In this document: positions 1 to 64,000 of the stretch, piece by piece
Layout of the letters: every line of letters begins with the position of its first letter
How positions within the stretch are numbered: the first letter of the stretch is position 1
Assembly (NCBI RefSeq): GCF_006345805.1
Contig: NC_043003.1
Location: forward strand, 90,210,001-90,274,000
Source: Octopus sinensis
Taxonomy: Eukaryota
Length of the DNA: 64,000 nucleotides
Direction of reading: 5' to 3'
The notes under the pieces: model-generated
Told to the model about the DNA's origin: nothing
Seen by the model: the letters and a program-made list of their open reading frames with translations, nothing else
Databases searched by the model: none
Made by a program: the position numbers and the translations under genes

Positions 1-24
1 TTGATGATACTTCTGACAATTTGC

Positions 25-230
25 CTATGACCTCTTGAATGACTGCTCAGTCCTGCTGCAGATCTGCATAGTTTGATGACAAATGAAAGTTGCAACTTCT
101 ACTAGATTGATTGGATCACTCTGTGAAATATCATCCCTGTGAGCTCCCATATGTCTCTTCAAATGTGAAATTGACTTGCAAGCCCTTTCACACATGACAC
201 AAGTCAAATCACCTGGTCCAGCAGGAAAGG
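25..230 (-). mobile_element. 3' end of an RTE-type LINE (C-terminal C2H2-like motif)
   Basis: ORF CVMCERACKSISHLKRHMGAH resembles the C-x2-C...H-x3-H tail of RTE ORF2; no splice context seen. Confidence 0.45.
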
Positions 231-334
231 TATTGCATACAGTTGATTTTTCATGGAACTTCAGATGGTTGACATACCCAACCTTGGAAAGGAGTACACA
301 TGGTCACACATTTCACACCTCTAATACTTTATCT

Positions 335-572
335 TTATTTTTTACTTGTTTCAGTAATTAGACTGTGGCCATGCCAGGGAACTGCCTTGAAGAATTTTTA
401 GTTGAATGAATCAACCCCAGTACTTATTTCTTTTCAAAAGCCTGGTATTTATTCAATCTGTCACCTTTGCTGAACTGCTAAGTTACAGGGATGTAAGCAT
501 CAGAACCGATTGTCAAGCAGTGTGGGAGGAAAAACTAAGACACACACACACACACACACACTTGCACCCCTC

Positions 573-610
<38 letters not shown>

Positions 611-767
611 GATGGACTTCTTTCAGTTTCCACCTCCCATATCTACTTACAAGGCTTTAGTCAACCCGAAGCTATAGCAGAAGACACTTGCCCAGGTACC
701 ACACAGTGGGACTGAGACCAGAACTATGTGGTTGGGAAGCAAGCTTCTTACCACACAGCCACGCTTG
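335..767 (-). mobile_element. tRNA-derived octopus SINE
   Basis: Minus strand begins GCGTGGCTGTGTGGTAAGAAGCTTGCTTCCCAACCAC...GGGCAAGTGTCTT (A/B-box-like head); internal (TG)n; homologous to 48808-49210. Confidence 0.8.
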
Positions 768-1139
768 TGTCTATAATTTCTCATTAATCATGTAACCATT
801 TTTGGTGATCTTGGGTGAGTCTGTAACCTTTTGATTGAGCTTTTGATGAAAGAATGTGTTGCAGATAACTAAGTTCAGTTCTGAATAAAGTACAAATAGT
901 TTCAAACCATTAGTGTTCTCTTCAGAAATGCCATGTCGACTAAGTATATATCATGTCTCATAGTCTCTACTAACTCATACATGGAAATGCCTGAGAATGA
1001 CAATTTTTTCATCAACTGGCTGTAATAGCAGTACAAAGATTTTCGAGTTTCCAAATTGTTTAACTATAAATTGAACTGCTTACTAAATGAATCAGATGCA
1101 TGAGATTTATATACATCAGTCATCATCAATGTCAAATAT

Positions 1140-1380
1140 ATGTACACACACACACATATATGTATATATATATGTGTGTGTGTATTTATATAAATGTGTG
1201 TATATATATATATATATATGTGTGTGTGTATTTATATAAATGTGTGTATATATATATATATATATGTGTGTGTATATATATATATGTGTGTGTGTGTATA
1301 TATATGTATATTTATACATATGTATATTTATACATATATGTATATTCATACATATATGTATATTCATACATATATGTATA

Positions 1381-1420
<40 letters not shown>
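1140..1420. repeat. Compound (TA)/(TG) microsatellite
   Basis: Directly visible; source of several spurious ORFs. Confidence 0.95.
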
Positions 1421-1430
<10 letters not shown>

Positions 1431-1756
1431 AGTAAAGAGTGAAAAAACGACAGAAGGCTTAAATGTTAAAAAATATATATATTGTGTCAATATGTCTGAA
1501 GAATATTAGAAAATTTTTTTTCCTTTATAATGACATAATTTTTAAAGAAAGACCGGTTTCGCATTTAGCTTTTCAAATTTCTTAATTTGAAAAGCTAAAT
1601 GCGAAACCGGTCTTTCTTTAAAAATTATGTCATTATAAAGGAAAAAATTTGTTTAAAAAATTTTCTAATATTCTTCAGACATATTAACACAAATATATAT
1701 ATTTTTTAACATTTAAGCCTTCTGTCGTTTTTTCACTCTTTACTATTTTTTATATA
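1419..1756. repeat. Near-perfect ~340-bp palindrome with 4-nt loop at 1580-1583
   Basis: Arms are reverse complements (GCATTTAGCTTTTCAAATT-tctt-AATTTGAAAAGCTAAATGC), one ~11-nt indel. Confidence 0.95.
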
Positions 1757-1811
1757 TTCACCCACATGCTTTCACAAACCAACTTTCTTATCTATATATA
1801 TATATATATAC

Positions 1812-1925
1812 TTTATTTAAAGCCGCAGAAAATTCAACAAAACCTGTTACTCTGAGTTTCCCATTGCCGGCAACAGGAAACTCAGAGTAACAGGTTTTGT
1901 TGAATTTTCTGCTGCTTTAAATAAA
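1812..1925. repeat. ~50-bp inverted repeat with 14-nt spacer
   Basis: TTTATTTAAAGCCGCAGAAAATTCAACAAAACCTGTTACTCTGAGTTTCC and its reverse complement. Confidence 0.9.
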
Positions 1926-1995
1926 GCATATTACTCTACCACTGGTATTTGAGTACTCTTTTTTCCACCTTGTTTCACATTTATGTGTTTACTCC

Positions 1996-2039
<44 letters not shown>

Positions 2040-2064
2040 TATATGTATGTATGTATATTCATAT

Positions 2065-2870
2065 ATCATCATCATCATTTAGCGTCCGCTTTCCATGCTA
2101 GCATGGGTTGGACGGTTCAGCTGGGGTCTGGGAAGCCAGAAGGCTGCACCAGGCCCAGTCTGATCTGGCAATGTTTCTACGGCTGGATGCCCTTCCTAAT
2201 GCCAACCACTCCATGAGTGTAGTGGGTGATTTTACGTGCCAGACGAGGCTGGCAAACGGCCATGGTCGGGTGGTACTTTTTACGTGCCACCGGCACGGGG
2301 GCCAGGCGAGACTGGCAACGGCCATGTTTGGATGGTTCGCTTACATGCCACCGGCACTGGTATCACAGCTACAATTTCCATTGATGTTGGTCAATTTTGA
2401 TTTCGATTTTGTTTCTCGCTTGCCTCAACAGGTCTTCACAAGTAGAATTTTGTGTCCCAAGAAAGAAAGGTATGCATAAGTGGACTGGCTACATCCCAGG
2501 TAGAGGTCATGGGTTATGGTCTCACTTGTCCTGCCGGGTCTTCTCACGCACAGCATACTTCCATAGGTCTCCGTCTCTAGTTATTTCCTCGGTGAGACCT
2601 AAAGTTCGATGGTCGTGCTTCACTACCTCGTCCCAGGTTTTCCTGGTTTTCCACAGGTTCCCTCAACCGCTAGGGTGTGGCACTTTTTCACACAACTATC
2701 TTCATCCATTCTTGTCACATGACCATACCAGTGCAAACGTCTCTCTTGCACACCACAGCTGATGCTTCTTAGGTCCAACTTTTCTCTGAAGGTACTTACA
2801 CTCTGTCGAGTATGAACACTGACATTACACATCCATCGGAGCATACTGGCTATGTATATTCATATATATA
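2065..2870 (-). mobile_element. RTE LINE 3' end (RT C-terminus plus 3' tail)
   Basis: MLRWMCNVSVH...QERRLHWYGHVTRMDEDSCVKKC; tail ends GGAAAGCGGACGCTAAATGATGATG. Confidence 0.85.
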
Positions 2871-3019
2871 TTCATGGAAAGCGGACGTTAAATGATGATG
2901 ATGATGATGATGATATATATATATATATATATATTCATATATATGGCTAAAACAATGCGAAGTGCATTGTGACCAGTGATGTGTAGCAACATCTGATAGC
3001 CTGGTCGGTCACGTGATCA

Positions 3020-4785
3020 TGTGATATATACCCAGGAATTTTCCTTGGCCTTATGAAGTGAAGGAGAAAGCTATTTGGCTGTCCATGTGTGCTTACTCCT
3101 GTGTGTGGGTGCACTTATGTGTATATAGGAATGAGTTTGTTTCCTCTCTATCTGTCTGAACCCTTCCCCGCTGGTGGTAGCCTCCATTATACCTGTAATC
3201 CCCCTCTACTTGGACAAATGCAACCAGTTTCAGCTGACTCCCTCCTAACTTAACATTGGAATATCCATATTTTTGCTACACCGTTTGAATTTACATCGTT
3301 CGGTGACCATAATGCTTATGCTTACAATGCTGCTAACACTGGCTCCTACCTCCAGGTCAGAAGAGAGAACAGATGAAGCATGTCTAAAAAACGAACACCG
3401 CAACAACTCTCTTTTCAGGCGCTGAATAACATCCCTCCTCCCCAAACCTCACCCCACATTCCCTTCCCAGTTTTCAGAGTTGGCACTGTCTATGTTGGCA
3501 CACTGAAAGGTAGGTCTAGTGAGATTGTAGAGATGCTTGAAAGGAGACAGGTTGATGTATGCTGCATACAAGAGGTAAGATGGAGAGGAGCTTCAGCTAG
3601 GGTCCTCACAGGCAAGGTATATAGGTATAAAGTCTTCTGGCAAGGTAACATGGATGGTGTAGGGGGTGTAGGCATACTCCTTGCGGAGAAATGGGTGGAT
3701 AAGGTCATAGAGGTTGTTAGGGTATGCAATAGAATGCTTAAGCTCAGTCTAGTACTGCAGAACAGCACAGCTACAATTATCTCCGCCTATGGCCCACATG
3801 CGGGGCTACCAAATGACCACTTTTATGATACCCTTCTACAGGCTACCTTAAAGACGAGTGGCAATGACGTCATCTTTGTGGCTGGAGACTTTAATGGGCA
3901 TGTTGGGCAGGAATCTGGTATCTTCAGTGGGGTACATGGTGGCCATGGTATTGGCACCCAAAACAATGAGGGAACCAGGCTACTGGAGTTCTGTGATGCA
4001 TTTAACCTTTTAATCTACAACACTAACTTCAGGAAGCCAGACAGCCACCTTATAACCTATCAATCAGGGGACTCTGCTAGCCAGATTGATTTCATCCTCA
4101 CCAGACTACGGAACACAGGGTTGCTCTTAAATACAAAGACTCTCCCGGGTGAAGAATGTACCCCCCAGCATAGGCTAGTCATTAGTGACTTTAGGCTCGA
4201 GGCCAGAAGGATACCAAGAAGCAGACCAATCCCAAAAAAGAAGAATTTGGAAACTAAAGAAACCTTCACATGGTCAGAGATTTAGGGACATCCTCATCAA
4301 GAAATTTGAGGAGAGGGAGAGGAGCTACAGACATCAGACATAGACGGTATCTGGAAATTCCTACGGGACAGCTGGCTGAGTGCCACAGACCAAGTCTGCG
4401 GATGGTGCAAAGTCCCTTCCAGACCTAGAGTTATGTGATGGTGGAATAGTATGGTAGACAATGCCATTAGAGCAAAGAACAGGGTTGGGGTAGCAGGGAA
4501 CTGTACCAGGTAACCAAAAGGTAGGTTGGGCGGCAGGTATCCATAGCCAAGGGTGAAGCGGAAAAGAAGAAGTTTGCCAATGTCCAGTGATATGAGGACC
4601 AAAGAACTGAGGTATTTCGGATTGCAAGACAGTGTGTGAGAGAAAATTGTGATGTCACAGGAGAGAAATGTGCTCGAATGGATGATGGTGCACTTGCTTT
4701 TAGTGATTCTGAAAAGAAAGAGGCTTGGAGAAGCCATTATGAAAGACTGCTGAATGTGGAGAATGAATGGGAGGATGAGAGCCTA
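3020..4785 (+). mobile_element. RTE LINE 5' part: APE endonuclease and linker, frameshifted and truncated
   Basis: ORF 3380-4285 with VGTLKG, DVCCIQEVRWRG, AGDFNGHVG, SQIDFIL; 5' boundary approximate; ends at a Helitron fragment. Confidence 0.9.
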
Positions 4786-5040
4786 AGTAAGGCATGTGTA
4801 AAATTTGAATGGAATTGGTTGTGTAGTTCTCAAGTTTTAGGGAATTTTAGTGGAGAAGATATGATATTGCTATGGGCTTGCTCTAGGAAGAAGTTGAACA
4901 TTTTTTTTGCTGATGACACTCCCCGGACCCTAAGTAAGGCATGTGTAAAATTTGAATTAAATCGGTTGTGTAGTTCTCAAGTTTTAGGGAAGCAGACAGA
5001 CAGACAGACACACACATTCTCAGTTTTATATATATAAAGA
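4786..5040 (-). mobile_element. 5' end of the non-autonomous Helitron family also at 14909 and 58745
   Basis: Reverse complement of TATATATAAAACTGAGAATGTG...CCCTAAAACTTGAGAACTACACAACC, including the duplicated ~150-bp unit. Confidence 0.85.
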
Positions 5041-5044
5041 TATT

Positions 5045-6035
5045 ACAAAATATAAAGTTATATCTTGAGATCGTTAGTGACAACAACGCTCAAAATATAT
5101 AACAGACTGGAACAGTAGTGCTCAAATGAGCTTAAAGCCTTAAATCCTTAAAAATGTTTTAGCCTGAAGGCCGCGGCCATGCTGGGGCACCACCACTGGA
5201 ATACACTTTTTAATCCGAGGGGAGGCAATGCGAGCAGCAACTACAAAAGCACTACAAAATCCACAGAAAGATCAAACACATACATATATTCATATATATC
5301 TACAGAACAGACATAAAGCCCGACGTTTAGAAATATATAGTAATATATAAATATTAAAATATATTGTACGCATAAGATCCACTCGACATTCCATAAGAAA
5401 TTTAGAAATAAAAATTGCAATAAAAGTTAGAGGTAATAATAACAATTGAGTTAAATATAGTAAATATAGTAAGTGGTAATTAAATATATTTTATTTTATT
5501 AAAATGGTAATTAAATCATTATATAACAATTAAAAGAAGAAATAGCAATTAGTATAAAATGTATTAAGGACTTGAACTCGAATATGTGGCTTTGCATGAA
5601 TGGGAGAAATTAAAAGATGAAAAATTTAATTGTGTGCAGAAGTGAATTAGTCCAGATGGACATGTGCTCATACCATTTACTATAGCTGCTAGATTGAATT
5701 ATATGCTTATAAAGTAGCATTCAGTATCTAGGAGAATTTTTGGGAGTACGTAATGTCTGGTCTTTCGCATGTAGCAGGTATGTAATTGAGCATTTGTTTC
5801 CGTGTACTGTGTTGTGTGTAAAAAACATCCTGACGAGGGGAGTGTCAATTTTAAATATATAATATGTTTCATATTAATCTCCGTAGATGAACTTTTATGT
5901 ATTTTTGTAAATTTGTATATTTGTCTTCTATGTATTTTTCTCTGAAATTTTAATTCGTCTTTTTAATATGTCATTGTATGTTTTATTACCACAAATTTTT
6001 AATTTAACAAATTTATACCAAACTAGCACTATGCT
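5045..6035. mobile_element. Rearranged Helitron-related segments
   Basis: 5045-5112 matches the subterminal 3' region of the 14909 element (minus); ~5430-5730 matches its interior (plus); ends CTAGCACTATG. Confidence 0.6.
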
Positions 6036-6054
6036 TGTATGCATATATATATAT

Positions 6055-6500
6055 AGTTGTATTTAGGAATGGTCATTTTGCCAGTTTAGCCAATAAAAAC
6101 ACATGCACTATATATTTGCTGTTACTTAGCTTCAGCGTTATTCATTTTTTACATTAAACTTAATCTTATTTCAGCCAGAGTTCTTTCGTCACACTCCTGT
6201 GACCGCATCAGTGGTCCTTTGCTTTCTTCTTTCTTATTTGTGTGTCAGCCATTTTGTATTTCTATTGTATGTGTCTTCATTTGCGCATGCTTATATCTCT
6301 ATGTGCGTCTGTTTAGTGAGTGTGTGTGTGGGGGGGAATGCCTGTAATATTTGTATCCTGTTTATATACGTTCGTGTAATTTGTTTTTGTTTATTTGTAT
6401 TTTGTTCATGTGTTTACACCCACTTATTATTATTATTATGTATGTATGTATGTATAATAATAATAATAATAATAATAGTAATAATAATAATAATAAATGT
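6055..6500 (-). mobile_element. PLE pseudo-LTR-like repeat containing a hammerhead-like motif (6173-6218)
   Basis: Homologous to 30763-31130 and 34315-34397; minus strand CTGATGC-G-GTCACA-GGAG-TGTGAC-GAAA. Confidence 0.6.
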
Positions 6501-6930
6501 TTAAATATGCATAGTACCCAGGATAAAATACATAAAGACAGAAAAGCAAACAGTGAAAATGCTATAAAGATGAAAGGGTGTTTAGGTTCATCAGGAGCAT
6601 TGTTGGATAATTTTGGAAATCATGGAGTTTATTTATTTATCTATTTTTTTGCTGTTTCCTGACAGCTAAGTACCAACATGAGTAGTTTATTCCTTACTCT
6701 CTGAAATTCTGAGTGAGAAATAATGTTTCTGAAACTCATGGGTGCTGTACTATGTCCATAAGTAATAGCAGTATTGAATACAAAATGGTGGCCAAAATCG
6801 TTGATAAATGGTTAAGAATTGAATGTCTTGATCTGAAGAAATGGTAATCTATGTGAAAAATTATTTAGGTATTGATTGTTTATCTGTTCATATTCTTGAC
6901 TTATGTTTCTGTATCATTTATATCTTTCAG

Positions 6931-7053
6931 ATTCATATAGATTCTAAAGCAGACTTTGGTATGCCCTCTCTGTTTCCTGGTCACTTACATTTTAAATGGC
7001 ATTCACAAAACCAAATGGATTCTATGAATCGCAGCAGAAATACTTTCATAATG
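6931..7053 (+). CDS. Internal exon of UPF0489/C5orf22-like gene A (IHIDSKADFGMP...RNTFIM)
   Basis: TCTTTCAG acceptor, GTTTGT donor, 123 nt, phase 0/0; resembles the H-x-D-S-H-x-D motif; joins in frame to 17094. Confidence 0.75.
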
Positions 7054-7199
7054 GTTTGTATCACTTTTGACTATTTAATTTATGATGTGTATGTCTCTTC
7101 TATTTTATTAATTATTATAAAACTTCCACTGAGGAGGTTTCCAACAAAGATACAAAACTCCATCTTTGGGATGTAGTTAACACAGACAAATTCACATTT

Positions 7200-8940
7200 G
7201 GTACTTGAGGAAAGTCTTGCATATCTTTACTGTTCCACTTGCAGATTGCACTTGTAATGTATGAATTAGCCGGTTGATTTCTCTTTCTGAAAATCCCAGT
7301 TTATCCAGATTCTCCTTTAAGTATTTACTAACAAAACCCAGCACACCAATTACTATTGGTATGGATATGAATTCATAGTCTGGATATACAAGCTGGTGGT
7401 TTTGAAGCAGTTATCCATAGAGATCCTCTTTTTCTTTGATTTTCAAAGAGATATTTATATCTGCAGGGCAGCTGACCTCTATATGGTACATACCTTTGCT
7501 CTTCTATCCCAAACAACAATATGTTATGTTTACATTTGACAGAAGTTTTGATAGGAATATTCCACCAGTATTCCTTGAGTTGGAGTTTATGAATGTATTC
7601 CAAAATACAGTTTATTTCAGGACAGTCTTTTTTGAAGATGGCATTGTAAATTGGTTTAGCAACATTCTGCCACATAGGGAGGTAGTACCGTGGTGACATT
7701 TTAGGACAGCTGCTAATCACATGTATGATGTCTCCCATAGACTACACATGCGGTGGCACCTTGGGATTACAAGAGCGTCACTGTCTCTCTTTTTCACCAG
7801 GTACTTTGTGGCAATCACCAGGTACTTTGTGGTACTTTGTTCCCCGATTGCAAACTCATAGCCCTCGAAGTGTGGTATAGTGGTCTTGTGTCCAAGAGAG
7901 GCTGCACTTCATGTCAGTTCTACTGTCTTCTTCAAGATTCTTGGCAACATACCCGTGCATAGTCTTTTTTTTTTGTATGCTGAGTGCTTTCCATCCATGT
8001 CTTCTCTGAGGTAAAAGAGCCCAGCTGTTTTGGGGCTGTATAGGAAATCATCAGGAAGTGAGTGCTTCTTGAGGAGTGCAACTGCTAACTTCTACAATGT
8101 TACTCACTTCACTTTTCAGCACTGCATTTATATATTTATGTTTGCTGCTTTGTGTGGAATGGGAGAGATAAAGAGACCATTGATGCACAGGTTTGGAGTT
8201 TGGGGGATTGACTTTCCTCATTCTATAACCAAATATGAACATTTCTTTTGGCCAAATTCCATGCCTATATCGGCTGAATATGTTATTAATTGCAGTTGTT
8301 TTTTAGCATAAATCTTCAGGTCGTCTACAAAGAAATTATGGGTTACATTGATATTTCTAGAAGTTGAAGATCCTAGCATGTAACCATTTTCTGCAGTAGC
8401 AATGATAATGGATTCAGTGCCAAAATGAAAAGAAGTACAAGAAGACTATCTCCCTGGAATATTCCCTTTGAAATGCCTATACTATCAGAAACAATTATTC
8501 TGTTTTCAGTTGTAAGGATAAGAATTGTTGTCCATGTCTTTCTGAGTCTCTCTATAGCAACAATTAAGGTAGTAAGTACTTTTGCCAAATGTAGGCACTT
8601 CAGCAGCCATGAATGAGGGATAGTCAAATGCCCTCTTATTGTCAAGCCATGCTGTCACAAGGTTTCTGCATTGTTTTCTCACTTCAGACAGTACAGCTTT
8701 GTTTATTAAAAGTTGTTTGACACATCCCCCACTCTCTTCTTTCCACCAGCCTGTTCACAATGTTGTTCGACTCACAATGGTCCTGGAGGAATTGGTTGAG
8801 GCAACTTGTGTACAGTTTGTACATAATGTTTAGGCAAGCAATGAGCCTTCAGTTTCCTGCCATTTCAGTGATTTCATTTTTGGAAACAAGATTTGTTCTT
8901 GCTGTAGCAAGCCAATTTGGTATTCCATAGTCCTATATTT
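7200..8940 (-). mobile_element. Degenerate R4/Dong-like non-LTR retrotransposon (RT plus restriction-like endonuclease)
   Basis: IPHSWL...KGIFQGDSL..LLFILALNPLS (RT); DIIHVISSCPKM (Zn-knuckle remnant); EYWWNIPIKT. Confidence 0.75.
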
Positions 8941-8984
8941 ATATACATTTATATATATATATATATATAGTTAATTCAAACATG

Positions 8985-9240
8985 AAAACACAATGAGAAA
9001 ACACAACGCGGGGACGTGGAACAAGTATAGTGTTATTGGACACTCAGGAAAAGAAAGAAAGAAAGAGGATTTAATGTTTCGAGCGGAGCTCTTCGTCAGA
9101 AACATAGGAAAAGGAAAGGTCTAAGGAAGGGAAGATGGAGGAAAAAAAATCGCCAACGGTACACATGCGGTCACATTTTGAATGACTGGAAGGGAATGGG
9201 TGAAGAAAAAGTTCTTTCAAAGACAGGAGAGTGCAAGAAA
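8985..9240 (-). mobile_element. PLE-derived repeat with a minimal hammerhead-like motif (9069-9103)
   Basis: Minus strand GTTT-CTGACGA-A-GAGC-TCC-GCTC-GAAA-CA-TT-AAAT. Confidence 0.6.
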
Positions 9241-10500
9241 AGGAGGTATGTGTGTGTAAGTGTGGATATGTGCGTGCGCGCAGGTCTGTGTTTGTGTTTA
9301 TCTATGTGTGTAATGATAGCATGTGTGTCTGTGTTTGTGTTTGTGTGTATGTATGTGTGTAATGATAGCACGTGTGTCTGTGTGTGTTTATGGCTGTTAA
9401 TCTATGTGTGTGGTTGGGCTTAGTATCGTTTTAAAGTCAAGGAAGAATGAAGTAGGAGTGGCTCTTGTGTCTACCTACACATGTGCATAGAAGAATGGTC
9501 AGTGGAAGGTACTGGTAGTTTGAAGTATGTGTGTGTGCGTATATGTATTGTGTGTGTTTTGTTTGTAGTGTGTGTTCGTGTGTGTATGCGTAGAGGTTGT
9601 GCGTGTGGGGAATAACTACTTTACTTTGTGTATGTGTGCGTGTTTGCTGGTATGTGCATATGTGTGTATACATGTATGTATAATTGTGTACGTGTATGTA
9701 TGAGTGTGTGCTGTGTGTATGGGAGGTATGTGTGGGTTCATTTGTGTGTGTGTGTGTCTATGTGCATGTAGTTGTGTGTGCATATATGTGTGTGTGTGTA
9801 TGTGTGTGCGTGTATGCGTATGTGGGTGTATATATGTGTATCTGTGGGGTTGTCAGTGTTAGGTGTGTGCGTGTGTGCATGCGTATGTGTGTGCATGTTT
9901 GTGTGTGTGTGTCTGTGTTTATATGTGTATATGTATGTGTATGTGTGTGCGCATGTATGCATATATTGTGTGTGTATGTATATATATATAGGTGTGTATG
10001 TGAATTTGTGTAGGCATAATGTGCGTGCTTGTGTGTGCGTGTGTGCGTGTGCCCATGTGTGTATAATTGTGTGCATGTCTGTATGTATATTGTTTGTTGG
10101 AGGTATATGTGCGAACCTGTGCTTGTGTGTGTACATGTGTATATGTGTGTGCGTGTATTATGTGTGTGTGTGCATGTGTATATGTGTGTGTGAGCGTGGA
10201 GATGTGTGTCAGGTTGTGCATTTTGTTGTGTGTATGTGGTTGTGTGTACGTTTACATGTGTGTCTAAAGGTATGTATGTCTGTGTGTGCATGGGGTTGTG
10301 TGGGATAGGTTTCTGTGCATTCCTGTGTGTGTGTGTGCATGGGTGTATGTGGGTGTGTGTGTATGTGTATGTATGCATGTGTGTATGTGTGTATATATGT
10401 TCATGGATGTATGTTGTATGTGTGTAGTGTGTGGGAGATTTTTGTGCGTTTGTGGATACGTAAGTATGTGTGTGTATGTGTTCATGTATAAAAACAATAA
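9240..10500. repeat. Long degenerate (TG)-rich low-complexity tract
   Basis: Directly visible. Confidence 0.9.
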
Positions 10501-10715
10501 ATAAAAAAAACAAAAAATTATAAAAACAATAAAATATATAAAATATATGGAAGTTGATCCAACATAAAAGACGCAATTACAAGTAAGAAATGAAAAATGA
10601 AGAAGAGAGAAGAAATAAAGTTGCTTATTGCGGGAGGTGTAGAGGCAGTCACTAAGAGGAGGGGGCTATGTTAAGTCCGTGATATATATATACACACACA
10701 CATATATATTTATGT

Positions 10716-10792
<77 letters not shown>

Positions 10793-10795
<3 letters not shown>

Positions 10796-11188
10796 GCCCT
10801 ACAAAGGCTCATCAACTGTTTTGAGCAAGCATGTAATGACTTTGGCTTAGTTATCAGCCTCAAGAAGACCAACATTATGGGTCAGGCTACATCGTACATC
10901 CCAAACATACATATTGGAGACCACAGATTACAGGAGGTGAAGAAGTTTACCTATCTTGGCTCTACCATCACCTACAACCTATCCCTTGATGCTGAGCTCA
11001 ATATACGCATTGGCAAGGCAGCTGCTGTGATGGCCCGACTCTCCAAACGGGCATGGGACAACAATAAGCTGACCAAGACCACAAAAATGAAGATCTACCA
11101 GGCATGTATACTTAGCACTCTACTGTATGGAAGTGAGACTTGGACGCCATACACACGCCAAGAGCGTCGCCTAAATATCTTTCACGTG
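10793..11188 (+). mobile_element. RTE-BovB-like RT C-terminal fragment
   Basis: LQRLINCF...[10 protein letters not shown]...FTYLGSTI...RIGKAAA...LLYGSETWT. Confidence 0.85.
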
Positions 11189-11700
11189 TAACTGCAAAGA
11201 CCCGGGCTGCTTCCTCCACCAGTTTCTCATAGCCCAACCAATCCAAAGTACCTGGATTGCAGAACGACCTGCAGTGCTTACCTTGGATCGTAAGGTGACC
11301 TGCTGTTCTTGAGGAGACCTATTGAGTCAAGTACATCAACATCAAAATAAATATCAAATGAAAATTGTAGTTGTGATACCTGTGCCAATGGCGCATAAAA
11401 AGCACCATCCAAACGTGGCCGATGCCAGTGCCGCCTTGACAGGCTTCTGTGCCTGTGGCACGTAAAAAGCATCATCCGAATCGTGGCCGCTGGCAGCCTT
11501 CCCTGGCACCTGTGCCGGTGGCACGTAAAAAGCACCCACTACACTCACGGAGTGGTTGGCATTAGGAAGGGCATCCAGCTGTAGAAACACTGCCTGATCA
11601 GACTGAAGCCTGGTGCAGCCTCCTGGCTTCCCAGACCCCAGTAAAACCGTCCAACCCATGCTAGCAAGGAAAATGGACGTTAAATGATGATGATTATATA
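11187..11700 (+). mobile_element. RTE 3' tail
   Basis: Ends GCAAGGAAAATGGACGTTAAATGATGATG; first ~237 bp are the reverse complement of 11721-11958. Confidence 0.85.
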
Positions 11701-11720
11701 TACATATATATATATATATA

Positions 11721-12930
11721 ATCGGCCATGTTTGGATGGTGCTTTCTATGTGCCATTGGCACAGGTATCACAACTACAATTTTCATTTGATATTTATTTT
11801 GATGTTGATGTACTTGACTCAATAGGTCTCCTCAAGCACAGCAGGTCACCTTACGATCCAAGGTAAGCACTGCAGGTCGTTCTGCAATCCAGGTACTTTG
11901 GATGGGTTGGGGCTATGCGAAACTGGTGGAGGAAGCAGCCCGGGTCTTTGCAGTCACAGCATATCTCCAGAGATCTTCCCTTAACGTTGCTGCACCTCTT
12001 GTGTGTCCATAGCTTACACTTGGTGCATCTTATAGAGTTTCTACCTATGCCTTTCCTACAGATCGAGCAAGGTCATCTACCTGAAGGCGTTTGTGACTTG
12101 TCTACCTTCCTACTTATTAGGACTTTGGTTTTAGCTAGGTTGACTCTAAGGCCCTTCAATTCTAATCCTTGCTTCTACACCTGAAACTTCTCCTCCAGTT
12201 CTGATAGTGACTCAGCAATTAGAGCAAGGTCATCAGCATAGAGGAGCTCCCAGGGGCATCCTGTCTTGAATTCCTCCGTTATTGCCTGGAGGACTACGAT
12301 AAATAGGAGGGGGCTGAGGGCTGAACCTTGGTGGACCCCTACCTCTACCTGGAATTCTTCACTGTACTCGTAGCCAACCCTCACCTTACTAGCAGCGTCC
12401 CTGTACATGGCTTGTACAGCTCTTACTAACCATTCATCTATCCCTAGTTTCCTCATTGACCACCAGATAAGGGATCGGGGGACCCTGTTGAAAGCTTTCT
12501 CCATGTCAACAAAAGCCAGGTACAGGGGCTTATCTTTGGCCAGATATTTCTCCTGCAGTTGTCTTACCAGGAATATGGCATCAGTGGTGCTTTTCCCTGG
12601 CACGAATCCAAACTGCATCTCATCTAAACTAACTCTCTCTCTAATTAGTTGGGCTATGACCCTCTCCGTAACCTTCATTACCTGATCCAACAGCTTGATA
12701 CCTCTGTAATTATTTGTATCTAGGGCGTCACCTTTACCTTTGTAGCAGTTGACTATTATGCTGCTACACCAGTCATTGGGTATGACTCCTTCATGTATTA
12801 CCTGGTTAACTATACGGGTGACTAGGCTATAGCCGACACTACCAGATATTTTGAGCATCTCTGCAGTAATTCCTGATGGGCCTGGGGCTTTCCCTGTCTT
12901 CATGCTTCTAATTGCCTCAATTACCAAGGA
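11721..12930 (-). mobile_element. Relatively young RTE LINE RT segment
   Basis: Uninterrupted frame KAPGPSGI...NYRGIKLL...QFGFVPGKSTTDAIF...GVHQGSALSP...LLYADD. Confidence 0.95.
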
Positions 12931-14424
12931 ACATACATACATACATTTACATATACATATATATATACATACATACATACATACATTTACATATATATAT
13001 ATACATTTACAATTTAAAAATTAGGATATAATCTTTTTAAGAATTTATCAAGTAGTTGCGTGGAAATCCTCATAAGAGAAAAATCCATCCTGTTTTCTCT
13101 TAAATATATTTATTTATATTGAGGGCATTACTATACATAAATGCCACACACTAGGAGGGACTCTTAAAGTCAAAACTACCAAAATAAATAAACATATAGT
13201 ACTGAGTGCGGAGCAATGCAACTCTCGAAATGAGCCCTTTAAATACAGAATTCAGCCGCATATCACATGATTTCATAATTAGTGCACAAATGCACTTTTT
13301 AATCCTCAGTGCAAGCATAATTCAAGATTTATAAAGAATGAACAAAAATCAACATACCAGACGAACACCCAATGTATCCTGCATAGCATATAGAATTGTT
13401 CACCCTTTATACATGTATGTAAAAGGCAGGCTTTTTCGAATTGCATCTCGGTAATCTAAGCAGATTTTTTTTTATAAGTAGTGAATATATCAGCATAGCT
13501 TTATATAAGCTGAGTATGAAATTTATAGAGATATAATAATTTTATAAATAAATAAATAAAGGCTAATTTTAAAATAAAATAAAATAATCAAGGGCAGAAC
13601 ATCATAGAAAAAGGGATAAAATGGTTTAATTACTATGATAAAGTATATTTAGCTTGTTAACATCAATAGAGAAGATTTTTAGAAAAAAGTATAATAATTC
13701 AAAACATATTAGACTAAAAATTATATTTACTTGTTAAGATAATATCTATAAAAGACTGATGTTTGGTATCAGCTAAAGGAATAATTAAGTTATGGAACAA
13801 TTCTATTATACACTAATCTTTTTTTTTAAATTAAGGGTTATATTATAGGTTTAGGAAGTTATTATTATTACACCCTACATGATATTTATATTTTCTTATT
13901 GGTACTTATTTAGAAAGGTTATTTATATAAAGGTCCTTATAAATACTAAGAGCAGGAAGGTAGAGTCATTTGAGAAAGAGAAAAATCTAGTAATTTTTAA
14001 AGATCATTTCAAACAATATTATCATACTGTATAAGGTTAAAAAATTTTTTAGGGTAATCAAGAAGATTATTAAGAATGAGAATTTTAACAAAAAGGATAC
14101 CACTTTTTTGAATATTTTGAGTATATACCAAATTTTTTTTTTACCACAATACAGGGAAGAAAAAGAAAATTGCAAAGAAATAGATTAATATTTATATACT
14201 TATTACTTATCTAAAATATTCACTTATTATAAGGTTTCTATGGATATTGATCAATTGGATTTAACTGGTATTTAATAAGGGGGGGGGGGCAACTGAGGTT
14301 AAAGAACATGTCAACTCTATACTGATTTAATTAAAGTTGAACTAATTTTAAGTTGTGGAGATACCAGTATTAACTTATATAAGCTGAAAACCTACAGACT
14401 CTCACACACACACACACACAATCC

Positions 14425-14850
14425 TACACTACTGAAACTGGAAAAAGACCTCATTAACATGGTGAAAAAACTAAAATTCTCGAGAACCACAAACCACATC
14501 CCAAAGAAATTAATTGACATTATCTCTCTGATAACCTACATGTTCTTTCTGATAAAACAGGAAACCTATATTTACTACCTACCGATGCCTATAATAACTT
14601 TACTCTGAAGGAATACAAAATAGTGGCTGATAACAGACTGAATGAAATTAATAAGAAATACTTTGACTTAATTAACGAGCTAAAATAGTGAGATAGGACA
14701 GAATGCTATGCCCCTAAACTCTCATATTTCACTTTTAAGGACTCTTAAGCTAACTTTGAGAGCAAACCCACCATCAGGCTAATCTGCCCAACCTGACTTG
14801 GGCAGAATTAGTAGGTCTATCATTGATAGAATTATCCCTTGTGTTAAAAG
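14425..14850 (+). mobile_element. PLE (Naiad-like) RT N-terminal fragment, degenerate
   Basis: SDKTGNLYLL...DRTECYAPKLSYFTFKDS*ANFESKPTIRLICP...DLGRISRSIIDRI. Confidence 0.7.
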
Positions 14851-14908
14851 AAACACGAACCTCCCACTTTGGGTATCCATGGGAGATATCATTACTTGGT
14901 TCTGCTCA

Positions 14909-16620
14909 TCTCTTCTCTATATATATAAAACTGAGAATGTGTGGCTGTCTGTCTGTGTGTTTCCCTAAAACTTGAGAACTACACAACCAATTTCATTCAA
15001 ATTTTACACATGTCTTACTTAGGGTCCGGCGAGTGTCATCAGCAAAGAAAATTTTGAACTTTTTGCCTAGGGTGAGCCCACAGCAATATCATATCTTCTC
15101 CACTACGATTCCCTAAAACTTGAGAACTACTCAACCAATTTTATTCAAATTTTACACATGCCTTACTTAGGGTCCATGTAGTTTCATGGGCAAAAAAAAT
15201 GTTCAACTTCTTGCCTAGGGCGAGCCCATAGCAATATCATATCTTCTCCACTATTTCAGTATTATGTGTTAAAAGTGAAACAAAAACATTTCTCTATTTT
15301 ATGTCAGATACTTTCACTTTAACAATAAAAATTAGAGATAATAATAACAATTGAATTATATGTAGTAAGTAATAATTAAAATCAAACTAAAGTATAATAT
15401 AATAATTAAATCGTAACATAACAAAAGTAAAAATAGCAATTAGTATAAAATTGCATCAATGACTTGAACTTGAATAAGTGGTTTCACATGAATGGGAATA
15501 AATTAAAAATAAAATTAGCGTGCAGAAATGGAATAGTCTAGATGGAGCTGTGCACATACCTTTTACCACAGCTTTTAGATTATCTGCTAATTAGCTAGCA
15601 TTAAGTATCTATATGAAGTTTGGCTGTATGTAATATCTGTTTTCTCGAACAGCCGCTTTTACTGAGTACTACTGTTGGTTTATTTCTTATACATAAAGGA
15701 CTATAGCTTCAACTGCGTACTGCTTTTTGATTCACCATAAGGTTTGTTGTTATTATTATTACTGTTTAACTATTGTTATCATGTTTGTTGGTTCCCCGAA
15801 AGAGAAATGTTGTTGTGTTGCATTTGTTAAATAATTGTAAACCGTAACCCTCCCCCTTTGGGAAAAGGAGCTTTGGTTATTATTTAAAAATTGAATTGTG
15901 TCCCTGTTTGGGGAAATTGACAATATTTTCACCGTTTACATGGAAGCATTTTTGTTAGAATGCCTTCGATAGAAGAAAGTCCAAAAATGAATTTCGCTGC
16001 AGCCGTTGGCGGGCGGCAAACTCATTAAAATTAAAATGGAAGAAATACAAACCTATTTCGGATTGATCACCAACAAAGACGGTGAATCTAGGATAACACC
16101 ACCAAACGAAATAAATTAAATTAAAGACTATTGTCTATAAAGTATACAATGTAGAGAAAAAAAAAGATTTGAACACCTGGAGGAAAGCACCATTGAAAAG
16201 TGTATTGGTGCGACTATGAAATATATCAAGTATCTAACCAGAGACGGTAAATTTCTCCACAATAGAAGCAAGGTTCGAGTCAACGGAGCGTGCAAGGGAG
16301 TACTCGACTCGAACCTTGAAAATTGGAAATATTTTATTTTTACCTTTATGTTAAAAATGTCCCCCCAGAAGTAGAGGTAGGCTGGATTGTAGCCACGCTT
16401 CTATACAAGAGGGAGGACAAGATACAATTGATCGAAATTGCAAGAGACGGGCCTACAATTCCAGTCTGTTATATATTTTGAGTATTGTTATCACTAGCGA
16501 TATCAAGATATAACTTTGTATTTTATGTGTAGATGTATATATATAGATGTACACATATATATACACACATATATACATGCACTAGCACTATGACCCGGCA
16601 ACGACGGGTCATAATGCTAG
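14909..16620 (+). mobile_element. Non-autonomous Helitron, full length
   Basis: A|TC start; 3' hairpin TATGACCCG-gcaacga-CGGGTCATA then CTAG|T; second copy at ~58745-60374. Confidence 0.88.
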
Positions 16621-17093
16621 TTGAATAATAAAATGAAAACTCTATATACCATTTGATATTAGTAATTACTACCAATCTATTAAGCCTGTAAAATGAGTAT
16701 CACATTACCACCATATAAGCAGTGCCTTTCCATTCTCTTTAAATGTGTTTGACTATGGGGAAATATTACCTTGCTTGGAAACAGGCGAGGGTTGGCAACA
16801 GGGCGGATATCTGGCCATAGAAAATTCACCTCAATGAATTATATGATTTTAATTCTAATTAAAAAGATAAAATGATAATGATTTCCAAAAAGTAATATTA
16901 TTAATTTTTTTACTGAATTGAATATGAATACAACTGAATGTGCACATATAAATAGAATGCAGTAGATACTGAAACAAGGTGTAGTACCATTAGTTGATCA
17001 TCACTTTATGAAATGAATACTTTATTTTTCTTGTCTTTAAAAAAGTTTTCATTTTATATTTTCTCATTTATTTATTTTTTTTCTTATTTACAG

Positions 17094-18203
17094 TCTGCAC
17101 TTATTTCCGGTCTCTACAATCATTCTATATGGGTGTGGCCAAAATGGGACACAAAGAATCATATAAAAAACCACAGCATTGTCTTTGTATATTTTGGAAG
17201 GGCAACAAGAGATAATGCTAAGAAACTTCCAGGAAAGACATCAGCCATCTGCTTTTGTATTAGTTATTCAAAGAGAGGTGTAAAAACTTGCTTTGCACAA
17301 CATGGAAACAAATCACCATTCACAGAGAAATCAATTCCTCATACGCAATGTCATATTAAACGTTATGCCAAAATCGAGAAGATTCGTGAAGACCTAGCTT
17401 TGCAGTCACTACAGAATGGCAAGCTGATTCAAAAAGAAGAGAATGTTATACTAGACATTGATGAAGAATATATCGGTTATGAACTCTCTTTCGCTCCACT
17501 TCTTGCTACAGGTTTGACTGTAGCAAATATAACATCTATAAACAGAGAAGTTCAGCGGATAATATGCCCAAAAGTAATGAAAGAGGAAACAAAAGCAGAC
17601 AGTGTTTTGTCTAAGATAATCTTTGAAATTTCCAAACGACGACGGCATTTTTGTATGAAAAAGAAGCCAGAAATTTGTTCAAAATTTCCCATGAGCCACA
17701 ATTTCTCATCTGTTATACATATGTTTACTAAACCTTTGTCATCGCTGTCTCCTGCCCTGTCTTGTAAGAAAAAAGTTGCTACAAAGTATTTAGAAAAATT
17801 TGCTTTAAAGTTAGCATCATTGAAAGAGAAACAGTTACTTGCCATACGTGAAGTTGGCTTTTGTTTTACTCCACTTCCTAAGACACTTAATTGGGAATAC
17901 CACTTTCAGCTTTGTCTTGGTGGAAGTGTTTTGAATAACAGTATTCGGCGTCTTCATTCATTACAACAACAGGAAGTCTTTTCCCGTATTGAATTCCTTC
18001 AGAAATTCATGTCTGAAGCTAAATTTCGACCAAGATTAATAACTCTGGCAAGGTCTCTTCGGAGTGGCTTTACACCTCGTAAATATTTTCGTAAAATTGA
18101 GCGAGAAATTCTCTCCAGTTTTCATGTTTTTCACTCTAAACTCCATGTTCACTATGACAGTAGTTTACTTGGTGGCAAGTTTGGTTGGCCTAAACGTCAT
18201 TGA
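17094..18203 (+). CDS. Terminal exon of UPF0489/C5orf22-like gene A (369 codons plus stop)
   Basis: Long polypyrimidine tract and TTTACAG acceptor; open to TGA; motifs HSIWVWPKW, ILDIDEEY, PRLITLARSLRSGFTP resemble UPF0489 blocks. Confidence 0.8.
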   Translation, partial: SALISGLYNHSIWVWPKWDTKNHIKNHSIVFVYFGRATRDNAKKLPGKTSAICFCISYSKRGVKTCFAQHGNKSPFTEKSIPHTQCHIKRYAKIEKIREDLALQSLQNGKLIQKEENVILDIDEEYIGYELSFAPLLATGLTVANITSINREVQRIICPKVMKEETKADSVLSKIIFEISKRRRHFCMKKKPEICSKFPMSHNFSSVIHMFTKPLSSLSPALSCKKKVATKYLEKFALKLASLKEKQLLAIREVGFCFTPLPKTLNWEYHFQLCLGGSVLNNSIRRLHSLQQQEVFSRIEFLQKFMSEAKFRPRLITLARSLRSGFTPRKYFRKIEREILSSFHVFHSKLHVHYDSSLLGGKFGWPKRH

Positions 18204-18760
18204 CAAAATGTAACAGTCCGACTTCATTAAAAAGTTTGACAGAATAACATGTAACAGTCATGTAGGAATGTATTCATGATTTAATTTTGTTTTTGTTTGG
18301 AAAATTTAGTTTAGTTTATGATTTGGGTTTTCCATAGTTAATTAATTTACCATTTGATACCACTTTTTAAAAGTTTTTTTTGTTGTTGCAGAAATGCTAT
18401 TAACACTTTTTTTAAAACAAATTAATTAACAGCAAACATCATTCACTAATAATTAGAAAAAACATCTCAATAGTTTTCCAAATTAATAACCTCTTTTCCT
18501 TTGATCTCCCTAGCCATTACATGACAGATAAATTTACAGTTATCTCCATTGTAGCCACGTCAACTGACAATGTGTGCACTGTCTTACTCATTTAAAATAA
18601 GTTCACTTTGTATATAATAGTTGAAGGACATTGGTTGCTGAAGTCATGGTCAGGACTTATTTTTAATTACCTATCATTGATATTATAAATTAAAATAATT
18701 TTTCTTTTCAAAAACTCATGTAAATATATATTCTGCTTCTACATTTACCAAGGTGTGGTA

Positions 18761-18766
18761 AATAAA
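18761..18766 (+). promoter_or_regulatory. Candidate polyadenylation signal for gene A
   Basis: AATAAA ~560 nt after the stop; ATTAAA at 18226 is an alternative. Confidence 0.25.
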
Positions 18767-19249
18767 TCTCATTTTCCCTATCTCTTGTTTGTAAGAGCAT
18801 AAATTATATTACATAAGTGAACTGAAATAACAAAAACCAGGTTAAAATTGTGGGTTCCTTGGTTTCTTACCTTTTATTCCCCAATCCTTACCAACATATT
18901 GAAATATTTATTTAATTTTTTTTTTATTATATATGTAAGTTTTGTGGAGACATTTTTTTCTGTTCTGTACTAAAATATTTTTAGTGTACATAAAAACTTA
19001 ATTCTAACTTACTATCACAACTACTAATAATAATACTAACGATAATATTTCATCTCATATTAACAACGAAAATCCTTATATTTCCATTGTAAATATTCAT
19101 TTGTTAATTTCCATATTTAATAAATCTTCAAAAATCTGTACATTTTAAAACTTTCAATGGTGTACCTTTGGCAGTTGAAGTATTGTTTCATTCTTTCTTT
19201 CTTTTCTTAAATATCTGACTGGGTGTGTATATAATATATATATTTAAGC

Positions 19250-19361
19250 TTCTTATACAAGAATGTTGTTGACAGAGACTTCGAAGTTTCAGCCAGTTAT
19301 GCTATCGTTGGACTTAGCTGGATCAAACTTCAAAGTCACTCTCAATATTCTTGTATAAGAA
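19250..19361. repeat. Imperfect 112-nt hairpin
   Basis: TTCTTATACAAGAAT...ATTCTTGTATAAGAA ends, with paired GACTTCGAAGTTT/AAACTTCAAAGTC inside. Confidence 0.75.
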
Positions 19362-19559
19362 TAATAAATTTTTACTCTACAAAAGTATAGAGTAACCCAT
19401 CAGATTAATGTCAAATTGTTTTTATTATAACTGAACATAAAAACAAACACTAATATATATATATACACACACACATTCATATGTTTATATATATATACAC
19501 ACACACACATGTTTTTATATATATACACACACACATTCATATGTTTATATATATATATA

Positions 19560-19602
<43 letters not shown>

Positions 19603-20313
19603 ACACACACACACACATAAATTTTTGTTTCAGATCAGACGGCTTAGTTACCTAATTCCACTCAACTAAGGAATTAGTCTTAAGCTCTGTACAGTAAGCA
19701 TTCCATTATTCCCAAAAAGGTCTTTATTTGTGATAACATTTCAATCATCCTAGTATTATTTCTTTATGTTTGTTTGTTTTATTTGTTATTGTCATATAAT
19801 GTAAAGTATTTAGTTATGCAATTTTTGCCTATTTTCATTTCATGCAAATGTCAGTTAAAAAACAGTATTTGTTAAATACTATTTTCATTGAAAAAATAAA
19901 ACAAAATTATAAAAGAAAATAATTGCTAAAAATGTTTTCTTTTCTCAATTTTATACTTAAAATAATTTTTCTATCAATGTTCATAGTTTCTATGATGCTT
20001 TTTAGAACTTCCAAGCAATGTTTCAAATTTGAGAGGACAAGAAAAAAGCAAAATTACTTTATTTTTATGATTAACCTATGATGAACATTTTTTAAAAAAT
20101 TAACCATTAATTTTCTTTTATGTTAATTTTTATTTTACTAGAACATTGAAAAAAAAACCAAGAAAATTTATATTCAGACCTTATATCTCACAATGGACAT
20201 TTCTCTTATTAGCTCCAAACTGTTTAATTAAAATGACAGAACAGTGTTATTTTCTTATTTTCAAAATATTGTGACAACTATTCTTTAATATTAAAATTTT
20301 TTTCAAAGTTTAA

Positions 20314-20698
20314 CCCTTTTGATACCAACTTGCCTGAGACAGTTCTTGGTTCAATGATACAAGTGACCTATTAAGTGGTCTGACATTAAAAAGAAATAAA
20401 AAGTAACTTGTTTATATTATTATCATTTTATTACATATTTTATAAATACTTAAAATTTTCCATATTTAACTTTTTTCTTACCATCACCATATTTCTGTTG
20501 AAATCCACTGCCTTTATTTTAATTCATTTTGAAAACATTGAAGAATTTAGTAAAGTAACTTTGTCATTATTAAGCTTGTATTTGGAATGTTAATTAACAT
20601 CAAATTTTGATGGAAGAAAGTTCAATTTGGATTGCTTTAAAACAGTAATTTGTATGATAGAACCAAGGCTGGTCTCAGATGGTTTAGTATCAAAAGGA
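20314..20698. mobile_element. piggyBac-like MITE
   Basis: TTAA|CCCTTTTGATACC left end; ~50-bp imperfect TIR ending GTATCAAAAGGA|TAA. Confidence 0.7.
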
Positions 20699-20730
20699 TA
20701 ATGTGCTGGCGTACCTTAGGCAACATGGTT

Positions 20731-20945
20731 ATAGTATAGAAAGAAGGATAACAGAGTAACTCGGTTAGTAGGAGAGGTTAGGAAGTTAGAGGAGGAGGAT
20801 GAAACTCTTTCACACTTTTTCATTTTTTTCACCTTCTCTTGTCTTGTTCTTTTAACTTAACTACAATGTTTCATTGTCCTCCTCCTCCTTTAACTTTCTA
20901 ACCTCTCCTACGAATCGTGCTACCCTGCTATCTTTCTTTTTATAG
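20731..20945. mobile_element. Foldback/MITE-like element with ~75-bp imperfect arms
   Basis: GTAGGAGAGGTTAGGAAGTTAGAGGAGGAGG versus CCTCCTCCTTTAACTTTCTAACCTCTCCTAC. Confidence 0.6.
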
Positions 20946-21959
20946 TATCAAAAGGATTGAATAACTCTTTCAAAGAAATATCGGACATTACTTGAGCATT
21001 TGGAGTTTCTTTTTTATAATGTGGATATTTTCATGTTTCCGAAGAACATATTTTTACAACAGAATTTTTGTTCTGTTATTAACCAGCCAGTCAACACACC
21101 AGTTAGACATGAACATTGTTGGCTCAGCTGGCATGTTGTGTGTCTTGTCCAGGGGGAAAATGCTGTAGATGTAGTTTTGTTTTAATTTCAGACCATATAT
21201 GGTCATTGTCTGTTTGAAATATTGATTACAACAATATTTTAATGTTTTAATTTTCAATAAAACTCTTGACATCCATAAATGACATTCAGTTCGAGCTGTT
21301 TGGCCTGGGCTGTCCACAACTACACAACAATTGTTTCATAAATGCAATACTGAATATCATGATACAGTGATTTAATGTGGGGTGAGCTAACAGAATTCTT
21401 AGCACTTTGGACAAAATTCTTAGCAGCATTTCTTTTAGCTCTTTACAGCCAAATCCAACTGAAGTCTTTGACTATCATTCAACTAATGTGAGTCAATATA
21501 ATTGGCTTGTTGCCTCATTGATTTGTGCCAAAAATTGAAATATTATTCAAGAGTTAGTTTCATCCATCTTATTCTAAAGTTGAGGCTAATAGATTCATAT
21601 TAACCTCAACTTTATCACTTTTCAAAAATTTTTTGTGAAGCAAATTTTGGCACTTAATTTATGAGAACCAATCCATAATGTCATTCTGTATGTTGTAGAT
21701 AGATTTCAACCATCTGATAAATGACTTTTAAAACAACCACCACACTGTAATCAGCTGAATATTTCCATTATAATAAGCTTGGTTATATGTTGATAATTAC
21801 ATATCTTTTTTTTCATTGTGTGTTCTTTGTATTTTCCATGTTTTATCAATGTTGTGTTTATTTAATAATAAAGAATGTGTAAAAAGAAATTGTAATGAAA
21901 TGTGCTATCATCCTTTCAACCAATACTCATAGTTAACAATTTATTGAACATTTTTCTAG

Positions 21960-22265
21960 CTGGGATAAACATGTAACTTGCTGCAGAGAAAAGGGACCTG
22001 TTCCTGCACCTCTGTTATACTTTAACCACTGCCCTCTCTACTCACTGCACCCACCCACTCAGTCAAAAGGTCTTGTGAGTTACTCACTAGTGCCAGTGCC
22101 ACAAAAAAAACAAAAAACATCCAGTACATTCAGTAAAATGGTTGGCATTAGGAAGGGTATCCAGCTGTAGAGGCCATGCTAAAACAGATATTGGAGTTCA
22201 CAACAGTCCTGATTCATCAGATCCTGTTAAAGCATCCAACCCATTAATGGATTTTACATGATGAT
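21960..22265 (+). mobile_element. Degenerate RTE 3' tail
   Basis: GGTTGGCATTAGGAAGGGTATCCAGCTGTAG block followed by (GAT/AAT) tail. Confidence 0.7.
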
Positions 22266-22292
22266 AATAATGATTATCAGAATATATAATAA

Positions 22293-25200
22293 TCTACCTA
22301 TATAAAAGAGGAAAAAAACTTGCACACTTTGGCTTTGGTAAGGATTCAATCGAAATGTTCACTTAAAGAGAATAACAAGCTACATAATGCAAAATTTTTA
22401 CTTTTCAAAAATTTCAATTCTAAAGGGTCAAAAAGAAAACAAACCCAAGCAGCGCCGGGCTATACTGCTAGTCTACCTATATAAAACAGGAAAAAAACTT
22501 GCACATTTTGGCTTTGGTAAGGATTCAGTGCCACTAGATCCGGTTGGATTCATTCCAAAATTTACCGGGACATGTAGAAAGAGGCGAGGATATGACTGGG
22601 CTAGGTTAGAAATCCCTATCTCAAAAGCTGTGGTTACTAGGGCAAAAAAATCCCACATTTTGACAAGTGTTTGTCGTTTCTCTCTTTCTCTTATCTGCCT
22701 GTCTTCCTCCATCTCTCTCTCTTTCCTCCCTTCCCTTCATTTTCTCTCTATAACGACATTTGAAGCTTCCACTATCCTCCGTCGCCTTCACCAGTGCTGT
22801 CACTCTTTCTCCCACATCCCCTCTCTCTGTGTACGTCTGTCTGCACTTTCTCTCTATAACCACGTTTGACAGCTTGGCCGTCTCTCTCTGTCACTCTTTC
22901 TCCAACTGCCTTTCTCACTGTACTTCAGCCTCTATCTATAGAGAGAAAGCGTGACAGTAGCAACAGTTTAAATATTTCCGTCTTTTAGAACGCTGACATA
23001 TTATCGCCCACCACCATCGCACAATCATAACAAATATTATTAATCATATATATTGTGTTAATTTATATATATATATGTGTGTATATAAATATATATATGA
23101 TGTGTATACACATTATATATATTATGTGTATATAATATATATAAAGTGTATATATTTGTATATATGTGTGTAGATATATATATATATATGTAGACTATAT
23201 ATAATGCGTATATATATACATATTTAATGCATATGTATATATATATAATGTGTGCATATGTGATCGGCTTCAGCTGAAAATATGCACACCTATGTTAAAA
23301 GTGCTAGCAAGTTTGCATGGCAACATTAAGTTTGCTCAATTGAAAGGCATCGCCTGTAGGGCAAAATTCCTCATCTTTTAAAATGTGGCCCGTGTACACC
23401 CGAGTGAAATCGGGTTATAATGCCGAAACAAGTAAAATGATAATAAACTATTTTAATCCTGAGCAAGGCCCGGTATATTTGTCTAATCTATAAAATGAAG
23501 AAGGCGAATGTTGATACAAATTGGATTTTTATGTAGAAAGGGGTCTAAATGGGGCTGGAAGGAGATTAAAATTTACAGGAGGGCGTAACTTGAGGAGGGA
23601 AATTGATTGCGAGACGTTTTGGGGCACTACAGTGGTTGCTTTGGTGTGAAAACTGGGATTTTATTAATTTTGGGGGACACTTGGGGATCTAGATTGGAAA
23701 CCTTTTGCCTGATTTCAATCAAATTTTAAACATGGTAAAGTGGAAGCAGATTTGCAATTTAAACGTGGAAATCTAATTATTTATAAATGGGAGAGAGATA
23801 GTTAAAGATAAAAAGTAAGAGAAAGCGAGGGAGCGTCTGAAAGAAAAGAAGAGTGAGAGATTGGGAAAGTGAGAAAGGAGAGAGAAACAAGAGAATGTGC
23901 CGATAAGAAACAGAAAGTAACAACCACAACCTCACCCGTGCGTAGAGTGGGTTACCTTAAGCTAGTCTACCTAATAAAAGAGGAAAAAAACTTGCACACT
24001 TTGGCTTTGGTATGGATTCAGTGGCACTAGATGTGCTAGGATCGAGCTGAAAATTGGTAGGGATACTAAATGTGTGGTGAGGATGCGACCTGTGATGGTT
24101 AAAATTCGCAAGCTATAAAGATGTGGTTGCTATGGCAGAAAGAGTGATATTTTAAGATATTTCAGCATTCGGAAATAGATACGTTGTAAGGGGAACAACT
24201 CAGTAGTTTCAATGATTACATTTACAAGTAATGACTGTACATAAATATCAAATTACTTATCTGTTGCGAAATAATATGTGCGTGCGTGAGTGTGTGTGTG
24301 TGCATACGAGTGCGAGAGTTGGCTATTAATTCAATGGGACATAAAGAAATCAAAAAAGTAGTTAAAAAAGCAATTAATAATTTTAAGAATAATTTCACCA
24401 AACCTGATTGTATAAAAGATAGCAAAGCATGATAAAAGATAATAAGAGTAGAAATTATTATTTTTAGCATATAAGGGATCCACTGAGTGGTCTCTCTTCT
24501 TGTCTACCTATATAAAAGAGGAAAAGAACTTGCACACTTTGGTTTTGGTAAGGATTCAATGGCACTAGACACACCTATAGAAGGCATGGTGTAGTTACGG
24601 CCAGAGTAGGTTTCAAGTCTCTATCTCGATAACAAAGGCCCGAAACAATGCATTTTCTGCGAGTGAGTGGATGTCATACACTATTGCCTTGAGTTGTGTT
24701 CACGCAACATGTTGGATTCTATGCGTGACTGTGTGCATGTTTGCGTGAATGCAATGGAAAAATGGGGCGAAAACACGTTCAATTTTTGAGTTTTTCGAAA
24801 AACAAAATATGAGCATATATGTAGAAAAATTTCCTGAATTGATTGGAGCAAGTTTGAATTCTCTAGCTTGAAATATGCAAATTCTAGCAGTTTTGAGTGT
24901 GCCTTTTTACGGAGTTCTCAGTTGAAAATGGTGTCAAAAAATAGCTCAAAATGAGAGAATTATTTTGCAGACCGAATTGCCTCAAAAATCGAACGGGAAG
25001 TGCTCTTAATCTAGATATATAAAGCTGAAGTTGTCTGTGTGTGGCAGGTTTGGTAGGCTTCAACTAACACTATCTCCTCCGAGACCCTGCAACGCAAGTT
25101 GACCAAAATTGAGAGTATGATAGAAGAAGGCTTGCTCTTCATTCCTTAGAAGATAAAATTCAAATCAGACCATGTTAAGACTAAAAATTATTTACATCAA

Positions 25201-25385
25201 TAAGGTGCTTTCTTCTATGAAAATCCCTATTTTTTACGATTTTTTTTACTGCTGTGTCGCCATTTTACAGTGTATTTCAACCAGAAAAATGTTCATTTAA
25301 AGAGAATAACAAGCTACATAATGCAAATTTTTTCAAAAACTCCAATTCTAAAGCAAACCCAAGCAATGCCGGGCGATACTGCTAG
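22293..25385 (+). mobile_element. Head-to-tail array of six non-autonomous Helitron units
   Basis: TC starts at 22293, 22472, 23487, 23966, 24503, 25010; preceding ends CTAG/CTAA/CTAG/CTTG/TTAA; final CTAG|T at 25385. Confidence 0.8.
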
Positions 25386-25619
25386 TACTAAATAAAATCA
25401 TTGATCTCTTTAAAGACATCGTAAAATTATAATGTTAACAATTTACATTTGTTACTGTTACTTTATTCTTTTACTCATCTCAGTCATTGGACTGAAGCCC
25501 TGCTCAGTCTCTGCCCTACATTACATTGGCCCCAGTACTTTGTCTGGTTATTATTTTATTAAATTTGAAAGGAGGAAAGATGAAGTCATCTAGATAGGAT
25601 CTTTATTTCAGAACATAAT

Positions 25620-27160
25620 GACTTAGGAAGGGAGTTAGTGTAGATGAGATGCAGTTTGAATTTGTACCAGACAGAAGCACCACTGATGCTATCTTCCTGT
25701 TGAGACAATTGCAGAAATATTTAGCCAGAGATAAACTTCTGTACTTGACTTTTGTCAACATGGAGAAAGCCTTTGACAGGATCCTTCACTCCCTTAACTA
25801 GTGATCAATGTGGAAGCTAGGGATAGATGAGTGGTTAGTGAGAGCTGTACAAGTCATGTACAGGGATACTGCCAGTAAGGTGAAGGTTGGCAATGAGTAT
25901 AGCAATGAATTCAGTGTACAGGTAGGTGTTCATAAAAGATCAATTCTTGGCCCCTTCTTGTTTATCTCAGTCCTCCAGACCTTAACAGAAGAATTCTAGA
26001 CAGGCTGTGCCTGGGAGCTCCTCTACGCTGATGACTTTGTTCTTATAGTTGAATCATTGCCTGACCTAGATAAGAAATTCCAGGTGTGGAAGCAAGGCCT
26101 GGAATCTAAATAAAGTCCTAGTAAGTAAGAAAACAAACAAATCACAAGTCCCTACTGGGAGATGGCCCTGCTTGATATGTAAGAAGTGTGTTGGTAGAAA
26201 TGCCATACATTGTACCCAGTGCAAGGTTTGGACACATAAGTGTAGTGGCATCACAGGAAAGTTAACGGACAAATGTGCAGGTACAATAAGCACTAAAAAT
26301 GCACAGACAATAGACTTCCTCAAATGCTCAGAGAGATCATTAGAAGCAGTTGATAGCTTTTGTTACCTAGGTGACCAAGTTAGCAGTGGGGGAAGTTCTG
26401 GAAGTGCAGTTGCTAGAATAAAAACAGGCTGGGCAGAGTTCAGAGAGCTTCTGCCTTTGTTGGTAACAAAGGGCCTCTCCCTGATAGTGAAGGGTAGATT
26501 GTATGATGCCTGTGTCTATATAGCTATGTTACATGGCAGTGAAACATGGGCTTTGACTACAGAGGACTTGCAAAGGCTTGAAAGAAATTAAGCTAGCATG
26601 CTCCGCTAGATGGGTAGTGTCAGTGTGCATCCACGACAGTGGAAATGATTTAAGAGGAAAACTGGGTATAAGAGGCATCAGATGTATGCAAGATAGGAGA
26701 CTGCACTTGTTTGGTCATGTGATGTGTATGGATGAGAACAGCTGCATAAAGACGTGCTGAGCTGTAATTGTGGAGAGATGGGGTAGTTCCAGGAAGACAT
26801 AGGATGAAGTGGTGAGAAAGGCTCTTCAGATGCTGGGCTTCACTCAGGAAATGACAAGGAACTGGGAGATGTGGCGACTTACTGTACTTGATAAGACATG
26901 TCAAGCTAAGTAAAATTGGTGTTGTCCATCCATACAAGCTTGTCTTTTACAGAAGATGCTGGTGTCACATAAAATGCACTCATACTGGTGCTGCATAAAT
27001 GCACCCAGCACACATTGTAAAGTGGTTGGTGTTAAGAAGGGCATCCAGCTGTAGAAACCATGCTGCAACAGTCAATTGGAGTCTGACCAGCTTCTGTTGA
27101 ACTGTCCAACCTATACCAGCATGGAAATCAGATGTTAAATGAGGATGATGATGTTGATGA
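25620..27160 (+). mobile_element. Degenerate RTE LINE RT plus 3' tail
   Basis: WKLGIDEWLVRAVQ, LYADD, Cys-rich insert, HGSETWA, RLHLFGHV; (GAT)n tail. Confidence 0.88.
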
Positions 27161-27559
27161 TGTCACTTCCCATTTAGTCACTTCCCATTACACATGGGAA
27201 GTGACTAAATGCCACAAGGAATTTTCTCTAATGTTCTACTGATTCTGCCATCCGTTTTCAGTTAAATATGCATAGGATATAGACATACATTTATAAGTAC
27301 ATACATACATACATAAACAGATACATGCATGCATACATATATACATATGTGCATGTTTATACATATAAATACATACATACATCACTTTACATCCATTTTT
27401 CCAAACGTGCATGATGAAACACAGCATCCCACCACTTACCGTGTTCCTTTATTATTTCTTTTGTGAGATTCAGCATCATGGGATTAAGTTTTATCATTTC
27501 CACTCATATCTTGCCTGGTCTTTCTTTTTCATTGGAACCTTCCACTTAGATCTCCTGTC

Positions 27560-27815
27560 AATTCTTTACCCATCTCTTATCCATACACATTGCTTCACTA
27601 TCACCAAGGATCTCACCTGGAGAAAGCACATTTTTAACATATCTAGGACAGCATTTCAAAGACTAGCCCTTATCTTTAGAACAAAGAAATATTTCATCCC
27701 CTAACAACTGCTAACATTCTAAAAGGTTCAGGCGAGGCTCACAACAGGGTATTGCTGCTATTCACACTGATATCCTGGACCAGATCCAGAGAAGGGCCAC
27801 TGCACAACACTCAGC
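27560..27815 (+). mobile_element. CR1/L2-like RT C-terminal fragment
   Basis: DLTWRKHIFNISRTAFQRLALIFRTKKYF and DILDQIQRRA. Confidence 0.6.
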
Positions 27816-29069
27816 CTCTAAACATCTGGAAGTTTATTATATTAGTTTTATTCGTCACAAGCTTTTTCTTCTATTTTATAAATAAACCTCCAGATTTTTG
27901 CAGTTACATGGGGTAATAATATAATTTAAGGGCATGTATATTAAAAGATAAGGATACAAGAAAGGCAAGTGACTGGTTGTTCTGTCAGAATTACCAAGGC
28001 TGTGGATTGGCACAAATCTAATATATAAACTGGGGCTCATCATTTAATATTGTTTCTTTATCACAGCATGTATTGAAGTTGCAATATTTGAATGTGTGGA
28101 TCTTCTATGGGTTTTCCAGTTTCTACATGTTATAAGAATGATTTTATTTCTGTGGATTGTTTCCACACTGGGGCTGCTATAAATTTTTTAAAACTATTTT
28201 AAGAATTAAAGAATTTCAAAAAGAAAGATAATGTGTTATTATCTTAGGCAATAGTTTCAAATGAAATAAACTGCATTCACATACAGTTTATATAAATTGA
28301 CCAGAAAAGAAAACTAAAGTAGAGAACTGGTATGTAACATGGAAGGCTTCTTTATGTATTAGAAAATAATTTGTTACATTAACAGGAAAAGTATTTATGC
28401 AATACACTTATTGGAAACATTCAGATGAAACAGCGTAATGTGACACATACAAAAAAATCTTTGTTAGAAACTCAACATTTGGGCTTATTTTTTAATTATC
28501 AAATACATATTCAGGTGCTGTGGTGTATCTTCTTGATCACTTGTACTTGTAGGCCTCACTCATAGAAAGTTGTACTTAGACCACCAAACTATCCATGTGA
28601 ACAACAGCTGTTCATTTGATAAAATCTTGAGTGTGAACATGAATCAATTGTGATTTCTATGTGGCAAAACATGGAATTGAATCCAGTGCTCTGCCAACCC
28701 TCCTGCAGACATGTGAGGAAAACAAGGAGGCAATAATAAAGAAGAAAAATATTCAGGTACAATGAGAAAAAATAACATGAACATATAAAAATACAAAATG
28801 TGCATTTAACAAATAAAAGACAATTGTCCATGGAAAAAAGTTCACAGCAGAGTCCATATTGGATGTTAAGTTCAACAGTTAATGTTATTGAAAATGTTTG
28901 TCTTTTCCCTGTCTTTTTTTTTACCTTCTTAAAGTTAACTAAAATTAATAAATGTGAGTATATTTTGTCACTCAATGAACCTTTCTGCCACTTCATGTCA
29001 TTTTGTCAGAAGTAGGTGTACTGACAAGTAGTTGATGATGTGTCGTATATGCATAAGAAGTGAGGATGT

Positions 29070-29624
29070 GGTAGGAAAAAAAGTAGGATGTTGTTGACAG
29101 AGAGATGCATCAATAAAAGCCTGCTTCCATGAACTGATGTTTCTTGTGAATGCCCAACACCATGAACTTAGGTTTTACTTCCAATATGTGATATGGGCCA
29201 GTATACAATGTTTGCAATGGATGTTTAATTGTGTCATTGCATATAAATACATGCATCCATATATGGACATCTGATGAAACAAAAGACTTGATCAATTGTG
29301 GTCTCATTGTCAATGGGGGTAACTCCATCATGTATCTACGCAATTGATGGACATAATCTGCTGGATCAAAATGTTGATTGGCTGAAGCTGTAGCTCAAAC
29401 CATTTGATCAGGCAAACTAAGAGGAGAACTGTAAAGTAGTTCTGCTGGTGGATATCTCAGACTGTCCTTAACAGCGAACTGAAGATCTAATAAAATAACA
29501 GGTAAAACCAACAGTCTGAATTGGAATAAGCTTGAAGAGCTGCTTTCAATTGGTGATGGAAATGCTCTATCATTGCATTAGACATAGAGTGATAAGCCAT
29601 AGTGTGGATTCGCCTGGTGCCTAG
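29070..29624 (-). mobile_element. Gypsy-type integrase C-terminal fragment, degenerate
   Basis: LGTRRIHTMAYHSMSNAMIEHFHHQLKA and HVFICNDTIKHPLQTLYTGPYHIL (GPY/F motif). Confidence 0.8.
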
Positions 29625-30123
29625 AAAGTTAGAAAAGTTGGAAAATAGACAGAGAGCTCTTTCATTTGAACACAGCTATTGTGGAGTTGTCTTTTACTAT
29701 TATTTTGATTCAGTTTTTGGAATTACTTACCATTTTTTTCATCACTTAATGTCACACTACTTCTTTCCTAGTGAATATTTTTTAACAAAGATTTCATCAA
29801 AAGATTCTTCTTAATGAGCACATACTTTTAAACCTAATTAATTTATAATTTTCTTTTAAAATAATTGAGATATTTTGATTCAAAGGAACTCTTCCATTTT
29901 TGACCTTACATATTTTGATCTAACTTTTTCTCTGATGAACCAAATTTCAATTATTTTATCTCCAAATGTAGCTTACGACTGGACCATCATTGCTAAAAAA
30001 TGCATTCAATTTGGTCAAGAACTGAATTAATGATGAAGCCTAGAAATGCTTGCTAGTGACTAAAATTTGACCTTACCTATATATTCACCCATGGTAGTGG
30101 GCGAATGATTTACACACACATAT

Positions 30124-30171
<48 letters not shown>

Positions 30172-30762
30172 CTTTTCCAACGCAGAAAATGGGCATCATA
30201 TAATGATGAAGAGGAGGATGAAATATATATATGTAATGATTGTATGCACTGAGGGGGAAAAATATTATCAATTGGTTGAAATTGCCCTTTATTTTCATCA
30301 TTACAATGTAAGATATAACTTCCTTGATCTGTTGTTACACAATGGTAATTTGCCTGTTCTGTTATCAGTCTGTAGGTAGTTAAATTTGGCTTTTGTTGAC
30401 TTCTAGAGGATTGGTGGAAAAGAAGAGGGAGAGAGAGAGAGAGAAAGCATAAGAGAGTTTAGTGCTCTGGCTGGCAAGTGGATAGGATGAAATTTGTATT
30501 GTTGCATGATGACAATCCATAAGTGAAAGGAGAGACATAGAGTAATATGAGTAACCTAATGTGTAAGTCTTGACATGGTACTTGACCTACAAGAAGCAGT
30601 AGCCAAGTCTTAAAAACTTAGATCCCTTTGTTGAAATACACTGCCTTTGTTTCTATTAAATGAATAATTTAGTAAGGTCATTATTAAGCTGGTGTTTCTA
30701 AAATAAATTAACATGAAATTTTGATGGAAGTTTTTAATTTAGATCCCTTTATCCCTTTTGTT

Positions 30763-31130
30763 GGCCAGAGTTCTTTCATCACACTCCTGTGACCGCATCA
30801 GTGGTCCTTTGCTTTCTTCTTTCTTATTTGTGCCTCTCCTTACTAACCGTCAGCCATTTTGTATTTCTATTGTATGTGTCTTCATTTGCGCATGCATATA
30901 TCTCTATGTGTGTCTATGTTTAGTGAGGGGGGGGGGAATGCCTGTAATATTTTTATCTCCTGTTTATATGGTTCATGTAATTTGTTTTTGTTTATTCTTA
31001 TTTTGTTCATGTGTTTACACCCACTTATTATTATTATTATCATTATTATTATTATGTATGTATGTATGTATGTATGTACGTATGATTGTAGGTATGTAGG
31101 TATAATAATAATAATAGTAATAATAATAAT
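30763..31130 (-). mobile_element. PLE pseudo-LTR-like repeat with hammerhead-like motif (30763-30808)
   Basis: Homologous to 6173-6440; directly 3' of the minus-strand GIY-YIG ORF. Confidence 0.6.
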
Positions 31131-31239
31131 TTTTAAAAAATGTATATAGTTATTTACTTCCATTTGTTTATTCATCTGTGTATTTTATTTTATTATGTTT
31201 TCAGTTTTGTTTATATTGTAACCAGTTTATGGGGATCCT

Positions 31240-33680
31240 CTTCTGTCATATGTTGTGGTGTGTGCTAGTGTTCCATTCCTGTTTCCTATTCAGGCTAGGT
31301 TTATCTTCTGTTATGTGTGTAGCTTCCGTAATTTGTCTGATTGTTGTATCTGTTGAGTGTGTGGACAAGATTTTAACTTCTATGTTGTTGATTGAGCCCC
31401 TGTGTTCCTGCTCGGCGTGTTGGTACAGAACCGATGAGCTCATTCCTTCCTTAAGTTCTCTCCAATGGTCATTTACCCGCTCTCCTATGCTCCGTGCCGT
31501 TTCCCCTATGTATGTTGTCTTGTTACTGCATCGTCCCTCTATATATCTTATACTATAGACTACATTTCTGGCTTTACAGTTTGTTTGTGGGCTAAATCTA
31601 CACAGTATACTTCCTATCCATACAGGGGGTTCTACTAAAAGGGTAGGTTCTACCGATTATGGATTTGATAGGGTTGCCTGGCCTTTCAACAACCTTAATC
31701 CTTAGCTTAAGTTTGTCTAGGGCCCTTCTAAAGCAGTACGCCAGTTCACCTCTAGGGGTGGTGTTGACAAACATGACACTCTGGTATTTGTGGCTATCAT
31801 ACCAAGAGTTGGCCTTCCCTATTTTCTTCTTTGTCCTTTCAATAGTGTTCCATGACTTGCTTCTATAGAGTGGGCAAACCCCATTCCTATCATTACATAA
31901 GATAGTATCAAATTTCTTAATGGCTTCTTTGTATACTCTGATCCTTTCTTTATGGCTGTAACCTGAGAACTGCATGCGGTGAATGAAATGTTGTATGTGT
32001 CTCTTTAACTCTGTAGGCTCGCACATGCAGGACACATTTCGCATTATTCTGATGAGGTCTGCCATCAAAATATTGAATTTGGCATTGTTTGCGATAGCTG
32101 AGTTCCGGTGGATCAAGTATTTGGAGGCCATAGGTTTGGCATAGTACAAATGAAGGATTTGGGTTTTATTATTCTCAGTTTCTAGCCAGAGTTCTGTGTC
32201 TAGTACTTGTAGTCTATGGTTAGGGTGTTTAGTAGGGTAGTCTATTGTGACCTAAATACTCTGGTGGATGGAGTTAGCTATTTGCTGGATGCTCTCCATA
32301 GTATTAGTTTCTATTACTATATCAACAGTACTCTCTTGTGGGGGTGCCTTTACCACTATGTTGATATCATCAACATAGCGAGAGTACATTCACGAGTATG
32401 GAGTTCTGTGTTAGGCATTCCTTAAGCCTTCTGTCCCATCATACCATGAAAAGGTTGGCCATATCACCGGCGATACTAACGCCAATGGCTGCCTCCTCGT
32501 CCTGGGCATATATTTTATTGTTAAACTTTAATGTGTGGCCTTTTAGGGTAACTCTTATACTAGTTCCTAGTGCATGTGCGATCATTTTCTTTACCTGATG
32601 GACATTTGCGGGGGTCCATATGGCTCTGGTCCATCCGCTCCATCTCTCTATATGGGTCTTCCTAGCCATAGAAGTAATTGTGGGTGGTCTACCTCTTAAA
32701 CGTCTATTGGATCAGAAACTACTAAGATCATGTTTATCTAGGTATTCGTTGTCATATGTCAGTCTAAGTAGGAGGCCCAGTTCCTCTGTGTTGACATTGC
32801 GGAACTCCACCTCGCTCTCGTTGATCATCTCCATGCACTTCTCCACTGCAAAATCCGCGTTGATTGATGGGTATAGGGATACCACATCCATGCTACTCAC
32901 CATACATCCTGTCAGGTTGCAAGTGTTGTTACAGTCATTGATCCTGCTGAGGAGATCTTCCGTGCTGTCACAAACATCAGGTGACATCTGGATTATAGGG
33001 CATATGATCATTGAGAGGAAGTAGGAGATTCTGTAGTTGCTAGCGATATTTGCTCCACAGACTGGTCTTGTTGGTGGTCCTGCTATAGGGACAGTGGTTA
33101 CTTTATGGTCCTTGCGAAGTCCATACAGTGCCAGGATAATCGTTGTTCCAGGCTTGGAAATTGTTTGCTGTGCGTTTCTGGGGTCCCAGAACAATTGTCC
33201 ACATCATCATGTGGGCGTTGAGGACCTTTTCTCTCTCCTCATGCGCCTGTAAAGTTGTTACTTTTGTATTGGCAATATGAGGTTGCATTGCCTGGATGTA
33301 GTTCGGTAAGCTGTCTACTGAAATAAGGCCAGACGTATCTGTGGGAAGGCATACCATCTCTCTGTTCCTCGTGCGCTGAATGAGCTTACGTGGGCCACAT
33401 GCGGGTTTAATCCTGAGTTGTTGGGCCTCTGTCTTATTCTGTCTCTGTCTCTTAGTGTATAGTTCTAAAATCTGTCTAAGTTTGGTCCTAGCTATAGTGA
33501 ACTGTGCTTCCATATGGTCATTAGTATGTCTTGAGATGCAGACCCTTTTGTTAAAGGGTAATGTTGTCGGATAAATCTGGCTCATGTTGTAAGATTTGTC
33601 ACATATGTTGAAGAATTGAGTGTCAAAGGGGTGGGTATACATGTTAATGACCCTTCTAGGGTTATCTTCTTCATTACCGT
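31240..33680 (-). mobile_element. Penelope-like element (RT, Cys-rich linker, GIY-YIG), frameshifted
   Basis: SSMDVVSLYPSI, AIGVSIAGDMANLFM, YYAKPMASKYLIHRNSA, NCKARNVVY...YIGETARS. Confidence 0.9.
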
Positions 33681-33689
33681 TACTACTAT

Positions 33690-33876
33690 TTCTGTTGTTA
33701 CTGTTCCCATCATCAACCCCATTATTGCCACCATTACCACTATCATCACCACCACTACTACTACTATTACTATCACCACCACAACTATCACTACTACAAT
33801 CATTACTACTTCTACTGTTACCACCACCACCATTACTACTACCACCACCACCGCTACCACTACCACCACCACCACC

Positions 33877-33916
<40 letters not shown>

Positions 33917-34156
33917 TTACTGTTATTCCTACCACTACCATTATTGCTATCATTCTGATTATCGCTAGTGATATTCTCATTGTTCCTGTTTCTGGTGTAT
34001 GTTACTGTTCCCATCATTACCACTATCATCACCACCACTACTACTACTATTACTATCACCACCACAACTATCACTACTACAATCATTACTACTTCTACTG
34101 TTACCACCACCACCATTACTACTACCACCACCACTGCTACCACCACCACCACCACC

Positions 34157-34196
<40 letters not shown>

Positions 34197-34270
34197 GGAA
34201 CAGTAACAACAACAACAACAATAATAATAATAATAATGATAATAATAATAATAATAATAATAATAATATT
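33690..34270. repeat. Compound (ACC/ACT/AAT) trinucleotide tract with an internal duplication
   Basis: A ~180-bp block near 33730 recurs near 34015. Confidence 0.9.
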
Positions 34271-34454
34271 TGTTTTGCAAGATTTTTGATGTAAAATCGT
34301 GTGTTGAAACAGATATTGTTGTATTTAGGAATGGTCATTTTGTAAGTTTATCCAATAAAAACACACACACTATATATTTGGTGTTACTTTGCTTCACTGC
34401 TTGGAATCGAACTCGGAATCGTGCAAAGAATATAAGTAGCGATCGTGATACACA

Positions 34455-35040
34455 CCACGAAGAAATGATCAAGTTCAATAATGATCTGTTAAGCAACAAC
34501 TACCCCAAAAGTATACTATCCACTCCAATTATGAAGAAGAGAGAGGACGAGGCCAATAAAGTGTCCACAGTCTGTCTACCTTATGTGAAAGGCCTCTCCG
34601 AAAAGATACAAAAGATATGCAGCCCATATGACATCAGGACAGTATTCAAGAGTAATACAACACTTCGCAAATATCTCCTTCGAGTAAAACCACCAATAGA
34701 AGAGAATATGACCAAAGACTGCATGTACTCCATCCCACGCAGCTGTGGTAGGTTACACAAAGGCGAAACATGCCGCCCCCTCAAAATAAGGGTAGAGGAA
34801 CATCGCAAAGCTGTGACACGGGGAGATATTGATAAATCGGGTATAGCTGATCATGTATGGAAAAAGGAGACCACTTCCCCCCATGGGATGAAGTTAAAAT
34901 AATAGACAGAGAACACCACTGGAAAATACAAAAACTAAAAGAAGCAGCACATATGCTAAGACACAACAACCTCCTAAGCAGACCGAGTGCAGATATGAGC
35001 AGCATATGGGAACCGGTATTAAGGAAGGATAGGAAAAGAT
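34455..35040 (+). mobile_element. Penelope/Poseidon-type PLE 3' fragment (RT thumb plus GIY-YIG)
   Basis: CLPYVKGLSEKIQKIC...MYSIPRSCGRLHKGETCRPLKIRVEEH...SGIADHVW. Confidence 0.88.
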
Positions 35041-35082
35041 TAGATTTATAAGCCCTACAATTCACTCCATAATTGCCCATAG

Positions 35083-35160
35083 GCATATGGCATAGTGGTT
35101 AAGAGCACGGGCTACTAACCCCAAAATTCCGAGTTCGATTCTGAGCAGTGACCTGAACAA
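35083..35160 (+). mobile_element. Short tRNA-derived SINE head
   Basis: GGCATAGTGGTTAAG (A box) and GAGTTCGATTC (B box) followed by (AAT)n. Confidence 0.6.
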
Positions 35161-35639
35161 TAACAATAATAATAATAATAATAATAACACACCTTAGGAA
35201 TGAGAACCCAGAGGAATCTCTCCTCTTTACCAGAAAGCTTCTCCCCAGTAGTCTCATGCACATTACACCAAAGTAAGACTGCATTACTTATTTAGTCAAC
35301 AAACTTTTCTCATTATGGAAGATTGAAATGAGTGGGGAAAACTTGTGGAAACAGTCTTGGGGTATCCTGAGGGACGACCTAGATAGATAAATATTCTTTC
35401 TCTTTACTTATAATGAATTAATCAATTCACTATTTTTTGTTATTTATCTAATTATGTTTGTATCGATAGTGTATATTAAACAATGCTTGTATTGCACTCA
35501 CATCCAACAGAAAAAGCAAGTGTACCATGAATAGATGATGGTAGATTAATGTAAGGATAACTGATGTGACAAGTCAGTTGGCAAATGTTCATTGAAACCT
35601 TTTCAGATATTGGATGCTGTTACCCCTCTCCATGTTCCT

Positions 35640-36745
35640 TTCCATATCCATTTCCACTTCCTCAGAGTTGGCACTGTCAATGTAGGCACATTGAAAGATA
35701 GTTCTGGTGAGATTGTTGAGATGCTTGAATGGAGACATGTTCATGTGTGTTGCATTCAAGAAGTAAGGTGGAGAGGAGCTTCAGCCAGGTTCCTCACAGG
35801 CAAGAAATATAGGTATAAAATCTTCTGGGAAGGTAACTGATGGTGTAGGTGGTGTTGGCATACTTCTAGCAGAGAAATGGGTGGATAAGGTGATTGAGGT
35901 AGTCAGAGTACTTAAGCCTAGGCTACTTTTTCAGTGTAGTATAACAACAATTATCTCTGCCTATGCCCCACCAAAAGTGGGTCTGCCAAATGAACAAAAG
36001 AAACATTTTTATGATATTCTTCTGCAGGTTATCTCATAGACAAATGACAATGACCTCATCTTCATGGCTGGTGATTTCAATGGACATGTTAGGTAGCTCC
36101 TGAGTATCTTCCATGGTGTACACAGGGTCCATAGAATTGGTTCCCAAATTGAGGTGATGATCTGCAACACAAACTTCGGAAAGCTAACCAGTTACCTGAT
36201 AATCTACCAATTGGATGGCCATGCTAGTCAAATTGATTACATTCTTACCAGAAAATGATATGCATGGTTACTCATAAATGCAAAGACCTACTTTGGTGAA
36301 GAATGTACCCCACAATATAGTCCTAATAATTTGGAAAATAAACAAATAGATCCATTCGAGTGAGGTCATTGCCAGTGCTTCTGGATTGGCTCCTGTGCAG
36401 GTGGTATGTAAAAAAAACCCATTTGAGTGTAGCCTTTGCCAGTATCACCAGACTGGCCATATGAAAAAACATTCATATGAGGTTGCCAGTGTTGCTGAAC
36501 TGGTTCCTGTGCAGGTGGCACGTAAAAAACACCAGCTGTTGCCAGTACTGCCTGACTGCTGGTGGCACATAAAAGCACACTCTACACTCTCAGAGTGGTT
36601 GGCATTAGGAAGGACATCCAGTTGTAGAAACTCTGCCAGATCAGATTAGAGCCTGGTGCAGCCATCTGGTTCGCCAGTCCTCAGTCAAATCGTCCAACCC
36701 ATGCTAGCATGGAAAGCAGACATTAAACGATGATGATGATGATCC
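35640..36745 (+). mobile_element. RTE APE fragment followed by an RTE 3' tail
   Basis: RVGTVNVGTLK...CCIQEVRWRG; tail ends GGAAAGCAGACATTAAACGATGATG. Confidence 0.85.
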
Positions 36746-38200
36746 CTTCAAGGAGATGACCCTGCTCACTATGCAAAAAAGGTATTAGGAGAAACTTCAT
36801 ATGGTGTACCCAGTGCAAGCCATGGACACATAAAAGGTGTAGCAGTATTACCAGAAGATTTACAGAGAAAATAGTCTTTACACGTGGCAGATGTGCAGGT
36901 GTATTAAACATCTAGAATGTACAAAAATAGACTCCCTCAAAAGTCAGGGGGAGGGGGTCCTTAGAAGTACTACTTCTGTTAGTAAGGAAGTGCCTCTCCC
37001 TTAGAGTGAAAGGCAAATTGTATGATGTCTGTGTATGAACATGGCAATGAGACATGGGCTGTGACTACTGAGGGTGTGCAAAGACTTGAAAGAAATGAAG
37101 CCAATATGCTTTACTGGATGTATGAGGTGGTGTCAAAAGGTTCCTGGACTTGATATGTTTAATAAAAAAAATCTTACTTCCCTAAGTTTTAACATCATCT
37201 CCTTCAAAATAGTTATCTTGTGCAGCAATACACTAGTCTCAGCCTTCCTGCTGCTTTTGGAATCCAGCCTGGAAGTTGTTTTCCATAAATGAGTCAAGGA
37301 CCTTCTGCAATTCGCTCTGGATCTTGAAAATGGTGTTAAAAGCTGCATTTTCATCTTGGGGAAGAGATGCAAGTCTTCAGGTACTAAATCTAGTAAATAG
37401 GTGGATGTGGAAGCAGTATCATGCTGTTGGCAAGAAACTCACGAGTGAGAACTTGGTGATAGAGTGCATTATTGTTGTGAAGAGTCCAATTCTTTGTGCT
37501 CTGCAGATCCGGTTGCTTTTGCCAGATGTCCTCCCTTAAGCACTTCAAAACGTTGCAGTAGAACTCTCGATTGATGGTCTGGCTCTGGGAGGGGATGAAT
37601 TCTTGATGCACAATACCACATTTCTTAGAGGTGACACTTGAGGCAGGTCTTCCAGCTCACTCACTCTTCCAAGGATGTTCTTCCACTTTTGAAGTGCCTG
37701 TGCCACTCACAACATTGCGTACGACCCATTGCCTCATCACTCTAAACTTACTGATGCATACTCAATGTCTCTGTAGTAGACTTCCCAAGTTTAAGAAAAA
37801 ATTCCACATTAGCAATTCTTTCCAGTCTATGACAAAATCACAGATGATAGCATACATGTGATCACAACAACCTAATTTTCACACCTTGCGAAGTAAACAC
37901 AGGGATGTCACTCAGCACACTGCCTCATGAAGGTCACTGCTAGCTCTTACTGCACACGCAAACATGTGCTGTCATCTGTTAGCATGCTACAGAGCCGGTT
38001 CGGGAACTTTTTGATACCACCTTGTATAATGTCAGTGTGCATATACAACAGAGTGTGTTTTGAGAGAAAAATTGGGAATACAAGGCATCAGATGTAGTGT
38101 GCAAGAGAGAAGACTGTGCTGGTATGGTCATGTAATGCATATGAATGAAGACAGTTGCATCAAGAAGTGTCGATCTCTCATTGTGGAGGGAACATGTCCT
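36745..38200 (+). mobile_element. RTE RT C-terminal fragment interrupted by a mariner
   Basis: LERNEA.MLYWM resumes after the mariner as NVSV...REKLGIQGIRCSVQERRLCWYGHV. Confidence 0.8.
37123..38024 (-). mobile_element. Internally deleted mariner with TIRs and TA target duplication
   Basis: TA|TGAGGTGGTGTCAAAAGGTTCC ... GGAACTTTTTGATACCACCTTG|TA; transposase remnant EFYCNVLKCLRE...WTLHNNNA...LPHPP. Confidence 0.88.
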
Positions 38201-38979
38201 TGCATACAGGTACGTCTTCTGCATCCTTCTTCAGCTGAGTGACTCCAATCTTGCGAGCTCATGGGTGCTGGTGCTATATAAAAAGTACCCGTGCCAGTAC
38301 TGTGTGAAAGCACCTAGTACACTCTGTTGAGTGATTGGCGTTAAGAAGGAGATCCAGCCACAAAAACCATGCCAAAATAGACATGGAGCCTGGACAGCTC
38401 TTCAGCTGGCCAGCTCTGGTCAAATCATCCAACTCATGTCAACATAGAAAATGGATGTAAAATGATGATATTGTCAGTAGTTTGTTTATCCAGAAAAGAA
38501 GCACACTTTAAAGTATTAGATCAGTAATATATTTTTTAGGAGGTTAAATGTTATGGTTGGTCAATGGGTAACCATTGGTTTCGTGCCTATAAAGTGCTTA
38601 GCAGTATAGGCAACTGAAGGAAGAAATATGTCATGATCAGCTAGTTATGTAAACAAAAGATATTTATCCATGCAGGAGTGCAGCAGGTGGGATGGGGTTG
38701 TCCCCTTTACATTGAAGGAGCTGCAGTGGGCCTATTCAATGAATTGGGAATTCCAAGTTTGTTGCTTCAAGTTTCCTACTACAAATCCTGTCCCACTTGC
38801 AGCTTCCCTGGACGGACAAATAGTTTTTTTTTACAAAACTAACTGACCATGATGTATGTCTCCCTCCAGTCACTGAAAGATTATCCACTTTTGCTATTTG
38901 AGTCTGACGAGTCACCTATACTACTAAGAGCATTACAGGTGCAAAACCAACACACATATTTACAAACATGTGTGTGTAT

Positions 38980-39032
<53 letters not shown>

Positions 39033-39542
39033 TACACACAGTCATACAAGCACACACAAGCAAACATTTGCTCATACTGATAGTTTATTCCCCAATCCTA
39101 AATCTGCATATAATATTAAAACAAAGTAGTTCTTCTGAAAATAATTTATTGGAGACTAGACTGGAAACAGTCTTCTTACTAAATCTAATCACCTCTAATT
39201 ACTCCCTACTGCCCTCAAAAAAAAAAAAAAATGATACATGATATATTGTCTGCATAAAAAAAAATAAAAGAATAAGATAAAGTAAAAGAAAAGAGATGGG
39301 ATAGCAGCCATAACTTGAACACTTGATCATAAGTGTATTTGATCAATACTGATCTGAACTGAAAAAAGATATAAGATTTGTTTCTGTTTACAAGCCATTC
39401 GTCATAATTTTAAATTGGGAGTGTACTTATTCATAACACAGCTTATTTTATATCTTTGTCTTATATCAGAGCTACTGATTGTTGCTCCCAATTCACTTGA
39501 GCAAAACACGTTGACAGTTGTGTAAAGAGTATATATTGAAAC

Positions 39543-39858
39543 ATGAGGGGTTGGTCATCAAAAAAATCTCTGCTGGCGTGTTTCCTACTCCTGAATATAT
39601 CCTTAATTCTTTGTAGTGCATATTTAAAATACATCCGCTTTAAACATCGCAGATATCTTAAACAGAGAATAATGAAGAAAGTACATAACATCCATGTACG
39701 TGTACCAGTGGTTCCTGCTCCAGTGGTTCCTACTCCAGTGGTTCCTGCTCCAGTGGTTCCTGTTCCAGTGGTTCCCACACCATTGGTTCATGCTCCAGTT
39801 ATAAAGAAGGATACACGTCCAACTTTGAGAGTCTCTATTATAGAAGATCAACACCAAG
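39543..39858 (+). CDS. First coding exon of UPF0489-like gene B (membrane anchor plus PVVP stalk)
   Basis: ATG, hydrophobic LLACFLLLNISLILCSAYL, ends VSIIEDQHQ (like V-V-E-x-H-H-E); CAAG|GTAGAA donor, phase 1. Confidence 0.72.
39705..39800 (+). repeat. 15-bp coding minisatellite (CCAGTGGTTCCTGCT)x~6
   Basis: Encodes PVVPA/PVVPT/PVVPV repeats. Confidence 0.9.
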
Positions 39859-40062
39859 GTAGAAAAAGATTTTATATTTTTTCTTACCACAAAACCAATG
39901 TATGAATGAACGTGGTGTTTGTATCTGTGTGATGTGCATGCATTTATTTATGTGTATATACATGTACATTCACATATATTTATGTGCATAATATACACAT
40001 ACATATTATCTATATTATATATATAATATAATATATTATAATATATAATATAATATAATATA

Positions 40063-40113
<51 letters not shown>

Positions 40114-40749
40114 ATAATTTTATATTTGGGTAGACACCTTGTAGTATGTTGCTTAAAGCCTGTTCATAGTATTTGGCTACCTGATGTCAACAACAGTATG
40201 AAAATATATTCTCCTGGATTTACTTCAGGAATTTCTTTGTGTCTGTAGAGGAATTCATGAGACTGTTTATTCAAAATCACCATGATCGTTTTGATTCATC
40301 ATGCACCCGTACTTTACTGGTGAGATGCAGTACAATCATTTATCATGCATTATTGGTGTAGATGCATCCCCTCAGGTGACTTTTCAAATAAGTACCTGAT
40401 TTTTTTACGTGCCATTTTCCTATTTCTTATAACAACAAATTTTTTTAGTTAGTGTAGCATTCCGTCTTTCTCTATAATGAACTGAGATAGAATGAAAAAA
40501 TTCTTCTCATATAAGCAATAAAATCATAAAAATATATAATAAATATATAAAGATAAAAAAATAAGGAATCAAAATATACATAGGGTCCTTAGGCTAAATT
40601 TGGCAGTTTACATAAAAGGAAAACACAGTATCCCATCCAAACTTAAAAGTATTTTCAAGATCAAAAAATACCTGCTAGATTATGACTGGGAGATATCAGT
40701 TTACTCAGAGTAGCATCCTTAGTTTCCAACACAGTCTCAAAAGAGCCTT

Positions 40750-41240
40750 AGGACCCAACAAATTCATTCTTCACTGTGTCCCTGGGAAGATCTTTTGACA
40801 ATTTCCTTGAACTTGGTTACCAGCTTGGCTTTGGTGCTGCATGCAGTACAGTTGGTGTTTTTCTCAAACATGCTTCTCACATAGTAATCCATGGGACTAC
40901 AACCAGAGCAATTACAAGGCCAAAAATTGGGGCCGGTGAAGTCATGTAAATTCTCTGACAACCACTTCTAATCCTTTCTGGATTTACAGCAAGGAGCTGA
41001 ATCTTGCTGTCACACACGGCCTTCCAGCAGCAATCCTCTCCAGCCAGTGTTTGACCACCATCCTCAGCAGCTTCACTGCCAGCATCAAGTGGTTCTCTTT
41101 GGCCTTGGTTGTCAGAATTTGTCTCTTGCACCTCTTGTACAAGTGGTAGCAAAAGTTTTCATTCAGGACCAGATTCAATGTGATGGCTCTAACATCCATC
41201 TCTGTAGACTTTTTGCAAGGAATAATGTGTGGATAATGTT
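40750..41240 (-). mobile_element. maT/DD37D-like Tc1-mariner transposase fragment
   Basis: QQDSAPCCKSRK...WLSENLHDF..PNFWP...CSPMDYYV. Confidence 0.7.
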
Positions 41241-41289
41241 GCAGTCAGCCTTTCAATGGCATTCACTATAGTAGCTGGTACTTTGACAT

Positions 41290-41760
41290 GGTATCATGAT
41301 TTTATCACTCATGAGTGAGGCACAGAGTTAAAAGGTTTCTTGTAGTGTAACCATATCATTAAGAGATTATGGCGATATTGCTTGGCTTCCTTAGGGACAG
41401 CTTTGCTGAGGAGAAGCTGTCCAGCATAGCCCCAGACTCCTTTCTTTCCTCCTGCCTGTTCATCACTTATTACATCATTTGTTTGGCAATGGTCATGGAG
41501 AAACATATTCAGACAGCCTGTGTACAGTTTGTTCTTGACATTATGACATGCAATATGCCTATAGCTTTTGGCTTCATGAGTCTCTTTGTTCTTGCGAATA
41601 AGAGTAATCTGTGCAACCGTCAACCAATCTGGTGTATCTAACTCACCATCCATTTCCCTGTAGAACATGAGTTTTTTATACCAGTAGCTTACTATCAGGT
41701 TTCTCCCAAAAGATTTTCCATTCAGCAGTTTTGTAATAATTGTCAGGAGTGTTTCACTGG
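41290..41760 (-). mobile_element. R4/Dong-like RT fragment
   Basis: PDWLTVAQITLIRK...YRHIAC...EQAGGKKG...WLHYKKPFNSVPHS. Confidence 0.78.
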
Positions 41761-43129
41761 TGATGTTATATGTTTTGGGAGAGGTGTTTACTCAGTACTC
41801 ACTTTGTGGGTCATTTAACCATGTTGCATTATGGTTGTGTTCTTTGTTTACATTCCAGATTCCCTGCCAGAATGACTGTAGGTCTTCCTGGGGAGGTGTA
41901 TTTACTGTCCTGATAGTGTGTGTGTGCGCATGCACATGTGTGTGCGTGTGTGTGTGCGCATGTATGTGTGTGTGTCATTATTCTATTTTATTTTGAATTT
42001 TTAAATATTTCACTTTAGAACATTCAGTATGATGCATAGAAGACAACGTAATACTTTTCAGTCATCTGAAGCCCAATGCTTCAGAAGTCAGAGGGCTTGA
42101 GAAACACAAGAAGAAAGTGAGGACAGGCTCCATCTCAGAGACAACAAAATATTGTGGAGTCACAAGAGCAATGAGAAGTAAGATTTCAGTTTGAAACAAC
42201 CAGGTAAACCCACTTGAGGAAATTCAAGACACCAGAGCAGAAACAACAGAAGCCTACAGAAAAGCCCACTTAACTGACCAGGTGTTAACAGAACAAATTC
42301 AAAGCAATGCAGCCAAAAATTCCTGCTCCAGTGAACAGGAAACATCAGAGCAATGACAAATCAGGTTGTTATGCAGAGTGGTGACCAGCAGACTTTAACT
42401 ACGACCTGACTCATAGGCATTACAATAGATGTCTTATGAGTACATTTGTATACAGTATAGATGGGGGCAAAGGCTGGGTGACAACTACTATGTATATATT
42501 TACAAGAAAAGAGCTGACAGTAATTCTTAAATTTCAGCTAATCAGCTAGTTTTGAGAAAGGTTTTTATGGTCTGGGTAGAGGAAAGTATGGTGAGGATAT
42601 TTCTGAGGTATGATAGACAAAGGAGTATTAAAAATGATTTGATGCTCTCTGATAAGATTCATTATATTTAGTGTGAGAATTTTTTGTTATTGTTTAGGGT
42701 CTTTAGGGACTGGGACAGAATAATGTTAACCACTAGTAAAGCAATAACATAAACAATGACTACCTACATCAATACTTGAATTAAATAGCTACCAAGAAAT
42801 ATATTTGAGTATATTATTGTTCATGTTCACTGGAGCATATATTTAAAACTGGTTCTAGAAGATATTAAACAGAGCATATATAGGTCATTCAGAGGTTTGA
42901 ATCAAAGTTTCTTTTAGGTTACTTATGGTACTATAGAAGATCTATCTAAAAAGTAGGTTAAATTCCTCTAAGAAATACTTGAACTGACTTTGAAGAAAGG
43001 AGTGGTTACTCTTACTGTTTCTTTCAGAGGGGAAAAATACTTCTAATCCCTTAACTCTTTAGCATTCAGATTATTCTGTCAAATGTAATGCTTATGTATT
43101 CACAGTTTTGAATTAACCATGCATTATCT

Positions 43130-43620
43130 CATAGTTACGTGACACTAGCATCGGCCACAACTATGTTTTCACATGGCTTGATGAGTCTTCTCAGGCATGG
43201 CATACCACCAAAGATCTTGGTCATTTATCATTTCCTCCATGAGGCCCCAGATTCAAAGAGTGCTTTTTACTTGCCACCTGCATGGATACCTGTTATGTGT
43301 CACTGGCATTGGCCACAATTATGATTTCACTTGGCTTCATCACTACCATCATCATCATAATTTAATTTTGTGTTTTCCATGCTGGTATGGATAGGACAGT
43401 TTGCCAGGAGCTGGCATGTCAGAAGACTACACCAAGCTCTGTTGTCTGTTTTGGTGTCTTTTCTTTGGTTGGATGCCCTCCATAATGCTAACAACTACAG
43501 AGTGTACTGGCTGCTTTTTACGACACCAGCAGCAGTGAAGTTACCAAGTAACTTGCAGGATAAGACCTTTCAATTGGTGGGGAGTAATATTGAGGGACAG
43601 AAAAGGTCATCTCGCATTAG
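43130..43620 (-). mobile_element. RTE 3' tail fragments
   Basis: Reverse-complement tail blocks (GGATGCCCTCCATAATGCTAAC, TTTTCCATGCTGG). Confidence 0.7.
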
Positions 43621-43646
43621 AAGAGAGACATGGCTACCTCAGAAGG

Positions 43647-43730
<84 letters not shown>

Positions 43731-44120
43731 GTAGTGAAGATGTGACAGAGAGGAGGGGGCAGAGGCCATACACTCAAGTTAAAGATTGGAGAGGATGAGT
43801 AGGTGTGTTAGTTCACAAGGTTTCAAAAGGAAAGTGAGAGCTAAAAGTGTGGGAGAAAGGAAGGGATTTAACAGGGGTATATTGTGTGCAGGTAAGTATG
43901 TGAGAAAGTAGAGAAGAATGGAGAGGAGGGAGAAACAGTGGTGGTGAGCATGGGTGAGTTGTGGGAGAAGGAGGGGTCATGGACATGGATTTTAACTTTG
44001 TTGGATGGATCTTCTCAAGCATTTCACCAGTTGCCTCAGTCCTTTATCATCTCCTCTGTGAGGATTGACATACAAACACACAGGTACATTTATGAGTGAA
44101 GGTGTCTGGACATTTATACA

Positions 44121-44154
<34 letters not shown>

Positions 44155-45479
44155 AAAGATAAATACAAACATGTATACATTCTCATATACAAAGAATACA
44201 CCCCATCCCCAAATTGTTGTCAGAGTATTTGTGTAAGTGGAGTCTAGATCAACTAGTTTGTGGGTATTGAGTTCTATAAATTGTGATAATGAAGTCAAAA
44301 TATTTTGGAATGTCTTAACTGAGGAAGGTTTGGGTAATGGATGCATTTCCTATTATGCAAATCTGAAACATACATACTAGATGATTTTAAAATACCACTA
44401 TTTGATTTGACTTCATTACTACAATATCTACATCACATACATTTATATATATGTGTGTGTACTTTCTGACATTTATTTGTAGTACCTCCTATACATAGGT
44501 ATTATCAAACACAGATTTTACCGTATTTGCAAGATGTAGCTTTGTCTAATTTTTGCCAAGGAAAGAAAAGATAAGTTAATATTCGTTTTATTTTCGTCTC
44601 TATTTTTATTTCATTATAATTTCATTGTTGTCTCATTATCATTTCATTTTTATTTCGTATTTGTTTATTCGCAAATCTTTATTCGTTATTCAGAACCTTT
44701 ATTCGTAATTTTTGTATTTTTTTCTCTTTAAAATTTTTTCCCTTAAATGCTTTTTTCCTTAAATGTTTCTTTCCTTAAATGTTTATTCCTTGAGTTTTTA
44801 TTCCTTAACTTTTTATTTTATTTTTTATTCCTTAAATTTTTACTCCTTAAATTTTTAATATTCAGTTATCATTTTTATTTATTATTTGTATTTCTATTCA
44901 TTTGTACATGTTAAGTAAGATTATATTGAAGATATAGAGTATCATCTAAGTATATAAGAGATAGGGGTAGTGAAAAATGTTGAGGAATCCAGACCTGAAG
45001 ATTGGAAGTATGTCGACCCGAGTAAGTACTGAAACTAAATACCTCGTATCTAATCAATACCGACGTACTTTCACGAAACACATGTAGTCTTATAAATGGA
45101 AAATACAGGATTCAGAATATATATAGTTAGTATAAGATTTAATTTTTAACATTTTATGGAGTGGTCGAGTATAAAACCTTTCAGTATTGATTGAGTTGAA
45201 GGTAGTTCTGTCTCTAAAATTACTTTTATATATATATATATATATATATCGACAGGAAATCATAAATCCAAAAGAGAAGTCTATGAGGTTGCCCAGGGTT
45301 TCATATCCATAAAGCGATTAGCTGTAGAGAAGTTTCTTCAGTTCCTAATGGTTGGTGGCCTATAACTTCTTTCCAAAGTGGGGAGAGAAAAGACCTCGTA
45401 GCTAGTTGGCTAGTTGTTGAAAACATGGACAAAAGAGATGGGTTAAGTGCAAGGGATTGTCTCCCTTAGACCACTATCT

Positions 45480-45790
45480 CTAATCGACATTGTCAGCTTG
45501 TAGGTTCCAGAACTTATGTAGGAATCTCCTGAAGCATAAGCAGGGTCTGAAGACTTCTGTCCTGGAATTTAAAATGTTCCCTGGATCAAGGGAGTTCTTT
45601 AATATTCTCTCCCATTCAACTATGCACAGCTTGCAATGCTAGCTCCCATTGATGTAGGAGCCTGGCTTTTCTAGAATCTTCCATTAGATTATGTGTGGAG
45701 TCCCTTCGTTCTTTGGCCACCAAGTTCTGAAGAAATGCCATAAAGTTAAGCACTTTATGGACATGAAACCCAGTGTAATCCCATAGACTG
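45480..45790 (-). mobile_element. Naiad-like PLE GIY-YIG C-terminal fragment
   Basis: WKILEKPGSYINGS*HCKLCIVEWERI...NILNSRTEVFRPC. Confidence 0.7.
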
Positions 45791-46007
45791 GCCAATACTA
45801 TCTTTATCTAACACACACACACACAAATATATAAAAGGTAAAATATTCACCACTTAAAAGTGGCTGTTGTATTAGAACATACAAATACTGCAATATTTTC
45901 CAAGATAGAAAACTCTCATATGGCTATTTGGTGCATAAAAAAACATTATAGCTATTGCCAGTGTTAGACAACCACTGCTATTTCTGCCACACACATTGTG
46001 CATCTCT

Positions 46008-46330
46008 TTCATAATATCCTTGATGAGAATTAAAGACGTATTTACCATTACTGCTAAAAATATAAATAGATCGATAAAAAGACCCTACAAAATATCTTTG
46101 AAAGAAATTGAAAGTTATTTACCATCAATACATATATTAACTATATAGATCGATTGATAGAGAATCCTTTCATAATATCTCTGGCTGAAATTTAAGGTTA
46201 TTTACCATTAGTATTTGCATGATAGATAGATCAATTGATAGGGAGAGACACTTAATTTTTCCGACAGAAATTTAAGGTTATTTACCATTAGTACCTATAA
46301 GATAGATAGATAGGTGATATTATCACGAAA
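46008..46330. repeat. Four degenerate ~80-bp tandem units
   Basis: Recurring AAATTTAAGGTTATTTACCATTA plus GATAGATC. Confidence 0.7.
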
Positions 46331-46444
46331 AGCTTTTCAATTCTGATGGTGAAATTGGTGATGGGGCTGTGAGGGACTGAATAAAATGTAAAGTAGTGTG
46401 TGAGTGGGGTGTATTTGTGTGTGTGCAATCGGTATTTTATGCAC

Positions 46445-46672
46445 AAACAGCATATATTGATTTCAAATTTTGGCAGAAGGCCAGCAATTTCTGGAGAGGG
46501 GGTAAATTGATTATATTGACCCCAGTACTCAACTGGTACTTATTTTATCGACCCCAGATGAATGAAAGGCAAAGTCAACCTCAATGGAATTTGAACTCAG
46601 AATGTGAAGAAGGACAGAATGCCGCTAAGCACTTTGCCTGGTGCACTTATGATTCTGCCAGCTTGCTGCCTT
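46445..46672 (-). mobile_element. tRNA-derived SINE (AGGCAGCAAGCTGGCAGAATC family)
   Basis: Head plus TTGACTTTGCCTTTCAT core; related copies at 51440-51650 and 53670-53862. Confidence 0.8.
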
Positions 46673-47154
46673 AACAGACAGTAAATATTAGAAAATATAA
46701 AATTAATCTAATGCAGTTAACCAATAGTTAATAAGACCTACATGATGAAAAGTAAACAGATGTAAATAAATTTTGTTATTCTTTTCATACACAGAATAAC
46801 AAGCAGATTACCCTAAGAAGTTGGAATTTGGAATTTTCAAAATATTGCAATTCCTGAAATAAAGCATTAGTTGAATGAAGTGTTTGGTGTAAGGTTTGGA
46901 AATGAAACAGAATACTAAAAACAAAATTATGAAAGATTGGAAAATTGGAATTAAGAATTAACGTTCCCCAGCTGGCTACTTTTGAAGATTGTACTTAATG
47001 TTATATGGCACAGAAAATCAGCATCAGTGGGTTATGAGCAGTACTGAGCATGAAACAAATTTGTCTCTTGTAGAGGGTCAGCAGGTGAAGTATTTCCTGA
47101 GCCAAATAAAAAGACCCAACTTTTTGAAATGTATTTTGTCTATTCTATATTTGT

Positions 47155-47770
47155 GAAGGTGTGTGGCTTAGTGGTTAGGGTATTCAGCTCATGATTGTAA
47201 GGGCAAGACACTTTATTTCACGTTGCTCCACTCCATTTAGCTGGTAAAAATGAGTTGTACCAATAATTCAAAGGGTCAGCCTTGTCACAGTCTGTGTCAT
47301 GCTGAATCTCCCTGAGAACTATGTTAAGAGTACATATGTCTGTGGAGTGCTCAGCCACATGCATGTTAATTTCATGAGCAGGTTGTTCCAATGACCGGAT
47401 CAACTGGAACCCTCATTGCCCTAACCAATGGAGTGTCAGTTGGTTCTATATTTTTGAGATTAATATTTTATACTGAGACAAAGAGCTTGGAAAGATTTCC
47501 ATGATTTTAATTAAGAGTTACCTTTTAAGTCTGAAGGTGTTTGGCCCAGTGTTTCAGGTGTTGCACTTATGATCATAAGATAGTAGTTTTGATTCCTGGA
47601 CCAGGTGGTGCATTGTGTTCTTGAGCAAAATATCTCATTTCACATTGCTCCAGTCCATTCAACTGTAAATGAATTCCAACAACACCTGGAAAGTCAACCC
47701 TGAGACAGACCAGCATCCCATTCAGGTGGAGTGTTGTTATCTCAGCCACTGATATGCCATTGAAACTCTG
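47155..47770 (+). mobile_element. Two degenerate tRNA-derived SINEs
   Basis: GTGGCTTAGTGGTTAGGG and TGGCCCAGTG heads followed by GGGCAAGACAC/TTGAGCAAAAT cores. Confidence 0.65.
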
Positions 47771-47956
47771 GTTTATGTTCTCTTGTTGAAACCGTGCAGA
47801 AGTAAGGAGAATTAAGTGTTGAGAAAAGAAATTGAAAGATTAAGCAGACTCAATGTTGGACATTTTGTTTAAATTACAACATATTTCAAACAAAATAGTC
47901 TTATATAGTTGCCAAATCAAAAAAATACATTGTTGTTTACTTTCTTACTTTTTCAG

Positions 47957-48018
47957 CATTATCATACTGGGCTGATGCTCAGAATGCAGGGATTATAAGA
48001 AACGATGGAAACACGTTG
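47957..48018 (+). CDS. Second exon of gene B ((A)LSYWADAQNAGIIRNDGNTL)
   Basis: TTTTTCAG acceptor, GTATGT donor, 62 nt, phase 1 to 0, compatible with both neighbouring exons. Confidence 0.78.
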
Positions 48019-48473
48019 GTATGTCTTTATTAATCTTGTCTGAATTGATAACTATGCTTTCTCAATAGAACTGTACATAACAATTGTGGAAATAATTTTT
48101 AAAGTTCTATCCAAACCATCTAGATGTTTTAATGAAATATTTTTTAACCTTTAGTCTTCACTTAGGCATTGCTGTATTGACTTTCTCATTGTTGATGTCA
48201 TTCCCTATATAGGTGCAAATGTAATTATTTCGCAAATAAATTGCACTTCATATTCAAGGCTCCAATGAAGCAATTAGGGGTTATTCAGGCACTCAGCTAT
48301 GAGTTCACTGCATCTTATAACAGAACAGCTATAAGCCAATGTTGTTCATAAGATAATCTTTTAGTCTTCCATAGACTTAATGCTGCCATAAACTAATGTC
48401 ATTTATTGGGAAATAGACTGGTATATAAATGAGAGATTACTGGGATCCTATGAACATGTAATATATATATATA

Positions 48474-48506
<33 letters not shown>

Positions 48507-48807
48507 ATCTATATATATCAGTATACTTTGTGTTTAGTTTAAAAAAACATAACAGAAAAGAGCAAGCTAGTAAAATATTTCTTCTGTTTCTCCCTTCCTA
48601 TTTGCTTCCATGGCTTTAAAGAAAGCATTCAAGTTATCTGTACATGACTGGATTTGGTAAAAGTTATGTTTTTAAAGAAAAACAAATTTCTAGTTTTATT
48701 GACACACTTATCATTTATGCAAAACTGGATAGATATTTAAGATCTTGGCTCCCACAACAAATTTCTATATTTTTAACCTGATAGATTATGGCAATGTACT
48801 CGCTTTT

Positions 48808-49210
48808 ACTCTTTTACTTGTTTCAGTCATTTGACTGCGGCCATGCTGGAGCACCGCCTTTAGTCGAGCAAATCGACCCTGGAACTTATTCTTTGTAAGC
48901 CCAGTACTTATTCTATCGGTCTCTTTTGCCGAACCGCTAAGTGACGGGGACGTAAACACACCAGCATCAGTTGTCAAGCAATGCTAGGGGGACAAACACA
49001 GACACACAAACATATACACACACATACATATATATATACATATATACAACAGGCTTCTTTCAGTTTCCGTCTACCAAATCCACTCACAAGGCATTGGTCA
49101 GCCCGGGGCTATTGTAGAAGACACTTGCCCAAGATGCCACGCAGTGGGACTGAGCCCGGAACCATATGGTTGGTTAGCAAGCTACTTACCACACAGCCAC
49201 TCCTGCGCCT
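48808..49210 (-). mobile_element. tRNA-derived octopus SINE, full length
   Basis: AGGCGCAGGAGTGGCTGTGTGGTAAGTAGCTTGC head; homologous to 335-767. Confidence 0.85.
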
Positions 49211-49224
49211 ATACACTCTCTCTA

Positions 49225-49269
<45 letters not shown>

Positions 49270-49540
49270 TGGCCGATGCCAGTATCCTCTGACTGGCCCC
49301 CATGCTGGTGGTACGTAAAAAGCACTATCCGAACGTGATTGATGCCAGGCATGTAAAAAAGCATCCACTACACTCTTGGAGTGGTTGGCGTTAGGAAGGG
49401 CATCCAGCTGTAAAAACATTGCCAGATCAGATTGGATCCTGGTGCAGCCACTGGTTCTGCAGACATCAGTCAAACCGTCCAACCCATGCCAGCATGGAAA
49501 ACGGACGTTAAACAATGATGATGATGATGATGATGATGAT
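49270..49540 (+). mobile_element. RTE 3' tail
   Basis: GGAGTGGTTGGCGTTAGGAAGGGCATCCAGC...GGAAAACGGACGTTAAACAATGATG. Confidence 0.85.
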
Positions 49541-51269
49541 ATATGGTGAAGTCTCACATAAATAAATTAAGTTAATGAAAAGTTTTGATCATCTGAGATC
49601 AATCAAGCAATTAGAATTAATGGCAAAATTGTAGTATAATTTTTCAGCTCAATGTCTTAGGTATGTGAGACTTTACAATATATGTGTCTAGTATGCAAAC
49701 ATTTTCCTGAGATGTTTGCTCTCATTAATATTGTTTGTAATTATAATCAAACCCACTATACTCATTACTATTTTTGTGTATATCAATTACTCTTGCATAA
49801 ATTACTTGTGTTAGCAGTGTTAATTTTTCATACTATAGAATATATTCATAGGTTTTACTTCTTTTGTAAATCAATCAAATTTACTAGATTAATAAAACAA
49901 TTGTAAATGTCTGTTCTGTTTGACATAGGCTGCACAATAACCTTAATGACCTAAGAGATGGTTGAAAGTTGGAGTGAAATAACCAGCTTAAGGGTAGTAA
50001 ATGGAAAGAAGATTAAGTGTAAAGGTATTAGTATAGTGGAGATGGTGATACAGAGAATGTCAATGAGAAGCAATTATGAATAACAAGGTTGCGGATAGTG
50101 TTGATATAGTAGAAGGAATGGATGCGATCAGTTGGTAAGATGGGAGTAGAATTGATGGAATGCAGTGTGATGAAGGACAAGATGAGGGTGAGACTAGCAC
50201 CATGAATTTACAAAGGTCACAATGAGAGTGACATCTACGGAGATGGGTGCACAACTTTGAAATAGAATGAGGGTTTTGTGAAGTGATCTTTAAATCAGGA
50301 GGGCTTGTGGTATAGTGGATCATGTACCAAAGATGTCAGGTGAAAGGAAGGAAATGGCTAAGGAATATGATTGGAAGCCAAAAGGAAAATGATGTCAGGT
50401 GAGAAAGAAGGAAATTTGAGAAGCTATTCTAGCTGTTGGGGTCAGCTAGAATGGATGTGTGGTTGAATTTTCTGCATGTTCCAGCTTCTAGCCAGTGGTT
50501 AGGGTAGTGAGGACTCTGAGTTGTATATCAAGTTCAAGCTAGTGATCAAGGAGTTTCCTTCAAATTCACTCTCAGAGATTCAAATAAGAGAATGTCTTTT
50601 AGAATACACATAACAAGACTAATTTCCAGAAAATGTGTTTAATATTAAAATTATTTTGCCTGATTTACCTATAAATGTTACAACTCTGGCTTTAAATGCA
50701 ATTTCACAGAAGCTGGAAGCTGTAAAATGTAGTGTTTGATTACTGCTGTTGATTTAATAAACCAGAAACAGTGGCATCCATTTGATCCAATTTTTGCTGT
50801 ACTTGTTGAGGTTGTTTAAAAAATGTACCTGATGTTTACAGCAGTTTAGTGTATCTAGTAAATTTAACTCATCTATGAAAGCAGTGACAGTACGAAATGT
50901 ATGAATATGCTCCATATTAAAGGCTAAGTATGATCACTTCTAGTTGTGACAAATTAATAGAATATGCTTCCCTGAGGTGAACTACAACTGAAAAAACTTG
51001 GATGTTACTTTTATAAGTTGGTTTTAAACACCAGATGTACTTTTATCTTCTATATTGACTACTTTGTTCAAATTATTTGATAAACTCATCTTATTGCAGT
51101 TATTTCCTTCCTTTGTTATTTTTAGGTTTTAAATGCTTCTAGAAGGAGTTTTTTTGTCTAGTAATTATTTGAATAATTTCAGTTGATCAGTTTTTTAGTT
51201 CACTGAATTCCAGCTTATTCATATGAGCATGGAAAAGTGAACATTAAACAATGATGATGACGACAATGG

Positions 51270-51650
51270 GCTTCTTTCAGTTTCCATCCATAAAATCCAC
51301 TCACGAGACTTCAGTCACCCTGGGGCCATAGTAGCAAGCATTTGCCCAAAGTGTCATGTAGAGACACTCAAAACCATGTGATTGGGAATCAGATTTCTTA
51401 ACCATTCAGCCACACCTCCATCCTTGTATTAGCTGTGAAATATTGATTTCAAATTTTGGCACATGGCCATCAAGTCCAAGCAAGGAAGTAAGTCAATTAC
51501 ACCGACCTCAGTGTTTAACTGATACATATTTTATCAACCCTGAAAAGCAAAGTTGACCTCGGCAAAATTTGAACTCAGAACACAAAGACAGATGAAAAAC
51601 TGCTAAGCATTTCGCCCAGCATGTTAACAATTCTGGCAGCTCACCGCCTT
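51270..51650 (-). mobile_element. Two adjacent SINE fragments
   Basis: Matches to the 48808 and 46445 families. Confidence 0.7.
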
Positions 51651-51776
51651 ATTAGGTGTGAAATATTGTTTAGAGTTTAGTCAAGTGTTGACGAAATTCT
51701 ATATAAACCTTAACTTGCAACACAATCTTTAAGTTCATGTTTTCTGTATCATTTATATTGTATTGATATTTTCCAG

Positions 51777-51869
51777 GTTTATTTCAGTAACAAAGGAGAC
51801 TTTGAAACCACTTCTATATTTCCTAATCAGTGGGTTACTAAGAACCTCAACAGAAAAACTTCTAAATTG
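51777..51869 (+). CDS. Third exon of gene B (VYFSNKGDFETTSIFP...KTSKL), paralogous to 6931-7053
   Basis: TTTTCCAG acceptor, GTTTGT donor as in gene A, 93 nt, phase 0/0; KxDF and SxFP align with the gene A exon. Confidence 0.68.
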
Positions 51870-51989
51870 GTTTGTATTACTTTTTATGTGTCTTATTTCC
51901 ATTATGGATAGATTCAAGGTGTTGCCAGTATTTTTGAATGTCTGTGTATATTCATGTGTATGTGTGTATGAGTGTTTGTGTATGTTGTT

Positions 51990-52265
51990 TTATCCTCCTC
52001 CTCACCCTCCTCCTCCTCTCTTTCTCCTCCTCTTTCTCCTCCTCTCTTTCTCCTCCTCCTCTTTCTCCTCCTCCTCTTTCTCCTCCTCCTCTTTCTCCGC
52101 CTCTCTTTCTCCTCCTCCTCTTTCTCCTCCTCTCTTTCCCCCTCCTCTTCCTCCTCCTCTTCCTCCTCCTCCTCCTCCTCCTCACCACCACCACCACCGC
52201 CACTACTGCCGCCGCCACTACCGCCACCGCTGCTGCTACCACCACCACCACCACCACCATCATCA
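51990..52265. repeat. (CCT/CTT/CCA) polypyrimidine microsatellite
   Basis: Directly visible. Confidence 0.9.
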
Positions 52266-52679
52266 TTACTTAAAGATCGTTTTCCATGCTAGCATGGGTT
52301 GGATGGTTTGACAAGATCTGATGGGTTCTGTCTGAAGAATCTGAGGGTCTAGAATATGGGAGGAGGGAAGGAGGGAGAGACGATTGGGTTCTTGTAGGAG
52401 AGAAACATTTTTACTCACTTTTTTTGAGAGAGAGTGAGAATGAACAGTAGGAGCTACAAGCCCAAGGATCTCCTCAAGGTAAAGCCATCTTCCCTTGGAA
52501 TTGTAAAACAAATTTATAAAACTTGTCATTTTAATCAACTATTTGATCAGCTTCTAATAAAAAAAAGACTAAAAGTATTATCTCATTGTAGAGAAATTGA
52601 TTGTAAGTATCAATTGCACACGTGATTCCTGATAGTGCAGCACTATGTCGTAGAATAGTCTATTAACTAGAAGGATTAA

Positions 52680-53330
52680 TGGAGAATCTTGCATCTCACA
52701 ATATAAAAACATTTCTCATGGCACCAGCAGACAAAATGGAAAAGGCATTGTGAAGGAGATGCACTGGAACAGTCACTCTGACTCACAGGGCTTGCACATG
52801 TGGACAACAATCTCCACCCCTGATACGGGTGGGCAGGGATATGGTCTGGGGCGAAGAATGCTGGAGGTTTCAGCTGCCACAGGCTTGACCATAAACCTGT
52901 CAGAGAACGACTGATGCCTTGACAGTTTACTTTTCTGATGAGCAGCAGAGGCTGGGCTGGTAACTGACAATACCAAGTTACTGCTGAAGAAGATGTCACA
53001 GGATGTGGCATCCCAGATAAGGAGCCTACTACCTTGGAACAGGAACACTGTCATGCCGCCTGGCCTTTTACAGTCCCCTTGGTCTAGCCTTGCTGGCTTG
53101 AGCTGGGAAGGGAAGCCTGTGACATCTAGGCCATGCTTTATGAGCTTGTTAAGGGCAGCATGGCATGGACAACATGGCAGTGGGTGGAGGCCAAAAGAAT
53201 CCACAGTGGATCCACAGCAGTATTCATGAGGCTCACAGATCTGGAGACCAAGCCTCAGGGAAATGTCGATGCACAGGTAGTCACTATCAAGCTGAGTGCC
53301 AGTTGTGAGGAGGTGAGTAGAAGTGTGCTG
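52680..53330 (-). mobile_element. CRE-like non-LTR element C-terminus (restriction-like endonuclease)
   Basis: DSFGLHPLPCC..HAALNKLIK...RLDQGDCKRPGGMT...LLIWDATSCD. Confidence 0.7.
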
Positions 53331-53669
53331 GGACAGAGGAACTAGTGTGAATGGATGAGAGTTTGCAAAAGTGTTTAGGGAAGCAAGAGATGGGTGGCAG
53401 GATGGAAGATAGGTGACAAGTTTAAAAATTGACTTGGATTGAAGGGTGGATGTAGGGAGTGTTTAGTGACTAGTGATAAATGGGTTGGAGATGGTAGGAG
53501 AGAGTGGGGGAGAATAGTAGGATAGTAATGATGATACGGTTAAAAGGGGGAGGACAGAAGAAAGATGACAGTGGAATAATGAGACAGTTTACAGGAAGGA
53601 CAAGAGACAAAGTGAAGTAAGGACTCCTTCAAAATGAACTGTTATAATAATCCTTTCTATTATAGACAC

Positions 53670-53862
53670 AAAGCCTGAAATATTGGGTGAAGGGGCTAAT
53701 CAATTACATTGGCCCTTGTGCTCAACTGCTATTTATTCTATTGACTCTGAAAGGATGAAAGGCAAAGTTGACCTTGTTGGAATTTGAGCTCAGAATGATA
53801 GATGAGATGCCACTAAGCATTTTGTCAGATATGCTAACAATTCTGCCAGCTCACTGCCTTTA
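53670..53862 (-). mobile_element. tRNA-derived SINE
   Basis: Homologous to 46445-46672. Confidence 0.75.
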
Positions 53863-54194
53863 AAAAAGACCAACTGTTATAATAATAATGAGCTTATGGT
53901 ATACGGTACTTAGATCCACTATAGCTCATTGGAAAAGGTCAAAATAGGGGACAGAAAATAGCAGTAAGTCAAGTAAAGAAAAACAGCTATGAAAGCTAGA
54001 TGCACATCCATAGTATACAGGATAAAACACAGACAGGAAAAATAGACATTAAAAGAGCCATAAAGAGGGACAGTTGTATAGGTACATCAGGAATAGTGTT
54101 GATGAATTTCAGGAAGCATGGAAGTTTTGAAGGATATATTTCTGCCTCTGTCATGTTGTATATATAGTATAGTATATAAGGGTTACCTCTAACG

Positions 54195-54420
54195 TACTAA
54201 ATGCATATATTAGTTTGTAATACTAACTTCAGGAAACCTTCCAGTCACCTATTCACATACCGATCTGGTGGACACACTAGGCAAATTGATTACATCCTCA
54301 CCAGGAAACAGGAAAGATGGCTACTAATAAATGCCAAGATGTTCCTAAGTGGAGAATGCACTCCACAATATAGATTAGTAGTTACAACTTCAGGATCAGG
54401 GCTAAGTGGATACCCAGAAG
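54195..54420 (+). mobile_element. RTE APE fragment
   Basis: CNTNFRKPSSHLFTYRSGGHTRQIDYILTR. Confidence 0.8.
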
Positions 54421-54794
54421 ACGACCAGCATGGAGAAGAAGAAGATGATGATGATGTAAAACACAACAATTTATATTATACAAAACTTTTAATCCTTCAC
54501 AAAACATTTCATATTTAAATTCTTTTACAATTCTGTGATAAGTTATCACTGATGTTAATGTCTGTTCATAAAAAAATTCACTCTGTCCAGCAGTGATAAT
54601 ATTTAAGTTAATGATAACCAAAATTGAAGTTAACAATTATGAAATCAAGATTGAAAACAACTTAATCAAATCCAACAAGAACAAAATTTAGACTGATGTT
54701 GACAAGAGTGAAGCTGATAATATCGAATATGGGTGGGGAAACCCTGTAATAATAATGACCTTATTGTAAATAATGCTCAGGTGCACTGCAACAA

Positions 54795-54862
<68 letters not shown>

Positions 54863-55174
54863 ATGCGTGTATATGCGTCTGCATGTGCATGTGTGTATGG
54901 ACTGTATTAAATGTCATCATTGTCATCATCATCATCTTCATCATCTTCCTCTTCATCATCATCATTAGGAAGTAACATCTGTTTTCATACAGGCATGGGT
55001 TGGATGGTTTTGAAGATGGCTTACAAAGAGATTGTTCTACATTTCCTAATCTATTCTCTGAACTAAATTTTGATCATCTGAGGAAAACAGTGTTTTTATG
55101 ATGCAGTCATTGTAATCAAGCTATTCATCATTAAAGAAAGCATTTGAGACAGCTGCAGTAGAACTTTAAACCAA

Positions 55175-55900
55175 TTTGTGTTCATCATCATTGTCATTTA
55201 GTGTCTGTTTTCCATGCTGGCATGGGTTAGATGGTTTGACTGAAACTAGTAAGCTGGAAAGCTGCACTAAGTTCCAATCTGATTTGGCATGGTTTCTATG
55301 GCTGGATGCCCTTCCTAATGCCAACCACTCCAAGAGTGTAATAGGTACCTTTTATGTGCCACTGGCACAGGTGCCAATCATGTGAAACCAGCATTGGCCA
55401 CAACTATGCTTTCACTTGGCTTGATGAATCTTCTCAAACAAGGTGTATCACCAAAGGTCTCGGTCACTTATCATTGCTTCCATGAGGCCCCACATTCGAA
55501 GGGTGCTTTTTATGGGTACCTACTATGTGACACTGGCATTGGCTGTGATTACAGTTCTATTTGGCTTGACAAGTCTTCTCAAGTATGGCATATCACCAAA
55601 GTTCTTGGTCACTAGTCTGTGCCTCTGTGAGGCCCAACATTTGAAGATCATGCTTAACTACCTTGTCCCATATCATTCTGTGTCTACCTCTCCCACAGAT
55701 TCCCTCCACATTTAGAGACTGGTACTTTCTTACACAGCTGTCCTTATCCATATGCATCACATGCCCATACCAGTGCAGTTGTCTCTCTTGCACACCACAT
55801 CTGATACCTCTTATGCTTAGTTTTTCTCTCAAGATGCTTAGACTCTGTTGTACATGCACACACTGACATTGCACATCCAGTGAAGTATACAAACTTCAAT
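55175..55900 (-). mobile_element. RTE 3' end (RT C-terminus plus tail)
   Basis: LREKLSIRGIRCGVQERQLHWYGHV; tail. Confidence 0.85.
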
Positions 55901-55927
55901 ACTTGGCAATGACAGGATACTGAGCTA

Positions 55928-55970
<43 letters not shown>

Positions 55971-56009
55971 TACACATATATACACATATATACGCATATA
56001 TACATATAT

Positions 56010-56800
56010 ACAAGGTGCAGTGAATAAACTGTCATTTAAATTATGCAAAAATGAAAATAATACTAACATCTCATTTTAACAGATATATTTACCAAAATTA
56101 CATAAAAATGTCTTGAAATACTAAAGAGTAAATTTATTCAATAAAATCACCATTGGCTTCAACCTTGGCCTCCGGACGACTTCTGAATCTACTCCAACTT
56201 TTCAGGAGGGTCTCCTTATTTAAGTTGGTGAATGCTGCTATAATTCTTGCCTTTAGTTCCTCTTTGGTGTTACAAGGAACTTTGTTGATCTCTCGCTCAA
56301 CTGCATTCCACACATAATAATCAAATGGGTTGCAGTCTGTGGAGTTAGGTGGCCAGATGTTAAGGGTGATGTGGTTGCAGAAATTGTTTGACAGCCATGA
56401 CTTGGTTCTCCTGCTTGTATAGCATGGTGTAAAGTCTTGTTGTTAGACAGGGTCTTCCAGTAGCCACCCTCTGGACCCAGGTCAGCACTACCTTCTTCAG
56501 GCACTTGAAGTAGGCCTCCATGTTAAATTTGAGGTCATGTGGGAAAATGAACTGAGGCATAACATCACCATCACTAGTGATCACTCCAAACACCATGATG
56601 TTGACTGGATGTTTGATTTTATCACTCTCGGTACATGTCCTCATATAGCACTGTCCTCAGATTGTCACCCAAACACTCTGCAATGTTCATACTGGAGCTT
56701 CTGGCATGAATGCCAAGCAGTACATCATGTCGTTTCCAAATTTCTGGCAGAGTGAATTGCATCATGGTGCTGTTTTTCTCACAGATGGTACCCATCTGAC
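56010..56800 (-). mobile_element. maT/DD37D-like transposon 3' half
   Basis: KHPVNIMVFGVITSDGDVMP; WPPNSTDCNPFDYYVW; TA|CAAGGTG terminus at ~56010. Confidence 0.8.
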
Positions 56801-56936
56801 CCTACGATACTGTGTTGTTGACAAAATCAAAAACAAACAATGTGCATGCACAAAATAAAAAATATAATATGGCAACAATTTACCTTGGATATGTATGTGT
56901 GTGTGTGTATATATATATACACACACACACACACTC

Positions 56937-56968
<32 letters not shown>

Positions 56969-56971
<3 letters not shown>

Positions 56972-57519
56972 AAAATAAGGGCAAAAGAAAAATTCTAATG
57001 TCAAATATGCCGAAAAGACAAAATTGTCATTAACCATTATAATTTTTTGCGTCTTGAAACAAGCCGATAGAAATTTCTAAAAAATCTGTTATTACCGTAT
57101 TGGTCCCAATTTCGGGGTTAATTCATAAGAATTTTCCCTTCTTCAGCGACAAATACGTGAGATATAAGTGAAATACTTACTCATACCCATGGAAAAAGCA
57201 AGCACTAAGTCCTGGGCAGACTTAAGTACCCCAAATATATCCAAAATAGAAAATCTTCGGCACATCTCGAGACACGTGTGATTCGAACTAGAAACTTTCA
57301 GAGTGAGAGAATTCGGAAGTGAACACTATTAAATTTATAACTAATGTGGGATAAAATTTTTTTCAGGAAAAAAATTTTATCAATGGCCAGCATATCAAAA
57401 AAATACCTTTAAAGGTTAAATTTATAAATAATTTACAAAAATAAGGGCAAAAGAAAAATACTAATGCCAAATATACCGAAAAAACAAAATTGTCATTAAC
57501 CATTATAATTTTTTGCGTC
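56969..57519 (-). mobile_element. 466-bp unit plus 85-bp direct repeat enclosing a hammerhead (retrozyme/PLE-pLTR-like)
   Basis: 56969-57053 repeated at 57435-57519. Confidence 0.6.
57092..57152 (-). ncRNA. Type I hammerhead ribozyme (predicted)
   Basis: TTGTCG-CTGAAGA-A-GGG(AA)AATTC-TTAT-GAATT(AAC)CCC-GAA-ATTGG-GA-CCAAT-A-CGGTAA: complete core and three stems. Confidence 0.75.
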
Positions 57520-58737
57520 ATAGTTTTAAAATATGGACAATCTGAATCTGTAATTTGTTTCTGTTTTAATTTCAAAACAACTTTGAGATAAAAAGGTGTG
57601 TGATTTAAGGGAGATATAGCTGTTGCTTCTAGTACTTCCCACGACCACCTGGTACCTTCCTTGTTACTTTGTCACATGTAATGATGTTTTTTAAATATTT
57701 TTCTCCAAATAAGCACATTTTATGGAATGATGATGCAGTGATCCATTGTTGATATTTAAGCAACAAAAAATATTTTGTAATTTAAATTTTTAACCTCCCA
57801 CTCCTCACTAAGCAAGTCTGTGTGCATGAATGTGTGTGTGTGTATGTGTATGTGCGTGCGTGTGCATGTGTATTCATGTGTGTGTATGTGTGCAAGTGTG
57901 CATGTGTGTATGTGTAAGAAAAATCCTTTAATACTAGAAAAATATGCTATTAAAATAAATTATCTTTTACATACCGTTTTTAAATTACTGTCACCCTAAT
58001 GAAATTCTTTACACACATGCATACCCATACACTGACACACACACACACTCAGCATAAGCGGTGTACTTTTACAGAGAGTGAGAGAGAATGTGGTAAATAT
58101 ATATATAGAGAAGGGAAAAGTTTACCATGAGAAAAGCGAAAAATGAAAAACATTGACAAATAGAGTGATCTTTTCCGTTGCTGTTAGAGAGTTTGAAATT
58201 TTAAAATTAAGTGAAAATATTCAAATTTCGTATATTGCTGTACATTTTCATGTCAAATCCAAGTTAGTGATTCATTTATTCCCGAAAAATTTCAGGAAAG
58301 TATAACTGAGGGTTAAGGTTTGTTAATTTTCACTCAATCAGAAAACAGGATGTGTACATGATAGCTATGATGAAAATGAAAGTAAATATTAAAAGACAAG
58401 GTTTTATACAAAATGAAAACAATGCATGAGAGATAGACAGAGAGAGAGGAGAGAGAGAGAGAGAGTGAGTGAGAATGAGAAAGAGAGTGAGAGAGAGAGA
58501 AAATAATAAAGAATGTGGTAAATAATAGAGAGATACACTGATTGTAGCAGATAGAAAATAGGAGACTTGTAGATGTAAAAGTTGAGTTATTTCTCTTAGC
58601 AAAATATATATTATTATTTATGGACGACATTCTCTTTGGGACACAAATTTCAGAAATCAAATTTGATTTTCTCAAAGACACATCATTTCAGAGTCTTTTG
58701 TGGTTAAACAGATACTTGCATTTATTATAGCATGCAC

Positions 58738-58744
<7 letters not shown>

Positions 58745-58786
<42 letters not shown>

Positions 58787-60374
58787 TGAGAATGGGTGTC
58801 TGTCTGTCTGTCTGTGTGTTTCCCTAAAACTTGAGAACTACACAACCAATTTCATTCAAATTTTACACATGCCTTACTTAGGGTCCATGTAGTTTCATGG
58901 GCAAAAAAAATGTTCAACTTCTTGCCTAGGGCGAGCCCATAGCAATATCATATCTTCTCCACTATTTCAGTATTATGTGTTAAAAGTGAAACAAAAACAT
59001 TTCTCTATTTTATGTCAGATACTTTCACTTTAACAATAAAAATTAGAGATAATAATAACAATTGAATTATATGTAGTAAATAATAATTAAAATCAAACTA
59101 AAGTATAATATAATCGCAACATAACAAAAGTAAAAATAGCAATTGGTATAAAATTGCATCAGTGACTTGAACTTGAATAAGTGGTTTCACATGAATGGGA
59201 ATAAATTACAAATACAATTAGCGTGCAGAAATGGAATAGTCCAGATGGAGGTGTGCACATACCGTCTACCATGGCTTTTACATTAGATTATCTGCTAATT
59301 AGCAAGCATTAAGTATCTATATGAAGTTTGGCTGTATGTAATGTATGTTTTCTCGAACAGCCGCTTCTATTGAGTACTGCTTTTGGTTTATTTCTTATAC
59401 ATAAAGGACTATAGCTTCAACTGTATACTGCTTTTTGATTCACCGTAGGGTTTGTTGTTATTATTATTACTGTTTAACTATTGTTATCATGTTTGTTGGT
59501 TCCTCGTAAGGGAAACGTTGCTGTGTTGCATTTGTTAAATAATTGTAAACTGTAACCCTCTCCCTTTGGGAGAAGGAGCTTTGGTTATTGTTTAAAAATT
59601 GAATTGTGTCCCTGTTTGGGGAAATTGACAATATTTTCACCGTTTACATGGAAGCATTTTTGTTAGAATGCCTTCGATAGAAGAAAGTCCAAAAATGAAT
59701 TTCGCTGCAGCCACCGGCGGGTGCGAACTCATTAAAATTAAAATGGAAGAAATACAAACCTATTTCGGATTGATCACTGACAAAGACGGTGAATCTAGGA
59801 TAACACCACCAAATGAAATAAAAAATTAAATTAAAGAAAGGACTATTGTCCATAAAGTATTTAATGTAGAGAAAAAAGACGATTTGAACACATGGAGGAA
59901 AGCACCATCGAAAAGTGTCTTGGTGCAACTATGAAAGATATCTAACCAGAGGTGGTAAATTCGCCACAATAGAAGCAAGGTTCGAGTCAATGGAGCATGC
60001 AAGGGAGTACTCGACTCAAACCTTGCAAAGTGGAAATATTTTATTTTCACCTTTATATCTGGGACGTAGGACGTCCTGGATAAAAATTGAAAATGTCCCC
60101 CCAGAAATAGAGGTAGGCTGAATTGTAGCCACACTTCTATACAAGATGGAGGACAAGATACAATTGATCGAAACTGCAAGAGACGGGCCTACAATTCCAG
60201 TCTGTTATATATTTTGAGTATTGTTATCACTAGCGATATCAAGATATAACTTTGTATTTTGTATTTTATGTGTAGATATATATATATAGATGTACATATA
60301 ATATGTACACATATATATACACATATATACATGCACTAGCACTATGACCCGGCAACGACGGGTCATAATGCTAG
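58745..60374 (+). mobile_element. Non-autonomous Helitron, second copy
   Basis: Colinear with 14909-16620, identical 3' hairpin and CTAG|T; 5' start hidden in (TA)n. Confidence 0.88.
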
Positions 60375-60499
60375 TATATATATAAATGTATATATATGTA
60401 TGTATGTATATAACACCAACAGGGCTCTTCCTCGCTTCTGTAACAGAAGACTTGCATACTTCTGTCTCTCCAACCCACCTACCTCTTTCTGTCTATACA

Positions 60500-63365
60500 T
60501 AATGGACTAACCAATAGCAGCAAGAGATAAGGTGGAGAGGAACTTCAGCCAAGTTCCTCACAGGCAAGGCATAGGTGTAACATCTTCTGGGAAGGTAACA
60601 GTGACAGGGTAGGTGACGTGGGCATACTTCTTGCAGAGAAAAGAGGTAGTCAGAATAGGTGATAGTGTGCTTAAAATTAGGTTAGTCTTACAGAACAGTA
60701 TTGTGACAATTATCTCCGCCTATGCCCCTCAAGCGAGCCTACCAAATGAACAGAAGGACCACTTTTATAACATTCTTCTGCAGGTTAACTCAAAGATGAG
60801 TGACAATTATCTCTTCGTTGCTGCGGATTTCAATGGGCATGTCAGATGGCAGCTTGGTATCTTGCATGGTGTGCATGGGTGCCATGGATTTGGCTCCCAA
60901 AACGAAGAGGGAATAAGGCTACTGGAGTTCTGTAATGCAAATAACCTTTTGATCTGCAGCACAAACTTCAGGAAGCCAGCCAGCCACTGATAACCTACCA
61001 ATCAGGTGTCTGTGCTAGCCAGATCGATTACATTCTCACCAAACAGTATGATGCTCCTAAATACAAAGACTCTATCTGGTGAAGAATGTACCTCCCAGCA
61101 TAAACTAGTCATTAGTGACTTACTCCACACCAGAAGGATGTCAAGAGTTAAACCAATCTGGAAAAGAAGGATTTGGAAGCTTAAGGACCCTTCGTATAGT
61201 CAGAAATTTAGGGATATCCTAACTGAGAAATTCAATGAAAGGGAAGAGGAGTTACAGACTTGTTACATAGAGGACAACTGGGAATTCCTGAGTGACAGCT
61301 TGCTGAGTGCCACTGACAAAATCTGTGGCTGGTGCAAAATCCCATCCATATCTAGGGTAACATGGTGGTGGAATGATGTGGTAGACAGGGCAATTAGAGC
61401 AAAGAAACAGGCCTGGATGAATGGGGGTATCAAGATACTGTATCAGATAGCCAGAAGGGATGCTAAGAGACAAGTATATCTAGCCAAGGAAGAAGCAGAA
61501 AAGATGTTTGCCTATGTTCAGTGACGTGAGGACCAAAGATTGTTTCAGATTGCAAGACAGTGTGTGAGAGAAAATTGTAATGTCATAGGAGAGAAATGTG
61601 TCTGTACGGATGATGGTGCACTTGCATGTAATGGTTCTGCCAAGAAAGAGGCTTGGAATTGCCATTATGAAAGACTGCTGAATATAGAGAATGAGTGGGA
61701 GGAGGAGAGTCTGCCAAAGGTTGACCCAATTGAGGGACTGGCAACCCAAATGAACAGTTCTATGGTAGATAAAGCAATTAAGGATATGAAGACAGGAAAA
61801 GCACCCCCAGCTCGTCAGGAATCATCACTGAGATGCTTAGAATATCTGGTGGTATGGGTTATAGTTTAGTCACTCGTATTGTAAACCAGGTGGTTTATGA
61901 AGGAGTCATACCCAATGACTGGTGTAGCAGCACCAGAGTCAACTGCTACAAAGGTAAAGGTGATGCCTTAGATAAAAATAGTTACTGAGGTATCAAATTG
62001 CTGGATCAGGTGATGAAAGTTATGGAGTGAGTCATAGCCCAACTAATTAGGGATAGAATTAGCTAAGATGAGATTCAGTTAGGTTTTGTGCCAGGGAGAA
62101 GCACTACTGATGCTATATTTCTGGTGAGGCAACTGCAGGAGAAATACATAGCCAATATAAACCTCTGTATTTGGCCTTTGTTGACTTGGAGAAAGCTTTT
62201 GACAGGGTTCCCTGATCCCTTATCTGGTGGTCAATGTGGAAACTAGGGTGTGGTTGGTGAAAGCTGTATGAGCTATGTATAGTGATGCTACCAGTAAGGC
62301 GAGGGTTGGCAAGGAATACAACGAATAATTCAGGGTACAAGTAGGGATTCACCAAGGATTGGTGCTCAGCCCCCTTTTTTTTATTGTAGTCCTCCAGGCA
62401 ATAACAGAGGAATTCAAGACAGGCTACCCCTGGGAGCTCTTCTAAGTTGATGACCTTGCTCTTATAGCTGAATCATTACCTGAACTGGAGAAGTTCCAGA
62501 TATTGAAGTAAGGTCTAGAATCAAAGTATTTTAGAGTTAACCTAGCAAAAACCAAAGTCTTAATATATAGGATGACAGACAAATCACAAATCCCTTCAGG
62601 TAGATGGCCCTGCTCAAGTTGTAGAAAAGGTGTAGGTAGAAACTCCATAAGCTGCACTCACAAAAGGTGCAACAATATTAGAGGAATGTTAACAGGGAAA
62701 CTAGCTTTTGTATGTGGAAGATGCACAGGTACAATAAATGCTGAAAATGTACAGAAAATAGACTCCATCAACTGCCAGTTAGAGGTAGTAGATAGCTTCC
62801 ATTATCTAGGTGACTAAGTGAGTAGTGGATGTAGATGTTCTGAGAGCATAGCTGTGAGAATAAGATTAGGCTGGGCAAAGTTCAGAGAGCTCCTACCCCT
62901 GCTGACAACAAAGGCCACTCTCTCAAAGTGAATGGCAGATTGTTTGATGCCTTTGTGTGAACAGCTATGCTGCATGGCAGTGAAACATGGGCTGAGACAG
63001 CTGAGGACATGCCTAGGCTTGAAAGAAATTAAGCCAGCATGCTTCACTGGATGTGCAATATCAATGTGCATATTTGACAGAGTGTAAGCATCTTGAGAGA
63101 AAATTTAGGCATGAAAGGCATCAGATTTGGTGTGCAAGAGAGACGACTGTGTTGGTATGGTCATGTGATGCATATGGATGAGGACAGCTGTATAACAAAG
63201 TGCCAATCTCTAAATGTGGAGGGAACTTGAACTTGTAGTAGAGGCAGACCCAGGAAAATATGGGATGAGGTGGTGAAGCATGATCTTCAAACTTCGAGCC
63301 TCACAGAGGCAATGACAAGTGACCGAGACCTTTGGTGATATACTGTGCTTGAGAGGACCCGTCAA
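60500..63365 (+). mobile_element. Long degenerate RTE LINE (APE, RT, Cys-rich insert, RT C-terminus)
   Basis: ISAYAPQ, AADFNGHV, RVTWWWNDVVD, KTGKAP, GRWPCSSCRKGVG. Confidence 0.9.
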
Positions 63366-63374
63366 GCCAAGAGC

Positions 63375-63900
63375 ACTTGTACTGGTGGCCATCATTCATG
63401 CAGACACATTTCTCTCCAATGACATCATGAGTCTCTCTCACACACTATCTTACAACATGAAATACCTCAAGTCTTTGGTCCTCATGACGCAGAACATTGG
63501 CAATTTTTTTCTTATCTGCGTCCCCTCTGGCTAAATAGACCTGTCTCCTAGCTTCCCTTCTGGCAGTCTGATACAATTCCCTGCTACCATCGTTCTTCCA
63601 GTCCTTCCAAGCCTGTTTCTTTACCATAATGGCCCTGTCAACTACATTGTTCCACCACCACGTTACCTTGGGTCGAGAAGGGACTTTGCACCATCCACAG
63701 ATCTGGTCAGTGGCCCTCAACAGGTTGTCCCATAGAAACTTCCAGTTGTCTTCCACATCATGTGATGCTATATCTCCCTCTATTTCATCAAAAGCTTCAA
63801 GTAATACATCTCTAAATCTCTGTCCATTCACAGGCTCCTTGAGCTTCCAGACCCTTCTCCTCCATGCTGGTCATCTTCTGGGCATCCATTGAGCCATGAT
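63375..63900 (-). mobile_element. RTE linker fragment in opposite orientation
   Basis: DNWKFLWDNLLRATDQICGWCKVPSRPKVTWWWNNVVD. Confidence 0.85.
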
Positions 63901-64000
63901 CCTGAAGTTGTTAACTATTAATCTATGTTATGGGGTGCAGTCTTCACCTGTCTCTATATATCTATATATATATATATCTCACTTGTTGACCAAAGAAGAA

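Follow-up and report, generated by a model that had tools for sequence, protein, structure and literature searches.

The 64,000-nucleotide stretch of Octopus sinensis DNA analysed here (the window) raises two questions: whether the short open exons scattered among its repeats belong to real genes, and whether the proteins encoded would still be enzymes. The window contains the 3' part of one gene (gene A) and the first three exons, at the 5' end, of a second one (gene B), its tandem duplicate on the downstream side. These are real, ordinary predicted genes, membrane-anchored relatives of the bacterial peptide arginases, and both encode proteins of Pfam family PF12640 (UPF0489, peptide-arginase fold). 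The original prediction had proposed spliced, same-strand paralogues in tandem, and it holds: every exon that it cited lies where it had been placed, with tblastn locating the small exons at exactly the same positions, and the spliced models are supported by AG/GT borders and compatible phases in all five exons (two of A, three of B) and by collinear cephalopod homologues (E down to 2e-267). An orthologous pair is syntenic on chromosome CM046607.1 of O. bimaculoides, where both genes are already predicted (LOC106873836 is A, LOC128248350 is B); the window DNA is about 97.6% identical to that of O. vulgaris and about 91% to that of O. bimaculoides. The setting is as repeat-rich as had been described, the introns and intergenic DNA being full of retroelement fragments and microsatellites. 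The proposed lineage-expanded cluster, by contrast, is not supported: what is there is one pair of genes, which O. bimaculoides has too, and not an octopus-specific expansion, the membrane-anchored subfamily being widespread in bivalves, gastropods, chitons, brachiopods, bryozoans and annelids.

Gene A enters the window with its third coding exon (6931..7053, forward strand; 41 codons, IHIDSKAD...TFIM, with borders cag|ATT...ATG|gt), which carries a degenerate DxHxD metal motif, D-S-K-A-D, and matches O. bimaculoides LOC106873836 by tblastn at E 3e-19, the orthologous exon lying at L001:33120-33242. The intron that follows (7054..17093, forward strand) spans 10 kb, across which the homologous proteins are contiguous (TFIM|SALISG). 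Microsatellites of the (TG)n type lie in it, together with pieces of non-LTR retrotransposons, among them a reverse-transcriptase open reading frame on the minus strand (12175-12978; Pfam RVT_1, E 2e-24). The terminal exon (17094..18203, forward strand; 369 codons plus TGA) starts at acag|TCT and reads SALISGLYNHSIWVWPKW...LDIDEEY...ITLARS...GWPKRH before the stop; it carries the LDIDEEY metal motif, ten conserved cysteines and an RSGFTPR motif. Its stop comes nine codons earlier than in other octopods, a feature common to O. bimaculoides that costs only a short, variable tail. Joined at exact splice sites, the window exons give a frame of 410 codons with seven N-x-S/T sequons, which matches LOC106873836 at E 2e-267 (96% identity) and an Argonauta protein at E 1e-210, both matches being collinear over the junction 7053^17094; full-length identity is 76% to Argonauta and 48% to squid orthologues. 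The squid orthologues are uninterrupted 559-codon open reading frames on contigs of 2.0-2.8 kb from four separate sequencing runs, and since such contigs look like mRNA they support the same exon order. In O. bimaculoides, exon 2 lies 11.7 kb upstream of exon 3; the first exon (anchor and EEH motif) was not found in the window or in the 21 kb upstream of O. bimaculoides exon 2, in a gapped assembly. The parts that each gene lacks in the window are located outside it rather than absent, and A is predicted, from its Argonauta and squid orthologues, to be membrane-anchored.

Gene B begins with an exon (39543..39858, forward strand) that runs from its ATG through a short basic tail, a hydrophobic anchor, a basic stalk, a proline-rich repeat and a degenerate EEH motif (IIEDQHQ), ending G|gt in phase 1. 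Because it has no homologue in the protein database searched, this exon is assigned to gene B by motif, phase and position. The predicted anchor (39570..39626, forward strand; residues 10-28, LLACFLLLNISLILCSAYL) has the highest 19-residue Kyte-Doolittle mean, 2.34 at residue 10, and in the stalk a 15-nt tandem repeat of 6.3 copies (39705..39799, forward strand; Tandem Repeats Finder) encodes (V-V-P-x-P)n. Exon 2 (47957..48018, forward strand; ALSYWADAQNAGIIRNDGNTL, ALSYW...GNTL, borders cag|CA TTA...TTG|gt) has its O. bimaculoides orthologue, splice sites included, at L002:7563-7622. Exon 3 (51777..51869, forward strand; VYFSNKGD...SKL, borders cag|GTT...TTG|gt) has one at L002:10919-11011, and the splice sites of both exons are kept in that species. 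Exon 3 is the paralogue of the A exon at 6931-7053, with which it aligns at the DNA level, flanks included, save for a deletion of 30 nt (10 codons) in B; here DxHxD is reduced to S-N-K-G-D. The terminal exon, judged from collinear O. vulgaris sequence, lies about 4.4 kb beyond the end of the window; it is intact in O. vulgaris (373 codons), as are exons 1-3 in the window. The NCBI model of O. bimaculoides gene B begins at a different, non-conserved exon, whose counterpart here (49958..50065, forward strand) falls inside intron 2 of B, where a 10-nt insertion and a TAA block coding of the annotated N-terminus. The same model skips a nonsense codon (CAA to TAA) in O. bimaculoides gene B, which may reflect a polymorphism or a fault in the assembly. 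No database protein, transcript-derived ones included, matches the N-terminal 157 residues of B (exons 1-3). The two genes had been treated as interchangeable, each supplying what the other lacked, but B is a strongly diverged copy that has largely lost the catalytic motifs and evolves nearly neutrally.

The earlier assignment to UPF0489 stands by way of orthologues, a family profile and the fold, but not for the window fragments, which fall below the Pfam gathering threshold for PF12640 (27 bits; UPF0489, FlmR_OhkR_N in a newer release). Gene A alone does not match PF12640 at E<=1, nor do exons 1-3 of gene B match it, and a chimera of the B N-terminus with A scores 24.4 bits (E 4e-5); the orthologues all exceed the threshold (Argonauta 40.1, squids 42.8 and 46.8, Bugula 59.5 bits). 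Predicted membership of the octopus genes in the family holds by orthology, not for the window fragments alone. Searched against the PDB, a family profile of eight cephalopod/Bugula proteins matches the peptide arginase OspR (8BRP) at E 6.4e-15 in three collinear segments. An AlphaFold model of moderate confidence, built from an alignment of 11 sequences for the Argonauta orthologue as the closest full-length protein (pLDDT 65.6 overall, 70-90 in the core), gives the same answer in Foldseek: OspR 8BRP at E 2e-11 (probability 1.00, target-normalised TM-score 0.60), with no other match at E below 0.001.

Within this family, the octopus genes are members of an unnamed spiralian subfamily with an N-terminal anchor, a stalk and a ten-cysteine domain. 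The subfamily comprises 709 cluster representatives at E<=1e-3, of which 148 match the whole profile at E<=1e-30, with named members in bivalves, gastropods, a chiton, Lingula, Bugula and an annelid; full-length similarity includes the C-terminal half outside the Pfam model, and each of the ten conserved cysteine positions is occupied by Cys in gene A and in the B orthologue. The membrane anchor originally proposed recurs as an N-terminal hydrophobic segment across the family, with highest 19-residue hydropathy means of 2.81 in Argonauta, about 2.5 in squids and 2.0-3.0 in most full-length members. These would be type II membrane proteins with the arginase-fold domain on the luminal side in the secretory pathway or on the extracellular side, although in gene B the more basic of the two anchor flanks is the one that follows the anchor, contrary to the positive-inside rule for such a protein.

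In OspR, His12 and Asp43 bind MnA, His41 and Asp167 bind MnB, and Asp39 and Asp165 bridge (PMC10028609). In canonical members of the subfamily none of these six manganese ligands (in the EEH, DxHxD and LDID motifs) is lost, whereas all cephalopod members are without the histidine of the second manganese, having Lys in octopods and Asn in squids. The DxHxD position reads D-G-H-S-D in canonical members, D-A-N-A-D in squids, D-A-K-A-N in Argonauta (with Asn at the Asp43 equivalent), D-S-K-A-D in gene A (His to Lys) and S-N-K-G-D in gene B (Asp and His lost). The EEH(N/H)EAF motif, which holds OspR His12, is missing from B, where I-I-E-D-Q-H-Q-A-L has Gln at the His position; Argonauta has V-V-E-D-H-Q-E in this region, and A's own EEH exon lies outside the window. 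The LDIDxDYF motif (Asp165 and Asp167) is present in A as L-D-I-D-E-E-Y and can be read in the O. vulgaris/O. bimaculoides orthologues of B as L-D-V-D-E-E-Y and L-D-I-D-E-E-Y. The family-wide RDGY motif has become RSGF/RCGF in cephalopods. Judged by these motifs, the predicted catalytic metal site is partly lost in A and largely lost in B. The original prediction had overlooked these ligand losses, as well as the contrast in selection between A and B and the gene conversion described below.

Gene A shows 18 synonymous and 18 non-synonymous differences (dN/dS 0.26; p=1e-4 against neutrality), with dN/dS of 0.20 against O. bimaculoides in the terminal exon and 0.058 in its catalytic-domain part: apart from the missing histidine, gene A is conserved and under purifying selection. 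Its motif-carrying exon shows five non-synonymous changes and one synonymous between the two Octopus species, a small sample. The evolution of gene B, with 26 synonymous and 75 non-synonymous differences, does not depart significantly from neutrality (p=0.12). The histories of the two genes are entangled, as seen in blastn, dS and tree topologies over a tract of the A terminal exon (17376..18210, forward strand) that is 88-90% identical by blastn to the terminal exon of gene B in O. bimaculoides and O. vulgaris. The dS between the paralogues is 0.16-0.22 in this tract and 0.8-1.06 in the first 94 codons, and tree topologies disagree between the two parts of the exon, its first 160 alignment columns placing B outside the group of A and Argonauta. 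The 3' two-thirds of the last exon of gene B have been overwritten by gene conversion with A.

The explanation that we consider probable overall is a PF12640 pair in which A is non-canonical but functional and B is a catalytically dead duplicate under relaxed constraint. Gene A would encode a functional protein that is most likely no longer a binuclear-manganese arginase; it would bind peptides or proteins that contain arginine, or have at best some weak or altered hydrolytic activity. Gene B would, in at least one species, be turning into a pseudogene. It is possible, if doubtful, that B is instead a neofunctionalised, non-catalytic paralogue under selection whose fast evolution reflects adaptation. 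Its frames are open in the window and in the O. vulgaris terminal exon, its splice sites are kept between species, none of the ten cysteines is lost, and under pure neutrality, at 0.055 substitutions per site, a composite open reading frame would stay intact with a probability of only about 0.025; the position of B outside A and Argonauta suggests that the duplicate may be old, and other lineages also conserve paralogues that lack ligands (for example, four Mytilus species). B may be functional in this species, but its substitution counts cannot be told apart from neutrality, O. bimaculoides has the nonsense codon, no transcript-derived protein with the B N-terminus was found, the NCBI model starts at another exon, and part of the apparent conservation of B was taken from A by gene conversion.

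For gene A and the cephalopod clade, continued activity as a peptide arginase, or another amidino- or ureohydrolase, with a single metal or with Lys/Asn replacing the histidine ligand, is unlikely. Arginase variants with single histidine-ligand mutations retain some activity, and the loss of one metal ligand in A is not proof of lost activity. Squid and Argonauta-type proteins retain five of the six ligands, and octopus A retains the four that are visible in it besides the histidine (the two Asp of DxHxD and the two of LDID); selection on the catalytic-domain part of A is strong, and the histidine loss is old, squids and octopods alike having it, yet the gene has been retained. Against this, canonical subfamily members keep the histidine almost without exception, the DxHxD triple mutant of OspR loses both manganese ions and activity (PMC10028609), Argonauta has also replaced the Asp43 equivalent, RDGY has changed in cephalopods, and the few substitutions in the A motif exon are mostly non-synonymous. 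That both loci are dead relics among repeats, with frames open by chance, is highly improbable: the early stop of A, its missing first exon and the sub-threshold Pfam scores would fit, but O. bimaculoides has the same stop, which shortens no more than a variable tail, A keeps an open frame of 410 codons joined at exact splice sites, with full-length similarity to Argonauta and squids, and the selection test (dN/dS 0.2-0.26) contradicts it for A.

A bolder extension of the preferred reading, for which we would give only slim chances, is that the spiralian subfamily consists of secretory-pathway peptide arginases converting arginine to ornithine in secreted or membrane proteins, and that cephalopod A and B are non-catalytic readers of arginine ligands; gene B would then be the second and still more derived of the two readers, with gene conversion keeping its C-terminal half compatible with A. 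An enzymatic route in animals from arginine to ornithine on ribosomal proteins is not known; if the extension were true, the anchored spiralian subfamily would perform this modification in animal proteins.

Among known systems, the bacterial peptide arginases OspR, FlmR, OhkR and PbsE share family PF12640 with the octopus genes via the octopus orthologues. OspR (PDB 8BRP) is matched by the profile in three collinear segments and is the sole significant structural match (E 2e-11); three motif positions (EEH, DxHxD, LDIDxDY) and a C-terminal R-S-x-x-x-G-[YF]-T-P segment are also in common. Unlike the bacterial enzymes, however, the octopus proteins exceed them in length by about 250 residues, add a membrane anchor, a stalk and ten conserved cysteines, and have an insert between LDID and the C-terminal motif about 100 residues larger; Lys stands at the position of OspR His41, B has lost the counterparts of His12 and Asp39 as well, and the genes have no RiPP gene cluster context. 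OspR and human arginase-1 have the same superfamily fold, with six His/Asp ligands for two Mn ions (PMC10028609), but the motifs of conventional arginases and ureohydrolases (PF00491) differ (GGDHS, DAHxD, SxDxDxxDP), and our sequence and Foldseek searches gave no significant match to them, only to OspR.

Human C5orf22 and its animal orthologues belong to the same Pfam family (the cephalopod profile matches an insect orthologue at E 3e-11); C5orf22 is uncharacterised, with a peptide arginase role only hypothesised (PMC10028609; bioRxiv 10.64898/2026.05.28.728550). C5orf22-type proteins are about 390-440 residues long, cytosolic and without an N-terminal anchor, and their HxDxHxD and LDxDLDFF motifs are complete, unlike those of the octopus genes; a cytosolic insect homologue (P0010) lacks seven of the ten subfamily cysteines and is 21% identical to the octopus genes. 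Orthology with C5orf22 was rejected, as length, anchor, cysteine pattern and motifs differ, and the octopus genes are best placed as paralogues of C5orf22 in a separate subfamily. Their nearest counterparts are spiralian proteins, known as database predictions only: Lingula LOC106155636, Patella LOC130010275/6, Sinanodonta ACJMK2_034743 and a Babylonia 'UPF0489 protein C5orf22 homolog', which share the architecture, length, ten cysteines and large terminal exon and, like octopus A and B, are often adjacent paralogues. Almost all of these relatives have EEHHE, H-x-D-G-H-x-D, LDIDEDYFGC and CRSxRDGYTPR intact, as the cephalopod proteins do not. The pair is a new member of the known PF12640 family, with orthologues already predicted in O. 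bimaculoides.

The original prediction of two same-strand genes in tandem is borne out, and every exon that it named was found with canonical splice borders (written here with a slash). Gene A, the orthologue of Octopus bimaculoides LOC106873836, is represented on the + strand by its third coding exon (6931-7053, cag/ATT ... ATG/gt) and its terminal exon (17094-18203, acag/TCT ... TGA), and gene B, its downstream duplicate and the orthologue of LOC128248350, by exon 1 (39543-39858, +, ATG ... CAA G/gt, phase 1), exon 2 (47957-48018, +, cag/CA TTA ... TTG/gt) and exon 3 (51777-51869, +, cag/GTT ... TTG/gt). The joined gene A product (410 residues) is 96% identical to LOC106873836 (E 2e-267), 76% identical to an Argonauta hians protein (E 1e-210) and 46-48% identical to two squid proteins, and the O. 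bimaculoides, Argonauta and squid matches are all collinear over the exon junction. Searching the window by tblastn with these proteins revealed no further copies of either gene. Gene A stops at a TGA (window 18201-18230) where an octopod (SRR11869391) and Argonauta carry TCA (Ser) and eight further codons (..KRH-SQNVTVRLH); this early stop is common to the window and O. bimaculoides, and the codons 3' of it can still be read in frame. A 15-nt tandem repeat, CCAGTGGTTCCTGCT (6.3 copies, 83% matches), lies within exon 1 of gene B (39705-39799) and encodes a VVPxP stalk for which neither the Argonauta nor the squid proteins have an equivalent.

Each gene is only partly contained in the window, and the original prediction had pieced one architecture together from the two; since the absent halves were located beyond the window edges in O. 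bimaculoides and O. vulgaris, that assembly was legitimate. In O. bimaculoides, exon 2 of gene A is found 11.7 kb 5' of exon 3, its equivalent falling ~4.8 kb before the window start; the terminal exon of gene B sits 19 kb 3' of exon 3 in that species, and in O. vulgaris ~4.4 kb past the point equivalent to the window end. A search for the first exon of gene A (anchor and EEH motif), with Argonauta, squid, Bugula and gene B N-termini as queries, gave nothing above noise in the window or in the 21 kb upstream of O. bimaculoides exon 2, a stretch interrupted by runs of N (assembly gaps). The squid proteins are uninterrupted 559-codon frames on contigs of 2.0-2.8 kb from four independent sequencing runs; these contigs therefore appear to be mRNA and lend the exon order RNA-level support, from a relative only. 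A 363-residue Logan protein (P0003) was rejected as cDNA evidence: its contig is collinear with the genomic DNA of the window, intron end included.

The proposed membership in UPF0489 (PF12640) proved right, by way of relatives. Neither the gene A product nor the 157-residue gene B N-terminus matched Pfam on its own, and an artificial B+A chimera reached 24.4 bits against PF12640 (threshold 27 bits), so the family call was made via orthologues and a profile. In the comparison with Pfam, which the original prediction had suggested as a check, it is the full-length orthologues that pass (Argonauta 40, squids 43-47 and Bugula 60 bits). An eight-protein family profile matched one solved structure, the peptide arginase OspR (PDB 8BRP; E 6.4e-15), in three collinear segments corresponding to the N-terminal motifs, the LDID motif and the C-terminal R-S-x-x-S-G-Y-T-P segment; likewise, the AlphaFold model of the Argonauta orthologue (mean pLDDT 65.6, core 70-90) found OspR alone in the PDB at E below 0.001 (E 2e-11, probability 1.00, target-normalised TM-score 0.60). 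PF12640 comprises bacterial peptide arginases, which convert arginine to ornithine in ribosomal peptides at a binuclear manganese site (PMC10028609, PMC12703449). The precomputed annotation of the squid transcript contigs (L004-L007) names PF12640 'FlmR_OhkR_N', the local Pfam copy UPF0489; Pfam has thus renamed the family after two characterised bacterial peptide arginases.

In OspR, His12 and Asp43 bind MnA, His41 and Asp167 bind MnB, and Asp39 and Asp165 bridge the two; mutation of the DxHxD triplet abolishes both manganese binding and activity (PMC10028609). Canonical subfamily members and Bugula have an intact EEH, D-G-H-x-D and an intact LDID. Squids read E-E-H and D-A-N-A-D, and Argonauta E-D-H and D-A-K-A-N, both with LDID intact; Octopus A reads D-S-K-A-D and L-D-I-D (its EEH exon lies outside the window), and Octopus B reads E-D-Q and S-N-K-G-D, with an intact LDID read from orthologues. 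The MnB histidine is accordingly absent from all known cephalopod members, gene B is missing three of the four N-terminal ligands, and the R-D-G-Y found family-wide elsewhere reads R-S-G-F or R-C-G-F in cephalopods. Ligand-deficient paralogues also sit beside canonical copies in Mytilus (conserved in four species), an oyster and a chiton, so that the metal site has been lost repeatedly. One such Mytilus protein, P0102, resembles gene B (L-F-S-N-Q-L-D, compared with Y-F-S-N-K-G-D) and was considered as an ancient B-type orthologue; this was rejected, as P0102 is a mussel-specific paralogue, and the likeness therefore reflects convergent loss.

The two octopus genes have had unequal fates. Between the window and O. 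bimaculoides, gene A differs by 18 synonymous and 18 non-synonymous changes over 410 codons (dN/dS 0.26; 0.20 in the terminal exon, and 0.058 in the first 155 codons of that exon), and neutrality is rejected (p=1e-4); in its small degenerate-motif exon the counts, five non-synonymous and one synonymous, are too small to interpret. When O. bimaculoides is compared with O. vulgaris, the gene B terminal exon differs by 62 non-synonymous and 24 synonymous changes (dN/dS 0.65), and exons 2-3 show 13 and 2, respectively, between the window and O. bimaculoides; pooled, gene B is not distinguishable from neutral (p=0.12). Outright decay of gene B is countered by the composite frame of window exons 1-3 and the O. 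vulgaris terminal exon, which is intact over 528 codons, an outcome that pure neutrality, at 0.055 substitutions per site, would give with a probability of ~0.025. We conclude that constraint on gene B is relaxed and that pseudogenization is visible in one species, O. bimaculoides, where the terminal exon carries a CAA to TAA nonsense change (L002:30653-30655 in our extract of the B locus; IMSINGDIQ*).

Part of the apparent conservation of gene B is, moreover, borrowed from A, as a tract of gene conversion between A and B covers much of the terminal exon (window 17376-18210; O. bimaculoides L002:30473-31307; O. vulgaris L003:10031-10865). Identity between A and B is 50-65% at codons 1-95 and 80-100% from about codon 100, with a sharp switch near codon 95-100, and synonymous divergence falls from 0.8-1.06 before the switch to 0.16-0.22 after it; over codons 171-250 (~240 nt) the window's gene A and O. 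vulgaris gene B are 97-100% identical. Distance trees place gene B outside A plus Argonauta for the first 160 alignment columns and nested within the Octopus A sequences for the remaining columns, and several sites co-vary within species.

Both genes are already predicted in the sister species and the family is already known; the gain for annotation is two correct gene models for this octopus genome, together with the demonstration that the NCBI model of O. bimaculoides gene B begins at a non-conserved exon and bypasses a stop codon. The first exon of that model falls inside gene B intron 2. Its counterpart in the window (49958-50065), single-copy in the sequences compared, contains a 10-nt insertion plus a TAA in frame. 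The N-terminus given in the annotation is thus not conserved, and the start assigned there is probably fortuitous. The model steps past the terminal-exon TAA via an artificial intron: the LOC128248350 XP omits 11 residues around it, and an older gene B model (P0008) far more. No protein resembling the N-terminal 157 residues of gene B (exons 1-3), transcript-derived ones included, was present in a database of 5.8 billion clusters.

The surrounding DNA is AT-rich (26-45% G+C), microsatellite-laden and strewn with retrotransposon fragments; it is collinear with O. bimaculoides chromosome CM046607.1 (~91% identity) and, over its last 5.4 kb, with O. vulgaris OX597820.1 (~97.6%), so its source is an Octopus species closely allied to O. 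vulgaris. Scans of the whole window for tRNAs and Rfam families returned zero matches. Fragments of non-LTR retrotransposons lie at 3380-4285 (+; Pfam Exo_endo_phos, E 1e-7) and 12175-12978 (-; RVT_1, E 2e-24), and putative ones, by their likeness by eye to the 3380-4285 ORF, at 60613-61869 (+) and 63445-63831 (-); the ORF at 60613-60990 had no Pfam match at E<=0.001. Relatives of the element at 12.0-12.9 kb also occur at the O. bimaculoides and O. vulgaris loci. An interspersed repeat of ~180 bp, likewise present in those loci, is represented at least ten times, with copies in both orientations (2065-2324, 11520-11697, 36571-36743, 49350-49540, 55182-55353 and others) and gives rise to spurious ORFs with the motif 'LDALPNANHS'; one copy precedes the first annotated exon of O. 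bimaculoides gene A by ~140 bp. Several long ORFs between genes A and B lack a Pfam match at E<=0.001, among them 31598-32149, 32712-33194 and 34270-34902, which belong to a cluster on both strands (31598-34902) that is probably a decayed mobile element and includes a 411-codon ORF (33103-34338, -) whose translation contains long homopolymeric runs. A long (TG/CA)-rich microsatellite (9600-10700) gives overlapping ORFs on both strands, the longest of 272 codons, which encode His-Thr or Cys-Val repeats and are not genes.

The pair had been described as a lineage-expanded cluster, which is wrong: given its wide spread across spiralian groups, the subfamily is ancient and broad, with a pair in Octopus. 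Of 1.84 billion cluster representatives searched by index-free HMM with a 508-position profile, 709 matched at E<=1e-3 and 148 at E<=1e-30, many over the whole profile; a second, word-indexed protein search with the family profile added one new protein only, an insect C5orf22 homologue, so the index-free search was needed to see the subfamily. Named members, all 'uncharacterized', come from bivalves, gastropods, a chiton, the brachiopod Lingula, an annelid and the bryozoan Bugula, and several sit as neighbouring paralogues. The 90% cluster of one canonical member, Mytilus P0020, includes 'deoxyribonuclease-1-like' proteins and 760-797-residue 'DNASE1' models, which suggests that neighbouring genes are fused in some Mytilus annotations. 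Full-length members share an N-terminal hydrophobic segment, EEHHE, H-x-D-G-H-S-D, LDIDEDYFGC and CRSxRDGYTPR, and ten cysteines are conserved, all of them kept in gene A, which also has seven N-x-S/T sequons. From the hydrophobic segment, the shared cysteines and these sequons, the protein is predicted to have type II membrane topology, its disulphide-bonded domain facing the lumen or the cell exterior; the charge distribution flanking the gene B anchor gives no clear support for this topology.

Beyond the original prediction, the analysis adds a connection to peptide arginases, a broad membrane-anchored subfamily, the degradation of the metal site in cephalopods, and the differing fates of A and B, between which gene conversion has occurred; these results are not surprising enough to alter current views, and any function of A and B is inferred. 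PF12640 proteins were shown only recently to be bacterial peptide arginases, and the animal members are without assigned function, including human C5orf22, for which a peptide arginase role has only been proposed (PMC10028609). With its degraded active site, the octopus pair is the less promising starting point, and ligand-deficient copies are natural experiments separating a binding role from a catalytic one. The anchored, cysteine-rich branch has intact metal ligands in many molluscs, brachiopods and annelids, and may thus be a place to look for peptide arginase activity in animals; it differs from the cytosolic insect C5orf22 homologue, which lacks seven of the ten conserved cysteines.
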